A stretch of DNA of 64,000 bases from Bythopirellula sp. GTDB lineage: Bacteria; Planctomycetota; Planctomycetia; Pirellulales; Lacipirellulaceae. A program made the position numbers and the translations under genes. The notes under the pieces were generated by a model. The model searched no databases, had not been told where the DNA came from, and saw nothing but the letters and a program-made list of their open reading frames with translations. The DNA is taken from NCBI GenBank assembly GCA_965216565.1, contig OZ244170.1, positions 2,176,001 to 2,240,000 on the forward strand, given 5' to 3'. Below, piece after piece: positions 1 through 64,000 of this stretch; the first letter of the stretch is position 1; each line of letters starts with the position of its first letter.

Positions 1-1
1 A

Positions 2-3000
2 CTCGATGAGTTGCACAAAGACTTGCTGATAGGTGTAACCAGCATGTTCCGCGACCCAGAGGCTTTCGACAGCTTAAAAAACACGCTACTGAACTATCTT
101 GATGAGTCTCACGGTACTCGCAATGAATTCCGTGCCTGGGTTTCTGCCGCCGGCACGGGCGAGGAAGCCTATTCAATCGCTATCATTTTGGACGAATGCC
201 TGCGAGAGCTCGGCTTGAGACTCCCTGTGAAAATTTTCGCAACCGATGTCAATCAAGCATCGCTCGATACAGCTCAGGCCGGAGTCTATAGCAAAGATGA
301 GCTGGAAGAGATTAGTCCCGAGCGATTGGAGCGATACTTCAGCGAAGTCGAGGGGGGATACCAGATAGAGCAAGACATCCGCCAGATGATAGTCTTTGCG
401 CCCCACAATTTGGTGAAAGATACCCCCTTCACTAGGCTTGATCTGATCTCATGCCGGAACTTTTTGATTTACTTGCGGCCCTTGGCCCAGAAAAAAATCA
501 TTTCGCTTTTTCATTTCGGGCTGAAGACGGGCGGATTGCTCTTCCTAGGTGCCAGCGAGACGACGGGCGATCTGGCGGACGAATTTGAGCCTTTGATCGA
601 CCGGTGGAATATCTACCGCAAGCGGAGAGACGTTCACATCTCACAGGTGATTGATGGCGTGCTGAATGCCGACATCAATAAACCGAAAGCCTCCGGCCAA
701 GACACTATAGTACCGCGAATTCCCAGGGAACCCGATCTGCAGTCAACGTACGACGAGTTACTCGGCGAGTACATGCCTGCAGCCATTCTTGTAGATCACA
801 ACTGCGAGATGCTCCACATGTTTGGAGGAGCAGGGGAGTTTCTCACAATTCGTGACGGACGTCCTAGCAACAGATTGCTCGACATGGTGGACGGCAATCT
901 AAAACTGGCCATCACTGGGGGAATTCAATCGGCTGAAAAGAAATCGAAACGGGTGCGTTATCACTCTGTGATGGCAAATACTGCCAGCGGAACTCGGCCG
1001 CTTGAAATAGAGATAATTCCAGTCGGACAGAAAGAGCATTTTGCAAAATATCTTATCACGTTTAACGATGTAGAAGAATCGAAACTGCCTGCAGCTGGCC
1101 CGAGCGAAAATCTGGATGTCTCTGAGGTTACTCGCGACCAAATCGAAGGGCTCGAACAAGATCTTCGTCGAGCCAAACAAAGTTTGCGATCCACCGTCGA
1201 GGAACTAGAGACCAGCAACGAAGAACTTCAGGCGACTAATGAAGAACTGACCGCATCGAACGAAGAATTACAAAGCACGAACGAAGAACTTCATTCTGTT
1301 AACGAAGAACTTTACACAGTCAACGCCGAGTTCCAGAAAAAGATTCTTGATCTGACCGAGATGACGCATGACATGGAGAATTTGCTGGAAAGCACTGAAG
1401 TGCATACGCTTTTTCTCGATGAGAACCTATGCGTTCGGAAGTTCACCCCCATGATGGCGGAAGTTTTCAATCTGGTAACTCGCGATATAGGGCGGAGGAT
1501 TTCATCCTTCTCCTATAATCTCGACTGCGAAGACCTCACCGGTCGAGCTTCTGAAGTACTCGAAACCGGAGAGCTATTCGAACAACGGGTCAATGAAAAT
1601 GAGGACCAACAGTTTTTGTTGAGGATGCTGCCTTATCGAGCTGAGAATCGCATCAGCGGTGTCGTCCTGACACTGGTAGATATCACCACGCTAGCCGAAG
1701 CAGAAGAAGATGCTCTTCACGAACGCGAACGCTTCCAGCGCGCCATCCTGGCCAATCGCGATGGCACCTGGGACTGGCCCGATGTCGCCAACGAAAATAT
1801 GTGGTGGTCCGACACGTGCTACCAATTACTCGGTTACGAACCTGGAGAATTTCCTGCGACCTATTCTCAGTGGCTGAAGAATGTACATCCGGAAGATCGA
1901 GCCCTCATTGAGCAGACGAGCGTTCCTTCCCAAGAAAAATGCTTTGTCGAGTTGCATCGCCAGTTTGAATACCGAATGCAACACAAATCGGGCGAGTACC
2001 GTTGGTATGAGCATCGAGCCATCATTGACTTTGGCGATGACGGCTCGCCCCTGCGAATGACGGGCACTGTTGGTGACATTCACGATCGCAAAATATCAGA
2101 ATTCCACAGCGTGGAAGAAATTCATCGCCGGGACAATTTCCTAGCAATGCTTTCTCATGAGCTCCGCAATCCCATGGGGGCTGTCCTGAGCGCGATCAAC
2201 TCAGCCAAATCCCCTAACGAGAGTCCTGCGGATGGCCAGGCTGAACTTCATTCCCTTGAAACAGCAAAAGACGCCATGCAAATCATTGGACGTCAAACGA
2301 AATATATGGCAAGGCTGTTGGACGATTTGCTCGATGTTGCCCGATTCGGCCAAAATCGAATTGAATTCCGCCAAGAGGTTGTCGATCTCAAGCTATTAGC
2401 GGAAGAAGTCATGGAGGCTTTTTCACACGAGCTTCGAGATAAAGACATGGAACTGCACATAGATTTTGGCAGCGAACCTATCTTTGTGGTTGCAGACCCA
2501 GCTCGGATGAAGCAGGCCCAAATCAATCTCCTCAGCAACGCTGCGAAGTACACGCCCGAGGGAGGCGACATCTGGTACGAAATCTCGCAGCAAGCTAACG
2601 AAGCCATCATTTCGATCCGTGACAATGGCGATGGCATTCCTCCGAAAATGCTGGATTCGATCTTTGAGCTATTTGTTCAATCGGAATCTAATCTTGCCCA
2701 TGCGTCAGGCGGAATCGGCGTAGGGCTTTCCCTGGCACGAAGCATTGTGGAGGCGCATTACGGAACGCTCACTGCCGAAAGTGAAGGGGAGGGACAGGGA
2801 AGTACGTTCACAATTCGTCTGCCGGTAACCGTGAATACCAAAAAGGCGGTCGTACCTGTCCCGCACATCTCTTTCGACGATCGCAGCTTATTACTGGTAG
2901 AAGACAATGACGATGCACGCATGATGCTCGCGAAAACGCTACGCATGCAAGGGTTCGTCGTTCACGAGGCTAGCGATGGCTTTTCGGCACTCGAAAAATT

Positions 3001-3259
3001 TAAGAATGTCAGCCCGGAAGTTGCCATCGTCGATATTGGACTGCCCGTGATGGATGGCTACCAATTTGCCAGAGCTGTACGTCAGCTTGAATTGGACTGG
3101 GATTTTGTTCTCATTGCATTGACCGGGTACGGTCAAGATTCCGACCGGGAACAAGCCCTCAAGTCTGGCTTCGATGCCCATCTGGTCAAACCGCTCGACC
3201 CTGTCGAACTCTATCGAACCCTGGCCCAAAATCTCTCACCTGCACACATCCAGCAGTAA
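2..3259 (+). CDS. CheR-methyltransferase/PAS/histidine kinase/receiver hybrid (CheB-CheR-type fusion kinase), 5'-partial
   Basis: Frame is open from the window edge. CheR motifs (GTGEEAYS, IFATDV, DLISCRNFLIY), EEL/NEEL coiled-coil heptads, PAS-like segments, H-box SHELRNPM, N-box NLLSNAAKY, G-boxes DNGDGI and GIGVGL, C-terminal REC (VEDN, VDIGLP, KP). Confidence 0.92.
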   Translation, partial: LDELHKDLLIGVTSMFRDPEAFDSLKNTLLNYLDESHGTRNEFRAWVSAAGTGEEAYSIAIILDECLRELGLRLPVKIFATDVNQASLDTAQAGVYSKDELEEISPERLERYFSEVEGGYQIEQDIRQMIVFAPHNLVKDTPFTRLDLISCRNFLIYLRPLAQKKIISLFHFGLKTGGLLFLGASETTGDLADEFEPLIDRWNIYRKRRDVHISQVIDGVLNADINKPKASGQDTIVPRIPREPDLQSTYDELLGEYMPAAILVDHNCEMLHMFGGAGEFLTIRDGRPSNRLLDMVDGNLKLAITGGIQSAEKKSKRVRYHSVMANTASGTRPLEIEIIPVGQKEHFAKYLITFNDVEESKLPAAGPSENLDVSEVTRDQIEGLEQDLRRAKQSLRSTVEELETSNEELQATNEELTASNEELQSTNEELHSVNEELYTVNAEFQKKILDLTEMTHDMENLLESTEVHTLFLDENLCVRKFTPMMAEVFNLVTRDIGRRISSFSYNLDCEDLTGRASEVLETGELFEQRVNENEDQQFLLRMLPYRAENRISGVVLTLVDITTLAEAEEDALHERERFQRAILANRDGTWDWPDVANENMWWSDTCYQLLGYEPGEFPATYSQWLKNVHPEDRALIEQTSVPSQEKCFVELHRQFEYRMQHKSGEYRWYEHRAIIDFGDDGSPLRMTGTVGDIHDRKISEFHSVEEIHRRDNFLAMLSHELRNPMGAVLSAINSAKSPNESPADGQAELHSLETAKDAMQIIGRQTKYMARLLDDLLDVARFGQNRIEFRQEVVDLKLLAEEVMEAFSHELRDKDMELHIDFGSEPIFVVADPARMKQAQINLLSNAAKYTPEGGDIWYEISQQANEAIISIRDNGDGIPPKMLDSIFELFVQSESNLAHASGGIGVGLSLARSIVEAHYGTLTAESEGEGQGSTFTIRLPVTVNTKKAVVPVPHISFDDRSLLLVEDNDDARMMLAKTLRMQGFVVHEASDGFSALEKFKNVSPEVAIVDIGLPVMDGYQFARAVRQLELDWDFVLIALTGYGQDSDREQALKSGFDAHLVKPLDPVELYRTLAQNLSPAHIQQ

Positions 3260-3409
3260 TTCGCCATCCCTAGACCACTCCGGTCTGTTAACTTTTGCAC
3301 CTACTTGACGTGCAATTTGCATTCAGTAAGTTTTTCCAGACGAGGATGGAAAAACATCTCCAGATGATCTCTAAATGACAGCATTCTTGATTAGCAACAG
3401 GGAAGTTAG

Positions 3410-3652
3410 ATGGCTGGTTCTCACACCAACTCCGGAAACGAAGAGGAATCGAACTCTACCGAGGCTCAAATTCGCATCCGCGAACAGCTTCATTCGGTGC
3501 AAATAGGGCTCGATCTACTAAGAAGAGAGATGTTAGCAGGCAAGTTTCGTAGTGCCGAAGACACCTATTCCACGATTGTTCAGTGCCTAGGAAAGATCTC
3601 GAATGATGATTTGCTAGCAGGCAGCAATTCTGACGACTCAAACGACTCCTAA
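3410..3652 (+). CDS. 80-aa protein homologous to the middle (DHp-like) helix of the downstream CsrA-REC protein
   Basis: ATG with upstream AGGGA; 13/33 identities by eye to the central segment of 3922..4686. Confidence 0.7.
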   Translation: MAGSHTNSGNEEESNSTEAQIRIREQLHSVQIGLDLLRREMLAGKFRSAEDTYSTIVQCLGKISNDDLLAGSNSDDSNDS

Positions 3653-3865
3653 GGAATCTTCGCAACCGGCCAAAAATAAGCCGCAAAGTGATGTTGACTG
3701 TGCAAATAGACTTGGAATAAATTGATGCACGTTCGAAGTTTGCCGACCAACAATCCACTATGATTTTCGGAGAAAATATCGCGTCGGGTTCATACCCTAG
3801 GCCGATTGGAAATTGGTCTACTAAAGCATGGAAGCTTGAATTAGTTCGCTGTCGAAAGATCGAAT

Positions 3866-3910
3866 CTCCAAGGATGGAGCTCGCGAATTTGCGATGAAAC
3901 CTCAAGGAGG
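3866..3910 (+). promoter_or_regulatory. Putative CsrA-binding sites in the leader of the CsrA-REC gene
   Basis: CTCC-AAGGAT-GGAG hairpin (3866-3879) matches the CARGGAUG CsrA consensus; a second AAGGA (3904-3908) overlaps the Shine-Dalgarno. Confidence 0.55.
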
Positions 3911-3921
3911 AAACTTATTCC

Positions 3922-4686
3922 ATGCTAGTCCTAAGCCGCAAGGAAAACCAGAAGATTCGTTTTCCTGATCTCGATGTGACAGTTGAAATTCTCCGCGTAA
4001 AAGGCTCCGCCGTTCGAGTTGGAGTCGACGCCCCCATGGAAATCAGAATCCTTCGTGATGAAATCGAAGAGTTTGAGTCCAAACCTAACCCCCAGCAACA
4101 TATCGTTCGGTTGCCCCAGTCCGAGCGGCATGAAGTCCGCAACAAGCTCAATTCGCTGAGCATTGCACTTCATCTCTGCAAGCAAGAAATGGTCGCCGGG
4201 CACTTCGACGACGCTCAACAAACTTTCGAAAAGGTCTTCGAACAGATCCAAAATATCGTACAGGACGAAAAAACGCCTCAGGAACCAATCCCGGCTGTCG
4301 AGAATCCCCAGAAAACGGCACTTCTTGTCGAAGACGAAGACAATGAGCGCGAAATGCTGGCCGGGTTCCTCCGTCTTCACGGGTACGAAGTGGTGACCGC
4401 ATCTAATGGCTTAGAAGCGATCGACTACTTAGAATCCAACTCCAAGCCATCACTCGTTTTGATGGACATGCGGATGCCGCGTTGCGATGGGCCTACCACC
4501 ATTCGCCGTATTCGCGAAAATCCAGAACTGGAAGCCCTAAAGATCTTCGCGATTAGCGGATCTTCACCCGAAGAGAACCAGTTTGGAAATCTGGATGAAA
4601 GCATCGACCAGTGGTTCATGAAGCCACTCGATCCCAGAAATCTTGTCGCTGCTATGGCCGATTCGCTCGAGCCGACAGCAGCCTGA
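3922..4686 (+). CDS. CsrA domain - H-box-like helix - receiver domain fusion protein
   Basis: N-terminal MLVLSRK...VRVGVDAP...ILRDE is CsrA; central HEVRNKL; REC with VEDED, LMDMRMP, MKP; SD AAGGAGG. Confidence 0.9.
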   Translation: MLVLSRKENQKIRFPDLDVTVEILRVKGSAVRVGVDAPMEIRILRDEIEEFESKPNPQQHIVRLPQSERHEVRNKLNSLSIALHLCKQEMVAGHFDDAQQTFEKVFEQIQNIVQDEKTPQEPIPAVENPQKTALLVEDEDNEREMLAGFLRLHGYEVVTASNGLEAIDYLESNSKPSLVLMDMRMPRCDGPTTIRRIRENPELEALKIFAISGSSPEENQFGNLDESIDQWFMKPLDPRNLVAAMADSLEPTAA

Positions 4687-4787
4687 CTCCTACACGCTAC
4701 ATTGCTCTTGTAAAGGATTGATGCGGTCGAGCAATTGTTCGAAGTCGCAAGGATTGTGACCAAGCCGCGGGGAGTAGTGTACATGTC

Positions 4788-4831
4788 CGGAGGAGAGTCA
4801 GGCATTGCTTGGCTCTCCTCCGTTTTTTTTT
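4788..4831 (+). terminator. Rho-independent terminator
   Basis: 13-bp stem CGGAGGAGAGTCA/TGGCTCTCCTCCG (one G-U pair) followed by T9. Confidence 0.8.
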
Positions 4832-4863
4832 GACAGGCGGCTCTCCTCAAGACTCTGTCTTCT

Positions 4864-5457
4864 CTACGGCTCAGCATTCACGTCATCGTCGTCGCCATTT
4901 TCCACAGCAATGGGGATCGCAATTGCCGCAGCAATCAGCCCACCCAGTATAAGTCGTTGCTGAGCTACCCGACTTCTACCACCATAGCCTCTGCCACCAC
5001 CGCACACGCCGCTGCCACAGACGGGCGAACCGCAATGCTGTCCCAGCACGGCAGAATCGTCTGGCACTATCAGCATTCCCGCAGTCGCGTGGGGTGGTGC
5101 TGTCTTGGCGGCCCAAGCGCGGACCAACTGCACGTGTTCACCCACTTGTAACTGGTAAGTGCTTCCGACAAGTCCTGTGACGGCGAATCGCCCCTCCGCA
5201 TCGGTCTTTACTTCCAGCGATTGCTGACCGCTGTACAGGCGAATAGACACCTTGGCCTGAGGCTGGCCGCTACTGCCAACAACCTGTCCGCGAAGGACGC
5301 CTCCATGCTCGAGTTCCACATCCGTCACGCGAATGGAATTCTCGCCTGCTGAAAAGTCCATGGCCGCCCCCTGAACCAATACAGGCTGGACCATCATCGC
5401 TAGCATTGCTAACCAGACAGCACTTTGAGAAAAGCACTGCTTCGATTGAATAGACAT
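4864..5457 (-). CDS. Secreted/membrane-anchored protein with carboxypeptidase-regulatory-like (transthyretin-like) domain
   Basis: Signal-like N-terminus, LRGQVV...TDAEGRF...GSTYQL motif, Cys/Gly-rich linker, C-terminal hydrophobic helix and acidic tail. Confidence 0.7.
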   Translation of the reverse strand: MSIQSKQCFSQSAVWLAMLAMMVQPVLVQGAAMDFSAGENSIRVTDVELEHGGVLRGQVVGSSGQPQAKVSIRLYSGQQSLEVKTDAEGRFAVTGLVGSTYQLQVGEHVQLVRAWAAKTAPPHATAGMLIVPDDSAVLGQHCGSPVCGSGVCGGGRGYGGRSRVAQQRLILGGLIAAAIAIPIAVENGDDDDVNAEP

Positions 5458-5814
5458 CCCCCCACACTCCTATCGCTTGCCCCTGAACGTAATAGAAATA
5501 CCCTGCACACCTTTGTAATGTGAAGGACGGTTTCTCTCCCTCCGCAATCGCATGAATTATCGTCACAATTCGCAAGCCTTCATCAGCATACCCAGCCGGA
5601 AGAGTCGAAAAACTTTACCAAGCGGCTATTGTTTGTCGCAATTGTGCGAAGGGAGCAGGTCTTCGCGCTCGAATTCTGCCTTCCGCTGCTAGCGGAAAAT
5701 TTACAATCTTCTGGCAAATGTACACCATTCACTGAACACGCCGCCAACGCTGGCAACTCCCTAAGATGTTAGCCAGCCGGTAAATACGCCGCACCACACT
5801 TTTCTGCCGCACCC

Positions 5815-5831
5815 TTGGCACGCCGTATGCG
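5815..5831 (+). promoter_or_regulatory. Putative sigma54 (-24/-12) promoter of csrA
   Basis: TTGGCACGCCGTATGCG against consensus YTGGCACG-N4-TTGC, with correct GG-N10-GC spacing, about 75 bp upstream of the ATG. Confidence 0.6.
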
Positions 5832-5905
5832 TATCACAAGGCAGGTGTCAATCGGCACTGTCTTTTCTAAACCGGAACTTGTCTCACCAACAAAGGGAGT
5901 GTGTC

Positions 5906-6295
5906 ATGTTGGTTCTTACCAGGAAGCAGAACGAAAAAATTCGCATTGGCGATTCTATCACCATCACGGTATTGCGAATGAAAGGCAAAGCGGTTCGACT
6001 GGGCATCGAAGCGCCACACGACATTAATGTGATTCGCGGAGAACTCTGCTTCGATCTTGGCGAGGAATCGACCGATTCCCTACCAGATGTTGCAGACCAA
6101 ACTGATGAAAGGCTCGTCCCGCCAAAGAGCAAGCCACTCATTAGCAGCAACTCGAACACCACCAGTGCGGTAGCAAAAGAAGAAACCTCACATTGGCCCG
6201 TCGAGTCGAGCCAAGCAAGCCACCCGCCGACGGCTAACTGCACGGTACCCTTGGGAGTCTCGCCACTCCGCGCGATGCTCGAAGCTCGCACTTAG
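5906..6295 (+). CDS. csrA: Carbon storage regulator CsrA with long disordered C-terminal tail
   Basis: MLVLTRKQNEKIRIGDSITITVL...VRLGIEAP...VIRGEL; SD AGGGAG; start reassigned to ATG 5906. Confidence 0.9.
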   Translation: MLVLTRKQNEKIRIGDSITITVLRMKGKAVRLGIEAPHDINVIRGELCFDLGEESTDSLPDVADQTDERLVPPKSKPLISSNSNTTSAVAKEETSHWPVESSQASHPPTANCTVPLGVSPLRAMLEART

Positions 6296-6329
6296 GCTGG
6301 ACGTCGTTTGCTGTCACGCATCCGCAGTT

Positions 6330-7646
6330 TTAGTAACTGCCGGACAAAGCCCACTCTTTCCGCCGACGGCAAGAGTGGGCCAAGAGAAAGCTGCACACCA
6401 GCACCACGCTCGTGGGTTCGGGGACAGTCGTCGCCAACGATTGGCTCCCCGAACCAGAACCCGTGTAGTTTTGTTGGTACGTGAGAAAATCAAGTCCATC
6501 CACTCGGCCGTCGACGTTCGAATCGCCCGTGGCCCAGGCCCCGCCCCCCAAAGCGTAGCCAGCCTGCCAGACGAGTAGATCATCGTGATCTACCGAGCCA
6601 TCGAGATTGGCATCGCCATAGTCAGTATCAAGTATCCCGTGCACGAAAGCATCTAAATCCGAATTGGCTGCCTGCGGAGTGGCATCGATCACTCCGTCGT
6701 CGAATAGGTCGTAGTTATCGACAACTTCAGGCACGCTCTTTCCATGGGCATCGAGCAATAGCTCAAGGTCTAAGTTATCGATTGAACTATCGAAATTCAG
6801 ATCCCCCGGTGCTGCAGACTCGATCGTGCTGCGTAGTAGTGCCCCGGGCACTAAGCTCTGAATCCAGGGGATATACGACGACGTCTTGATGGCCCAACTC
6901 CGCTTGCCATAGTCGACGGGGTTCTCTCCCGAACCAGCACGTGTCAGTGCGCCCAACACCCACTGGTCGTCACTCGTCTTGAGCAGCACCGGGCCACCGC
7001 TGTCGCCGTTATCGGAAATACCTTCTCGAGCAATAGCTCCACTTCCTGGGGCATCGAAATCGTATTTCAAGTCGGTTCCGATAATTGTATCAACGCGGTT
7101 CTGTGCACGATGATAAGTTCCAATGCCTGGGGTGTTATCTCCAGCAGGACCAAAGTATCCGTACCCGCCCACCTCAAGAATCTTGTTCACCTCGTCATTG
7201 ATGTCGTTCAGCGGCACATCGATCCAGTCGGTTGGCTCGGTGGATAGCTTTAGCAACGCTATATCACCGCTGGAGTGACTGTGTACTTCACTAACCGAGA
7301 ACGTCCCGCCATAGTTGGGCAGAAACACTGACAGGTCCGCAGGGCCCGTTAGCTCGTCATCGTCACTGACCACATGCTCGACCGTCAGCATCCACTTCTC
7401 GTGAATTAGCACACCGGACCCAAACTCCTCGGTCACTCCATTGTTCACCTTGCCGACGTTCGTCATCAGCCCATCGTAGCTAGTCCGCCACTGGGGATCG
7501 CCCGTTGGCCAGTCAGCCCTCCAGAACACAGCCGAACTCTCGCCACAAAGATTCACAGCCAGCAAACAGGCAAATAGGGCAAGATGACAATTCGACCGAA
7601 TCTTAACGATCGTATTTCGCAGATGTTGCCGCATTGGGAGTGGCAT
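6330..7646 (-). CDS. Trypsin-like (S1) serine protease with dockerin-like repeats and PEP-CTERM sorting signal
   Basis: Triad motifs LTVEHV, DIALLKL, GDSGGP; GDLNFD, GDANLDG and GDSNVDG Ca-binding repeats; VPEPT + hydrophobic + RRRK. Confidence 0.85.
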   Translation of the reverse strand: MPLPMRQHLRNTIVKIRSNCHLALFACLLAVNLCGESSAVFWRADWPTGDPQWRTSYDGLMTNVGKVNNGVTEEFGSGVLIHEKWMLTVEHVVSDDDELTGPADLSVFLPNYGGTFSVSEVHSHSSGDIALLKLSTEPTDWIDVPLNDINDEVNKILEVGGYGYFGPAGDNTPGIGTYHRAQNRVDTIIGTDLKYDFDAPGSGAIAREGISDNGDSGGPVLLKTSDDQWVLGALTRAGSGENPVDYGKRSWAIKTSSYIPWIQSLVPGALLRSTIESAAPGDLNFDSSIDNLDLELLLDAHGKSVPEVVDNYDLFDDGVIDATPQAANSDLDAFVHGILDTDYGDANLDGSVDHDDLLVWQAGYALGGGAWATGDSNVDGRVDGLDFLTYQQNYTGSGSGSQSLATTVPEPTSVVLVCSFLLAHSCRRRKEWALSGSY

Positions 7647-7833
7647 TTCAAGGATCGAAGGAGAATTACAAGATGCATGTGCCAGCCCATATTAAAGCAA
7701 GATGGCTCAGACGCAGCAACATTGAAGGGTAAATGGCTGCTGGGGCTAGGATTGCCCTCCACCGGAAAATGCTTGCGAACCTCTTCCCAGCTAGGCATGT
7801 CTTGCCAAGTTATATCGACTAGGATAATTCTCA

Positions 7834-8871
7834 ATGAACCAAGAAAAATTACGCGCGATCGGCTGGAAACCCTTCTTTCAGCAGCAGGTGGACGACTCCG
7901 ACGATGTTGTCATCGCCCGAGTATCGGCACACTATGGTAGCCAAGTCTTGCTACTCGGTGTCGAGGGCGAGTTCCGTGTGCCCGTGCAATTGGCTGAGTC
8001 TGCCGGTGAGATCGCAGTGGGCGATTGGCTAGTACTCGAAACTGCCGATCACCGGGCCGTCCAACGACTCGAACGTCAGACTCTACTCTATCGCAAGGCA
8101 TCCGGCATCGAAGTCAAATCGCAGGCTATCGCCGCGAATATCGATACCATCTTCATCGTTTGTTCTTGCAATGAGGACTTTAATCTCTCGCGTATCGAAC
8201 GCTATTTGGCTCTCGCGCTTCAAGCCGAGGCAATGCCCGTAGTGGTGCTCACCAAAGCCGATCTTTGCGACAATGTCACCGCGCTCCGTAAACAGGTCGA
8301 AAAGCTCCATGCCGGATTGGTTGTCGAAACGCTCGATGCCCGCGAGACAGAGCAAGCCGAAATCCTCAAGTCTTGGTGCGGGGCAGGGCAGTCAGTTGCG
8401 CTGCTCGGTTCTTCCGGTGTTGGCAAGTCGACGCTGGCCAATGCGTTGGGGGCCGCAGGCCAGGCAACGGGCGCGATTCGCCAGCACGATGGCAAGGGAC
8501 GGCACGTCACCACCGCGCGTTCCTTGCACCTACTTCCCTGTGGAGGAATCTTGGTCGACAACCCAGGCATGCGGGAACTGCAGCTGCCCGCGTGCGAAGA
8601 GGGGGTTACCGATTTATTCGTTGATGTTCTAGAGATTGCCGAGGGCTGCCGATTCAATAACTGTAGTCACGAGGCTGACGACGGCTGTGCCGTGCAGGCA
8701 GCACTAGAATCAGGGGAGCTCGACCAGCGTCGGTTTACAAGTTTTAAGAAACTACTTGCCGAACAGGCACGCAACGCACGATCGTTGGCCGAGCGTCATG
8801 AAGCAGATCGCAAAATGGGGCGATTTATCAAGTCTGCCTTGGCCGAAAAACGCCGCCGCCGTGATCAATAG
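7834..8871 (+). CDS. rsgA: Ribosome small subunit-dependent GTPase A
   Basis: AVGDW, AANID, TKAD, GSSGVGKS, GRHVT, DNPG, CRFNNCSH...C zinc finger. Confidence 0.93.
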   Translation: MNQEKLRAIGWKPFFQQQVDDSDDVVIARVSAHYGSQVLLLGVEGEFRVPVQLAESAGEIAVGDWLVLETADHRAVQRLERQTLLYRKASGIEVKSQAIAANIDTIFIVCSCNEDFNLSRIERYLALALQAEAMPVVVLTKADLCDNVTALRKQVEKLHAGLVVETLDARETEQAEILKSWCGAGQSVALLGSSGVGKSTLANALGAAGQATGAIRQHDGKGRHVTTARSLHLLPCGGILVDNPGMRELQLPACEEGVTDLFVDVLEIAEGCRFNNCSHEADDGCAVQAALESGELDQRRFTSFKKLLAEQARNARSLAERHEADRKMGRFIKSALAEKRRRRDQ

Positions 8872-8899
8872 CAAATTCCCGAGATCGGCCCGCATGAAC

Positions 8900-10777
8900 T
8901 TACGCCGCACTCTTCACCCGCAAAGCCGGAGCCTCAGTAGGCGTGCTCGCAGGGGTCGGCTCGTAGACAGGTATGATTTGCTCCAACGCTGCCCGAACCG
9001 TATCGTTCGGCTCGTCGACGATTTCGCTCAGGCGGCTGATGTCGTTTAGCACTTCCAACAACCGCGGAGGCGCCCCGTTGGCCACCATGATTTTTGAGTG
9101 TCGCGTCGGCTGATGCAGTTCGCGATCGCTGTAGAGCTCTTCGAACAGCTTTTCGCCAGGGCGTAGGCCGCTAACTTCGACTTCGATGTCGTCACCAACG
9201 CGGAGGCCGGACAACCGGATCATATCTTGAGCAAGATCCATGATGCGGACCGGTTCTCCCATGTCGAGTACAAAGATCTCGCCACCCCGACCCATGGTAC
9301 CCGCCTGGATGACAAGTTGTGCCGCTTCAGGAATCAGCATGAAGTAGCGAATCATATCCGGGTGAGTCACGGTCACCGGACCGCCGCGGGCGATCTGTTC
9401 TCGGAATATGGGAACCACGCTGCCCGCCGAATCGAGAACATTCCCAAATCGGACCGTTACCAGCCGGCAAGAGGAAGTTGCCGCCTTAGCTTGGACATAC
9501 TGTTCGGCGAGTTTCTTGCACGAACCCATGACGCTCGACGGATTCACTGCCTTGTCCGTCGAAATCATAACTAGTCCCTCGACCTCGAACTGTTCAGCTA
9601 AGTCAACCAAACAGCGGGTCGAGAGCACAATATTCTTCACCGCCTCGCCGACGTGCGCTTCCATCAGCGGGACATGCTTGTAGGCGGCAGCGTGAAAAAC
9701 GATATTCGGTCGATGCTCCGCAAAAACTGCTTCCATCCGCCGTGCATCGGTCAAGTCGGCAAGTGCCACGTCGATGTTGATGTCCGGCGCAAGTTGACGT
9801 AGTTCGCGCTCCAGGAAAAACTGCCCCGTTTCACTGCGGTCGACAAGCACGACCTTCTCTGGGGCGAGCTGCAGAATCTGGCGGCATATTTCCGAACCAA
9901 TGCTTCCGGCACTACCCGTCACGAGCACCGTCCGATTGTTAATCCACTGGTGAATGCTCTCCATATCGAGGTCGACCGAAGGCCGTCGCAACAAGTCGGA
10001 GATAGCCACTGGTCGAGGATTAATTGCCACGCTGCCGGTGAGTATTTGTTCGTAGCTGGGGAGCACTTTCACATGAAAGCCGTTCTCCGCGGCGGACTGT
10101 ACAAGTTCTCGGACCGCTCGACCCGAAAGCACACCGGATGTGATGAGAACCTGTTCGACTCCATACTTGGCCACCAACTGCGGGATGTCCTCGTGCGTGC
10201 CTAAGACGGGAATTCCCGCTATGCGACGCCCCACAGCCGAGCTGTCTTCGTCGATGAAGCCTATAGCCCGATAATCGAGTTTGCTCCGCAACATCCCCCG
10301 CAACAGGGCTTCGCCGGCGTCATTTGCTCCAGCAATCAGTGCTACGGTTCCGCTTTGTTTGGAGAATAATCGCCAGTCGGTATCGTGGATCAGCCTCGGC
10401 AGAATCCGAACCGCCGCCAGTAGCGCGAGTGTCACTCCCCAATCAAGTAGAATGACGCTTCTTGGTATTACCGTGGACGAAAGTACCAGCGCGTCCAAAA
10501 GCGTAATCCCAACTGAGCAAATAGTGACCGTTCGAACCATCCGCACCATATCGCGGAATGTGACATAGCGAGAGAACTCAGCATGGAACCTGGCTTGCAA
10601 CAGGCCCACGACTTTGATCAGCAGGACCCAGAATATTGTGCCGCTTAACTGAGCAGTTGCCGACTCGTCGAGCGAACCATCAAACCGCAACAAAAATGCG
10701 CCCACATACGCCAAAGCGCACAACGGAACGACAACCGCCAGGCCGAGTGAAATTCGAAGATGATTCTGATTTTTCAT
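8900..10777 (-). CDS. Membrane-bound nucleoside-diphosphate-sugar 4,6-dehydratase (CapD/PglF/WbpM family)
   Basis: Four N-terminal TM helices, GSAGSIG, HAAAYKHVP, STDKAV, RFGNV, GLRPGEKL; start taken at ATG 10777. Confidence 0.9.
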   Translation of the reverse strand: MKNQNHLRISLGLAVVVPLCALAYVGAFLLRFDGSLDESATAQLSGTIFWVLLIKVVGLLQARFHAEFSRYVTFRDMVRMVRTVTICSVGITLLDALVLSSTVIPRSVILLDWGVTLALLAAVRILPRLIHDTDWRLFSKQSGTVALIAGANDAGEALLRGMLRSKLDYRAIGFIDEDSSAVGRRIAGIPVLGTHEDIPQLVAKYGVEQVLITSGVLSGRAVRELVQSAAENGFHVKVLPSYEQILTGSVAINPRPVAISDLLRRPSVDLDMESIHQWINNRTVLVTGSAGSIGSEICRQILQLAPEKVVLVDRSETGQFFLERELRQLAPDINIDVALADLTDARRMEAVFAEHRPNIVFHAAAYKHVPLMEAHVGEAVKNIVLSTRCLVDLAEQFEVEGLVMISTDKAVNPSSVMGSCKKLAEQYVQAKAATSSCRLVTVRFGNVLDSAGSVVPIFREQIARGGPVTVTHPDMIRYFMLIPEAAQLVIQAGTMGRGGEIFVLDMGEPVRIMDLAQDMIRLSGLRVGDDIEVEVSGLRPGEKLFEELYSDRELHQPTRHSKIMVANGAPPRLLEVLNDISRLSEIVDEPNDTVRAALEQIIPVYEPTPASTPTEAPALRVKSAA

Positions 10778-10796
10778 ACTTAACTGTCTCTGTCTG

Positions 10797-13559
10797 TTAC
10801 AAAGACTTGGCTGGAGTCGGAACTTCGGCACGATAACTCAATCGTTGCCGGCCGATCTTCATCAACATTGTCTTGCTACTCGTATGATCGGGCCTGCGAG
10901 CGAGACACCAATTAAACTGTTCTTCGGCTGACTCCAATTGGCCGAGCCCCGCACACAACACGCCCAGGTAGTAGTGCGTGCCAAAATCTTGTGGTTCTGA
11001 GACAATTGCTTGTTGATAGCTATGAATGGCTGCCTGGGGTTTGTTGAGCGCTGTTTGAATTTGAGCAAGTAGTTTCCATAACTTTGCAATATTGATCGAG
11101 TCGTTTGCGCTAATCTTATTTTGAATCACGCTTGCCGTATGGGATTCGATTGCCATCCAGTCTTGCTCGGTCCCCCGCGCCGCGTAGTGCTGCCAGACGG
11201 GCTGCAACACAGAGGGCCCCGGTTGCAGCAAGCCCAACAATCCCTCTGCAGGAATATGCGGAGCCATCGAGTTGACTACCTGCAATTGGTGTCGGGTTGG
11301 TGATTTGAAAAGCACTTTCCACACCTGGAACGCTTGTTCCGGTCGGCGGGCTGCCAGTAGTTGTGTGCCGACTTCGAAAAGCACATCGCTATCGCAAGGC
11401 CCCACTGCCAGCGCCTGTTGCCACAGGGCCTCGACCTCTCGGTTCCCTCGTCCTTCCAAGAAAGCTAAGCCTGCCAGAAAAGTGTAAGCTTCACCTTGAA
11501 ACGGACAGAGTCTAACAGCGTGCTTGGAATGATAAAGCGCCCGGTAGAGCAGCTTGCTACGTTCCCCAAAGGCACGTTGCAACCACTCTTGCAGTTCCTT
11601 GGAGCTAGAAAACTTCGAACCAATGGCTGAGTCGCGGATTTGCGTCACAGTCATTTGGTTCATCGCGTCGGCTCCCTGCAGGTTGAATTCCTTCAACAGG
11701 TTGGCCGCTAGTTTCAAGTGCGCTCGAGCATCATCCGGGTTCACGGCGATGATCTTCAGAAGCACCTCGGTTCGGTAGTGGATGAGTTGCTCGTCGGCCT
11801 GTTGCCTTTGGAAATCGGCTTGCACTACGGCCAGCGAAAGGTCGCCGTTGACGGCCCTCTCGGCGTTGTTGGCAAGATGGTAACGGTCCCAGTGCATAGC
11901 TGCCTTGGCTTGCGGCAGCAAAGTGTATGTCGACCAGCCTCCCGCTAGTAGCACAACTGCACAAGCCGCCATCCAGGCAGGACGCATCAAGACAACCTGA
12001 GTGCGCTTCTCGCTAGCCACCGGTACGATCAATTGAGCAAGTCGCAACGCACAAGCTGCCAAAATAATTGTCACTGCCATACACGCGGGAACAAACCACA
12101 CAAAATCGAACGGTGCATGCGCAGCACTCCCCGCCAACGAAGCTACGATGGCTCCTGCGTATATCTGTTGCTCTCTCGTTTGGGATCGGACAAGTGCTAA
12201 GCAACACCAAAAGCCTACGCACACCAAGCCGGCTGCTAACAGGACGACTCCTGGCAAGCCGTTTTCAGTAGCAATCTGAAGTGGGCTGCTTTCCGAGTGC
12301 ATGAATAATCGATTGAGCGGTGCCTCTAAATAGACAGGATAAATGTACCGATGAGTCCCTGCTCCCGTGCCAGCTTGCCAACCAGATTCGATCGCTTCGG
12401 CATTGGCAGCCCAAATCGTTCGTCGGCCACCGCGTGCATCAAGCGAATCCACGGAACCATCGGTAAAATCGTCGAGTCGACTCGCAATTTGGTCGTAGCC
12501 ATAGAAGGAGACGACTCCAACCATGACGATCGCTCCTGCCGCGACCAGTAGTGCCAGATCTGCCGCCTTCACTAAGCGAAATTTCAAGTAAGCGAGACCT
12601 AGCACGAAAAGACTTGCTCCGAGTGCGAGTGCTCCACCTCGGGATAGCGAACATAGAACCGCGGCAATTGCGACGATCACAGCAATGCCCAGGCATACGG
12701 CGAGCGGATCGATCGAGGGCTGATTCGCTTGTGCCGACCAGGACGATCTTGGCTTTTGCTCTTTTCTATTGCCCGAGCCCAGCCGACTCATGAACAAGGC
12801 AACCAGTGGGGCCGTGCCGAGCACTACAAAATGGGCATAGTGATTCCGGCAAGTAAAACTCCCCTTCACCTCTTCCGAAGTATTGGTATAGGGAAATTCA
12901 TAGAACCAGAAGAACAGTCCATTGGAGGTGAAATACTGAACGATTCCAAACAACGCGCCAATGGCTGCAGAGATGGCGATGTAATTGATAATACGTTTGA
13001 CATCCTGCACCGTCTGCAATCTCTGAGTAGCCGTAACAAACAGTAAGCCGTAAGCAACCAGTGTGGCGAGTGCCAGGCGGGTATCTTCCGGAGAGATCGA
13101 AATAGTACCCCAAGTTCCCAAGGAGTAGTGATTGAGCGGCACTTCGGCAGCACCGGTCGCCCAGAGAGGCAACAATTCGCTGAGCCGAGGTGCCAATGTG
13201 CCTAGCCATTCCGCGGGCAAACTGACAATCTGCAGCAAAACCGTACCAACGGCCAGCAGCATCAGCCAAATCGACATACTGCGGGTCCATTTGCCGCGTG
13301 TGACAAAAGACTGTCGAATAAACCAAGCAGACGAAACCATGCCGCAGAGGGCGACCAAGGCAAAACGGCCCATCGGGTGACGGCCACCGAACAACAGGGG
13401 CGTGATAAAGATGATGGCCGCCAGTCCGAGATCGACGATCTGCAAACAGATGTTCGGCAGCGCATTCTCCTCGCCAGCAGTTTGACTACGTGACCAGGAT
13501 CGATGACTAGTTTGTGATTGCCGACTCTGCATGGCTGGGGTCATTTCATAATTGAACAA
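10797..13559 (-). CDS. O-antigen ligase (Wzy_C)-family membrane protein with C-terminal TPR repeats
   Basis: Multiple TM helices, GSFTCRNH, SLSRGG, GTGAGT...H, helical TPR-like C-terminal half; exact start uncertain. Confidence 0.8.
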   Translation of the reverse strand: MFNYEMTPAMQSRQSQTSHRSWSRSQTAGEENALPNICLQIVDLGLAAIIFITPLLFGGRHPMGRFALVALCGMVSSAWFIRQSFVTRGKWTRSMSIWLMLLAVGTVLLQIVSLPAEWLGTLAPRLSELLPLWATGAAEVPLNHYSLGTWGTISISPEDTRLALATLVAYGLLFVTATQRLQTVQDVKRIINYIAISAAIGALFGIVQYFTSNGLFFWFYEFPYTNTSEEVKGSFTCRNHYAHFVVLGTAPLVALFMSRLGSGNRKEQKPRSSWSAQANQPSIDPLAVCLGIAVIVAIAAVLCSLSRGGALALGASLFVLGLAYLKFRLVKAADLALLVAAGAIVMVGVVSFYGYDQIASRLDDFTDGSVDSLDARGGRRTIWAANAEAIESGWQAGTGAGTHRYIYPVYLEAPLNRLFMHSESSPLQIATENGLPGVVLLAAGLVCVGFWCCLALVRSQTREQQIYAGAIVASLAGSAAHAPFDFVWFVPACMAVTIILAACALRLAQLIVPVASEKRTQVVLMRPAWMAACAVVLLAGGWSTYTLLPQAKAAMHWDRYHLANNAERAVNGDLSLAVVQADFQRQQADEQLIHYRTEVLLKIIAVNPDDARAHLKLAANLLKEFNLQGADAMNQMTVTQIRDSAIGSKFSSSKELQEWLQRAFGERSKLLYRALYHSKHAVRLCPFQGEAYTFLAGLAFLEGRGNREVEALWQQALAVGPCDSDVLFEVGTQLLAARRPEQAFQVWKVLFKSPTRHQLQVVNSMAPHIPAEGLLGLLQPGPSVLQPVWQHYAARGTEQDWMAIESHTASVIQNKISANDSINIAKLWKLLAQIQTALNKPQAAIHSYQQAIVSEPQDFGTHYYLGVLCAGLGQLESAEEQFNWCLARRPDHTSSKTMLMKIGRQRLSYRAEVPTPAKSL

Positions 13560-13604
13560 GCCAAAGCTGCGATGCGGGAATTGAGCTTCGGCAAAAACCT
13601 TCTT

Positions 13605-15983
13605 CTAAGCAGCTCGTCGGGGACGAATGCTGTGTGTTGATTGTGGGTGGCTTATTTCTGGTAAGTGCTCAGCTTGTGATTGATCCGTGGCAGTCAATTC
13701 ACTGAGCGAAGCTGGTAAGTCTGGCGTGGGGGGAACTGGTTGTTGGGCTTCCGATTGGTCGTGTCCGTAGCCATCGGTGTAACCGTAGCCATAGCCGTAT
13801 CCGTAGCCGTAACCATACCCGCCCCGATCTTCGGCAACGCCATTGGCAACAACCCCAAAGACGTGGCAACCGGTTTCGTGGAAGCTCTCTACGGCCCGAA
13901 TCACCGATCGCCGGTGATTCTTTTCTGGACGAACCACAAGCACTGCTCCGTCGACCAATTGGCCCACGATTTGGGCATCGCTCACGGCGAGCACTGGTGG
14001 GCAGTCGACCAATACGCGATCGTATCGGGAATCCGCCCAAGCCAATAATTCCACAAACGCCTTGCCGCTGAGCAGCTCGGCAGGATTCGGTCGTCGCAGA
14101 CCTACAGGCAAAACATCCAGTCCGTTGACTTCAGTATTGTGGATGAGCGATTGAGCCAATTCTTCAGGCGATTGCTCGGAGGCCAGCAGATCGGCAACCC
14201 CCTGTTGTCCCTTCAATCCCAGCAGGGTCGAGAATCCAGGCTTACGCAAGTCGGCGTCGATTACCAAGGTGCGATGGCCAGCCTGCGCGAATGCCACCGC
14301 CAGGTTTGCCGATACGGTTGTTTTTCCGTCTCCTGGTTCAGAGCTAGAGACGAGTATCCGATCGCAAACTTCACCGCCCAACGAAAGCGCGGTTCGCAAT
14401 GTACGGAATGCCTCCGATTCCACAGAATTCGGCAACGCATGCGTGTAGACGCTGGCCAAACCCTCTCCTTGCAGCGGATCAAGTTTTCTAACGATTGAGA
14501 GAATCGGCACATTCAACTGTGCGGAAAGCTCTTCCGGCGAGGTGAAGCGATCGTCGAGGCGGTCCTGGACATAAACCAACAAGCAACCGATTATCAAACC
14601 ACCCATAATCGAACCAACCCCCACGTTCCGTAGCCGGGGAGAAACGGGGCGATTCTCCGGCAACGGTTCGCGTGTGACTGTCGCTTTGATCGGGGCATGA
14701 ATCTGTGACATATCGATACTACTTAAGTTCTCGTTCACAGTTTCGTACTCGGCTTCAGTGCGAGAGACATCGCGTTCCTTCATGTGCAATTGCACGATTC
14801 CATCGCTCTGCTTGATAGCTTCGTTTCGAGACTGTTCGTAGGACATGCTCAGCTGCTGCTCGACTTGGCGGGAATGGTCCAGGGACTGCTGGAGCAGATC
14901 CAACACCAGATCGTCCGGAAGTGCTTTGCGCAGCTTGCCGTCGGCGGTGGCAGATCCACCTTGCGAGGCAATAAACTGCTGCTGCATCTGAATTTGCTTT
15001 CTAAGTTCCATCATCCTGGGATGATTCGCGCCCAGCACTTGCGACAGACCTTGAAATTCTTCCTGCGCGGCGAGCAATTTCTTCTTCTGTTCGCCAACCA
15101 CTCGCAAGTCTTCGGGACTCATTCCCAGCGAAGCCATCAATAGCTGCTGCCCCAGTGCAGACTCAAGCCCCATCAGGTGCTGCGAGACGTTACCACCGCG
15201 CAATTTGGCATGCTGCATCGAGGCCAGAGTCGCCTCGAGAATCAGTCTCTTCTCTTGTGCTTCGGAAAGTGCTTCGTTTAGCTTTAAGGCACGCTGGATG
15301 ATCGGTTCGACGACTTGGTCTTCCGAGGAAACAGCCAGATGGCCGACTTCTTCTCGATGCCGTTGCAGTTCGGACTGCTGCTCATCGAGTTTCGCCTTAA
15401 TCCGATCTCTCTCATTGGAGAGCAGCGTGCGAAACTCGCCAACGGTTCCTTTATGATTTTCTGCAACGAAGTCTAAGTACGCCCGAATGATGGCGTTCAC
15501 AACAGCAGCGGCGGCCTGAGGGCTTCGCGATCGGTAGCTAACATCGATGATATTCGTTTTGCGTTTGATCGAGGCGGAGAGATTTTTTTGGATTTTCGTC
15601 ACCCATTTCTTGGGTTCCACTCCTTGCAGGTCGATGCGAAACTGTGGCTCGAGTTTCCGGATTGCATCTCTTACGACAACCTGGCTCACCACGAGCTCCC
15701 GGTGCGTCGCCATCGTGTTGCCAGTATTCTCTTGACTACCAATCACCGAGAGCTGATCTTTGTTCTGATCAACAATGTTGATACTTGCCACCGACTGATA
15801 GTAGCGCGGTGCCAGATAGTAGTAGACGGCTCCTGCCAAGACAAACAAATACACGCTGCTCAGCACGACGTGTTTGCGATGGCGTAGAACGCGAATAAAC
15901 CGAAGCACGGCCGGCAACATATCGCCGGTTGCTGGGGCATCAGATTCGATTATCAGGTTTTGATCGGTGGGATTTGTTGTCAC
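13605..15983 (-). CDS. wzc: Polysaccharide co-polymerase / tyrosine autokinase
   Basis: Two TM segments flanking coiled coils, EAFRTLRT, Walker A GDGKTT, IDADLR, DCPP, C-terminal (GY)n tyrosine cluster. Confidence 0.92.
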   Translation of the reverse strand: MTTNPTDQNLIIESDAPATGDMLPAVLRFIRVLRHRKHVVLSSVYLFVLAGAVYYYLAPRYYQSVASINIVDQNKDQLSVIGSQENTGNTMATHRELVVSQVVVRDAIRKLEPQFRIDLQGVEPKKWVTKIQKNLSASIKRKTNIIDVSYRSRSPQAAAAVVNAIIRAYLDFVAENHKGTVGEFRTLLSNERDRIKAKLDEQQSELQRHREEVGHLAVSSEDQVVEPIIQRALKLNEALSEAQEKRLILEATLASMQHAKLRGGNVSQHLMGLESALGQQLLMASLGMSPEDLRVVGEQKKKLLAAQEEFQGLSQVLGANHPRMMELRKQIQMQQQFIASQGGSATADGKLRKALPDDLVLDLLQQSLDHSRQVEQQLSMSYEQSRNEAIKQSDGIVQLHMKERDVSRTEAEYETVNENLSSIDMSQIHAPIKATVTREPLPENRPVSPRLRNVGVGSIMGGLIIGCLLVYVQDRLDDRFTSPEELSAQLNVPILSIVRKLDPLQGEGLASVYTHALPNSVESEAFRTLRTALSLGGEVCDRILVSSSEPGDGKTTVSANLAVAFAQAGHRTLVIDADLRKPGFSTLLGLKGQQGVADLLASEQSPEELAQSLIHNTEVNGLDVLPVGLRRPNPAELLSGKAFVELLAWADSRYDRVLVDCPPVLAVSDAQIVGQLVDGAVLVVRPEKNHRRSVIRAVESFHETGCHVFGVVANGVAEDRGGYGYGYGYGYGYGYTDGYGHDQSEAQQPVPPTPDLPASLSELTATDQSQAEHLPEISHPQSTHSIRPRRAA

Positions 15984-16048
15984 GGGATTTGCTAAAACGG
16001 TTGGTTATGTTCCCACGAAATTCTGGGTAAGGGACTCTTGTCTTGCTA

Positions 16049-17239
16049 CTAAAGGGAAGTGACTCGACTGGCAACGCCAAACGATACGCGGAAAATCTGT
16101 CGGAATGTATCCACAACCACTGTCGTGGGAGTTTGCTCGATGCTGACGGTGTCGCCCGGGGCCAGTCGAATATTCTCTCTACCGTTCCGCTTTGCAGCAC
16201 TCAGGCTGGCATTGATCACAATCGGTTGGGGCTGATCTTTTACCCGCCGAATGATCAGCAACTTGTCAGCAACTGGCGAGCTCTGTCCGCCTGCCATGGC
16301 AATTGCGTCGAGTAGATGCACGTCTTGATCTAGTGGCATTTCGTATTGGCCGGGACTTCTCACTAAGCCCGTGACGAACACCATCTCTTCGGCTCGAGGT
16401 ATAATTTTGACCACATCGCGGTCGACCAGACGGGTATCGGCATGAGTTTGCGTCTGCCCTTCCGAAAGATCCATCCGCATCACCTGGAGCGGACGCGACC
16501 TGCCATGGTTGCCGGCCTGGGAATGATTGGATTGGTAGGAAGCCAGCTGCACATTGTCATTCCCCGAGACGAGCGGGTCGCCAGCCAAGCCGGAGTGGTT
16601 TTCTGTGGGCTGACGGATGATTTCCACTTCGGTACTCGCATCTTCCGAAAGTCCGCCCGCAGCGGCTAACGCCGTGACGAGGTTGCAATTGCCATAGGGC
16701 AGTTCGTGGACGCCCGGTTCTTGGACGGCTCCTAACACTGTAACACTGCGAACCGCCTTGGAATCGATCTCAACAGTAACGTAAGGTCGCACGTAAATCT
16801 GGCGTTCAATGCCCGCCTGGGCGATAGTTTGTCCGGCGACATGTGCTTCCATTCCGGCAACTTTCGTGACACCGATCAGTGGTACGTCCACGGTGCCATT
16901 TTGAGCAACCCGAACCATCACGGGCTCCGGCTTTTCCTGATCCCTGCCACTGGCGACTGTTATCTTCAGCAGATCGCGCGGCCCGATGGTTGAATCGCTG
17001 GTTCCTACGGACGACACCCGTGAGAAATCCATCACGCTTGAGTGCTCGCGACTAGAGGCTTGAAAGTTCCCTGGCAACCGCGAAGCCTGAATACCTGTCG
17101 ATCCACAGCCAACGGTTAAACCGGTTAGCAGCAGCAAGCCGCTGATGAGCATGTCTCCACTGAGAGCCGTTGCTAACGTTGCCGTTTGTCGAGCCGTTCG
17201 TGGAAACTGACGCGAGTTGTAAGAATTCGCCTTGGACAT
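16049..17239 (-). CDS. wza: Polysaccharide export lipoprotein (Wza/SLBB)
   Basis: Lipobox LTVGC, IGPRDLL, GTVDVPLIG, SLBB repeats (VLGAVQEPG, VTGLVRSPG, AIAMAGG). Confidence 0.85.
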   Translation of the reverse strand: MSKANSYNSRQFPRTARQTATLATALSGDMLISGLLLLTGLTVGCGSTGIQASRLPGNFQASSREHSSVMDFSRVSSVGTSDSTIGPRDLLKITVASGRDQEKPEPVMVRVAQNGTVDVPLIGVTKVAGMEAHVAGQTIAQAGIERQIYVRPYVTVEIDSKAVRSVTVLGAVQEPGVHELPYGNCNLVTALAAAGGLSEDASTEVEIIRQPTENHSGLAGDPLVSGNDNVQLASYQSNHSQAGNHGRSRPLQVMRMDLSEGQTQTHADTRLVDRDVVKIIPRAEEMVFVTGLVRSPGQYEMPLDQDVHLLDAIAMAGGQSSPVADKLLIIRRVKDQPQPIVINASLSAAKRNGRENIRLAPGDTVSIEQTPTTVVVDTFRQIFRVSFGVASRVTSL

Positions 17240-17577
17240 CGTAAAGTTCTGGGTCTGTGTGATTGCCCACTAAAATGGCCTGATGATCCACTTGGTGACT
17301 AGTGAATCACCGAGTAGCGGCACCCTAAGACTCGGGCAAGATGCGAGGAGTCCATTGATCGAAACGCGGGCTTTGATCAATGGGCGGGTTAACCTACGGC
17401 CTCCTGCCACCAATCCAGGGGGCGGATAAGTACCTAATCTCTGGGACCCACGCAAGTGCGGACCACGCCAGCCCAAGCAAGCATCGCAAGATGGCTGGCA
17501 CGGCGCAGAATAGAATGCTGCAGCAAAGAAATCTCAGCTTGCTAGCAACGCTAGTTGAGAATCGATCTACGCGACGA

Positions 17578-18912
17578 TCAAGCCTTAACGATTCTCGCCC
17601 GTCCCGCCGCGACATCGTTCATGGCGTTTCTGGTATCGAGCACCAGCCGTGCATGTTCGGCGATAAACGCATAGTCGTAGGCTCGATGGGCGGTCGCAAT
17701 CAGCACACAATCCTGGTCGGCCAGGTATTCGGCTGTCAATTCCTGACTTTCCATAGCCGGCAAGTCGTGGGCACGCATTTCCGGAAGTGCAGGCACATGG
17801 GGATCGTTATAAGTCACCTCGGCACCCTGCGCTAGCAAACCCTCGAGCAGCACAAACGAGGGACTTTCGCGAGGATCGTCGACGTCACTTTTATAAGCGA
17901 TACCCAATAGTGCAATCTTGCTGCCGCGAACTGGTTTGCCTTCCTGGTTCAGGGCATCGCTTAGTCGCCGCAGTACAAAATTAGGCATCGACGAGTTGAT
18001 CTCGCCGGCCAATTCAATGAACCGGGCCGACATGCCGTGCTTGCGAGCAACCCAGCTAAGATAAAAAGGATCGATGGGTATGCAGTGCCCGCCTAGGCCA
18101 GGACCTGGGTAAAAAGCCGAGAAACCAAACGGCTTGGTCTTCGCAGCTTCGATCACTTCCCACACATCGATATCCATCCGAGTGCAAAGCAGTTTGAGTT
18201 CGTTAACCAGAGCGATGTTCACCGCCCGATAGGTGTTCTCCAATATCTTGCACGCTTCGGCGACTTCACAGGAAGAAACAGGAACCACCTCGGCCACTGC
18301 TTTGCCGTAAAGGGCGACGGCCAATTCTTGGCTCTCTTGATCGATGCCGCCCACGACCTTAGGAATCTTCGCTGCGGAGAAGTCCTCGTTTCCCGGGTCC
18401 TCGCGCTCAGGGCTATAGGCCAGAAAAAAGTCTTTGCCCACTTCAAGCCCCGATGTGGCCAGCTCGGCAAGCACTACGTCTCGTGTTGTCCCCGGGTAAG
18501 TTGTGCTTTCCAAGACTAGCAGTTGACCGGGCCGAAGTATTTTGGCGATTTCGTGAAACGTCGAGGTAACATAGCTCAGATCGGGATCGCGGGACTCCGT
18601 CAGCGGAGTCGGCACGCAGACAAGAATTGCGTCGGCGTCTGCCAGGCGATTGATATCGGCGGTAGCCTCAAACGCATTCTTTTCGTGCCACTGCTGTAGT
18701 TTTTCCGAGGGGATGTGCCCAATGTAGCTCTCGCCCTGGTTCAGCTTGTCGATTTTCTGTTGATCGACATCGTAGCCAATGGCACGAATCCCAGCTCGTA
18801 CAAAGGCATCGACCAAGGGCAGTCCGACGTAGCCTAAACCAACGACTCCCACAACCACTTGGTTGTTCTGGATGCGGGTGCGAAGCGTTTCGAAGCTTGA
18901 TGCGTTGGGCAT
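17578..18912 (-). CDS. wbpA: UDP-N-acetylglucosamine 6-dehydrogenase (WbpA-like)
   Basis: GLGYVGLP, CVPTP, ESTTYPGTT, SPEREDPGN, GGHCIPIDP; start taken at ATG 18912. Confidence 0.88.
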   Translation of the reverse strand: MPNASSFETLRTRIQNNQVVVGVVGLGYVGLPLVDAFVRAGIRAIGYDVDQQKIDKLNQGESYIGHIPSEKLQQWHEKNAFEATADINRLADADAILVCVPTPLTESRDPDLSYVTSTFHEIAKILRPGQLLVLESTTYPGTTRDVVLAELATSGLEVGKDFFLAYSPEREDPGNEDFSAAKIPKVVGGIDQESQELAVALYGKAVAEVVPVSSCEVAEACKILENTYRAVNIALVNELKLLCTRMDIDVWEVIEAAKTKPFGFSAFYPGPGLGGHCIPIDPFYLSWVARKHGMSARFIELAGEINSSMPNFVLRRLSDALNQEGKPVRGSKIALLGIAYKSDVDDPRESPSFVLLEGLLAQGAEVTYNDPHVPALPEMRAHDLPAMESQELTAEYLADQDCVLIATAHRAYDYAFIAEHARLVLDTRNAMNDVAAGRARIVKA

Positions 18913-19049
18913 AAACGTAAACCAGAGCCAAGGTTTCGGGACGACCGATCTTGACAAGTCTATCTATCTTCAGCGACGCTGTCGACCTTGCCGCCTCGTC
19001 GAAATATGGCCTCGCGCGGCAGAATCAATTCTTCAACTTGCGAGCGAAC

Positions 19050-19985
19050 ATGGGAACTTACTTGGTTACTGGCGGAGCGGGTTTCATTGGCTCCCACATT
19101 GCCTCGGCACTGGTTGAGCGAGGCGATACTGTCCGCGTATTGGATAACCTCAGCACTGGCACCGAAGCAAATCTTGCTCATCTGGGTGACAAAGTCGAAG
19201 TCGTGAAGGGCGACGTCCAAAACGCCAAGATTGCCGAGCAAGCCGTGGATGGCGTGGATGTGGTGTATCACCAGGCCGCACTGGCATCGGTTCCGCGTAG
19301 TGTGGCAAAGCCCATGGACACGAACGATGCCTGTGTGACCGGTACTGTCACAATGCTCGATGCAGCTCGCCGGGCAAAAGTTCGACGATTCGTCTACGCC
19401 GGTTCGAGCAGTGCCTATGGCGATCAGCCGTTTTCCTCGAAGCGTGAAAGTGACGTTCCGGCACCACTTTCTCCCTACGCCGCGGCCAAATTGGCAGGCG
19501 AATATTATTGTCGGGCATTTGCGGCAACCTATGGGCTGGAGACGGTCGCGATACGCTACTTCAATGTGTTCGGTCCCAGGCAAGATCCCAATAGCGAATA
19601 CTCCGCAGTCATTCCACTTTTCGTTACCGCCATGCTAGCGGGCAAACAGCCGACCGTATTTGGTGACGGTTACCAGTCGCGCGACTTTACCTACATCGAC
19701 AATGTCGTCGCGGGCAACCTGGCCGCCGCTGATGCTCCCCATGCCACAGGCCAAGTTTTCAACGTAGCCTGCGGGCATCAATTCACGTTGCTCGATTTGA
19801 TCGCTTCTATCAATCGAGTCCTGGGAACTGAAATCGAGCCGATTTTCGCCGAAGCACGGACCGGCGACGTTCGCGAGAGCTTGGCAGACATTACCGCAGC
19901 GCGGGAAGTCCTTGGCTATGAGCCAGTGATCGACTTCGACGAAGGTCTGCGTCGTTCGATTGAGTACTATCGCTCGCTATCATGA
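19050..19985 (+). CDS. NAD-dependent UDP-HexNAc(A) 4-epimerase (WbpP-like extended SDR)
   Basis: TGGAGFIG, SVPRS, YAAAK, RYFNVFGPRQDP, RDFTY; start taken at ATG 19050. Confidence 0.9.
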   Translation: MGTYLVTGGAGFIGSHIASALVERGDTVRVLDNLSTGTEANLAHLGDKVEVVKGDVQNAKIAEQAVDGVDVVYHQAALASVPRSVAKPMDTNDACVTGTVTMLDAARRAKVRRFVYAGSSSAYGDQPFSSKRESDVPAPLSPYAAAKLAGEYYCRAFAATYGLETVAIRYFNVFGPRQDPNSEYSAVIPLFVTAMLAGKQPTVFGDGYQSRDFTYIDNVVAGNLAAADAPHATGQVFNVACGHQFTLLDLIASINRVLGTEIEPIFAEARTGDVRESLADITAAREVLGYEPVIDFDEGLRRSIEYYRSLS

Positions 19986-20132
19986 GATTGCTCTCCACGT
20001 AGTGCTATCACTGAGAGTGCATTGCGAGGAGGTTAGCTGGCGTTGTCATGACTACACCAAGTTTGTAGCCTCTCGGCCGAACTCGTTTTCTACGATTCAA
20101 CTTCCCGTCGTTGAAAAGAAGGACCTAGCGCG

Positions 20133-21125
20133 ATGAATTTCGGCTTAATCGGCGCCGCTGGCTATATTGCACCTAAGCATTTCAAAGCCATTCACGATAC
20201 CGGCAATACGCTGGTCGCAGCGGTCGACCCCCACGATTGCGTGGGCCGGCTCGATAGTTTCTTCCCTCAGGCACGATTCTTTACCGAGATCGAACGCTTT
20301 GATCGCTATCTCGAAAAGTGCCGACGCGGCCCGGAGGAAGAGCGCGTCAATTACGTCAGCGTCTGCTCCCCCAATTATTTACATGATGCCCATGTCCGCT
20401 TGGCCCTGCGGGTCAAAGCTCATGCCATTTGCGAGAAGCCGTTGGTGATTTCGCCTTGGAATCTCGACGCGCTCGAAGAGCTCGAAGCAGAACATGGCAG
20501 CCGAATCTATACCGTGCTCCAATTGCGACTGCTGCCCTCTCTGTTAGAGCTACGTAAAAAGATGCTGGAACAGACGGCCCGTGAAAAAGCGGATATTTGT
20601 CTTACTTACATCACTCGACGTGGCCGCTGGTACGACACTTCTTGGAAAGGCAATCACGAGAAATCAGGCGGGGTGGCCCTCAATATTGGCATCCACTTTT
20701 TCGACCTGTTGCACTGGCTCTTCGGAGATGCCGAACAAAGTACGACGCACTTAAACACTCCGCGGAAAATGGCCGGCGTCTTGGAACTCGACCGTGCCCG
20801 GGTGCGGTGGTTCCTTTCGACCGATGCGGATGACTTGCCCGACCATGTCACAGAGCAGGGCGGTTATGCTTATCGGTCGATGACCTACGACGGCCAAGAA
20901 ATCGATTTCTCTTGTGGATTTACCGACTTGCACACGGCCGTGTACGAAAACATTTTTGCGGGCCAGGGAACTGGCATCTCAGATGCTCGACCTGCTATCG
21001 AGCTAGCGCACACAATTAATCGCAGCGAGACAGCGTCAAGCTTGCGTGACGCCCATCCGTTTGTTCACGATGTTTCCAGCGTCCGCTGGCCCCGCATCGA
21101 ACGAACTGCTAGCAAAGCTGCGTAA
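20133..21125 (+). CDS. wbpB: UDP-GlcNAcA 3-dehydrogenase (WbpB/WlbA, Gfo/Idh/MocA family)
   Basis: GAAGYIAPKH, SPNYLH, CEKPL, SGGVALNIGIHFFD, FTDLH. Confidence 0.88.
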   Translation: MNFGLIGAAGYIAPKHFKAIHDTGNTLVAAVDPHDCVGRLDSFFPQARFFTEIERFDRYLEKCRRGPEEERVNYVSVCSPNYLHDAHVRLALRVKAHAICEKPLVISPWNLDALEELEAEHGSRIYTVLQLRLLPSLLELRKKMLEQTAREKADICLTYITRRGRWYDTSWKGNHEKSGGVALNIGIHFFDLLHWLFGDAEQSTTHLNTPRKMAGVLELDRARVRWFLSTDADDLPDHVTEQGGYAYRSMTYDGQEIDFSCGFTDLHTAVYENIFAGQGTGISDARPAIELAHTINRSETASSLRDAHPFVHDVSSVRWPRIERTASKAA

Positions 21126-21210
21126 CACTCTTATTGCTACCGCGGTGGCAATTCTTATAGACTACGCCAGCAGTTTGATTTCACGATTCCCGTAAGTTTG
21201 CAGGTGCGCT

Positions 21211-21825
21211 ATGGATGGCGGCTCTGATTATTCTGTCCACGAATCTTCCTACGTCGACGATGGTGTCGTTATCGGCAAGGCAACCTGCATCTGGCACTTT
21301 TGCCACATCATGAGCGGTTCCACGCTCGGGGACAATTGCCGCGTCGGACAGAATGTTGTGATTGGCCCACGCGCACACCTCGGCAACAACGTCAAGATTC
21401 AAAACAATGTGTCCGTCTACGAAGGGGTAACGCTAGAGGACGACGTATTCTGTGGGCCTTCTATGGTTTTCACAAACATACTAACTCCACGATCCGCGTT
21501 CCCTCGAAACCGTAGTGAGGACAATCTGTCCACGCTTGTAAGGCGCGGCGCCAGTATTGGAGCGAATGCCACGATTGTTTGCGGTGTGACGATTGGCGAG
21601 CATGCCCTCATCGGTGCCGGAGCGGTAGTGACGAAGGACGTCGCTCCCTATGCCATTGTCTGTGGCAATCCGGCACGCCAACATGGTTGGGCCTGCGAGT
21701 GCGGGATCGTCCTTTCTTTTGCCGGCAACGAAGCCTGTTGTGCGGAGTGTTCCCGGAGCTATCGAGAAATCGAAAATGGCTATCAATTGCAACCGCTAAC
21801 GACTAGCAAGAAGTCTGTCGCCTAA
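21211..21825 (+). CDS. wbpD: Hexapeptide N-acetyltransferase (WbpD/WlbB-like)
   Basis: IWHFCHI, KIQNNVSVYEGV, GPSMVFTN..PRS, GNPAR, C-terminal CxC...CxxC. Confidence 0.88.
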   Translation: MDGGSDYSVHESSYVDDGVVIGKATCIWHFCHIMSGSTLGDNCRVGQNVVIGPRAHLGNNVKIQNNVSVYEGVTLEDDVFCGPSMVFTNILTPRSAFPRNRSEDNLSTLVRRGASIGANATIVCGVTIGEHALIGAGAVVTKDVAPYAIVCGNPARQHGWACECGIVLSFAGNEACCAECSRSYREIENGYQLQPLTTSKKSVA

Positions 21826-21839
21826 CCGAGAACTAAACC

Positions 21840-23036
21840 ATGATCCCGCTTTGCGATCTGCAATCGCAGTACCAAACTATTTGCCACGATGTCAGCACAG
21901 CCATTGAGCAAGTGTGCGCGAGTGGTGCTTACGTGCTGGGTCCGAATGTTAAACAATTTGAGTCCGAAGTCGCAGACTATCTGACAAGCGACCACACGAT
22001 TGGCGTTGGCAGCGGCACCGATGCCCTGCATCTCGTCTTGCGAGCCTTGGGAATTGGCCCCGGCGACGAAGTTATTACCACACCGTTCACGTTTGTTGCC
22101 ACGACCGAAGCGATTGGACTCGTTGGTGCATCGCCCAAGTTCGTCGATATCTCGCCCAACACATTCAACATCGATCCCCAGCACATCGAACAAGCAATCA
22201 CGAAGCGCACCAAGGCAATTCTACCGGTTCACCTCTACGGCCAGCCCTGCGAGATGGACGCGATTATGGACATCGCCAACCGGCACAACTTACCTGTGAT
22301 CGAAGACTGTGCACAGGCGATCGGGGCGGAGTATCGGGGACAGAAGGTTGGCACGTTTGGCGTAGCAGGTTGCTTCAGCTTTTTCCCTAGCAAAAATCTG
22401 GGCTGCTTCGGCGACGGGGGTCTTGTTGCCACCAACGACCCGGAACTCGGCAAACGCGTGGAGATGCTTCGCCGCCACGGTGGACGCGTGAAATACCACC
22501 ACTCGGAATTGGGACTTAATAGTCGACTGGATGAAATCCAAGCTGCCGTATTGCGGGTCAAACTCCCACTGCTCGATCGCTGGAACAGTCAACGCCGTGC
22601 GGTTGCCGCAGCTTACAACAAGAAATTGGCGGGGCTCAGCGAAGTCACTGTGCCCGAAGAATTACATGCCGAAGGTCTCCAACCAGCAATTGCAGAACAC
22701 GAGAACACATTGCTTTCGGCTGTTTATCATCAGTACACGATCGAGGTAGACGACCGAGACGCGATTGCCAGCGCTATGAAATTGCAGGATGTACAGACTT
22801 GCGTGTACTATCCCATACCGTTGCACTTGCAAGAGGTTCACAAAGATCTTGGCCATGCACGAGGCTCATTTCCAAATGCAGAACGAGCCGCGAAGCGCTG
22901 CCTAAGCTTGCCCATGTTTCCGGAACTTACCGACGAACAAATTGCCCACGTTGTCGACGCACTCCAGCAGGAAGCATCGACTCATCATGTCGAAAAGCCG
23001 GGCAAAGATTCCCACACTCATAGTTTAGTCGCCTAA
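21840..23036 (+). CDS. wbpE: DegT/DnrJ/EryC1/StrS aminotransferase (WbpE-like)
   Basis: [37 protein letters not shown]. Confidence 0.88.
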
Positions 23037-23072
23037 ACAAGAACCCGAACAAGAATTCCCGAACAAGAATTC
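23036..23072. repeat. Short tandem repeat, about 3 x AACAAGAA(TT)CCCG
   Basis: Units at 23036-23047, 23048-23061 and 23062-23072. Confidence 0.7.
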
Positions 23073-23109
23073 ATCGTAGACTCAGCTCAAGAAAGGATTC
23101 TGTAGAGCT

Positions 23110-23364
23110 ATGGATAATCAAGCATTTGTCAAATCATTCGCCGAGATGCTACAAGAAGAGAACACCGAGGTGACCAGCGAAACTAAACTCGAAGCGTTGG
23201 AGAATTGGGACTCGCTCACCGTCCTGGAATTCCTCACCCTGGCTGACGAGCAATATGGCGTGGAACTCGAAATCGACGAACTCTCGGCATGCGACACGGT
23301 AGGGAAAATCGGCGCTTTGATTGAAAAGTCGAAACCCAACACCGTTCACGCCAAGGCAGGTTGA
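23110..23364 (+). CDS. Acyl carrier protein
   Basis: 84 aa, acidic, WDSL phosphopantetheine motif, TVG motif. Confidence 0.88.
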   Translation: MDNQAFVKSFAEMLQEENTEVTSETKLEALENWDSLTVLEFLTLADEQYGVELEIDELSACDTVGKIGALIEKSKPNTVHAKAG

Positions 23365-23374
23365 ACGATCGGCG

Positions 23375-24517
23375 ATGGAATTTCGGCCCTATCACCCGAC
23401 AGACAAATCTGCGGCGCTGGCACTTCGACAGCGACTCCAGGCCCACGATCCATCCTTGTCGTTTCCGATTCCCGAAAGCAACCACGCGACGCTGTGTACA
23501 GAGCCCTCCGAAGTTCAATCGATTGTTGCCACCGACGCCAACGGAATCCACGGTGGCTACAGCATGCGATGCGATCACTATCGTTGGCAGGGCGAGCCAG
23601 TGTTGCTCTACTACTTTGGCTACCCGATTTCTGAAGGGTTACTGAATAAGAAGTACGCCACACTCGGTCTGCAGTTGCAGCGCGATATCCAGAAACGGGC
23701 CCAGCTGGCCTATGGACTGGGCGGCGGGGGAATTCAATCTCGTGTGAATCAACTAAAAATTCGCGGCGGCTGGTCGGCTGAGGATGTGCCCTGCTTTTTC
23801 TACTGCAATCGCACCTCGCGCGTGTTGGAACAACTTCCCGCTTTGCAGCGGAGCAAGACTCGCAGCACTCTCGCCAGAATCTTGTCGAAGAGTGGCCTCG
23901 GTGCAGCCGGAGTGGCGGCCGCAAACGGTCTCCGCTCTCGGAAGTCCGAAAGTTACAACCAGAAAACCAGCTACCAAATCGTCTCGCAATTCCCAGAATG
24001 GGTCGATACCCTCGACGAACAATGCAGCACCGAATTCGATCTGATCGCTCGACGCGATCGCGTAGCGTTAGAGAATCGATTTCCCACAGAAGCGCCTTAC
24101 CTCCATCGAGGAATCGTTACCTCTCACTCGCGGCGCGTGGGCTGGTTTGTCGCGCTCGAAAAGATCCACAACAAAACTCAGCACTTTGGCGATCTCAAGG
24201 TTGGTCTCATCGCCGATTTCCTCGCACCGCCCGAGCACGTAAACAAAGTCATTTGGGCTGCAACCCAGCAGCTTCGTCAGGCGGACTGCGATTTAATTAT
24301 TTGCAATGCTAGCCATAGAAACGCCGTGGCTGCGCTCAACTCGACTGGATTCTTTCAGGGGCCGTCCAATTTCCCCATGCTTGTGAGCCCGCAATTGGGA
24401 ACACGCTTGGGCGCACTTTCCAACACCCTTGTTCGCTCTCACATTGTGCGTGCCGATGGCGATTCTGTTCAGGCGATGTTACCCGCGCAGCCAGTTTCTC
24501 TGGAGAGGGCGGCATGA
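23375..24517 (+). CDS. Putative GNAT-fold acyltransferase
   Basis: N-terminal EFRPY..D, weak GNAT-like pattern, position between ACP and fabH with ATGA overlap; family call is tentative. Confidence 0.5.
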   Translation: MEFRPYHPTDKSAALALRQRLQAHDPSLSFPIPESNHATLCTEPSEVQSIVATDANGIHGGYSMRCDHYRWQGEPVLLYYFGYPISEGLLNKKYATLGLQLQRDIQKRAQLAYGLGGGGIQSRVNQLKIRGGWSAEDVPCFFYCNRTSRVLEQLPALQRSKTRSTLARILSKSGLGAAGVAAANGLRSRKSESYNQKTSYQIVSQFPEWVDTLDEQCSTEFDLIARRDRVALENRFPTEAPYLHRGIVTSHSRRVGWFVALEKIHNKTQHFGDLKVGLIADFLAPPEHVNKVIWAATQQLRQADCDLIICNASHRNAVAALNSTGFFQGPSNFPMLVSPQLGTRLGALSNTLVRSHIVRADGDSVQAMLPAQPVSLERAA

Positions 24518-25554
24518 CAAACTACGCTTCAATTCTTGGCATCGACTACGTATTGCCTCCTGAAAAGGTGACCAACGAAGACTTAAGCCGCGAGTTTCCC
24601 GAGTGGTCGATGGAAAAGATATCCGCCAAGACAGGAATTAAGGAACGTCGCACCGTCTCCTCAGAATGTGCCTCCGACTTGGCCACCTCGGCCGCCGAGA
24701 AACTCTTCTGCGAACATCCCGAGTGGAAAGAGCAAACCGAGGCGATCATCTTCTGCACACAAACACCCGACTACTTCCTACCGGCCTCGGCGTGTTTGAT
24801 CCAACAGCGGCTCAAGCTGCCCCATTCCGTGGCAGCGGTCGATATCAATCAAGGCTGCTCAGGGTACATCTACAGTTTGGGGTTGGCTAAAGGGATGGTG
24901 GAGACTGGCCAAGCCCGGGGTGTGCTGCTGCTCAATGCCGACACCTACACCCGACTCATTCATCCCAATGACAAATCTGCCCGGACACTTTTTGGCGACG
25001 CAGGATGTGCCACGTTTGTTTCAACCGCGACAGAAGCAAGCCCATCAGAAAATGTGGGCCCGTTCTGTTACGGCACGGACGGGGCAGGGGCCGAGAATCT
25101 AATGGTTCCGGCCGGAGGTTTCCGTACCCCCAGCGATGCCTCGACCACCGTGGAAGTAACCGACGCTAATGGCAATTGTCGAACACAGCAAAATCTATCG
25201 ATGAACGGCGCGGAGGTCTTCGCCTTTGCTCTCAAGCGTGTGCCGCAGCTAGTGGCTCAAATACTCGATAAGGCCCAGTGCACTGAAGGCGACATCGACC
25301 ACTTTGTGTTCCATCAAGCGAATCAGTACATGCTGGAAACGCTCCGCAAAAAGTGCAAGATTCCAGCCGAGAAGTTTTCGGTTTGTCTGGAAAACACTGG
25401 CAATACGGTCTCAGCGTCGATTCCGCTCGCGCTATGCAATCTACAGCAGCGGGGGGAATTGAAACCCGGGGATCGCGTCATGCTCGTCGGCTTTGGAGTG
25501 GGCTACTCCTGGGGCGCGACCCTTGTGCGTTGGACCGGTCCAGAGGGCACTTGA
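24514..25554 (+). CDS. fabH: 3-oxoacyl-ACP synthase III family protein
   Basis: Catalytic Cys (QGCSG), His (HQAN), Asn (GNT); FGDA; GFGVG.SWG. Confidence 0.9.
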   Translation: MTNYASILGIDYVLPPEKVTNEDLSREFPEWSMEKISAKTGIKERRTVSSECASDLATSAAEKLFCEHPEWKEQTEAIIFCTQTPDYFLPASACLIQQRLKLPHSVAAVDINQGCSGYIYSLGLAKGMVETGQARGVLLLNADTYTRLIHPNDKSARTLFGDAGCATFVSTATEASPSENVGPFCYGTDGAGAENLMVPAGGFRTPSDASTTVEVTDANGNCRTQQNLSMNGAEVFAFALKRVPQLVAQILDKAQCTEGDIDHFVFHQANQYMLETLRKKCKIPAEKFSVCLENTGNTVSASIPLALCNLQQRGELKPGDRVMLVGFGVGYSWGATLVRWTGPEGT

Positions 25555-25630
25555 TTTAGCCACTTGATTTAAAGAGTCGAGTACTCGCCAACCCCGACTC
25601 ACCTTGAAATACTAACAACACCGCAACACG

Positions 25631-27013
25631 ATGATCACCCTCCTCACAACCGTAACTTGCCTTGGCACATTGCTCGCCCTCGCTGTGCAACTGTACCGTT
25701 GCGTCTTGAAGCGTTCTTGGCATGCGAAGCTGAGTCTGCCTGAGTTGACGGCCTATATTGGCAAGGAATCGCATCGCGTAGGCGACGTGGTACAGGTATG
25801 CGTGCATTCCACACAGAAGGCGCGGGCCACATTACTTCGGTTGGGCAAGACCCTGGAAGAAGTTGAGCGGTCTCAGGAAATCGAACCCCACGAGCAATCG
25901 CCGGTGTACGACCGTTGGCAGGGGCTACGTTGGCAGCCGAATTTGGAGATTGAAACGACAGACCTGTTGCCTGGGGCTTATTGTCTCGTCTTTCGGACTG
26001 TGGATGATCCTGACGTTACTTACCGTGTGCCTTTACTGCTGCGATCGGCTAAGTCGCGAGCAGTTGCTGTTGTGGCCTCGACGAATACCTGGCAAGCGTA
26101 CAACGATTTCGCTGGGCTTTCGAACTATGCAGACCACGTTTCGCCCTGGCCGCTGAGTTGGGCGAAAAGACTGATGGCCCTGCTGAATATCCAATTTCAG
26201 ATTGGCGATCGCCATCACTTCCCCAGTGTGCCGCTGCCGACAAACCGACCGAATGACGCCATTGACCTCGATCTGCGAGAACTGCAGTCGTGCCCCATCG
26301 AGAACTTCTCACACCTCTTGCGAGCTGAGTGGTCGCTCTTGAGATTCCTGGAAGAAAAAGACATCGAGTACAACCTTTACAGCGACCGCGACTTGGCACA
26401 GGCCCCAGAAATCACAGACGCCGATATTCTGATTTTCAATACACACAGCGAGTATTGGTCGGAAGAGATGATCGGGCGGCTCCAGGCCTACTTGTTTTCT
26501 GGTGGCCAGGCCCTATTCGTTTCAGGGAACAATCAATACCGCAAAGTCGATCTGCTGGAAGACTCCCTCGTGGTTTATGACTTCAAGACCGACGCCAAGG
26601 AAACATCGGAGCTACTTGGATCTGCCTACGACGCGCGTGGTTATCAAACTTACGGTGGATTCCGGATAGCGGCTGCCGAACATTGGTTGTTCGACAGCCT
26701 AGACGTCGCGACGGGGGATCTGTTCGCTCACGCCGTTGGCCACACCGGCCGACCACTGGGGGCCAGTGGCTATGAAACAGACAAACTCACAGCACACAGC
26801 GGGGCCGTCACGGTATTGGCCATTGGTGACAATCGAGAAGGACCTGCTTACATGGTGTACAAGCAAGTCGGTGACGGTGCGGTGCTAAATACGGGATCCG
26901 TGGCCAGCGCCCCTTGGGTGGAGAAAGATCCTGTCCTAGGCGGGCTTGTGACTCGGTTTATCAACAACGCCGTATCTCAAGCGGAACTGAAACAGGAGCG
27001 GGATGCCGCGTGA
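25631..27013 (+). CDS. N,N-dimethylformamidase beta-subunit family protein with N-terminal membrane anchor
   Basis: TWQAYN, HSEYWS.EM, SGN, GASGYETD motifs. Confidence 0.75.
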   Translation: MITLLTTVTCLGTLLALAVQLYRCVLKRSWHAKLSLPELTAYIGKESHRVGDVVQVCVHSTQKARATLLRLGKTLEEVERSQEIEPHEQSPVYDRWQGLRWQPNLEIETTDLLPGAYCLVFRTVDDPDVTYRVPLLLRSAKSRAVAVVASTNTWQAYNDFAGLSNYADHVSPWPLSWAKRLMALLNIQFQIGDRHHFPSVPLPTNRPNDAIDLDLRELQSCPIENFSHLLRAEWSLLRFLEEKDIEYNLYSDRDLAQAPEITDADILIFNTHSEYWSEEMIGRLQAYLFSGGQALFVSGNNQYRKVDLLEDSLVVYDFKTDAKETSELLGSAYDARGYQTYGGFRIAAAEHWLFDSLDVATGDLFAHAVGHTGRPLGASGYETDKLTAHSGAVTVLAIGDNREGPAYMVYKQVGDGAVLNTGSVASAPWVEKDPVLGGLVTRFINNAVSQAELKQERDAA

Positions 27014-27095
27014 GAGATTGGTACACGGGAGCCTGAGCGATCAGAACTCTCTGAGAACTCAAGTAATACACAGATAACGAGAAAAGGAATTCGCG

Positions 27096-28544
27096 TTGCT
27101 GGAATCTATCCATATCCTTGTCTTTGCAGTGTGCGCATGCCAATGCTTGCTAGCGATGAAATCGATGCACACGCGGTTCCTCAAATTCCTGCTATTTGCC
27201 GGCATCGGACTGATCCACGGCATCGTGCCTGCGATCGCACCTTACTCTTCCGTCAACGCGACGGACGAAATGCGAATCCAAGCCGCCTGGTTCGCTTTGG
27301 TGGGTACGTTGGCCTTGTCTTTGGGCTGGGCATTGGCGGAACGATTCATGCACCGGAAGAATCAAACTTTGCCGACGGCGGCTCAGATACTTCGCCAACC
27401 TCGTCTACGACGTCGGCTCGAGTATCTGTTCTTTTCTGCCGCTCTAATTGGTGCTTTCGCGTGGCCTGCTTATATCTATGCATTGGGAAGTACCTTTGGC
27501 GAATATGCCGAGGAAAGCCGCTTTGCATTTCGCGGCAGCGGCAATGCAATCCTCACTTGGGTACTTTCCGGATTAATGAACTTGGCGTTCCTGCCAGGGT
27601 TCTTGGGCTTCTTCCTGTCTCCTAGGCATCGACTGTTGGGCGTGGGCTACGCCATTGCCTACGCGGCAATGTTTTATCTGGTTTCCAGCGGTACGCGCGG
27701 CTTTCCGATCGGACTGTTGGGGGCCGTGCTGAGTGGCTACGTTCTGCACCGACCCCAATCGTTCTCGCGCCTGTTTTGGACCGGTTGCAGCGTCGGTGCG
27801 ATGGTCTTCTTGATGGTCGGCTTGCTCCCGCTACGTTGGCAAATGGCCAATCTTACGCTCCCAGAGATGGGCGAATTGTTACTGTCGGCAGAGACTTACG
27901 AAGATATGCTCGTTCGCGATCCGTTGAACTACCATGAATACCTTGTGGAGGTGATGAGCTACTTCCCGGAACATCACGACTTTGTGGATGCGGCTTCTTA
28001 CCGGAGGATCCTGTTCTTCTATTTGCCACACTCTCAGTTCCCCGATCTCAAGCCAAAGGACCCCAACCGCATCGTCGCCCAACTGCTGTTCGATACCGAC
28101 TTAGATATGGATTGGATGCATCCGCCCTCTATCTTTGGCGACGCGTTTATTAATTTCGAAGGTTGGTACGGAATTGGGCATTTGATCTTGGTCGGACTGT
28201 TGCTGGCGTGGCTATCGCGGACTGTTCATTTCCATTTACTTTGGCTAATGGTGCTAGCACCAAACCTCGTGTACTTCACATTTATCGGCATCCGAGGCCA
28301 ACCGTATACGCTGGCTATTAACTCGCTAACCATGACGGTTTACGTGGGACTGGTGATGGTCAAGCTCGGTCTCCCTCTCCGTGGCATTGAACGTATCGCG
28401 ACCAAGCGGCAGTTGGTACCATCTGTGCCGTCCCGCAGGCAGACAACTCAGCGGCAAATAAGAGGGCGACAGATAAAACGACTGCCCCCGCGCCATAGAT
28501 TGGCAACGCCAAATCGCGTGAACCGCAGGACAAACAGGCCCTAA
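27096..28544 (+). CDS. Putative polysaccharide polymerase (Wzy-like)
   Basis: About 10 hydrophobic helices, SGTRG, large periplasmic loop, PPSIFGDAFINF motif, cluster context. Confidence 0.65.
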   Translation: MLESIHILVFAVCACQCLLAMKSMHTRFLKFLLFAGIGLIHGIVPAIAPYSSVNATDEMRIQAAWFALVGTLALSLGWALAERFMHRKNQTLPTAAQILRQPRLRRRLEYLFFSAALIGAFAWPAYIYALGSTFGEYAEESRFAFRGSGNAILTWVLSGLMNLAFLPGFLGFFLSPRHRLLGVGYAIAYAAMFYLVSSGTRGFPIGLLGAVLSGYVLHRPQSFSRLFWTGCSVGAMVFLMVGLLPLRWQMANLTLPEMGELLLSAETYEDMLVRDPLNYHEYLVEVMSYFPEHHDFVDAASYRRILFFYLPHSQFPDLKPKDPNRIVAQLLFDTDLDMDWMHPPSIFGDAFINFEGWYGIGHLILVGLLLAWLSRTVHFHLLWLMVLAPNLVYFTFIGIRGQPYTLAINSLTMTVYVGLVMVKLGLPLRGIERIATKRQLVPSVPSRRQTTQRQIRGRQIKRLPPRHRLATPNRVNRRTNRP

Positions 28545-28561
28545 AGTCATGGAAGACAGGC

Positions 28562-29902
28562 GTGCAACTAGCTCCATTCACCAAAAACAAGTTTTGGCAA
28601 AAGGTGGGGATTGTGTCTCTCGGCACAATCGTGTCGCACGCGCTCATCCTGGTGGCTTCGCCAGTTATTGCACTGCTCTATAGCCCGGCCCAATTTGGCA
28701 CGTACATGCTCTACGGGGCGTTCTTGTCTTTCTTAGCAATTCTCGTGACGTTTCGTTATGAAGTTGCCATCTCTATCTCCAAAGCTGCGCAGGAAGCGCG
28801 ATCGCTTGTGGTGCTTGTGCTACTCTCAGCCTGTACCCTGAGTGCGGTGTTGGCGGTGGCAATTTCGTTGCTGGACCTCTCCGCAATTTTGGCGATGTTC
28901 GATGCCATCGGTCTCAAGAGCGTTCTGTACTTCCTCGTCGCGGGATGTCTCCTCGAGGGGTACTTGCGACCCATGCGAGCGTGGAACATCCGCAGCGGCA
29001 ACATGCCCGCGCTAGCCTATGCGAAGATGACGCAGAGTTTCACGCTAGTCTCGACTCAAGTTGCTTGCAGTATGTTGGGGCACATCGGACTGTTAGTGGG
29101 CGACCTTATTAGCCGATTTGCCGCCGGCTCGATGCACTTGCTGATGGCCAAACGACGCCATGAATGGCCTTTGGAATCACAATCGCTCGATTCCATCACT
29201 AGCGTTGCCAAACGGTATCGCCGCTTTCCCATGTACTCCACATGGGCGACCGTTTGCAATCAGTTCGTCGACTCGGGCCCGTTGCTTCTGTTGGGTGCCC
29301 TGTTCAATCCGGCAATTGCCGGCATGTTCGCGATGGCCCATCGCGCATTGATGGGCCCGCTGCTTGTTTTTAGTACATCAATCACTCAGGTCTATGTCGC
29401 CGAGGCATCGCAAGCGATTCGTGAAGAACCTGAGCGGCTTAAGAAACTCTTCTGGCAAACGTCTGCTAGGCTAGCAGGATTGGGAGTCGTTCCTATCTTG
29501 TGCCTCGCCGGTATGGGGCCGACCCTCTTCGCTTGGTTTTTCGATGCGGGTTGGCAGCAGTCGGGGCAGTTTATGGTGCTTTTGGCCCCCGCGGCTTTGG
29601 GCCAGTTCCTGGTGGGCCCCGTCTACCAAACCCTGGACTTGCTGCAAAAGCAAAAGTGGACGCTGGCACTCAATGGTATCGGACTGGGCGGGGTGACGCT
29701 CGTCTTTTACAGTGCTAGCCACCTGCAATGGTCAGCCGCTAGCACGGTTGGCATCTACAGCGCCTGGGTTTTCGGCTACAACCTCTGCCTATATCTGTGT
29801 GCCGCCTTTGCGGTTCATCGGCACAGCTCCCAACTAAGCCCCGTGAACACAAGTTGCAGTGCAGTCGCTGAAAACAACCCAGGCACTCCCGCAGCAGCCT
29901 AA
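28562..29902 (+). CDS. wzx: Oligosaccharide flippase
   Basis: LYSPAQFG, RYE.AI, RYRRFP, about 12 TM helices. Confidence 0.85.
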   Translation: MQLAPFTKNKFWQKVGIVSLGTIVSHALILVASPVIALLYSPAQFGTYMLYGAFLSFLAILVTFRYEVAISISKAAQEARSLVVLVLLSACTLSAVLAVAISLLDLSAILAMFDAIGLKSVLYFLVAGCLLEGYLRPMRAWNIRSGNMPALAYAKMTQSFTLVSTQVACSMLGHIGLLVGDLISRFAAGSMHLLMAKRRHEWPLESQSLDSITSVAKRYRRFPMYSTWATVCNQFVDSGPLLLLGALFNPAIAGMFAMAHRALMGPLLVFSTSITQVYVAEASQAIREEPERLKKLFWQTSARLAGLGVVPILCLAGMGPTLFAWFFDAGWQQSGQFMVLLAPAALGQFLVGPVYQTLDLLQKQKWTLALNGIGLGGVTLVFYSASHLQWSAASTVGIYSAWVFGYNLCLYLCAAFAVHRHSSQLSPVNTSCSAVAENNPGTPAAA

Positions 29903-29927
29903 ATCCAGTTTCCCATTAGGACTTAAC

Positions 29928-31073
29928 ATGAAGATTGTCTTTTTGCTTGGCACCGATGGCGCGGATGTGCGCAGCATCAAGACTTGCCGTTCGCTGGTGC
30001 GTCTTGGCCACGAAGTCCACTTTGTAGGCTGGAATCGCCGCGAGGAAGCACCGATTTGCCGCGTTGCTGAAGTCAACTTGCACCTGATGCAAATGCCAGT
30101 GCCACACGGCAGGTCGACCGTGTGGGGCCAGCTGAAGTTCGCCGGCTATGCTGCCGGAAGACTCCGTGCGATCCGCCCCGATGTAGTTTGTGCGATCAAC
30201 GAAGACAATGTGCTCCGTGCCGCCCCATTCAAGAGAATATTTTTCGATCGCCTGGTTTGTGATTTTTACGATAGCCACGCTGACCGATTCAGCAACGCAC
30301 CGTTCCCGATTCGCTGGCTCGTAAACGGTGCAAGTAGCTTCTGCAAGTCGATCTCGGATCGATTGACCGTCACAGACACCTATCGCTGGGCACGTCTTGG
30401 CAAGTATCGCAGCAAAGCAACGATCGTTCAAAATGTTCCCGAGGATCCCGGCGAGCAGCTTTCGCTCAATTTCCCGCAAGGCCCCACCAAGATCTTTGTC
30501 ACGGGAGCAATGAGCAAGCGTCGCGGTCTGAAGCAAATCCTAGAGGCAGTTGAGCGATCCCCCGAGGCCACCATTGTTGCTGCCGGGATGCCTAGCGACG
30601 AATTCGCTGCGGAAACATTCATCAAACACCAACGGGTCGACTACCGGGGAGTTGTCACGCCTGCCGAGTCTTTAGAACTCGCCTCTCACTGCGATGCTGT
30701 GTTCGCCTTTTACGAACCCAGTTGCGAGAATCATCTGTTTGCCAGTCCCAACAAATTGTTCGATGGAATGAGCGTGGGACGCCCCGTAATCATCAATTCG
30801 GAAGTCAAGATGTCCGAGCTGGCCGAGCGGCTCACCGTCGGTCTGTTATGCGAGTACAACGATGCCAAAGGACTGCAGGCAATTGTCGAATCGCTGCCGA
30901 ATCGCCGTAGGAACCTGCCAGAATTCGCCGCCACGGCCCGAAAATCATTTCTCGAGGACCACTCTTGGGAAAAGATGGAACTCACGATCGCGGAGCTGTA
31001 CGAGTCGCTAGATGATAGCACTCAAGCGTCGCACTACGAAGCTGCCACGCACCCCGCGCCGCGAGCGGCTTAG
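29928..31073 (+). CDS. Glycosyltransferase family 4
   Basis: GHEVHFV, ASPNKLFDGMSVGRPVI; start taken at ATG 29928. Confidence 0.85.
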   Translation: MKIVFLLGTDGADVRSIKTCRSLVRLGHEVHFVGWNRREEAPICRVAEVNLHLMQMPVPHGRSTVWGQLKFAGYAAGRLRAIRPDVVCAINEDNVLRAAPFKRIFFDRLVCDFYDSHADRFSNAPFPIRWLVNGASSFCKSISDRLTVTDTYRWARLGKYRSKATIVQNVPEDPGEQLSLNFPQGPTKIFVTGAMSKRRGLKQILEAVERSPEATIVAAGMPSDEFAAETFIKHQRVDYRGVVTPAESLELASHCDAVFAFYEPSCENHLFASPNKLFDGMSVGRPVIINSEVKMSELAERLTVGLLCEYNDAKGLQAIVESLPNRRRNLPEFAATARKSFLEDHSWEKMELTIAELYESLDDSTQASHYEAATHPAPRAA

Positions 31074-31253
31074 CGCGGCTAATCTGGGTGACTAACGCTC
31101 ACATTGCTAGCGGTTTGCCCCTAAGTGGCAATGGCTCTCGCGAAGGTGAAAATCTCTCTTTAGCCCTGGGCTCTGCTTTCCTATGATACCGCCCCGCGCC
31201 TCCACCCGTTCGAGGCAATTCTGGAAACGTTTATTCGAAAGACCTCGTCCCTC

Positions 31254-32567
31254 ATGCGAGCCTGGCTACTTAGCATTGGCGAACCGTTGCCCTGCGATGG
31301 CAAAGGCGACCGTCTCTGGCGGACCGGACACCTGGCCAAGGCGCTGGTCAATGCGGGGCACGAAGTGCGTTGGTGGACTTCGACTTTCCACCACAAAGAA
31401 AAAAAGCAACGTGCGAACGAAGATCACACTTGGAGCTTTCTACCAGGTTGCGAACTACAATTACTGCACGCTAATAGTTACCGCAGAAACATCTCGTTTG
31501 CCCGTTACCGAAATCACCGCACCCTTGCCAAACGGTTTCTGCAGCAAGCGAGCGAGCTAGCTCCGCCAGACATTATTGTCAGCTCGCTACCAACGCTCGA
31601 CTTCTGCGCTGCCGCAACTAAGTATGGAAAAGAACATGACGTCCCGGTAGTGATCGATGTCCGGGACTTGTGGCCCGATATCTTTGTTGATTGCTCTCCG
31701 CAACTGATGCGTTCCTCCGCGAGGTTGCTTCTTTCGCCCCTCTTCCGACAAGCGCAGCAAGCATGTGCAGCAGCGACAGGCCTCACCGGCATTACGGATG
31801 CCTTTGTCGATTGGGCGGTGGATAAGGTGGGACGCGAGAGAAATCAATTCGATCAGTCCTTCCCCATGGGATATTCAGAAACCACGCCCAGTTCGGATGA
31901 GATTCAGGCGGCAGAACATTTCTGGGCAGAGCATGGGGTCACTGCGGACAGTAACGAGTTCACCATTTGCTTTTTCGGCACCCTGGGACGTCACTTTGAA
32001 ATCCCGACTGTTTTAGAGGCGGCTCGGAAGTTAGAGCAGATGGGGCGAAATGTTCGTTGGGTCATCTGTGGCACCGGTTCGCATTCCGACACTTGGAAAT
32101 CTCAGGCGAAAGACTTGCAGAGCGTTACATTCCCCGGCTGGGTAAGTGCTGCTCAGATTTGGACCTTAATGCGACTTTCCCAGGCCGCGTTGGCTCCCTA
32201 CGTCAGCACGCACGATTTCGCCCGCAGTCTGCCCAATAAATCAATCGAGTACCTATCGGCCGGCTTACCCATCGTTTCGAGCCTACAGGGAGTCTTAGCC
32301 GATTTGCTCCAAAAATCTGATTGCGGTTGGACGTACCAAAATGGGTCACCCGACCAACTCGTCCAGATCGTCAACCGACTTGTTAACAATCGAGACCAGC
32401 TCGATGCGATGTCTCACAAAGCCCTCACACTTTACCAAGACCGCTTCACTGCCGAAAACGTCTACGCCAAGATGGCCGACCACCTGCAAGCTATCGCAAC
32501 TGCTCACGAATCGAGAAAAAACATCTTCTCCTTGCTCCCTCTCCCCTATGGGGAGAGGGTTGGGTGA
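31254..32567 (+). CDS. Glycosyltransferase family 4 (WbuB-like); last 19 aa come from an inserted palindromic element
   Basis: GHEV, DVRDLWPD, PNKSIEYLSAGLPIV. Confidence 0.87.
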   Translation: MRAWLLSIGEPLPCDGKGDRLWRTGHLAKALVNAGHEVRWWTSTFHHKEKKQRANEDHTWSFLPGCELQLLHANSYRRNISFARYRNHRTLAKRFLQQASELAPPDIIVSSLPTLDFCAAATKYGKEHDVPVVIDVRDLWPDIFVDCSPQLMRSSARLLLSPLFRQAQQACAAATGLTGITDAFVDWAVDKVGRERNQFDQSFPMGYSETTPSSDEIQAAEHFWAEHGVTADSNEFTICFFGTLGRHFEIPTVLEAARKLEQMGRNVRWVICGTGSHSDTWKSQAKDLQSVTFPGWVSAAQIWTLMRLSQAALAPYVSTHDFARSLPNKSIEYLSAGLPIVSSLQGVLADLLQKSDCGWTYQNGSPDQLVQIVNRLVNNRDQLDAMSHKALTLYQDRFTAENVYAKMADHLQAIATAHESRKNIFSLLPLPYGERVG

Positions 32568-32606
32568 GGGGGATTTGCAAATACGGAAGATATTTTTTCT
32601 CGATTC
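32508..32606. mobile_element. 99-bp MITE/REPIN-like palindromic element, copy 1
   Basis: 21-bp terminal IR with 1 mismatch (GAATCGAGAAAAAACATCTTC), inner CCCTCTCCCC-TAT-GGGGAGAGGG hairpin plus GGGTGAGGGG; flanked by AC...AC. Confidence 0.75.
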
Positions 32607-32663
32607 ACAACCATTACATTTCCAATGCCGCTTAACATCAATCAAGGAAGATTGAAGATTAGC

Positions 32664-33566
32664 ATGACTACCAACATTATTTCCGATCCGTATTCGAGTT
32701 CGTCTCTGTTCAAGACCGTAGCCCGAGGTGTGCTCACCGTGTTGAGCCACATCTTGCCCAAGCGTATGTATTACGCGATCTATCAGCCATTATTTCAAGG
32801 CTACCAATGGTTTCTGCGAAACCGTTACAAAGCTGGTATCTCCTCCGCTCGGCGACAGGGCAACCACGCCTTGGTGCAGCGCTGCGAACGTGTGCTTTCA
32901 GTGATGCCTCACTCCCTGATTGGGTCACAGGGGCTGGAACATACACACGACTTGGCTCTCGATTTGGTCGAGAATCGCGTCGCAGGCGCATTCGTCGAGT
33001 GCGGAGTCGCCCAAGGTGGTTGCGCAGCATTGATTGCAATGGTCGCGGACTCCGATTCTGCGAACCGCCATTGCTGGTTCTTCGATTCCTTCGAGGGCCT
33101 GCCCGATCCCACGAGTGACGACTTCGAGGAAGGTCGTACCGGGCGTCACATTCGACCCCTGCCCAAAGGCTCCTGTCTCGGCACTCTAGAACAAGTCTCA
33201 GAGCTGCTGTTCGAAACATTCGGCTTCTCTCGCGAGCGAATCACCTTGGTGAAGGGTTGGTTCCAGGACACAGTCGAAAACCATGCACCCCAAATGGGAT
33301 CGATTGCTTTGTTGCGAATCGATGGCGACTGGTACGACTCGACCATGTGTTGTCTCGAAGCTCTTTACGACCGCGTCAGCCCCGGTGGCCATGTAATCAT
33401 TGACGACTATTTCAGTTGCTACGGTGCGAAAAAGGCAACGGACGAATTCCTGCAGCGACGCGGAGGCGAAGTTCGGCTGGTTTCGGATGGAAGAGGTGGT
33501 TGCTCTTTCCAAAAGCCCGCCTCCCATGCCACACAGCAGACTGAACCGTTGCTTGCCGCCGCGTAA
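32664..33566 (+). CDS. TylF/MycF/NovP-family O-methyltransferase
   Basis: GAFVECGV.QGG, FDSFEGLP, KGWFQDT, LRIDGDWYDST, GG..IIDDY. Confidence 0.9.
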   Translation: MTTNIISDPYSSSSLFKTVARGVLTVLSHILPKRMYYAIYQPLFQGYQWFLRNRYKAGISSARRQGNHALVQRCERVLSVMPHSLIGSQGLEHTHDLALDLVENRVAGAFVECGVAQGGCAALIAMVADSDSANRHCWFFDSFEGLPDPTSDDFEEGRTGRHIRPLPKGSCLGTLEQVSELLFETFGFSRERITLVKGWFQDTVENHAPQMGSIALLRIDGDWYDSTMCCLEALYDRVSPGGHVIIDDYFSCYGAKKATDEFLQRRGGEVRLVSDGRGGCSFQKPASHATQQTEPLLAAA

Positions 33567-33613
33567 GTCAATCGATTCTCGACCGCAGACTTTCGAATCT
33601 CCTGGCGTTGAAT

Positions 33614-34234
33614 ATGTTTACAGATTTCACAAAACGCACGTTCGATATCGCAATGTCAATTGGCGGCTTGCTGGTATTGAGTCCGGCTCTGGCTGTCATT
33701 GCGCTTGCAGTCAAGCTGACCTCTTCTGGTCCAATCGTTTATCGTGGCCTAAGGACTGGGCGCGGTGGAAAGCCTTTTTACATCCTCAAGTTTCGTTCGA
33801 TGGTGCCGGGTGCTGAGGGACTCGGCGGATCGACCACTGGGAAAAACGATCCGCGAGTCACACCCATCGGCAGTCTACTTCGCAAACTAAAGCTGGACGA
33901 ATTGCCACAGCTTGTGAATGTGCTCAAGGGAGAGATGAGCTTTGTCGGCCCTCGCCCAGAAGTGCCCGAGTACACAGATCAGTACAGCACCGAGGAGTCA
34001 CGCATTTTGTCCGTGCGACCGGGAATCACTGACTTCGCCAGTTTGGAATTCAACGACCTTCAGGAAGTAGTCGGTGCGGCAGACCCGGACGAATACTTCC
34101 GTCAGAATGTGCTCGCGAAGAAGAACCAATTGCGGCTGAAATATGTGGACCAGCAATCGATGGGTACCGATACAAAAATCCTGCTTCGCACTCTGGCAGT
34201 AGTTGCCGGCAAGCCTTTTCGGAGGGCTGCGTGA
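33614..34234 (+). CDS. Initiating phosphoglycosyl transferase (bacterial sugar transferase)
   Basis: [44 protein letters not shown]. Confidence 0.92.
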
Positions 34235-35172
34235 TGGAAACCACTCGCTTGGGAAATTCGAGTTTAGAAGTCTCACGCCTTGGGCTCGGAGGTTGCCCGT
34301 TGGGTGGTCACGGCTGGGGAAAAGTCTCCGATTGCGATTCAGTTCGCGCCGTGCAAACAGCGCTGCACACTGGTATCACCTTTTTCGATACCGCGGACGT
34401 CTATGGCCTAGGGCACTCCGAGAAGATTTTGTCGCGCGCCCTAGGACAATTCCGCCATGAGGTAGTAATCGCCACGAAGTTCGGCGTACGGTGGGACGAT
34501 CAGGGACAAATTGTCAAAGACATCAGTCCTGCCTATTTGAGACAAGCACTGGAAGCCAGCCTACAGCGGCTCGACATCGACTCAATACCGCTGTACTACG
34601 TCCACTGGCCCGACGGCAACACACCTGTAGAAGCTGCGATCGAAGAACTAGCCAAATGCCGCAAAGAGGGCAAAATCCAGGCCATCGGCGTCTCCAACTT
34701 CTCGGTGGATGAACTAAGACGAGCCAGCGCTATCACCGACATTGCCTGCATTCAATTGCAGTTGAGTTTGCTCAATCGCAACGCGTTGAGTTACCAAGAT
34801 GTCTTGGCAGAAACGAATACGTCGCTCATCACTTGGGGCTCACTCGCCCAAGGCCTACTAAGCGGAAAATACAATGCCGATTCTCTGTTTGAATCTGGGG
34901 ACCGCCGTAACCGTTATGAAGATTTCTCTGACGAGAAACTGAAAGAGAATCTCAAGGTAGTAGAGATCGTCAAGCAAGTTGCGGACCGCAAGAAGAAAAC
35001 TCCATCACAAGTCGCGATCCGCTGGCTGCTCGATTCGCCAGCAGTTGGCTCCGTACTTTTTGGTGCGAAGACCTGCCAGCAGGTGCTCGACAACGTCAGT
35101 GCCGACGGCTGGAGCCTGACGCCGCAGGAGCACGCATTGCTCAGAGAAACCACAAAACTAGTCGCCGCCTAG
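34231..35172 (+). CDS. Aldo/keto reductase
   Basis: LGLG, FDTADVYG, IATKFG, SLQRL, HWPD, IGVSNF. Confidence 0.92.
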   Translation: MMETTRLGNSSLEVSRLGLGGCPLGGHGWGKVSDCDSVRAVQTALHTGITFFDTADVYGLGHSEKILSRALGQFRHEVVIATKFGVRWDDQGQIVKDISPAYLRQALEASLQRLDIDSIPLYYVHWPDGNTPVEAAIEELAKCRKEGKIQAIGVSNFSVDELRRASAITDIACIQLQLSLLNRNALSYQDVLAETNTSLITWGSLAQGLLSGKYNADSLFESGDRRNRYEDFSDEKLKENLKVVEIVKQVADRKKKTPSQVAIRWLLDSPAVGSVLFGAKTCQQVLDNVSADGWSLTPQEHALLRETTKLVAA

Positions 35173-35270
35173 GAATCGAAGAAAAACAACTTCTCCTCAA
35201 ATCCCTCGCCCCTATGGGGAGAGGCTAGGTGAGGGGACAAAAGACATTGAAGTTGTTTTTCTTCGATTCC
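35172..35270. mobile_element. MITE/REPIN-like palindromic element, copy 2
   Basis: Perfect 22-bp IR GGAATCGAAGAAAAACAACTTC, inner CCTCGCCCC-TAT-GGGGAGAGG plus GGTGAGGGG. Confidence 0.75.
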
Positions 35271-35291
35271 GAACTACCACTTCCAAGAATC

Positions 35292-36116
35292 ATGACAAAA
35301 TCCACCCGCAACACCCAAGAGCTAGCCCAGCAAATTCGCCTGCACGTGCTGCAGATGACGAGCACGGGAGGCAGTTCGCACATTGGCTCATGTCTCTCGA
35401 TCGCCGACCTACTCGCTGTCCTGTATGGCCAAGTGCTCAACGTAGATTCTGAGAACCCCGCTTGGGACGATCGTGATCGTTTCATTCTTAGCAAGGGGCA
35501 CGCCGGCGCCGCCGTTTATGCGACTCTCGCGGAGTCTGGATTCTTCCCCGTCGAAAAACTAAAGACACATTACCAGGACGGTTCCGATTTGAGTGGCCAC
35601 GTCTCGCACAAAGGTATTCCCGGTGTGGAACTTTCCACCGGCTCGCTCGGTCACGGGCTCTCGGTGGGAGTTGGCATGGCCTATGCCGCCAAGCTCAAAC
35701 GTCGCTCGCACCGCGTGTTCGTCTTGATGAGCGATGGCGAATGCGACGAAGGCTCGAACTGGGAAGCCATGATGTTCGCCGCCCACCATGGACTCGATAA
35801 TGTGGTCGCTGTGATCGACTACAACAAACTGCAAAGCCTCGACACTGTAGAGAACACCCTGCGGCTTGAACCCTTTGCCAGCAAACTGGAGAGCTTTGGT
35901 TGGGCTGTTGTCGAATCCAATGGCCACGATCACAACCAACTCTCTGAGGCATTCTCCGCTTTGCCGGCTAAACCTGGCAAACCAACTTGCGTCATCGCCC
36001 ATACCACCAAGGGCAAAGGCGTTTCGTTTATGGAAGACAGCGTCCTCTGGCATTACCGGACTGCCCGCGGGGAAGAGTACTCAGCCGCCTTGGCAGAATT
36101 GGAGCAAACGGTATGA
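35292..36116 (+). CDS. Transketolase, N-terminal (TPP-binding) subunit
   Basis: RDRFILSKGH, STGSLGHGL, SDGECDEGSNWEA...DYN, KGKG. Confidence 0.92.
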   Translation: MTKSTRNTQELAQQIRLHVLQMTSTGGSSHIGSCLSIADLLAVLYGQVLNVDSENPAWDDRDRFILSKGHAGAAVYATLAESGFFPVEKLKTHYQDGSDLSGHVSHKGIPGVELSTGSLGHGLSVGVGMAYAAKLKRRSHRVFVLMSDGECDEGSNWEAMMFAAHHGLDNVVAVIDYNKLQSLDTVENTLRLEPFASKLESFGWAVVESNGHDHNQLSEAFSALPAKPGKPTCVIAHTTKGKGVSFMEDSVLWHYRTARGEEYSAALAELEQTV

Positions 36117-37075
36117 GAGACGAATTCATCAAGCGCCTAGGCGAAATGGCCGCCGTCGATCCCCGCGTGATGCTGATTACCGGCGACCTGGGATTTGGCG
36201 TGTTCAACGATTACCGCCGGGATTATCCCGAACAGTTCATCAACGTCGGCATAGCCGAGCAGAACATGATCGGTCTCGCCACAGGCTTGGCTCTCGAAGG
36301 GCACATCGTCTACACCTACTCGATTGCCAACTTCTCATTCATGCGTTGCCTGGAGCAAATCCGCAACGACGCCGCCTACCATGATCTAAACGTCAATGTC
36401 GTTTGCATTGGCGGTGGGTTTAGTTACGGCCAATTGGGAATTTCTCACCACGCGACCGAAGACATCTCGATCATGCGATCGTTGCCCGAGGTGACTGTGG
36501 TTTCGCCGACCGATAAGTGGGAGGCCGCCGAGGCGACCGAGGCGCTTGCCAACAGGGCAGGGGTGGGCTATCTCCGGCTCGATAAATCAGCGGCCGACGT
36601 CTCGCACTCGGACGACGAACAATTCGAACTAGGCAAAATCCGCACCATTACCGAGGGCCAAGATGTCACACTGCTGGCCACCGGCGGAATCCTGGGCGAA
36701 GTCACACAAGCGGCCACCGCGTTGGAATCCCAAGGTATCTCTTGCCGTGTTCTTAGCGTGAATACGATCAAACCCCTCGATGCGAATACCATTCTTCGTG
36801 CCGCGAAAGAAACCGACGGCATCGTCACTATCGAAGAGCATACCGTGCATGGCGGGTTGGGCAGCGCCGTGGGCGAAGTGCTTCTCGATCACGGAGCCGC
36901 TCCCAAACGCTTCCTGCGGCTCGGATTAAGCGGCGGTTTCTCTTCGGTCGTCGGCAGCCAACAATACTTGCGTAAGCAGTATCATCTAGACGCGATTTCG
37001 ATTGCGGAACGGGTGACCAATCTCTTCAACCAGAGTGAGAAAAAATCTCGACTCCGTCTGCTGAATGCAGCTTGA
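36113..37075 (+). CDS. Transketolase, C-terminal subunit
   Basis: NVGIAEQNM, EQIRND, SHH..ED, EEH...GGLGS; ATGA overlap with the upstream subunit. Confidence 0.92.
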   Translation: MRDEFIKRLGEMAAVDPRVMLITGDLGFGVFNDYRRDYPEQFINVGIAEQNMIGLATGLALEGHIVYTYSIANFSFMRCLEQIRNDAAYHDLNVNVVCIGGGFSYGQLGISHHATEDISIMRSLPEVTVVSPTDKWEAAEATEALANRAGVGYLRLDKSAADVSHSDDEQFELGKIRTITEGQDVTLLATGGILGEVTQAATALESQGISCRVLSVNTIKPLDANTILRAAKETDGIVTIEEHTVHGGLGSAVGEVLLDHGAAPKRFLRLGLSGGFSSVVGSQQYLRKQYHLDAISIAERVTNLFNQSEKKSRLRLLNAA

Positions 37076-37196
37076 GAACGATTTATTCAAGATAAATCAA
37101 TAGCCGGACTGCCACGCAGTCCGCCGAATCCGAAGGCAAGTGTGCCCCCGTCTAGCCTGCGAGGGCATTCGCTTCGCCCGCAAGTAACTCTAAACC

Positions 37197-40100
37197 CTAT
37201 GAGTTCCAATCGCCAATCAGGCTGAAGGCATCGTCCACAAGGTCGACCTCGGCATCGTCCGTACCGCCGTTGATGGAATAGGCCAGCTGATTGTCGAAGC
37301 CCATGGCGTGCATGTAATAGCCGGTGCGGCTTAGGGCTGTGAAGTTCTCGTCGGCATACAGGGTGTCGTCCCCGGCACCATCGTAGTAGTCGGCCCGATC
37401 GTCGCCCCCAGCCGTTGCATAGGCATAGGCTTTCTCGAATCCAACGCCGTAGTTGAAGAATCCATCGCCGCTCATCTGGGCATAGTCCGCTTTGCTGATG
37501 AAGCGGTCGTTGCCCAGCGAGTCAAAGAAGTCGGCCCGGTCGATGCCACCAGCGGTGGAATAGGCATAGACCCGGTCAAATCCAGTTCCGTAATTGAAGA
37601 ACCCCGTGCCGCTCATCTGAGCGTAGGTTGGCTTGCTTGTGAATCGATCGTCGCCAATCGAGTCGTAGAAGTCGGCCCGGTCGTCAGCGCCACCGTTCAC
37701 GGCGTAGGCATAAACCCGATCGAAGCCGGTTCCGTAGTTGAAGTACCCAGTTCCGCTCATCTCCGAGTAGGTCGGCTTCGAAACAAAGCGGTCACTACCG
37801 GCGGAATCGTAGAAGTTGGCTCGATCGTCAACACCGCCATTGATCGCGTAGGCATAGACGCGATCGAAGCCGGTTCCGTAGTTGAAGTACCCTGTACCGC
37901 TCATCTCCGAATAGTCCGGCTTGGAGACGAAGAAATCGCTACCCGCCGAATCGTAGAAGTCGGCTCGATCGTCGACGCCGCCTGCAATCGCGTAGGCATA
38001 CACGCGGTCGAAGCCAGTGCCGTAGTTGAAGAAGCCCGTGCCGCTCATCTGGGCGAAGGTTGGCTTGGCGACGAAGCGATCGCTCCCAGCCGAATCGTAG
38101 AAGTCGGCCCGATCATCGACACCACCCGCTGTGGCGTAAGCATAGACCCGGTCGAATCCGCTGGCGTAATTGAAGAAACCATCGCCACTCATCTGTGAGA
38201 AAGTCGACTTGCCAACAAATCGATCGCTCCCAGCCGAGTCGTAGAAGTCGGCTCGGTCGTCAACGCCTCCTAAAGTCGCGTAAGCGTACACGCGATCGAA
38301 TCCGCTGGCATAGTTGAAGAATCCATCACCGCCCAATTGAGCGTAAGTCGACTTGCCAACGAAACGGTCGCTGCCGGCCGAATCGTAGAAATCGGCTCGA
38401 TCATCCACGCCTCCCAAGGTGGCGTAGGCATACACGCGATCGAAATCGCTCGCGTAGTTGAAAAATCCTGTTCCGCTAAGCTGTGCAAACGTCTCGCGGC
38501 CGATAAACCGATCGCTGCCGGCGGAATCGTAGAGATTGGCTCGATCGTTGCCGCCTCCGCCCACGGAATAAATCGTCTCGACGCTCGAAGCAAAGCCATT
38601 GAAACCGGAGCCGGACAGATTGATTTGGCCAACGCGAATCGTGGCAATCTCATCCCCTGACGTACCCGTCATGGTTATCGTATCGTTGCCCGCTCCGCCA
38701 TCGAACTCAATATCGGTTACCGAAAACGATGCAAAGCTATGCTCGATGCCGTTGACTGATACTTGGTGGGTGTCACCCGCGTTGAAGGCAAAAACGTCGT
38801 TCCCAGTGGTTCCGTTCACGACAACTGTGGTCCCATCCAAAGCAACTAGATTGCTGAGCCTGAGATCAACATCGCTGTTCGTTCCCATCACAGAAACATA
38901 GAATTCTTCACCCGCACTGGCGTAGGCATCCACCCGCGAGTAGCCGCCCACAGAATTACCCGTATCGATTTGCTGCAACTCAGCATCGAATAGCTGGAGG
39001 CTCACCTGTCCGCCGGCTTGACTGTAGAAGCTCTCGACGGTTAGGAATCCAGCGGCGGAGGCTTCGATGCGATACCAATCTTCTCCGTCCACGGCCAGGT
39101 CGTTCACGTTGTCGAAGTAAACACTACCCAAGTCCGTAAAGGTGAAACTAGTTTCAGTGGTGATGTCGAAATCGTAGTATCCGATGCCCGCGTCCGACGA
39201 AAAGTTGAGCGTGTAAGTCTGGCCGGCTGTAATGTCGAACGTAAACACTTCGCCCGAGTCACCAGAGACTTGCCCGGAACCACCTTCAAGTCCCCAGGCA
39301 GCTTCCAGGTCGTGCGTCATGTTGGTGGCATTGAAACTCACCGTGCCGGTGGTGCCGGCTGTGAACGTAAAGTAGTCGGCGTCGCTCAAAGTGCCGATCA
39401 AACCGCTGAGCGAGGCGGTGTCGGTGATCGTCCCCAGGTTGTGGGCCGTTCCGAATGTCGAACCAAAGTCATCGATGGGCATCAGTGCGTCGATCGCTGC
39501 ATCGATATTCAGGCTGGCATACCACTGATTGGTGGACGAATCAAAAATCGAATCGGCCGTGTCCATCATGTGGTCGTAAATATCATCCTGAGTGATGTTC
39601 GTTTGGCCAACGAACTCCATCGCCTCGCGGATAATCACACTGGCTCCAGCGACGTAAGGGGCTGCCATGCTGGTACCGGAGAAGCTGGCCCAGTCGTCGG
39701 TCACCCCGTTATCGTCACCCTTATAGTCAGGTACGGTGCTAACAATCGTGCGGCCGGGGGCGGCAATCGCACGCGTGTGCCGTTGGCTGAAGTAGCTCAG
39801 GTTGCCGTTGTCGTCCACACTCATCACCGGCACAACGTAGGAACTGGCCGCCGGATAGCTCAGGCCTTCTTCATTGAAGCTGGTATAGGCGTTGCCAGCC
39901 GAGACCGAGATAAAAATGCCGTCGGCTTCAAGCTGCGCGAACTCATCTTCCAAGGTGGCCCAGGCTGGAACAGTATCCGCGTTCCAACTCGCCACGCCCA
40001 GAGAGAGATTCACCGCCGTGATAGGACTCTCGAAGCTATTCTGGTTGTCGTGTACCCACTGCAACGCACTTTCAACCCAAGAGAAGTAGCCATCGCCCAC

Positions 40101-40676
40101 GTCGTTAAAAACTCGCAAGCCAACGAGGTCCACTCCCGGTGCAACACCAGAGTGCGTGCTGTCATCCGAACCGACGATACCGGCCACATGGGTACCGTGC
40201 GAACCCGAAGGGCCATCGTCATAAGGATTGGCGTCGTTCTCGGTGAAGTCGTATCCGCCAACAACGCGATAGTTCTGACCGTACCCGCCACCGAGGGCAT
40301 AGTGATCGTAGGCAATGCCGCTATCAATAACGGCCACGGTTTGGCCTGTACCGAGAAAACCGTAGTCGTTGCGTACGTCGTTCAGACCGGTCTGATTATG
40401 CGCGTTGGCAAGCGCTTGTTCGATTTCCTGCAGTTGATGTTCTAGTGAGGGATCGTTGCTGGAATCAATCCAGAAATCAGGTAGCGACTCCTGATGATGC
40501 TCGATGGCATCGAAATCTTGATGATGTTCGATCGGGCCATCGAAATCCTGATGGTGCTCGATCGCTCCACCTAGAAAACCGCCTACCGGATCGGCAGACA
40601 TCATCTGACGATCTTCCAACTGCTCGACCGACGCCGACCAATCCTTTTTATGTTTGAATTCTCTTCCCACAGCCAC
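37197..40676 (-). CDS. Secreted S8 (subtilisin-like) protease with PPC-like domain and 48-aa tandem repeats
   Basis: N-terminal EQLEDRQMMS (planctomycete LExR motif); triad VIDSG, HGTHVAG, GTSMA; DADYFTF; about 9 repeats. Confidence 0.9.
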   Translation of the reverse strand: MAVGREFKHKKDWSASVEQLEDRQMMSADPVGGFLGGAIEHHQDFDGPIEHHQDFDAIEHHQESLPDFWIDSSNDPSLEHQLQEIEQALANAHNQTGLNDVRNDYGFLGTGQTVAVIDSGIAYDHYALGGGYGQNYRVVGGYDFTENDANPYDDGPSGSHGTHVAGIVGSDDSTHSGVAPGVDLVGLRVFNDVGDGYFSWVESALQWVHDNQNSFESPITAVNLSLGVASWNADTVPAWATLEDEFAQLEADGIFISVSAGNAYTSFNEEGLSYPAASSYVVPVMSVDDNGNLSYFSQRHTRAIAAPGRTIVSTVPDYKGDDNGVTDDWASFSGTSMAAPYVAGASVIIREAMEFVGQTNITQDDIYDHMMDTADSIFDSSTNQWYASLNIDAAIDALMPIDDFGSTFGTAHNLGTITDTASLSGLIGTLSDADYFTFTAGTTGTVSFNATNMTHDLEAAWGLEGGSGQVSGDSGEVFTFDITAGQTYTLNFSSDAGIGYYDFDITTETSFTFTDLGSVYFDNVNDLAVDGEDWYRIEASAAGFLTVESFYSQAGGQVSLQLFDAELQQIDTGNSVGGYSRVDAYASAGEEFYVSVMGTNSDVDLRLSNLVALDGTTVVVNGTTGNDVFAFNAGDTHQVSVNGIEHSFASFSVTDIEFDGGAGNDTITMTGTSGDEIATIRVGQINLSGSGFNGFASSVETIYSVGGGGNDRANLYDSAGSDRFIGRETFAQLSGTGFFNYASDFDRVYAYATLGGVDDRADFYDSAGSDRFVGKSTYAQLGGDGFFNYASGFDRVYAYATLGGVDDRADFYDSAGSDRFVGKSTFSQMSGDGFFNYASGFDRVYAYATAGGVDDRADFYDSAGSDRFVAKPTFAQMSGTGFFNYGTGFDRVYAYAIAGGVDDRADFYDSAGSDFFVSKPDYSEMSGTGYFNYGTGFDRVYAYAINGGVDDRANFYDSAGSDRFVSKPTYSEMSGTGYFNYGTGFDRVYAYAVNGGADDRADFYDSIGDDRFTSKPTYAQMSGTGFFNYGTGFDRVYAYSTAGGIDRADFFDSLGNDRFISKADYAQMSGDGFFNYGVGFEKAYAYATAGGDDRADYYDGAGDDTLYADENFTALSRTGYYMHAMGFDNQLAYSINGGTDDAEVDLVDDAFSLIGDWNS
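37260..38547 (-). repeat. About 9 x 144-bp (48-aa) coding tandem repeats
   Basis: Unit DRADFYDSAGSDRF..K.TxAQMSG.GFFNY..GFDRVYAYA..GG.D. Confidence 0.92.
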
Positions 40677-41257
40677 AGTCCTTCTGGCATGGTGGGTTCA
40701 CTCAGGGAGAGGGCTGCCGATACGCGTAGCGACGGCAGCTAGAGCGAACGTTGTACACCTTGATGTGATCAGCCCATGACCGAGCCAAAAATTGGCGAGG
40801 TCCCCGAAAAGCCTATTTCTAGGGAGCAGAGCGGCGTCTTGGGTTAACGGCGCGGCAATCTGCTCATTCAAAGCCTAGGTCGAAACAACCCGGCAAGTGT
40901 CCAGCTTTTCGAGATGACGGGGATAAAAACCCCTGTCTTAACCAGCGGAAATGGAACCCTCACTCAGAGCGTGTTGACAGCCCTCCACTATGCTGCCAAT
41001 CGCGGTGAATAACGACAACGTTCTGTTGTCCTTTCGCAACACCTTTACGCAAGTACGCCCGGTGACAACAATGGTTCAGTTGGCCGAGTCTAAAGCACAA
41101 TTTTGCTATTGTACGATATTTGCCAACCAATCCGTGCGATGGTCAGTGCTTCTTAGGCATCCTGCCAGCTACCGATGATTATCCGCCTTCCTGCCGGCCA
41201 TGTCCAGCGGCCACATTTGCGTTGCTGCTCGAATTGGTTTTTTTGCAAGGTATCCCA

Positions 41258-42947
41258 ATGAATCAGGATTCTTACGACTCGGCCATTGCAGAGACCATCG
41301 CGTCGGTACGTTCCGTCGATTCGCTGGAAGGAAACTCGGAGCCCGATCGCGCAGATGTTCGCCAAAAGGTAGCGCTGGTCGAAGGCAGCACGCCGCACTT
41401 GAGCCACGAAATCAGGGCTCTTCTGCGGGACCGGTTGAAACTTGTGGCCATTCTGCTGGCCGTCGGTTGTTGGTGCCTTCCTGTTACTCTCGCTCTGGCA
41501 TTTTCAAGAAAGCGTTACCGGCCCCAACGCCAATCTTTTCTACGCACACATTGCCGTCACTTTAGTGCTAGCACTCATCTCCCAGAGACTATGTGCCCAG
41601 TGTGACGTATTTCTCGGTCACCTCCGCATTTCAGAAGCAATCATCTTTGGCTGCCCTGCGGCCTTCTTCTTGTTCGCTGGCTACCACGAAGTCCTAGCCG
41701 ATGCCGCCACCGGTGCCGAGCACCGCCACATACCCACCATCACCGGTCCGTGGATGGTACTAATTTTTTGCTACGCGCTATTCGTACCCAATAATTGGCA
41801 ACGCGCTCTGGTTGTGATCGGTCTAATGGGATTGGCACCGATTGGCATACTTGTCGCAGACTACTGGCTCTCCGACGATGTGGCCGAGATCATGTCGCAC
41901 GAGCAATTTCAGGATACTTTTTTCAGCTCGTCTTTGGTCATGGCCCTATTTGTTCTGACCGGAACTGTGGGGGTTCACACTATCGGGACTCTGCGCCGCG
42001 AAGCCTTTGTCGCAAGAAAACTTGGCCAATATCGGCTGAAACAAAAACTCGGTAGCGGAGGGATGGGTGAAGTCTATCTCGCCGAGCACGAGATGATGAA
42101 ACGCCCCTGTGCCGTAAAGACCATTCGCCCCGAAAAGGCCGGCGACCCGCAAATTATGGCCCGCTTCGAACGTGAAGTCCGCGCCACGGCCAAGCTCTCG
42201 CATTGGAATTCAATCGACGTGTTTGATTATGGCCGGACTTCCGATGGCACTTTCTACTACGTCATGGAATATCTCCCTGGTCACAATATCAACGAGCTAG
42301 TGGATGTTCACGGTGCGCTCCCCGCAGCCCGCATCGTCTATCTCATGAAACAGGTCTGCGATGCCCTGGCCGAGGCCCACGGGCAGGGCCTCATTCATCG
42401 CGACATAAAACCGGCCAATATCTTCTGTGCCTACCGCGGAGGAATTTTCGATGTTGCTAAGCTGCTCGATTTCGGATTGGCGAAACCGCTAACCGAGCCA
42501 ACTGATTTGAATTTGACGCAAGCCGGCTCGATCACCGGCTCCCCTCTCTACATGTCGCCCGAACAATCAATGGGCAGCGACGAGGTGGACGAACGGAGCG
42601 ACATCTACTCGCTGGGCGCCGTGATGTATTACATGGCCACGGGCAAGCCACCGTTTTTCGACGAGAAACCAATCAAGGTGATGGTGGCCCATGCCTCGGA
42701 ACAACCCCCACCACCCCGGGAACTCAACCCAGAGATTCCGGAGGAATTGGAAGAGGTGATTCTGCGTTGTTTGGAAAAACAGCCGGAAGATCGATTCCAG
42801 GACGTCCGCACTCTAGGGGAGATGCTGCTGCAAGTTCCCTGTCACGAACCGTGGACGGCAGAGCTCGCCGCCGACTGGTGGCACGATTACGGCTGCCCCA
42901 AACGCAAAGCCATGGCCGCTGAGGCGGTGGAGCTGGCGGCGGTATAA
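41258..42947 (+). pseudogene. Membrane Ser/Thr protein kinase with an apparent +1 frameshift near 41468-41471 (pseudogene or sequencing error)
   Basis: N-terminal frame from ATG 41258 runs into a TM helix (LVAILLAVG) that continues in the next frame (GAFLLLSL). Kinase motifs GSGGMG, AVK, HRDIKPAN, DFG, SPE are intact. Confidence 0.7.
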
Positions 42948-42981
42948 CTGCCTTACCTCCTCGACGGCCCAGCATGACTAG

Positions 42982-43182
42982 GTGGCTGGGTTAGCCGCTA
43001 GACGCAACCCAGCATTCGCTCGAGTGCCATGGCCACGCTAAATCCGGGCAACGCTCTTGTCGAACCCAACCCGTTATTAAAATTCCAACGCCAGCACTGA
43101 AGCAAACGGACCACGTTGGAACAAGCACCGTGGTCGCTATAGATTAGGATAAGTGGTGTAGCATAGCACTCGGCCCAGCCAC
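42982..43182. repeat. Inverted REP-like pair
   Basis: GTGGCTGGGTT...AACCCAGC hairpin at 42982-43013 and inverted CCCAGCCAC at 43174-43182. Confidence 0.45.
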
Positions 43183-43217
43183 ACTCCACAAAACTTCTCA
43201 ATCATTCTGGTCTTGCC

Positions 43218-43529
43218 ATGGCTAATTCAGAAACTCAACCTGAACCGTTAACCTTTCGCGGTTCCATGAAGGCGGGCATGTATACCGCTCAACTCGGTGT
43301 GCAACTGCAAGTGACGCCCGGCGCATTAACGCTCAGCGCATCTGGACGTAGCTATCAGCTAGATCGCGATAACTTTGATGGTTTGTCCTTGACGTCAATA
43401 CTTGGAGTTTTCAAACGTGGGATCGTGTTCCATCATCACCAGCAAGATCTGCCAAGCAACTTGGTGTTCTATCCAACCGTCCCTAGAGAGGACTTAATGG
43501 AGAAGATCGAACACCTGGGCTGGTCTTGA
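43218..43529 (+). CDS. Hypothetical protein (103 aa)
   Basis: ATG-initiated ORF in an otherwise non-coding gap, globular composition. Confidence 0.6.
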   Translation: MANSETQPEPLTFRGSMKAGMYTAQLGVQLQVTPGALTLSASGRSYQLDRDNFDGLSLTSILGVFKRGIVFHHHQQDLPSNLVFYPTVPREDLMEKIEHLGWS

Positions 43530-43548
43530 TCCTCTGCTGTAATACGTT

Positions 43549-43716
43549 GGGTGTGCCACCCTACGATATTGGAGATAGTGGGGGCATTGTTTTATTTGCA
43601 ATAGGCTCAACCGAGTGACTTTGAGTACGTAGGGTGTGCCAAAGCAAAGCGGCGGCACACCGAAGAGGTCGATGTCAGACACCTCACTCTCGGTGGGCCT
43701 GACGGCACCACCCTAC
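43549..43716. repeat. GTAG-type REP elements
   Basis: GTAG-GGTGTGCC...GGCACACC (43629-43661), inverted partner ending CCACCCTAC (43691-43716), short third copy at 43549-43564. Confidence 0.65.
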
Positions 43717-43806
43717 AATCGCTAACTTGACTTTGCCTCGGCTTTGTCGTCCATAGTCGCTTCCTCTGGAAACATCTGTCGGTACTTGACGTCGATACGC
43801 AATGAA

Positions 43807-43946
43807 CTAGAAGCAGTTTCAAAAACCAATGAGCCGAATGCGCTAGCATCGGGTAGCATCAGAATAATCCCGAGACCTACGCTACCCACGGCTAGCGCCG
43901 TCGGCTCACTTAGGACTGTTGTTGGTTTCTTCTAAACTCTTCCTAG
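43807..43946. repeat. Nested inverted-repeat (REPIN-like) element
   Basis: TGAGCCGA..GCGCTAGC...GGGTAGC (43830-43857) pairs with GCTACCC...GCTAGCGC..TCGGCTCA (43881-43908); imperfect outer IR CTAGAAGCAGTTT / AAACTCTTCCTAG. Confidence 0.7.
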
Positions 43947-44277
43947 ATATTTTTACCAAGTTTTCGCCGGTAGATGTGGATGGTATGCCTACGCGTGTTT
44001 GATCTTGGACGATCTAAATGCTGAGAGCTTGGAACTTCGGACCAGTTACCGTCCCTGGAAAGTTCAAACTTCACACTTCGAACTTCCACGCGTCAGCGGG
44101 ATGCAGGTCGCCGGGGCTGCCCAGTTCGCTCAGCGAACTTCGGGCGGAAACCGCTTGTCCTGGAAGCAAGCGACGTTTCGAACGCCCCCGCGGCTACTTT
44201 CGCACCGGGCTGTTTTTGCCTAGAATAAGGGGCTCGAAACATTCCTCCCTTGCTCACCTCCTAGCCACCAACTTGCC

Positions 44278-45690
44278 ATGCCAGCAGACAGTTCCGCGCC
44301 ACGCACGCTTTTTGAAAAAGTTTGGGACAACCATATCGTCCACACCCCCGAGGGACGGCAGACGATTCTCTACATCGACCTGCACCTGGTTCATGAAGTG
44401 ACCAGCCCCCAGGCCTTCGAAGGGTTGCGGCTTGCCAAGCGACAGGTTCGCCGACCGGATCGCACGGTCGCCACGGCGGATCATAACGTCCCCACCTCCG
44501 ATCGCAGCCTGCCGATTGTCGACCAAATCTCGAAACAACAGATCGACACCCTGCGTAACAACTGCAAAGAGTTCGGCATTAAATATTACGATCTCAACGA
44601 CTCCAAGCAGGGGATCGTCCACGTCATCGGTCCTGAACTGGGCTATACCCAACCGGGAATGACCATCGTTTGTGGCGATAGCCACACCTCGACGCACGGC
44701 GCATTTGGCGCGCTCGCCTTTGGCATCGGCACGAGCGAAGTCGAGCACGTCATGGCTACGCAGACGCTATTGCAAAACAAGCCCCAGACGTTGGAACTTC
44801 GCGTCGATGGCGATTTGCTTCCGGGCGTGACCGCCAAAGATTTGATTCTGTATCTCATCGGCGAGATCACCACCGACGGCGGCACCGGTTACTGCGTCGA
44901 ATACACCGGCTCGGCCATCGAAAGTCTCACCATGGAAAACCGCATGACGGTGTGCAACATGTCGATCGAGGGCGGTGCCCGAGCAGGAATGATCGCGCCG
45001 GATGAAACGACCTACGAGTATCTGCGCGGTCGGCAGTTTGTTCCCAAGGATTTCGAGGCGGCCGTGGAAAATTGGAAACAGCTCCCTACCGACGAAGGGG
45101 CGACCTACGACAAGTCACTGAAATTCGCGGCGGCAGATATCGCTCCGCAAGTCACTTGGGGTACGAACCCCGGTTTAGTCGTTTCTGTCGACGGCAAGGT
45201 TCCACAGCCGGGCGACTATTCCGATCCAACCGAGCAAAAGACCGCGGCCAATGCTCTCGACTACATGGGGCTCGCAGGGGGGGAACCGATTGTCGATCTC
45301 AAGCTCGATCGCGTCTTCATCGGTTCCTGCACCAATGCCCGCATCGAGGATCTGCGTGCCGCGGCAGAAGTGGCCAAAGGTCGGAAGGTCTCGGGCCATG
45401 TCAGTGCGATGGTCGTCCCCGGCAGTGGGCAGGTAAAACTGCAAGCAGAAGAAGAAGGCCTCGACAAAGTGTTTACCGAAGCCGGCTTCGATTGGCGTGA
45501 GGCCGGTTGCAGCATGTGCCTAGCGATGAACCCCGACAAGCTGGCGCCGGGCGAACGATGTGCCTCGACCTCCAACCGCAACTTTGAAGGCCGCCAGGGC
45601 AGGGGGGGACGCACGCACTTGGTATCACCCGCCATGGCAGCCGCCGCAGCCATCGAAGGCCACTTCGTCGATATCCGCCAGTGGAAATAA
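44278..45690 (+). CDS. leuC: 3-isopropylmalate dehydratase large subunit
   Basis: [41 protein letters not shown]. Confidence 0.97.
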
Positions 45691-45746
45691 TCACGCGAAC
45701 CCACTGATCGCAATAACTACATTAGATTCTAACCCTCAAATACATC

Positions 45747-46334
45747 ATGAAACCTTTTACGAAACATACCGGCCTGGTGGTTGCCATGGATCGGGCCAAC
45801 GTCGATACCGATCAGATCATTCCCAAGCAATTCCTCAAGCGAATCGAGCGAACAGGCTTCGGCGAGTTCCTGTTCTGGGATTGGGGACGGCTCGAAGATG
45901 GCTCGCCCAATGAGGAGTTCGAACTCAACCGCCCCGAGGCCAAGGGAGCGAGCGTCTTGCTGGCGCGACGCAATTTTGGTTGCGGCTCCAGCCGCGAACA
46001 TGCCCCCTGGGCGCTAGAAGACTATGGCTTTCGCGTGATTATCGCCCCCAGCTTTGCCGACATCTTCTACAACAATTGCTTCAAGAATGGCATGTTGCCC
46101 ATCAAACTCACCGAAGAGCAGGTGAATAACCTGTTCGCCCGCGCCTCGCAGTACGACAACTACCAGCTCACCGCCGACCTGGAGAACCGCACTCTGACAG
46201 ACGAGCACGGTTTCACAGCTAACATCGTGGTGGAGGCATTCCGCCGCGACTGCCTGATCAATGGCTTGGACGATATCGGACTGACGCTGGAGCACGAAGA
46301 CAAAATCTCTGAGTTCGAGGCCGCGCGAGCGTAG
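45747..46334 (+). CDS. leuD: 3-isopropylmalate dehydratase small subunit
   Basis: [33 protein letters not shown]. Confidence 0.97.
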
Positions 46335-46339
46335 TACCG

Positions 46340-46663
46340 ATGGCAAGCCGACGCGAAAAAATCGAAGCCATGCTCGCCGACGATCCTCAGGATACGTTTT
46401 TGCGATACAGCCTGGCGATGGAACTCGACAAAGAAGGCGAGAATGATCAAAGCCTGGAACGACTCGCTGAGCTCACCAAGGACGACCCGCCGTATGTGCC
46501 CGCCTTCTTCATGGCTGGGCAGCAACTAGTGCGATTAGACCGCGTCAACGAAGCCCGCACCTTTCTTCGCGACGGTATCGAACAAGCCCGCCAGCAAAAC
46601 GACGCCCACGCCGCCGGCGAAATGAGCGAGTTCCTGGCATCGCTGGGTGATTTGGGTGAGTGA
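46340..46663 (+). CDS. Small TPR-like protein
   Basis: DPQDTFLRYSLA.E...YVPAFFMAGQ helical repeat pattern. Confidence 0.8.
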   Translation: MASRREKIEAMLADDPQDTFLRYSLAMELDKEGENDQSLERLAELTKDDPPYVPAFFMAGQQLVRLDRVNEARTFLRDGIEQARQQNDAHAAGEMSEFLASLGDLGE

Positions 46664-46702
46664 GTCTTGTCTTTGGCATTTTTTGCTACGACATCACAAA
46701 CT

Positions 46703-48307
46703 TTACGGAACCGATGCCTTCGAATCGCTACTCGCAACTCGCGAAAACTGAATGTCGCTCGGCATACTGCGGGAGAAGCTAAGCGACTCGATGGTGCCAG
46801 TGGCACTATCTTGAAATTTGACTAGCTCACGACAGAAGATATCTCGATGCTTACCCCGATCGTCGGGATTACCTTCCATGTCGAAGACGTCGTAGTGATA
46901 GTGCTGCAAAGCACCTTGGAACCCATGGTGCTGCCAACGTAGTTTCCCTCCTTGCAGCGATACTTCGAATTCACCGTAGGCGGGATTAGTGAACTTCCCG
47001 ACATATTTGTTGAGCGGATAGGTTGGTCTCGTGTCCTCAATGCGAGTGGGCCTGCGCTCGAGTTTAGCTTTCTCCTCACTTGCACGACTCTCCTCGTCCA
47101 TGCGGCGCATCGGGTCAAATTGTTCCGCAGGCTTCTGACCCCGCAAACGAGTCCGAATGTTTGCTTCAATTAACTCTGCCTGGGAGAGATAAGCCAAATT
47201 CGTCAGCACCACATAGGCACATTTGCGTTTAGGACAGAACCCGGCAACTGCCGTGAAGCCAATCCAACTGCCCGTATGCCGCCCCCATTTTTCTCCCTGG
47301 ATCATCAGCACTTGCCAGCCCATGCCATGAAAACCGATCGTCGATTCGTAGTGGTTAAACTCCGGCAACACGACTTCGGGCGTCAGCAAATCTTTCATAC
47401 GTTCTCGCGACACAATCTGCTTATCGTTGAACTCGCCCTGTGTTAGATACAGCTTGAGAAACTGGGCCATGTCTTCCACCGTCGAGTTTATCCCTGCCGC
47501 CGGGGCTGCAATATGCAGGGGGAATAATGGATGCCTAATGATCTCATTTTCGAACAACTCGTAGGGTACCGCATAATCGGCGTCCTCTTGCGATTTTGTC
47601 ACGGAGAAATTGGTACGGCTCATCCCGAGTGGATCGAGAATGCGACCTTGAATGAATTCCTCCCAGGATCCGCCGTACCGATCGATCATCTGCCCTGTGA
47701 TGAGATAACCACTGTTCGAGTAGAGGAATCTCGTCCCCACTGGAGCCGATGGTTCCAGGAAACGAAGCGTGCGATAGACCATCTCTGGTGAAGCATTCTT
47801 CTGCGACCAATCTCGGGTGCCGTACCAACGAAAACACTCCAGTGGCAGTCCCGTTTGATGCGACAGACAATCGCGAAGTGTCAATTCTGCAGTTGCCATT
47901 TCGTCCTGCAGCCGAAAGTCGGGAAGATGCTCGCGGACGCGATCGTTCCAGTGAATTTTGTTCTCATCTACCAGAATTGCTGCTGCTGTCGCCGTGAAAG
48001 ATTTAGTGATCGAGGCGATCGGGAAGAGGGTTTGGGCTGTTACCGGCAGTCGCTTCTCTAGGTCTCGGTAACCGTAACCCTTTGTGAGAATGGTTTGGTT
48101 TTCATCAATTACCGCAATCGCAACACCAGGAACCCGCCATTCCTTTAAAACCTGCTCGACAAAGTGATCGAAGTCTGAAAAGTCCGGCTGTGTTGCAACG
48201 ACTCCTGAGGAGTCCGAGATCTGCTGCGCTGATAGCCGTTCTACCGCAATGCTTGGGCAAACGATTGCGACGAAACAGATTACCTTATACATATTCATGC
48301 TTAGCAC
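46703..48307 (-). CDS. Serine hydrolase, beta-lactamase class C-like, with DUF3471-like C-terminal domain
   Basis: Signal peptide, SITK (SxxK), LSHQTG, YSN, HTG, YVGKFTNPAYG. Confidence 0.88.
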   Translation of the reverse strand: MLSMNMYKVICFVAIVCPSIAVERLSAQQISDSSGVVATQPDFSDFDHFVEQVLKEWRVPGVAIAVIDENQTILTKGYGYRDLEKRLPVTAQTLFPIASITKSFTATAAAILVDENKIHWNDRVREHLPDFRLQDEMATAELTLRDCLSHQTGLPLECFRWYGTRDWSQKNASPEMVYRTLRFLEPSAPVGTRFLYSNSGYLITGQMIDRYGGSWEEFIQGRILDPLGMSRTNFSVTKSQEDADYAVPYELFENEIIRHPLFPLHIAAPAAGINSTVEDMAQFLKLYLTQGEFNDKQIVSRERMKDLLTPEVVLPEFNHYESTIGFHGMGWQVLMIQGEKWGRHTGSWIGFTAVAGFCPKRKCAYVVLTNLAYLSQAELIEANIRTRLRGQKPAEQFDPMRRMDEESRASEEKAKLERRPTRIEDTRPTYPLNKYVGKFTNPAYGEFEVSLQGGKLRWQHHGFQGALQHYHYDVFDMEGNPDDRGKHRDIFCRELVKFQDSATGTIESLSFSRSMPSDIQFSRVASSDSKASVP

Positions 48308-48667
48308 TCATGGAGAGATGTGCCTACAGACCCCCAAAATTAAACTCTGAACCTCCGACCCAACGCGTCGGAACTTGGGGCTGTCGCTTTTTGGAATGCC
48401 GATGAAACGAAGTCAGAATCTGCTAGAGACGATGTGCAGAACAATCCGTTTTGTCTATTAATCTCAAAAACTTGCAGTTGTTTTTGACAATCGCGTTCGG
48501 AGCCAAACCGCAACTCGCATATTTAGACGAGAAGAAACAAGCCGATGCAGTTCTCCATGGCGAAATAGCGGGACGAACGGGGTAGGTCCCCATTCACTCC
48601 GATTCCATGATCCATTGGATCGAGAGAATCTTGCTACTTGGAGAACAGACGAGGCTCACGCGAGAGG

Positions 48668-49228
48668 CTACTTCTTCACGCCACAAGCGCTAGCTACCGC
48701 GCAACTCGTGCAGCTTTCACAACCGCCTTGGCCCATGGCTTCTTCGGTACCGCAACCGGGCCCGCAACCTTCGGCCAGTGTCTCGGCAAAGCGGCGGAAC
48801 TCGACCGAGGTCTCATAGGTTTCTGCAAGTTGTTGAGTCAACCGCTCCGCAGCTGCGGGCACTTCGCCCAGAAAATAGAAGAACAGCCCTTCGCCATCGA
48901 ACAGATGCTCGACGTCGATTAGCGTTGCCGCGATCTGTTGCTCTGCCAGCAAGTTGGTGCAGGCCTCGAACGCCTCTTGGCGATGTTTGTCGAGCCGTGC
49001 CTGCAGCAGGTCGTCCTCCACTGTCATGCGACGCAGAATTTGTCCCTGCATGGCCGCCACGGTATCGTCCATCTCCGGCTCGGCGAGCACTGTTCCGATC
49101 TCCAACCCGCGCACGCTCCGGACGATCACCCGTGAATTTCGCGTGTAAAGCGTGGCATCAGGCGAGGTGAATCGCCCTACTTGGCCGAGCAAACTGTAGC
49201 GTACGAGGTGCAGGCTCATGGTGTCCAA
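48668..49228 (-). CDS. PSP1/RicT(YaaT)-like protein with Cys-rich C-terminus
   Basis: VIVRSVRGLEIGTV, ILRR.T.ED, DVEHLFD...FYF; six Cys in the last ~30 aa. Confidence 0.75.
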   Translation of the reverse strand: MDTMSLHLVRYSLLGQVGRFTSPDATLYTRNSRVIVRSVRGLEIGTVLAEPEMDDTVAAMQGQILRRMTVEDDLLQARLDKHRQEAFEACTNLLAEQQIAATLIDVEHLFDGEGLFFYFLGEVPAAAERLTQQLAETYETSVEFRRFAETLAEGCGPGCGTEEAMGQGGCESCTSCAVASACGVKK

Positions 49229-49395
49229 TGCATGGAAAGTGGTTGATTTGTCCTTCCATTCTTACTGCTGCCGCCGCTTGTGCCAACCTCGAAAGGTTGC
49301 GGGCTCTCCAAAGCCCCGCTTGCGTAATCCGTCTAGGATTCCAATACTAGGTCATCGATCCCTTTCCGACGTTTCTCACCTTGATTGTACGATTT

Positions 49396-50439
49396 ATGTC
49401 GACACCTATTAGCGAACTCGCAACCAATCCGATTTCTACCAGCCGCTGGCAAGCGTATGCCGACCGCGTTTTGTCAGGTGAATCGCTCACAACCGAGGAG
49501 GCCCAGGAAATCCTGCGCGCCCCCGACTCAGAGCTTCTAGATCTGTTGCAGGCGGCCTACCGCGTCCGCGAGCATCACTTTGGCCGCAGGGTGCAGCTTT
49601 ACTTATTAATGAATGCCAAAAGTGGCCTGTGCCCAGAGGATTGCAGCTATTGCTCGCAGTCGAAAGTCTCCGACGCAGAGATCCCTCGCTACAATTTCCT
49701 CCGTCGCGACGATCTGATGGCAGGCGCCCAAGCGGCCGTCGATCGACAGGCGTCGACTTATTGCATTGTGATCTCCGCCCGTGGACCCAACGAGCGCGAA
49801 ATGGAGGCGGTCGAGCAGATTGTCCCCGAGATCAAAGAAAAGTTCGGGCTCAATGTGTGTGCCTGCCTAGGGCTACTGACACTCGATCAGGCAGAGCGGT
49901 TGAAGGCTTGTGGGGTCGATCGGGTGAACCACAATCTCAATACGGGTGCCGAGCACTACGACGAGATTTGCACAACACACACCTATCAGGATCGCGTCGA
50001 CACGCTCAAAGCGGTCTCGGCGGCTGGCATGGAGCTCTGTTCCGGCGGCATTGTCGGCATGGGCGAGAAGGCGAGCGACGTCGTCGACATGGCCATCGAA
50101 CTCCGTGAGTTGGGCGTGCATTCCATTCCGGTGAACTTTCTCAATCCAATCGAGGGTACCCCGCTCTCCGGTCAGGACGAACTCACGCCGAGCTACTGCC
50201 TGAAAGTGCTAGCAATGTTTCGGCTCGTGAATCCCGATCGCGAGATCCGGATTGCCGGCGGTCGCGAGATGCATCTCCGCAGCCTCCAGCCGTTGGGCCT
50301 GTATGCCGCCAATTCGATCTTCGTGGGCGATTACCTCACCACTCAGGGTCAACTTCCCGAAGAAGACTACGCCATGATTCGTGACCTTGGCTTCGAAGTC
50401 GTTCAGTCCGGCGAAGCGGCGACAATCTCTAAACAGTAG
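49396..50439 (+). CDS. bioB: Biotin synthase
   Basis: CPEDCSYC radical-SAM motif, YCIV, CACLG, NHNLNT, CSGG, PVNFL.PI.GT, RIAGGR, ANSIF.GDYLTT. Confidence 0.96.
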   Translation: MSTPISELATNPISTSRWQAYADRVLSGESLTTEEAQEILRAPDSELLDLLQAAYRVREHHFGRRVQLYLLMNAKSGLCPEDCSYCSQSKVSDAEIPRYNFLRRDDLMAGAQAAVDRQASTYCIVISARGPNEREMEAVEQIVPEIKEKFGLNVCACLGLLTLDQAERLKACGVDRVNHNLNTGAEHYDEICTTHTYQDRVDTLKAVSAAGMELCSGGIVGMGEKASDVVDMAIELRELGVHSIPVNFLNPIEGTPLSGQDELTPSYCLKVLAMFRLVNPDREIRIAGGREMHLRSLQPLGLYAANSIFVGDYLTTQGQLPEEDYAMIRDLGFEVVQSGEAATISKQ

Positions 50440-50619
50440 TGCTCCGAGAGCTCGCTTCTCGGTGATAGCACGCCCTGCATCGCATCCTGCGCACTTTACC
50501 AGGCTTATTTTACCGGAATCTTTCCGGGAATCGGTTCATATTCACTAGCAATCCCTACCGATAAAGTCCACGACGGACTTTCGTCTACACGTAGGAAATC
50601 AATGCGCAGGGATGCGAAT

Positions 50620-53600
50620 ATGTCGAAACGACGCTTTACCAGTATTGCGATTGCTACTCTTTGCCTCATCACCATGGGGATCCCCCCCCATCTAGCGGAG
50701 AAATCGGTCGGCGCCACGCTGTCGGAACGATTTTCTTCCTTGGGCGGGATGTTCAAGAAAGATGATCCGAAGCCCCAATCAAATCGATCTCAGGCAAATC
50801 GGTCGCAGGCCAGCCAATCCTCAACGCGAAGCACTAGACAGCGCTCCGCGCGAACAGGCTATGGAAAAACCAGTCAGCGCGGTCGCACAACAGCCAGCAA
50901 CAATTCCCGGTCACGAACCAGCTCGCCCAAGAAGAGTGGGCTAAGCAGCTTCTTGCCAGAAAGTCTATTTGGGAAGAAGAAGACTTCTCAAAACGTTGCC
51001 AGTGATCGACCACGGCAACAGCCAAACCGACAGCAACAGGCCAGTTCCCGGAGTCAGAACCGCCGCAGTGCGGGCCAAGTGGCCCAACAGAAAAGAAGCG
51101 CACCAAGTGCAAAAGTTAAGAGCCAAATCGCTAAGGACCTACCGGAGATTGTGGAAGATCGCAGGGCACCGATAGCCGCCACGATTCGTAGGTCTCCTCA
51201 AATTGGCCGAGACGATGATCTTCAAGATACCCTCGACGAGTTGGGCAGTAGCGACGATCTGCTGCCAGGTTCAGTCATTGTCGATAGCGAAGAGACCGTC
51301 GTAGAAGACAACGTCACTCCGGCGCCAGGCGCCGCGGTACTTGCTATGGATGACTACGGAGCCGAAATCGTTGGCGACACCGACGATGTCGCAGAGTTTG
51401 AGGACACGGCCATCGCCGAGGATGAAGCAGCTCTCGTAGTAGAAGACGAGTACATTGCCGAGGAGGTGGTTGTCTCCGAACAAACCCCTGACGCGGACGA
51501 GTCTCTCAAAGATGAGACCTTCGAAATCGTCGGAAATCTACCACTCACAGGTGAAAACTTAGATTCTCAGGAAGCTGTGCAAGACTATTCCGTAGATTCT
51601 CATGACGACGCCGAGTTCGCAGTCGTCCAAGAGGAAATTATCTACGAACCTTCCCAGCAAATCGCTGATAACACTTTTGAGGAAAATAACCTTGAGGAGA
51701 ATACCGTTGAAGAAGGTGCCGCTCAGCACGGCAATCTAGCTCAAGAAGAAACACCCTTCGGGCAGGCTAATCTGGACGTTCACGATGCGTTGTTGAGCGA
51801 AGACCTCTATGCGATGCCAGAGGAAGAAGCCGCAGTCGTTTCCGAACAAGAACCTGCGATGGAAGAAGGTCATGCCGAGGAGCAATTCGCCGACATCGTA
51901 GAAACCCTCGAAAAAGAAAGTGCCGAAATTGCTCTCATCGATGAGCCTCACGCTGATGAATTGGCTCCTGCAGAAGTACTGGCCGAACAGCCAGAACTGG
52001 CGGCCGAGGAATTAGTCGCAGGCAACACCGCTGAGGAGGCCTTTGCCACCGATTCGGTTACTAAGCAAGAATCTGCCTTGACCGATGAGCTTTATTATTC
52101 TGCTACCGAACCCCAGGAAGCTTCCGATCCTCAGGAGACTTTGGCAGAACCGCAAAACGAAGAAGAAGCCCAAATGGCAGTTGTCGAGATTACTCCTCAG
52201 GCGGATCAACCAGTCCCCAGCGTCGATGCCTTCGAATCGATCTCCGAATTGGCTTCGGAAAGTACCCCTGAACCTCAACAGGTGATTGCCAGCGACTCGC
52301 AGTCGAGTCCCGGCCGATATTCAGAGCACACGCCGACAACCACAGTGCAGGAGCCTCAACAACAATCCGGCGATCAGTTTGCCGACGTGGTGGAGACTCT
52401 CGAATCGCAGCCCCGGTTGACGGCAACGAATCCTGTCGAAACTCCCAAGCAGGGCAGAACGAGCCAGGAGAGAATTGAAGTAGTTGCTAGTGAGCCCATT
52501 AAGAAACCGGAACCTCAACAGCAATTAGTTCGCGAAGACATCAAGACGGCTTCCCAACCGCAGCCACGCGAGGCCACACGACTGATCCGTCCCCATGGCG
52601 ATGTGCTGACATCTGCCGAACAACCGGTCATCATGTCGCACGTCGAAGGACCGCGTAGTATTCTGGTCGGCAAGGAAGCGAGCTACCGTGTTGTCCTGGA
52701 GAACACCAGTCAAGCAGAAGCCCAAAACCTGTCGGCCGCCGTCAAGGTGCCAGAGTGGGCAGACTTGGTCGACGTGGTTTGCTCCGCTGGAATCGTCGAG
52801 CAGTCCAGGGACGGCAAGAACGCGGACACGCTCCAGTGGCATCTGCCCAAACTTGGGGCCCATTCTTCGCAAACACTGCAACTGCAACTCATCCCACGTA
52901 GCGGACGTGCCTTCCAGCTAGGTGTGCAGTGGAGCCAGGAAACAGCCACGACAGAAACAATCGTTGAAGTGAAGGAGCCCAAGCTACAGATGGCCATCGA
53001 AGGACCGGAAGACGTCCTGTTCGGCGATCCGAAGCGATACCGTCTGGTGCTGAAGAACCCCGGCAATGGTCCTGCCGAGAACGTCGCACTTACGTTGATT
53101 CCTCCTGGAAGCGATTCACTGTCGGCCAAGCCGCACGTCATTGGCACGCTTGGCCCGTCAGAAGTGAAGGAAATCGAAATCGAGCTCACCGCTCGGGAGA
53201 CCGGCGAGCTGATTCTACAAGCTAGTGCCGAGGCGACTGGCGATTTGAAATGCGAAGTCATCAAACGCGTCCAGTGCCGCAAACCAGAACTAGAAGTCGA
53301 TTGGCGAGGTCCGGAGCAGAAATATGCGGGCACCGAGTCAGCCTATTACTTCCGCGTCCACAACCCAGGCACCGCTAGAACCGGCGTGGTCGATGTGAAA
53401 GTACGCCTGCCTGCCGGTATCAAGTTCATCTCGGCAAGCGATAGTTTCTCTTACGACGCCACGAGCGGTCTAGTGACCTGGCGATTGGATGGGCTCCGTC
53501 CGACCGAAGAGCAGTTCATGCAGTTCCGCTGCGAGTTGGAACGACCAGGCTTGAAAGAATTTGAAGTCGAAGCCACCAGCCAAGGCGGTCTACTCACCGA

Positions 53601-54057
53601 TGCCGAGTGGATTCGCACCGAAGTGATCGCGCTGGCCGACTTGAAGTTAGACGTCCGAGATCCTCGCGGAGCGCACCCCACTGGCGAGCCCGTCACTTAC
53701 GAGATTCGCGTCGAGAACCGTGGCACGACAGATGCCGAAGGAATCTCGATCGTCGGGCTGTTTTCCGAAGGCATCGACCCGGTATCGGTGGAGGGTGCTC
53801 AAAGCTCTGTCCGAGACGGTCGGGTGAATTTCCAAACCGTGAAGACGTTGCCACCAGGCGGAGAAATCCTCCTGAAAATTCGCGCCATCGCCTCGGACGT
53901 GGGCACCCACATCTTTCGGGCTGAGGTTTCCTGCCACGATCTAGACATCAAATTGGCAGCCGAAGAAACGACTCGGTTCTTTAAAGACGATTTTCAATGG
54001 GGCGAGGGAGAGACACCTTACACGGCAGCGCGGATTAAGAAGACAAGCAGCCGTTAG
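50620..54057 (+). CDS. Large exported protein with disordered N-terminal half and C-terminal DUF11/OmcB-like Ig domains
   Basis: Signal-like N-terminus; repeated GP..V..G....Y.....N.G...A.NV beta-sandwich motifs. Confidence 0.82.
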   Translation: MSKRRFTSIAIATLCLITMGIPPHLAEKSVGATLSERFSSLGGMFKKDDPKPQSNRSQANRSQASQSSTRSTRQRSARTGYGKTSQRGRTTASNNSRSRTSSPKKSGLSSFLPESLFGKKKTSQNVASDRPRQQPNRQQQASSRSQNRRSAGQVAQQKRSAPSAKVKSQIAKDLPEIVEDRRAPIAATIRRSPQIGRDDDLQDTLDELGSSDDLLPGSVIVDSEETVVEDNVTPAPGAAVLAMDDYGAEIVGDTDDVAEFEDTAIAEDEAALVVEDEYIAEEVVVSEQTPDADESLKDETFEIVGNLPLTGENLDSQEAVQDYSVDSHDDAEFAVVQEEIIYEPSQQIADNTFEENNLEENTVEEGAAQHGNLAQEETPFGQANLDVHDALLSEDLYAMPEEEAAVVSEQEPAMEEGHAEEQFADIVETLEKESAEIALIDEPHADELAPAEVLAEQPELAAEELVAGNTAEEAFATDSVTKQESALTDELYYSATEPQEASDPQETLAEPQNEEEAQMAVVEITPQADQPVPSVDAFESISELASESTPEPQQVIASDSQSSPGRYSEHTPTTTVQEPQQQSGDQFADVVETLESQPRLTATNPVETPKQGRTSQERIEVVASEPIKKPEPQQQLVREDIKTASQPQPREATRLIRPHGDVLTSAEQPVIMSHVEGPRSILVGKEASYRVVLENTSQAEAQNLSAAVKVPEWADLVDVVCSAGIVEQSRDGKNADTLQWHLPKLGAHSSQTLQLQLIPRSGRAFQLGVQWSQETATTETIVEVKEPKLQMAIEGPEDVLFGDPKRYRLVLKNPGNGPAENVALTLIPPGSDSLSAKPHVIGTLGPSEVKEIEIELTARETGELILQASAEATGDLKCEVIKRVQCRKPELEVDWRGPEQKYAGTESAYYFRVHNPGTARTGVVDVKVRLPAGIKFISASDSFSYDATSGLVTWRLDGLRPTEEQFMQFRCELERPGLKEFEVEATSQGGLLTDAEWIRTEVIALADLKLDVRDPRGAHPTGEPVTYEIRVENRGTTDAEGISIVGLFSEGIDPVSVEGAQSSVRDGRVNFQTVKTLPPGGEILLKIRAIASDVGTHIFRAEVSCHDLDIKLAAEETTRFFKDDFQWGEGETPYTAARIKKTSSR

Positions 54058-54108
54058 GGTTCCGGCGACTTCTAGTTTGCAGCTTGTGACATTTAGTAAG
54101 TGTCGAGT

Positions 54109-55293
54109 TTATTTCACGTCGTCAAACGCCAGGGGATCGGGACTCTTGGCGTTGGTGATGCGGATTGACTTCTTGCCGTCGAGCAATTCTTCGATCAGGT
54201 TGCCAACGAGCTGTTCGCGCCAACCGGTGGCCAAGACGGGTAGATTGTCGTCTTCGGCTGGCACGAAACCCATTTTGTGGGCGACGAGCTCCCGCACGTC
54301 ACTGGCCGTACCAGCCAAACTGGCAGCGATCTCGGCATGACGACACACCGAGGCCAGCGCAGGGGCCAGAAATTGCCCCAGCAAGTTTAGTTGCGGAGGA
54401 ATTTGTTTGCGGCGGCGACTGTTGTCTCGCTTCACGGGGTTTTCCAGGCCACGACGAACACATGCAGCCAAGTCTTCCGCATTGCGTTTCGCTCCGCTAC
54501 GTTCCAGACCGCGGATGCCCATGAGGCGATCGGGGCTATCAACCTTGCGTTTTGCAATTTCAACCATCAGATCGTCTCGCAAGAGTCGCTTTTGAGGACG
54601 ATTGCGGCGTTTCGCTTCTTCGTAACGCCAGTGCCAAAGTTCGCGAATGATCGCCAAGTTTTGCGGTCCCAGTTTGCCGATGCCCGACACACGTCGCCAA
54701 TCCTTGCGCGAACTCGCCTCTACCACCTCTTGCTGCCAACTCTCCATCTCTTCTTCGAACCAAGGCAGCCGATCTCGCTCGTTGAGCAAATCCATCAGTT
54801 TGTCGTACAACGGCATCAGATGACGCACATCTTCCAGGGCATAGTTAATCTGCGACTTGGTGAGCGGACGTTTGCGCCAGTCGGTACGCTGCTCGCCCTT
54901 AGCCGGCTGGATCCCCAGAAATTTATTCACGATCGAACCGTAGGCCGACGGGAATTCGTTACTGCAAAAACCTGCGGCGATCTGGACATCGAACAGCTGT
55001 TGGGGCAGCTTGTCGACCGCTCGCAACATGAAGTTCAGTTCCTCGCGCCCAGCATGCAGGACTGTGATGTGGTCGCCTTCAACCAACATCTTCCAGAATG
55101 GCGTGATATCTTCGATCGCCATCGTGTCGATAACGGCCATCTCATCGCGCGTCGAAACTTGTATCAAACAGAGTTCCGGATAGAACGTGTCTTCTGAGAC
55201 AAATTCCGTATCAATACCGATGAACTCAGCCGAGCTGAGTCGGTCGCATAGTTGATCGAGAACTTTGGACTCGGTAATCGTAGGTGCAGACAC
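54109..55293 (-). CDS. rnd: Ribonuclease D
   Basis: IDTEF, LCLIQ, HAGREE, FDVQIAA, TDWRKRPL...YA..DV, HRDC-like domain; GTG start inferred. Confidence 0.92.
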   Translation of the reverse strand: MSAPTITESKVLDQLCDRLSSAEFIGIDTEFVSEDTFYPELCLIQVSTRDEMAVIDTMAIEDITPFWKMLVEGDHITVLHAGREELNFMLRAVDKLPQQLFDVQIAAGFCSNEFPSAYGSIVNKFLGIQPAKGEQRTDWRKRPLTKSQINYALEDVRHLMPLYDKLMDLLNERDRLPWFEEEMESWQQEVVEASSRKDWRRVSGIGKLGPQNLAIIRELWHWRYEEAKRRNRPQKRLLRDDLMVEIAKRKVDSPDRLMGIRGLERSGAKRNAEDLAACVRRGLENPVKRDNSRRRKQIPPQLNLLGQFLAPALASVCRHAEIAASLAGTASDVRELVAHKMGFVPAEDDNLPVLATGWREQLVGNLIEELLDGKKSIRITNAKSPDPLAFDDVK

Positions 55294-55407
55294 TGGGAAA
55301 CGATTCTCAATCGGATTCAAACGGGCAAGGTGGCAGTCCAAGGGTCGGCATTCTACGGTGTCGACCCTCTACCCAGCAACCTTAACTGCTCGCTGTTCTT
55401 CGCAGAA

Positions 55408-57036
55408 TCAATGTGCTTCCGTACTGACCACGGCAGGTGGATGGGCCTGGCTTACCTCTGTAGCCTCAGGCAGGTCCGACATGTAGCGCCAATTGGTGAG
55501 TGCCAAGATTGGCAACAGGAACAAACAGCTGTAACCCATGTAACCAAAGAAACTCGGCATTCTAACGCCTGACTTCTCAGCGATGGCCTTCACCATGAAG
55601 TTTGGCCCATTGCCGATATACGTCATGGCTCCCATGAACACTGCACCAAGGCTGATGGCTACTAACACCATTTCATTGACGCCGGCGGTAGCTCCAACGA
55701 CGGGTGGCACCTGGGCCGCCTTGAAAAAGACCAAATAGGTGGGGGCATTATCTAGGAACGACGAGAGTCCGCCCGTCGCCCAGAAGAACCCGGTGGGGTT
55801 CAACGAGCCTGCAATCACCTGTCCCTTTTCCGCCAGTATCTGCAACGCGGGCTGCATGCAAACGAATATCCCGATGAACAGTGCCGCCACTTCGATAATC
55901 GCGTGATAGTTGAAGTTATTCTTCGCGCGGATCTGCTTGGATCCCCAGAAGAGTGAGATAGCAACTAGTCCCAACTGAATAATCTCTCGCATAAACATCC
56001 AGGCATGCCATTCGGTGCCCGGCAGAGACTTCTTCGGATCGAGTAGACCTACCGCCAAGACCACACCCAGCAGGAGTGGAAAGTTCAATCCCAAACCACT
56101 AACTCGGATACGGCGAGTATGGGTGATGTCTCGCTTAATATCTTTCTTGGTTTCTTTCGGATAGAAGTAGAACTGGTCGACCAAGCAATAGGTCAGCAGC
56201 AGCAGCCCGTTAACGAACAGCCAGGGCTCCCAGAGACCCAGGGTCCATGTAAATTCCACGCCCTCTAAGTAACCAAGGAACAGCGGTGGATCGCCAATTG
56301 GCAGCAAGCAACCGCCGCAGTTGCAGACAACGAAAATGAAGAACACGATCGTATGACGAACGTGCTTCCGTTCGTCGTTAGTGTCCAGCAGCGGGCGAAT
56401 CAACAGCATCGCGGCACCGGTGGTGCCAATAAAGCTGGCGAGCAATCCACCAACGGTCATGAAGCTGGCATTGGTAAGTGGGTTGGCTTGCAGGTCGCCT
56501 TCGATGCGGATTCCACCTGCAATCGTATACAGGCTGAATAGCAACACGATGAATGGGATGTATTCCGAGAGGATCGCATTTGCCAAGGTCGCGCCGACGA
56601 AGCCCGTTTGCAGAGCACCTTCGCTGGGCTCAACAACACTGTGAGCAGGCCAGTGTACGTCGATGGGTGAGTGGTGGAGCACGGCATAGTAGCCCAAAGT
56701 CAGCAGCCCCAAACCGGCAGCCACCTTGAATCGGTTGACGTTGTTCTCCCACCAATGCTCAGTAATTCGAACTAGCGGAAACACAGCGATAGCGAGCAAA
56801 AGCAGCACAAAGGGAATCACCGTCCAGTAGGGCGGGGCAGAGGCTATTCCATGAGAATCGTGACTTCCGTGAGCGTCTGCTGCTGGAGCTTCAGTCGCAT
56901 GATGCAACGATTCGACGACCAGTTCTGTGGCATAACTTGGTAGGCCCCAAATGGCGCTTACCAAATAAATGGCAATGATCGTAACGATCCCGTAAACAAC
57001 CATATTGCCACGAGATTCGTGTGCCGAGCTACTCAT
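55408..57036 (-). CDS. Ion-transporter superfamily (putative Na+/H+ antiporter, CitMHS-like) protein
   Basis: IGTTGAAM, NCGGCLLPIGDPPLFLG, SSFLDNAPTY, GAMTYIGNGPNFMV. Confidence 0.85.
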   Translation of the reverse strand: MSSSAHESRGNMVVYGIVTIIAIYLVSAIWGLPSYATELVVESLHHATEAPAADAHGSHDSHGIASAPPYWTVIPFVLLLLAIAVFPLVRITEHWWENNVNRFKVAAGLGLLTLGYYAVLHHSPIDVHWPAHSVVEPSEGALQTGFVGATLANAILSEYIPFIVLLFSLYTIAGGIRIEGDLQANPLTNASFMTVGGLLASFIGTTGAAMLLIRPLLDTNDERKHVRHTIVFFIFVVCNCGGCLLPIGDPPLFLGYLEGVEFTWTLGLWEPWLFVNGLLLLTYCLVDQFYFYPKETKKDIKRDITHTRRIRVSGLGLNFPLLLGVVLAVGLLDPKKSLPGTEWHAWMFMREIIQLGLVAISLFWGSKQIRAKNNFNYHAIIEVAALFIGIFVCMQPALQILAEKGQVIAGSLNPTGFFWATGGLSSFLDNAPTYLVFFKAAQVPPVVGATAGVNEMVLVAISLGAVFMGAMTYIGNGPNFMVKAIAEKSGVRMPSFFGYMGYSCLFLLPILALTNWRYMSDLPEATEVSQAHPPAVVSTEAH

Positions 57037-57496
57037 ACTTGTGATATCCGTTGCCACTGTGATTCTCACCTCATTCGGTTCCTGAGATTAGCCTATACAT
57101 TTCGGCCCATCTCAGAGCAAACCGCTCGAATAATATTGGTAAAAGACTACGAAGTCAGCGTCTATGGGTCTACCCGGAATGCGTCCCAGCAATACCTGGC
57201 GACAGGTTGACGCCCACTTTCACATTTTCATGCCAGTTTGAGTTTCCGTTACCCTGAGAAGCCCTATTTCAAGCTCCGGATAACAGTCAAACTTAGGTCA
57301 CCATTAGGGAGGTGTGGCTTTCTTCGTTAAAGGTATATCTAAGGGTCTCCTCTGCTAACCGGGATTCGTCGCCTAGAATCCCTACGACCGGTATGAATGT
57401 TCGCTGTGACTACCTGAGAAACTTGAATCATAGTAGACTCTGCACAGCGGGAACCAACAGAAATCCCGCGAATTCATGCTACTTAATTATTTGAGA

Positions 57497-58057
57497 ATGA
57501 TGGAAATCTGGCTTCGTCCCAATCGCCGAATACTGCTTGTGTCACTGATTCCCGTGCTGGGGATTGGAGTCTTGTCCCTCGCGGTTGTGGCCCTCGCGGA
57601 GTCCCCCCTGATGAAGTGGGGAGCCGGTGCATTACTCGTCTTAGCCGCAGTTATGGCGGCTGGGCTGGTCCAGCAACTCTTGAAACCTCGAATTGTTTAC
57701 CGCGATGGGCATGTGCTGTTCTACCTCCGATCCCGTCAACCTATAGCCGTTCCCGTGGCGGTGGTGGAAGCTTTTTTTCTGGGACAGGGTCCTGCCAACT
57801 TGCCGGCCATGATTCCGCAAGGAGATAACCCCGAACGGACCGAGACGGTCAACCTGATTGCCAGGCTGTCTCAAAAATATCCCGACTGGGCCAAGCAAGA
57901 CGTCAAGCACGCGCTGGGGAATTGGTGCGATAGCTATGTAACCATCCGGGGCACATGGTGCGAGACGCTCAACGAAGAAACGATTCGCCGACTCAACAGA
58001 CGCCTTGCCGAGGTTTCGCGTGCCGAGACTGCCGAAGAAACGGTTGCCACACCCTAA
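57497..58057 (+). CDS. Hypothetical membrane protein (two N-terminal TM helices)
   Basis: ORF with two hydrophobic helices and a soluble C-terminal domain. Confidence 0.7.
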   Translation: MMEIWLRPNRRILLVSLIPVLGIGVLSLAVVALAESPLMKWGAGALLVLAAVMAAGLVQQLLKPRIVYRDGHVLFYLRSRQPIAVPVAVVEAFFLGQGPANLPAMIPQGDNPERTETVNLIARLSQKYPDWAKQDVKHALGNWCDSYVTIRGTWCETLNEETIRRLNRRLAEVSRAETAEETVATP

Positions 58058-58101
58058 GACATGAACCGGCCTCAGTCTAATGAAAAGGAAGGGCTTATGA
58101 A

Positions 58102-58854
58102 ATGGAAGCTCAGGAAGTAGTGCTGACTGCTGCACCAGAATCCAAAGTCACCAGCACAGGGCTACTGGTCAGTGTCCGCAATCAGGCGGAAGCTACGGCA
58201 GCGATGGCGGGCGGAGCCGATTGGATTGATTTGAAAGAGCCGCGTGCAGGTGCCCTAGGTGCCGTCGACCCGGCAATCGCCACGGAGGTGGCTCAGTTTA
58301 TCAACAATCGCTGCCCCTTGTCGGCAGCACTGGGCGAACTGGAAACTTGGAAAAACACATCTGCCCCAAAGCTGCTTGAAGTTCCCGGAATTTCGTACGT
58401 CAAGCTAGGGCTCTCTGGCTACGGCCCAACTCGCGATTGGAAATCAATCTGGAAGAAGTCCGACGCCGAGATCTCTGCCACCGGCAAGTCGCTGGTAGCC
58501 GTGGCGTACGTTGATTGGAAAGCTGCCGACGCCCCATCACCGGAGGAAGTGATCTCTTGCGCTGCCAATTCGCTTGCAAGATGTCTGTTGATCGACACTT
58601 TCGACAAAGGTGCGGGAAGTACCTTGGAATGTCTCCACAGAGAAGGGCTACAGCAGATAGTTCAACAAGCCAAGTCGCACAAATTGAAAGTCGTCCTAGC
58701 GGGCAAAATACATGGTGAGCAGCTCTCCTCACTTCCGTTAGAAAGCACCGACATGCTCGCAGTACGTGGAGCAGTTTGCCCGTCGGGCCGCGAAAGCTCA
58801 GTCGAACAGCAGCTAGTCGCCGGACTCAAGGCCGCGATAGAAGCTCGCCATTAG
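58102..58854 (+). CDS. mfnB: (5-formylfuran-3-yl)methyl phosphate synthase (MfnB/DUF556 family)
   Basis: LLVSVRN..EA..A..GGADWIDLKEP..GALG, SAALGE, YVKLG, VAVAY.D, IDTFDK, AVRGAVC. Confidence 0.85.
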   Translation: MEAQEVVLTAAPESKVTSTGLLVSVRNQAEATAAMAGGADWIDLKEPRAGALGAVDPAIATEVAQFINNRCPLSAALGELETWKNTSAPKLLEVPGISYVKLGLSGYGPTRDWKSIWKKSDAEISATGKSLVAVAYVDWKAADAPSPEEVISCAANSLARCLLIDTFDKGAGSTLECLHREGLQQIVQQAKSHKLKVVLAGKIHGEQLSSLPLESTDMLAVRGAVCPSGRESSVEQQLVAGLKAAIEARH

Positions 58855-58941
58855 CCGCCGCTAGTAACACGTCATTGGGCAACAAAACGGTGCCCTACGT
58901 GCATGATTAAACGCAATAAACCTCCGATAATTTGAATTTGC

Positions 58942-58969
58942 TTGACACCCGAAGGAAAACCTTGATACT
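58942..58969 (+). promoter_or_regulatory. Putative sigma70 promoter
   Basis: TTGACA-N16-GATACT with AT-rich upstream sequence. Confidence 0.5.
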
Positions 58970-59099
58970 CAAAATTGAATGGGGGTAGACAATCCGTGGG
59001 GGAGCGTCCACCCTGAGTGTGAAATTCACACATTCTTATCGAATCGAGTGGCGTAACTCGAACTGTGTTTTCTGGGGATCACGTTTGAGGGCAGACGGC

Positions 59100-59312
59100 G
59101 TGGACATCAAGAACATTCACGAAGCAATTAAATCCGGGAAATGGGACTTTGAGCCCGAGCAGGTATCCGATTCCACTTTCGACTCTACACCCGCCATGCC
59201 TGGGACGGACGAAAAACTGGAAGTCTTGGCCGCTCGTGCAAAAGCGGGACTACCACTCTGGAATACCAACGACCGCACGGAGTATGATGAACGCGACGTT
59301 GAAATTCAGTGA
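59100..59312 (+). CDS. Small hypothetical protein
   Basis: GTG start after GAGGG; T.A.PGT.EKLEVLA.RA..GLPLW pattern. Confidence 0.65.
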   Translation: MDIKNIHEAIKSGKWDFEPEQVSDSTFDSTPAMPGTDEKLEVLAARAKAGLPLWNTNDRTEYDERDVEIQ

Positions 59313-59422
59313 ATGGGAAATCCAGTGAATGGTGCGTCTCATTTGTCACTAAACATATTATCTGTTTCTAAAACAGTCTTTTAAACGCTTGGTGCGACTG
59401 GCACCAGAAAGGGAGTTCTGGC

Positions 59423-59725
59423 GTGCCTAAGTTCAGCTTCTCTATTCCACACACTCTTTCCGCCGAAGATGCCAAGGGCCGTCTCGATAAGTTTATCGAA
59501 GCCCTGGAGGCTAAGGCCGATGGCAGTGTTGCCGATTTAGAACGAAAATGGGTCGATAACGCCCTTGTGTTCGGCTTTAAAACTTATGGCATTAAGATCG
59601 GCGGTCGGATGACGGTCGAAGAAGACAAGGTTGCCATCGACGGCGATCTGCCAATTTCGGCGATGATGTTCAAAGGCAAGATCGAATCGGAAATCAAAAA
59701 GCAGCTCGACCGACTCTTAAAGTAG
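59423..59725 (+). CDS. Polyhydroxyalkanoic acid system family (PHA_gran_rgn-like) protein
   Basis: IPHTL...DAK.RL...W...FKGKIESEI pattern; SD AGGGAG. Confidence 0.75.
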   Translation: MPKFSFSIPHTLSAEDAKGRLDKFIEALEAKADGSVADLERKWVDNALVFGFKTYGIKIGGRMTVEEDKVAIDGDLPISAMMFKGKIESEIKKQLDRLLK

Positions 59726-59741
59726 TCCCCCTCAGGCTAAG

Positions 59742-60686
59742 CTACGGAACGCCCTGGATCGAAATACTCTTCGAATCCCTGGTGAACGTCATCCCGGCAG
59801 GTTTCAGAATGGCCGCCAAAAGTCGGTCGACTTCTACCTGAGATACCTCACAAGAAACAAGCGTTTCTTTCGATCGATTGTGCTTGGCCAGGGAAGCCTC
59901 ATCCCACACAACTTCCAGTTTGAGTTGTGCCGCCAACTGTTGGACGACTCCACCTACAGGTTGATTCTTCAACTCCAAACTAAACAAGTTCTTAGTTGCT
60001 CGATTGCTGCTTGCTCGCTGCTGCGGGGGTTCGGATACGGCAAGTCTATCTGTGTGGTCCGGCAACGGAAACTTGATCGGCACAATTCGGCAGTTCCGGC
60101 CATCGTTGGCTAGTTCGCAAGTCAAATCGAAGCCGGCTAGGATCAGGACTACTTGATCTGCAAGAGACATCGGCGCGAGAGTCCGCTCGGGCCACAGGTC
60201 GAGTGGCACTAGTTCCAAATCGCTGATCTCGATGCCGTTAGTCCCCAGGAGCTTTTCTAACAACTGCCGCGGCTGAGTTAGTCGGGGCCAACGAATCGGG
60301 TGCTCCTCCTGCCATTTCTTGCTTAAGCTTGGAGCCGACTTGGCAGCTGCCTGACGAGCACGGAGGAGTAACGCCGCCAATCCCCTGGCGGTTTTTGGCG
60401 GCCCCACATAAACCAGTTTCCCAATTCTAAGCACTCCCAACCGGTGCCGCTCGGCCAGGGATTCAATCGCCTCTGTAGCTAGAACATCATTAAAACTTGC
60501 ATTCACCGGTTGCGAAGGGTCAACACGACGGTCGAGCCAAAGCTCAAGCGAAGATGCCTTGGTTAGCCGCTCAAGCACCGTCCCCAACTGCTGTTGTTGC
60601 CAGGTACCCGAGATCCGTTGGGCGCGGCATTGCGTTCCAATCAGAAACAACATCGTCACAGTGACCCACGCAATTCTGCGGCGCAT
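59742..60686 (-). CDS. Exported protein with STN/secretin-N-like domains
   Basis: Signal peptide, WLDRRVDP..V, L..ILKPAGM.F pattern; start inferred. Confidence 0.6.
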   Translation of the reverse strand: MRRRIAWVTVTMLFLIGTQCRAQRISGTWQQQQLGTVLERLTKASSLELWLDRRVDPSQPVNASFNDVLATEAIESLAERHRLGVLRIGKLVYVGPPKTARGLAALLLRARQAAAKSAPSLSKKWQEEHPIRWPRLTQPRQLLEKLLGTNGIEISDLELVPLDLWPERTLAPMSLADQVVLILAGFDLTCELANDGRNCRIVPIKFPLPDHTDRLAVSEPPQQRASSNRATKNLFSLELKNQPVGGVVQQLAAQLKLEVVWDEASLAKHNRSKETLVSCEVSQVEVDRLLAAILKPAGMTFTRDSKSISIQGVP

Positions 60687-61027
60687 CAACCTTGCTCGAT
60701 GCTTGAAGCTCTTCGGAGGTTGTTGTCGGTCGCACATCGCAGCTAAGAACTGAAAGTTTGTCAAGCAAAAAAACGACCATTTGAAACCGGCTGTTTTAGG
60801 CACTGTTAACATTTTCGTTGTGATTTCTGGAATTGCAATTACACTCGAAGTAGGTGCGGAACATTCGTTCTAAAGCCTAACCGGGGAGGTTACTTTCCGA
60901 GTTACTCCTGCAGGGTGATGGACGTCACAGTGGCTGTCGGTTATCCCACGGTTATCTCTTCAAAAAAATCAATCGATACTGACTGCCGAATTCGCGGCCA
61001 GCGTTTCCGAACGCAGTCAAAGGTGGA

Positions 61028-61702
61028 ATGCAGCGTATGAGTGGCGATCACCGATACCGGCCTCTATTGGTCTACGATTACGAGCGATTTCTCATCGATC
61101 AGGATGCGGAACGATATCTGCAATGTATCTCAGATCGTTACAACATGGGTAGCCTAGAACGCGTGGCCACCAATCCAGACCGTGTGGCACGCCGTGGAGC
61201 CATTCTGGCACTAGGCCATTTGGCAGACTACCAAGCCAATAGCGTTATGGGTCGCGCTCTGGTCGATTCCGATCGCGGGGTTCGAACTCTAGCCGAAACG
61301 GGGATTCGCCGCATTTGGATGCGAATCGGCACGCCCACCCAGCAACGCCACCTGCTTGCAATCGAGCAACAATTAAGCGACGGAGAGAACGGCCGCGCCG
61401 CACAGCTCTCGACCGCCATCGTCGACGATGCCCCTTGGATTGCCCAAGGTTGGTATTACCGCGGTTTGGCATTCTATCAACTCGATCAACCCGATGCCGC
61501 TACACGCGATTGCCATCAGGCTTTGGAAATCAATCCTTATCATTTCCTCGCTGCGGCGACCATGGGGCGAGCCTACTTAAAAGCGAACGACCAGGTTTCG
61601 GCACTCGAATCCTTCCGCAGAACTCTGCGACTCAACCCCAGCATGGAAGACGTCCGTGCTCAGGTCATTCAGTTGCAGCGCTCTCTCAAAGACAAGCACT
61701 AG
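61028..61702 (+). CDS. HEAT + TPR repeat protein
   Basis: RRGAILALG, D.DRGVR..A, WYYRG.A, ALEINPYHF.A, LRLNP. Confidence 0.82.
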   Translation: MQRMSGDHRYRPLLVYDYERFLIDQDAERYLQCISDRYNMGSLERVATNPDRVARRGAILALGHLADYQANSVMGRALVDSDRGVRTLAETGIRRIWMRIGTPTQQRHLLAIEQQLSDGENGRAAQLSTAIVDDAPWIAQGWYYRGLAFYQLDQPDAATRDCHQALEINPYHFLAAATMGRAYLKANDQVSALESFRRTLRLNPSMEDVRAQVIQLQRSLKDKH

Positions 61703-61713
61703 GATAGCGCCTC

Positions 61714-62154
61714 TCACGCGGGAATCCCCACCGCAGCCGGTTCTCCCGACCTCCAGACACGACCGGTCTGAAAATCAGTGGCCAACCAAAACTCCTGGTC
61801 ACGTGTCGTCTGCAACATCGCTAACAGAATCCCCTTCACATCGTAGAGTTCCCAGATCGTACACGTGGGAAACAGTGAACCGGTTTCTTTTAACTCGATC
61901 CGGACAGCCAATCGACTGCAGGCTGCCAGTTGCCTGACTTCAGCGATACGCCGAGTGCAACTGGCTGCGATAACACGCCAACTGCCAATCCGCACATGGC
62001 GAATCTCTCCCTGAGCATCGCGAAACATCTCCACATCGCGACGGGGCGCCAATTTCTTGACGGGCGGACGAACTTCCTCCCGCTGCGTATATAGCTGCAC
62101 GCGCTTGCTATGGGTAATACCTAACCAACGTCCGAGCTTCGCTAAGACTTCCAT
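61714..62154 (-). CDS. Hypothetical protein
   Basis: ATG preceded by GGGGAGG SD. Confidence 0.6.
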   Translation of the reverse strand: MEVLAKLGRWLGITHSKRVQLYTQREEVRPPVKKLAPRRDVEMFRDAQGEIRHVRIGSWRVIAASCTRRIAEVRQLAACSRLAVRIELKETGSLFPTCTIWELYDVKGILLAMLQTTRDQEFWLATDFQTGRVWRSGEPAAVGIPA

Positions 62155-62404
62155 GACAACCTCCCCTGAATTAAAAAAGAATGTAGTAGAAAAGAAGCGA
62201 AGCAAGAGCGAACCCGTGCCTGCCTACAGAGTGAAGCGCAGCGACTTGTGGCTTGTTACAGAAACTTTCTTAGGGTCCGGATATTCCGGTTATAAGCCCC
62301 TGAACTGCTTACAGGCCTACTTGTCATGGGCATCAGCGGGATCTGCCTTCCAATGCCATCGCTGGCTGTGCGAGCCGCGAGTTGTTAGATTCACTGCTCA
62401 GCAC

Positions 62405-62455
62405 CACCTGAAGCTCTTCATTACCCGAAGCTCTTGATCACCTGAAGCTCTTGGC
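62405..62455. repeat. 3 x 17-bp tandem repeat (CACCTGAAGCTCTTNAT)
   Basis: Units at 62405-62421, 62422-62438 and 62439-62455. Confidence 0.85.
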
Positions 62456-62478
62456 CAAATCTCAAGGAGTTGTTTCCG

Positions 62479-63267
62479 ATGAAATTGTCTCTACTCATTG
62501 CGATCCTCGTCCTGGCTAGTGTTCGCAACCAATCGTGGTCGGCGGAGTCCGCAGAATACTTCGAGACGACTATTACGAAAAAGGTTGCAGCAAACTATCT
62601 GCTAGTGAAACCCGAGGACTACAATCCGGCTGAGAAATACCCACTGCTAATCTTCCTGCATGGTCGGGGAGAGCAGGGCGACGACTTGGAGCGCGTGAAG
62701 ATCCACGGCCCTTTTAAGAAAATTGCTGAATTGAATTTGCCAATACTGGTGGTTGCCCCGCAATCGCCACTCGACGAATGGTGGGACGTCGACGTGCTCG
62801 ATGCACTCACGGAAGAACTGATCGACGACTTGAATGTCGACGACGACCGAGTGTATCTCACCGGACTAAGCATGGGCGGCTCGGCGACCTGGGAACTTGC
62901 TCTGAGGCGACCCAACCGTTTTGCCGCGATCGCTCCCATCTGTGGCCGAACGGCCCCAAGCAAAGCGGCTCGGCTCAAGAATTTGCCGATCTGGGCATTT
63001 CACGGTGCCCGGGATGGCGTGATCCCGGCTCGCGAAACTGTGAATATGATCAACGCCCTTCAAGCCGCAGACATCGATGCTCGCATGACGATTTATCCCG
63101 AGGTGGGTCACAACTCCTGGACGGCAACCTACAACGACCCCAAATTGTATGAATGGCTGTTGCGTCAAGAGCGTGGGAGCGATGGCGACTGGCCCTCTGA
63201 TCGTCGCGGCAATCGCCGCGGCAACGATGACGGCGATTGGCCCTCCGATAGACGGAAAGATCGATAG
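62479..63267 (+). CDS. Secreted alpha/beta-hydrolase (esterase/peptidase)
   Basis: Signal peptide, FLHG.GE.G, APQ, GLSMGG, FHGARD, H.SW. Confidence 0.88.
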   Translation: MKLSLLIAILVLASVRNQSWSAESAEYFETTITKKVAANYLLVKPEDYNPAEKYPLLIFLHGRGEQGDDLERVKIHGPFKKIAELNLPILVVAPQSPLDEWWDVDVLDALTEELIDDLNVDDDRVYLTGLSMGGSATWELALRRPNRFAAIAPICGRTAPSKAARLKNLPIWAFHGARDGVIPARETVNMINALQAADIDARMTIYPEVGHNSWTATYNDPKLYEWLLRQERGSDGDWPSDRRGNRRGNDDGDWPSDRRKDR

Positions 63268-63330
63268 CGATTTGTAGCAATACACAGAGCGGCAGATTAT
63301 CATGGTGGCACCTTCCCAAAGAGACCCGCT

Positions 63331-64000
63331 ATGAAGAATCGTCGCATCAACGTACTAGGAGTCGGCATTAGCGCGCTGACGCTCGACTCCGCTACCGAGG
63401 CCGCACTCGAAGCGCTTGCAAACCGTCGTCAGGGTTACGTGACCGTAACCGGTGTGCACGGAGTGAGTGAGTGCCAGCGCGATCCCGAATTGCTGCGCAT
63501 CCATAATGAGTCTCTGCTTTCCACACCTGATGGCGTTCCCCTAACATGGATGGGCCGACTTCAGGGAAAAAGTTCTGCCGAAATGCAGCGCGTGTATGGC
63601 CCCGACTTAATGTTACGACTGTTTGAGCGTGGCCAGCAGGAAGGTTTGCGTCATTATTTATTCGGGGGAGGCGAGGGAGTCGCCCCGTTGCTAGCCGAAA
63701 AACTGCAAAACCGGTTTCCCCAAGCAGAAATCGTTGGCATCCACACACCGCCCTTTCGACCTCTCGACGATCGCGAGCAGCAGCAATTGGTCGAGGAGTT
63801 GAATGCAGCCCAGCCGCATTGTTTTTGGGTCGGGCTGAGCACGCCTAAGCAAGAACGTTTTATGGCGCAATTCTTACAGCGTCATGCCGAATCGTTACCG
63901 GCACCGCTGTTAATGCTCGGAGTCGGAGCAGCCTTCGATTTCCACGCCGGCCTCGTCCGCCAGGCACCTCCTTGGATGCAACAATCGGGCCTGGAATGGT
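63331..64000 (+). CDS. WecG/TagA/CpsF-family glycosyltransferase, 3'-partial (absent from the ORF track)
   Basis: Manual translation: MKNRRINVLGV...TPDGVPL...RVYGPDLM...PPFRPL...WVGLSTPKQE...GVGAAFDF.AG...APPWMQQSGLEW. Confidence 0.92.
   Translation, partial: MKNRRINVLGVGISALTLDSATEAALEALANRRQGYVTVTGVHGVSECQRDPELLRIHNESLLSTPDGVPLTWMGRLQGKSSAEMQRVYGPDLMLRLFERGQQEGLRHYLFGGGEGVAPLLAEKLQNRFPQAEIVGIHTPPFRPLDDREQQQLVEELNAAQPHCFWVGLSTPKQERFMAQFLQRHAESLPAPLLMLGVGAAFDFHAGLVRQAPPWMQQSGLEW

Follow-up and report, generated by a model that had tools for sequence, protein, structure and literature searches.

C-terminal Ala-Ala, a possible ssrA-like degron, is shared by envelope-building proteins of a planctomycete and its relatives

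We found that dozens of envelope-building proteins in a planctomycete of the genus Bythopirellula and in its relatives share a C-terminal Ala-Ala, an ending of the kind that marks proteins for destruction. The dipeptide is written into genes for lipid A, Kdo, core and LPS export functions, into a surface-polysaccharide locus, and into murG and genes for flagellar parts, and it persists throughout one order and reaches a second one of the same class. The explanation that we favor, with about even confidence, is that it acts as an ssrA-like degron. C-terminal Ala-Ala degrons have so far been known on single regulators and on the tmRNA tag; here the ending extends across most of a pathway, and a full-text literature search returned no report of this pattern. 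If the tails are degrons, they would define a posttranslational regulon through which envelope machinery could be cleared or rebalanced jointly, and the LpxC/FtsH paradigm would reach from a single enzyme to a whole pathway; if they are an address label, they would represent a new way of sorting proteins in bacteria. In both cases, they provide a simple sequence rule for predicting coregulated proteins, including unknown ones of 398, 546, and 551 amino acids, and a testable way into the cell biology of planctomycetes, in which regulated proteolysis has hardly been studied.

The window, a stretch of 64,000 nucleotides, contains a Wzx/Wzy-dependent polysaccharide locus in which Bac_transf, Polysacc_synt_3, Wzy_C, Wzz plus P-loop, and Poly_export plus SLBB families are all present. 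Its genes, with a regulator and a flanking gene, are listed here (families from Pfam, and also from NCBIfam where given).

3922..4686, plus strand: CsrA-REC fusion regulator, ends PTAA, outside the conserved set
8900..10831, minus strand: CapD-like protein (Polysacc_synt_2), ends KSAA
10797..13559, minus strand: Wzy_C (O-antigen ligase/polymerase family) membrane protein with a C-terminal TPR domain, ends AKSL, untagged
13605..15983, minus strand: Wzc-like chain-length/BY-kinase protein (Wzz plus P-loop), ends IRPRRAA
16049..17239, minus strand: Wza-like outer-membrane polysaccharide exporter (Poly_export with SLBB), ends TSL, untagged
17578..18957, minus strand: nucleotide-sugar dehydrogenase (also NCBIfam), ends VKA, no Ala-Ala
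18951..19985, plus strand: NAD-dependent epimerase/dehydratase, ends SLS, untagged
20133..21125, plus strand: GFO/IDH/MocA oxidoreductase, WbpB-like, ends SKAA
21211..21825, plus strand: hexapeptide acetyltransferase, WbpD-like (also NCBIfam), ends SVA
21840..23036, plus strand: DegT-family aminotransferase, WbpE-like (also NCBIfam), ends LVA
23321..24517, plus strand: 398-aa protein of no known family, ends ERAA
24514..25554, plus strand: KAS III-like protein (FabH family), ends EGT, untagged
25631..27013, plus strand: DMFA2_C-like protein, with an additional tail of some 12 residues that ends RDAA
27096..28544, plus strand: 482-aa multipass membrane protein of no known family, possible polymerase, ends NRP, untagged
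28562..29902, plus strand: Wzx-type flippase (Polysacc_synt_3), ends PAAA
29859..31073, plus strand: GT4-like glycosyltransferase, ends PRAA
31254..32567, plus strand: GT4 glycosyltransferase, ends RVG, untagged
32625..33566, plus strand: TylF-family O-methyltransferase, ends LAAA
33608..34234, plus strand: Bac_transf initiating sugar-phosphate transferase, ends RRAA
34231..35172, plus strand: aldo/keto reductase, ends LVAA
35229..36116, plus strand: transketolase N-terminal subunit, ends QTV, untagged
35987..37075, plus strand: transketolase C-terminal subunit, ends LNAA (true start probably downstream of 35987)
37197..40676, minus strand: S8 subtilase, conserved flank of the variable locus, untagged

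A first-pass annotation had reported Ala-Ala on 11 of 22 cluster proteins. All 11 quoted termini are in the sequence, as are the -VA ends of the WbpD-like and WbpE-like proteins and the PTAA end of the CsrA-REC regulator, but positions 8900 to 37075 hold 21 long open reading frames rather than 22. Its gene names agree with Pfam, except that the 398-aa protein, called a GNAT, has no Pfam match even at an E value of 0.05 and no NCBIfam match. It was also right that no gene after 37.1 kb is tagged (0 of 20 called). Between them, the tagged cluster genes use each of the four Ala codons and each of the three stop codons, so there is no common nucleotide context.

For a genome-wide census, we used our own crude gene caller, which yielded 3,760 proteins whose C-termini are independent of the start codon chosen. 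Ala-Ala termini are present on 95 of them (2.5%), compared to 1.2% expected from independent Ala frequencies at the last two positions (Ala makes up 9.2% of residues overall), and this background stays at 2.5 to 2.8% with open reading frame minima of 150, 200, or 300 aa. The genome-wide frequency is thus not comparably high to that of the cluster, where 11 of 21 proteins carry the ending (Fisher test, p = 4.3e-13), and in 5,000 shuffles of gene order no 21-gene window contained more than 7 such proteins. Judged by us from Pfam matches and genomic position, envelope-glycan synthesis accounts for 33 of the 95 proteins, compared to 3 of 130 randomly sampled proteins (p = 2e-11).

Beyond the cluster, the Ala-Ala tail is found on lipid A, Kdo, and core enzymes, LptB, an MsbA-like protein, MurG, FlhB, and MotA/ExbB-like proteins. 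LpxC ends in ADQQPIRASA. In four other sampled regions of the same genome, none of 56 genes ends in Ala-Ala; three of these regions are glycan loci with sulfotransferases, and one of the three is a complete Wzx/Wzy/PGT/Wzz locus. The ending is therefore specific neither to the window cluster nor to glycan loci in general, and of the proposal that it marks a glycan-cluster regulon, the enrichment stands but the exclusivity does not. The PTAA end of the CsrA-REC regulator, which had also been noted, is not conserved: of 18 homologues, all at 45% identity or less, 1 ends in Ala-Ala.

We also found that the ending is conserved among orthologues, in counts that draw throughout on related and hence nonindependent genomes. 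Wzc orthologues end in Ala-Ala in 20 of 24 cases (16 AA, 2 AG, and 1 VA of 19 in the genus; 4 AA and 1 SA of 5 in other families), while none of three Wzc paralogues does. The corresponding counts are 23 of 28 for WaaA (genus 14/16, other families 9/12), 24 of 29 for LptB (22/22 and 2/7), 28 of 29 for LpxA (24/24 and 4/5), 26 of 29 for MurG, and 23 of 29 for both FlhB and the ExbB/MotA-like protein, the remaining six of the latter ending in -VA. Among the relatives' proteins that match the CapD-like protein best within the window, 15 of 19 in the genus (the other 4 being -VA or -SA) and 3 of 3 in other families are tagged. Termini are RRVA, TKAA, SRAA, and SKVA in four WbpB-like orthologues and RAAA and QLAA in orthologues of the transketolase C-terminal subunit, and the GT4 protein at 31254..32567, untagged here, has homologues ending in GLAA and QLAA in two same-genus relatives and in HTIR in one from another family. 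Among KdsB relatives, -AG (68 of 120) is commoner than -AA (45 of 120). The control enzyme Rpe has the ending in 1 of 29 cases, and the S8 subtilase (0/8), the Wzy_C-TPR protein (0/12), and the exported Wza (0/23), whose untagged end here the first-pass annotation had noted, lack it in their relatives; all 23 Wza relatives end in Phe.

LpxA is tagged in 3 of 4 genomes of another order of the class and in 0 of 36 from other classes, so that in the genomes compared its Ala-Ala is confined to the class. KdsB representatives at 41 to 68% identity end in Ala-Ala in 4 of 150 cases, homologues of the DMFA2_C-like protein from other phyla in 0 of 14 complete ends, and genes of loci from other phyla in 5 of 222. 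In the relatives' versions of the locus, 76 of 334 genes are tagged, and because 34 of these are among the 209 that lack a window orthologue, the tag follows pathway rather than descent. Tails vary in sequence and length while Ala-Ala is kept, so that selection acts on the terminal dipeptide alone; its substitutions stay small (VA, SA, AG). The earlier view that the signal lies at the protein level is thereby upheld, its frequency being far above chance and the dipeptide being kept by selection on otherwise divergent tails.

The terminal Ala-Ala would, in the explanation that we favor, be a gene-encoded mimic of the ssrA tag, in most cases preceded by one or two basic residues and carried on a flexible cytoplasmic tail. 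Its readers would be the proteases that also remove ssrA-tagged proteins: ClpXP most probably, with membrane-bound FtsH as a further possibility. The marked proteins are a defined inner-membrane or membrane-associated set that constructs the envelope and flagellum, namely, the lipid A/Kdo/core pathway, LptB and the MsbA-like protein, the Wzx/Wzy locus of the window, MurG, FlhB, and the MotA/ExbB-like proteins; one handle would allow their joint turnover, or their turnover when not engaged in complexes. Binding of the tail by a protease, degradation of the proteins and its timing, the choice of ClpX over FtsH, and the link to a swimmer/sessile or budding transition that the first-pass annotation suggested are what we infer. 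Because some of the tagged enzymes are essential and presumably long lived, their degradation would need gating. Ala-Ala by itself cannot be a strong degron, since EF-Ts, L20, and RpoD of this genome carry the ending too.

The machinery needed to recognize a free Ala-Ala C-terminus, presupposed by the earlier proposal, is present. The tmRNA tag of this organism is ANGNYALAA and thus has an ALAA end. Its ClpX scores 582.9 bits against NCBIfam TIGR00382, over the cutoff, and the segments GYVG, SITRDV, and RKH are identical to those of E. coli ClpX chain 8e91_A, as are residues Y153, V154, T199, V202, R228, and H230. In E. coli, these six residues contact Ala-Ala-COO- (PMC7652416). There are also two FtsH genes, both over the cutoff. 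In this 94% complete genome, SspB was not found, nor was the LapB Zn-ribbon Pfam family, whose model also matches Gram-positive control genomes and is therefore not specific. With regard to accessibility, pLDDT is below 50 in Wzc residues 720 to 792, which also lack secondary structure, and in LpxA residues 255 to 269, low confidence not being proof of disorder; in the Wzc-like protein, a YGYGY cluster is followed by a variable linker and then IRPRRAA. The CapD-like protein has four predicted N-terminal transmembrane helices and a C-terminal domain placed in the cytoplasm by domain order and a crude hydropathy scan, on which all our topology assignments rest.

Among known systems, the ssrA/C-motif-1 degrons of E. 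coli are similar in their free Ala-Ala end, the organism's own ALAA tag, and the retained ClpX residues, but here the ending is encoded across a functional set rather than added by tmRNA, and its role as a degron is predicted. In an unbiased E. coli screen of C-terminal 5-mers, the top 100 degrons were ClpXP dependent and 91% of them had terminal Ala-Ala; LVA worked too, in line with the -VA variants seen here, and the tags that were enriched had a neutral or positive charge (PMC10862746). The same study describes a preference for Leu at position -3 and for aromatic residues or Leu further upstream, weak activity for 39% of AA tags, and depletion of Gly among working tags (PMC10862746). That preference for Leu at -3 is absent from the glycan set, in which K, R, or Q mostly precede Ala-Ala; acidic residues do so in LptB, and -AG exceeds -AA among KdsB relatives. 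These differences speak against a degron, although the E. coli rule may not be the rule of this lineage.

Caulobacter ClpXP substrates also end in Ala-Ala, and changing AA to DD stabilizes them (PMC4470285). CtrA and NstA are alike in carrying a hard-wired ending on natural proteins of a dimorphic bacterium, but they are single, adaptor-gated regulators, compared to about 40 biosynthetic and membrane proteins in another phylum here. In E. coli, LPS synthesis is controlled through FtsH degradation of LpxC, which bears the C-terminal degron LAXXXXXAVLA (PMC11046580). That system, with the TPR adaptor LapB, works through a degron on the flexible C-terminus of a lipid A enzyme, to which the tails seen here would correspond, and two FtsH genes exist here as well, but it tags one enzyme, while here most of the pathway carries Ala-Ala and LpxC has an RASA end, with no LAXXXXXAVLA-like nonpolar tail. 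WaaA is also an FtsH substrate in E. coli. The C-motif-2 degron of MuA (RRKKAI), of a class thought to bind the open ClpX channel, combines a basic run with small or hydrophobic final residues (PMC12723719), comparable to RRAA, KKAA, and KKVA here, but MuA ends in -AI and the invariant here is Ala-Ala.

A different reader is a possible, if rather doubtful, alternative. The ending could be a short linear docking or sorting motif, approximately [KR][KR]-[AVS]-[AG]-COOH, bound by a putative nonprotease receptor that brings envelope-building proteins to the membrane or to a growth site or holds them there. Position -3 is K or R in 52% of the conserved set compared to 13% of other Ala-Ala proteins; within the glycan set, most remaining tails have Q, D, or S there, and position -4 is K or R in 39%. 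The ExbB/MotA-like protein ends in KKAA or KKVA in 22 of 23 same-genus orthologues (RKAA in the other), and the set consists of membrane or membrane-associated machinery, including essential enzymes for which instability is not obviously wanted. TPR domains can bind C-terminal peptides, and candidate readers that clamp free C-termini include the cytoplasmic TPR domain of the untagged Wzy_C protein, which is kept in the locus in 12 relatives. However, the placement of this domain, a 380-residue soluble C-terminal part after about 10 predicted transmembrane helices, comes from a crude hydropathy count, and nothing ties the Wzy_C-TPR protein to the LPS, MurG, or flagellar proteins. LptB keeps Ala-Ala after acidic residues (EGAA, DDAA), so the basic patch is not required, and the sole strictly conserved feature is Ala-Ala-COO-, exactly the target of ClpX.

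A broader form of this idea strikes us as unlikely: a class-wide address code, [KR][KR]-A-A-COOH, acting in place of or in addition to a degron, by which a putative receptor would gather the machinery for the daughter envelope and flagellum (the LPS pathway, an O-antigen-like polysaccharide, MurG, FlhB, and MotA) at the growing bud. This class is known for budding and is not known to have FtsZ; the LpxA tag occurs in this budding class and not in the 36 genomes of other classes, which fits such a code. By analogy, it would be a bacterial counterpart of eukaryotic dibasic C-terminal sorting signals. The KKXX-COOH retrieval signal, on cytoplasmic tails of membrane proteins, is read by COPI with the free carboxylate; it shares the dibasic motif at the extreme C-terminus, but here Arg and Lys are equally frequent, the final two positions are fixed, and soluble enzymes are tagged too.

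It is improbable that the terminal residues act without a dedicated reader, through translation termination, avoidance of stalling and tmRNA tagging, or as a cap against carboxypeptidases or other C-terminal degradation. C-terminal residues do influence termination and tmRNA tagging in E. coli, and the constraint here falls on the last two residues only, both of which stay small, but a general translational effect should not be limited to one functional set, nor be missing from the 56 genes of the four other regions and from Rpe. The reading in which the ending has no function and reflects shared descent, composition, or a gene-calling artifact could draw on the nonindependence of the relatives, the crude gene caller, and the abundance of Ala, but it is close to refuted by the flat controls (Rpe, loci from other phyla, KdsB representatives, and LpxA of other classes), by the persistence of Ala-Ala on completely diverged tails, by the tagging of nonhomologous genes in the relatives' loci, and by the independence of the C-terminus from the start codon.

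Across the census, Ala-Ala ends were rarer among proteins with a signal-like N-terminus, as called by a crude predictor, than among the others (1.6% versus 2.9%, p = 0.03).

The tract at 8900-37075 is a Wzx/Wzy-type polysaccharide locus by its Pfam matches. The locus and the window genes considered with it lie at the following window positions:

3922-4686, + strand, CsrA-receiver-domain fusion (CsrA-REC)
6330-7646, - strand, trypsin-like protease carrying a dockerin domain, on the upstream side of the polysaccharide locus
8900-37075, polysaccharide locus (the cluster)
13605-15983, - strand, Wzc
16049-17239, - strand, Wza
37197-40676, - strand, 1159-aa S8 subtilase, on the downstream flank of the locus, a flank conserved in relatives

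Pfam matches in the locus include a CapD-like protein, Wzy_C fused to TPR repeats, a Wzc-like Wzz/P-loop protein, Wza, a sugar dehydrogenase, an epimerase, WbpB-, WbpD- and WbpE-like enzymes, a KAS III-like protein, a DMFA2_C-like protein, a Wzx flippase, two GT4 enzymes, a TylF methyltransferase, a Bac_transf initiating transferase, an aldo/keto reductase, and a split transketolase. Two proteins, of 398 and 482 aa, had no family match in Pfam or NCBIfam, so the label GNAT given to the 398-aa protein in the first-pass annotation is unconfirmed. When checked in the sequence, every C terminus quoted in that annotation was right, and its count of 11 cluster proteins ending in Ala-Ala (-AA) stood, but the denominator is 21 long ORFs rather than 22; 2 further cluster proteins end in -VA. 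Each of the four Ala codons and each of the three stop codons occurs, as had been claimed, which rules out a nucleotide-level cause of the -AA termini.

The window occupies positions 2,176,001-2,240,000 of a single 5.21-Mb contig, and we called genes with our own crude codon-usage scorer (3760 genes, 85% of the genome covered); the C terminus of an ORF is independent of start choice. With these crude calls, -AA was the commonest terminal dipeptide, found in 95 of 3760 proteins (2.5%), while 1.2% was expected from the Ala frequencies at the two terminal positions. The suggested Fisher test bore out the enrichment, with 11 of the genome's 95 -AA proteins in the cluster (p=4.3e-13), and in 5000 gene-order shuffles the maximum in any 21-gene window was 7. 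We assigned 33 of the 95 to envelope-glycan synthesis, compared to 3 of 130 random controls (130 of 150 proteins drawn, from 20 evenly spaced regions; p=2e-11), based on our own reading of Pfam matches and gene location, so that the classification is partly location-based. Tagging of all membrane proteins was ruled out, as there was no significant excess of -AA among proteins with at least two predicted TM helices (3.2%, versus 2.4% in the rest; p=0.27). By a crude predictor, -AA was rarer among proteins with a signal-like N terminus (16/990 versus 79/2770; p=0.03), the 16 being mostly multi-pass inner-membrane proteins.

Outside the cluster, the -AA proteins are not scattered over the genome. 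At a second hotspot (4.025-4.044 Mb), 7 of 10 genes end in -AA: two for GT2 enzymes, one for a Kdo/WaaP-kinase-GT2 fusion, one for a second kinase of the same family, two for unknown 550-aa proteins, and one for an MsbA-like ABC exporter. Also in this hotspot, a GT61 enzyme has a -VA end. An -AA trio of GT4, GT11, and GT2 lies together at 4.713-4.717 Mb. Among named LPS proteins, the tag is on both copies of LpxA and on LpxD, heptosyltransferase II, LptB, KdsB, and a KdsC-family phosphatase, all of which score above the NCBIfam curated cut-offs, and on LpxI, an LpxL-like acyltransferase, and a WaaA-like Kdo transferase, which score below them, as do MurG and MsbA. LpxC and LpxB end in -SA, and LpxK and two KdsA/DAHP-family proteins are untagged. 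Further -AA termini occur on MurG, FlhB, MotA, two other MotA/ExbB-family proteins, and several MscS channels. In the flagellar gene cluster (genome 2,615,462-2,622,721), the tail is only on MotA (TEQAA) and FlhB (TRLAA), both of which have cytoplasmic C termini.

The ~550-aa proteins are adjacent paralogues in a putative LPS-core locus (genome 4,028,717-4,032,033; 13717-17033 of fetched region L001); both end in RRAA, and the only match of either, nucleoside-diphosphate-kinase-like, is weak (E 1e-5 and 8e-3). Adjoining the second hotspot (genome 4,020,283-4,024,171; L001, 5283-9171) are genes that encode an FHA protein, a JAB/MPN peptidase, and a YukD-like (ubiquitin-fold) protein.

The possibility that all glycosyltransferases are tagged was ruled out by the presence of -AA on only 5 of 19 GT2 matches and 1 of 13 GT1 matches in the genome (one GT1 match was not assignable to a called gene) and on 0 of 56 genes in a sample of four further regions near GT genes. 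Three of these untagged regions (genome 0.4-16.6 kb, 1.141-1.152 Mb, and 4.060-4.078 Mb; fetched regions L167, L168, and L169) are glycan loci that encode sulfotransferases, and the fourth contains two GT1 genes along with a glycoside phosphorylase. One untagged glycan locus, at 4.06-4.08 Mb, is a complete Wzz/PGT/GT/Wzy_C/Wzx locus. One sulfotransferase locus adds a glucuronyl C5-epimerase, an ATP-grasp protein, and a deacetylase, and the contents of these loci suggest sulfated polysaccharides.

Close KdsB homologues bear names that put the organism in Pirellulales, Planctomycetota. We compared the C termini of orthologues from 24 same-genus genomes and up to 16 genomes of the order's other families, with Rpe, a cytosolic enzyme that ends in -AA in this genome by happenstance, as a control.

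Table. C termini of orthologues; because related genomes share ancestry, the counts are not independent trials.
Protein: genus; other families
Wzc: 16 AA, 2 AG, 1 VA of 19; 4 AA, 1 SA of 5
WaaA: AA 14/16; AA 9/12
LpxA: AA 24/24; AA 4/5
LptB: AA 22/22; AA 2/7
MurG: AA 22/22; AA 4/7
FlhB: AA 20/23; AA 3/6
ExbB/MotA-like: 17 AA, 6 VA of 23; AA 6/6
Rpe (control): AA 1/29 overall

The linker ahead of the Wzc tail is hypervariable, and the protein nevertheless ends in IRPRRAA; none of three Wzc paralogues (~27% identity) ends in -AA. The WaaA tails are mutually dissimilar apart from -AA, and LptB keeps AA behind acidic residues. In Wzc orthologues (alignment A2), a YGYGYGYGY tyrosine cluster, expected in the tail of a BY-kinase, precedes the variable linker. 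The proposal of CsrA-REC as a tagged regulator was ruled out by non-conservation, with no close orthologue and -AA on 1 of 18 homologues. This fusion, an unusual RNA-binding response-regulator architecture, is present in at least three copies in the genome (the others at 3,354,324-3,355,061 and 3,367,927-3,368,667) and also in relatives.

Gene content of the syntenic locus varies among the 18 regions taken from 17 same-genus genomes and the regions of 5 genomes from other families; -AA is on 76 of 334 genes in the genus and 20 of 106 in the other families. Genus locus genes without a window orthologue also carry it (34/209). Exported Wza, which had been said to lack the tag, lacks it in the relatives as well (0/23), and -AA was absent from their Wzy_C-TPR (0/12) and flanking S8 peptidase (0/8) orthologues. 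The window copy of Wza ends in ...RVTSL and 23 of 23 relatives' orthologues in Phe, the usual outer-membrane-protein terminus.

In 22 polysaccharide loci of other phyla, 5 of 222 genes end in -AA. A search with the DMFA2_C-like protein returned only distant homologues from other phyla (<=41% identity), taken as a negative control, and 0 of 14 of these end in -AA. Among KdsB homologues with 65-99% identity, 113 of 120 end in -AG (68) or -AA (45); among cluster representatives with 41-68% identity, 5 of 150 do. In a second order of the class, the LpxA of 3 of 4 genomes ends in -AA (one family, with two genomes from one genus) and that of the fourth in -SA; in the phylum's other classes, the count of -AA ends on LpxA is 0 of 36 genomes. 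Thus, as judged from these sequences, the tag characterises the lineage at about the level of the class. A link between the tag and budding would draw on background biology and, effectively, a single evolutionary event. Similar tagging may occur in other lineages: -AA ends (STAA, KIAA, and VRAA) are found on 3 of 11 ORFs in L015, an acidobacterial polysaccharide locus from a MAG labelled Candidatus Angelobacter.

In the 33 envelope-glycan proteins, Lys or Arg is found at position -3 in 52% and at -4 in 39% (background, 16%), compared to 13% and 24%, respectively, in the remaining 62 -AA proteins. Val and Ser are tolerated at position -2, and Gly at -1. In AlphaFold2 models, Wzc 720-792 (without secondary structure) and LpxA 255-269 have pLDDT values of <50. 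LpxA 169-198 is also low, and low pLDDT does not establish disorder.

The tmRNA here encodes the tag ANGNYALAA, and ClpX is present, including its zinc-binding N-domain. Its alignment with E. coli ClpX shows identity at Y153, V154, T199, V202, R228, and H230, residues that contact the ssrA Ala-Ala-COO-, and changing either alanine of the ssrA tag raises KM (both from PMC7652416). According to PMC10862746, an unbiased E. coli screen had terminal Ala-Ala in 91 of its top 100 C-terminal degrons, which were ClpXP dependent; LVA was also potent, neutral or positive charge was favoured, AA by itself was insufficient, and Leu was preferred at -3. Caulobacter ClpXP substrates with terminal Ala-Ala are stabilised by DD (PMC4470285), and E. 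coli tunes LPS synthesis through FtsH degradation of LpxC, via a C-terminal degron and the TPR adaptor LapB (PMC11046580). With the tmRNA tag, the ClpX residues, and these precedents, the simplest reading of terminal -AA is a putative ssrA-like degron, hard-wired into a defined set of proteins that build the envelope. Its reader would likely be ClpXP and possibly FtsH, of which the genome has two copies.

Against a degron, the residues upstream of -AA misfit the E. coli preferences, -AG is common in KdsB, the tagged set includes essential enzymes, EF-Ts, L20, and RpoD likewise end in -AA, and the SspB adaptor was not found in the genome, which is 94% complete. The LapB Zn-ribbon family was also not found there, with a model that is not specific, as it also matches Gram-positive control genomes. 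The main alternative is a docking or sorting role for the tail, which a candidate non-protease receptor would bind; this is conceivable from the basic residues ahead of -AA and from the conserved Wzy_C-TPR protein. Full-text literature searches listed no paper, on planctomycetes or other organisms, that describes Ala-Ala termini across a whole pathway. ClpX itself (genome 2,541,984-2,543,264, - strand) ends in ...PPQTKSA, a near-variant of the tail.
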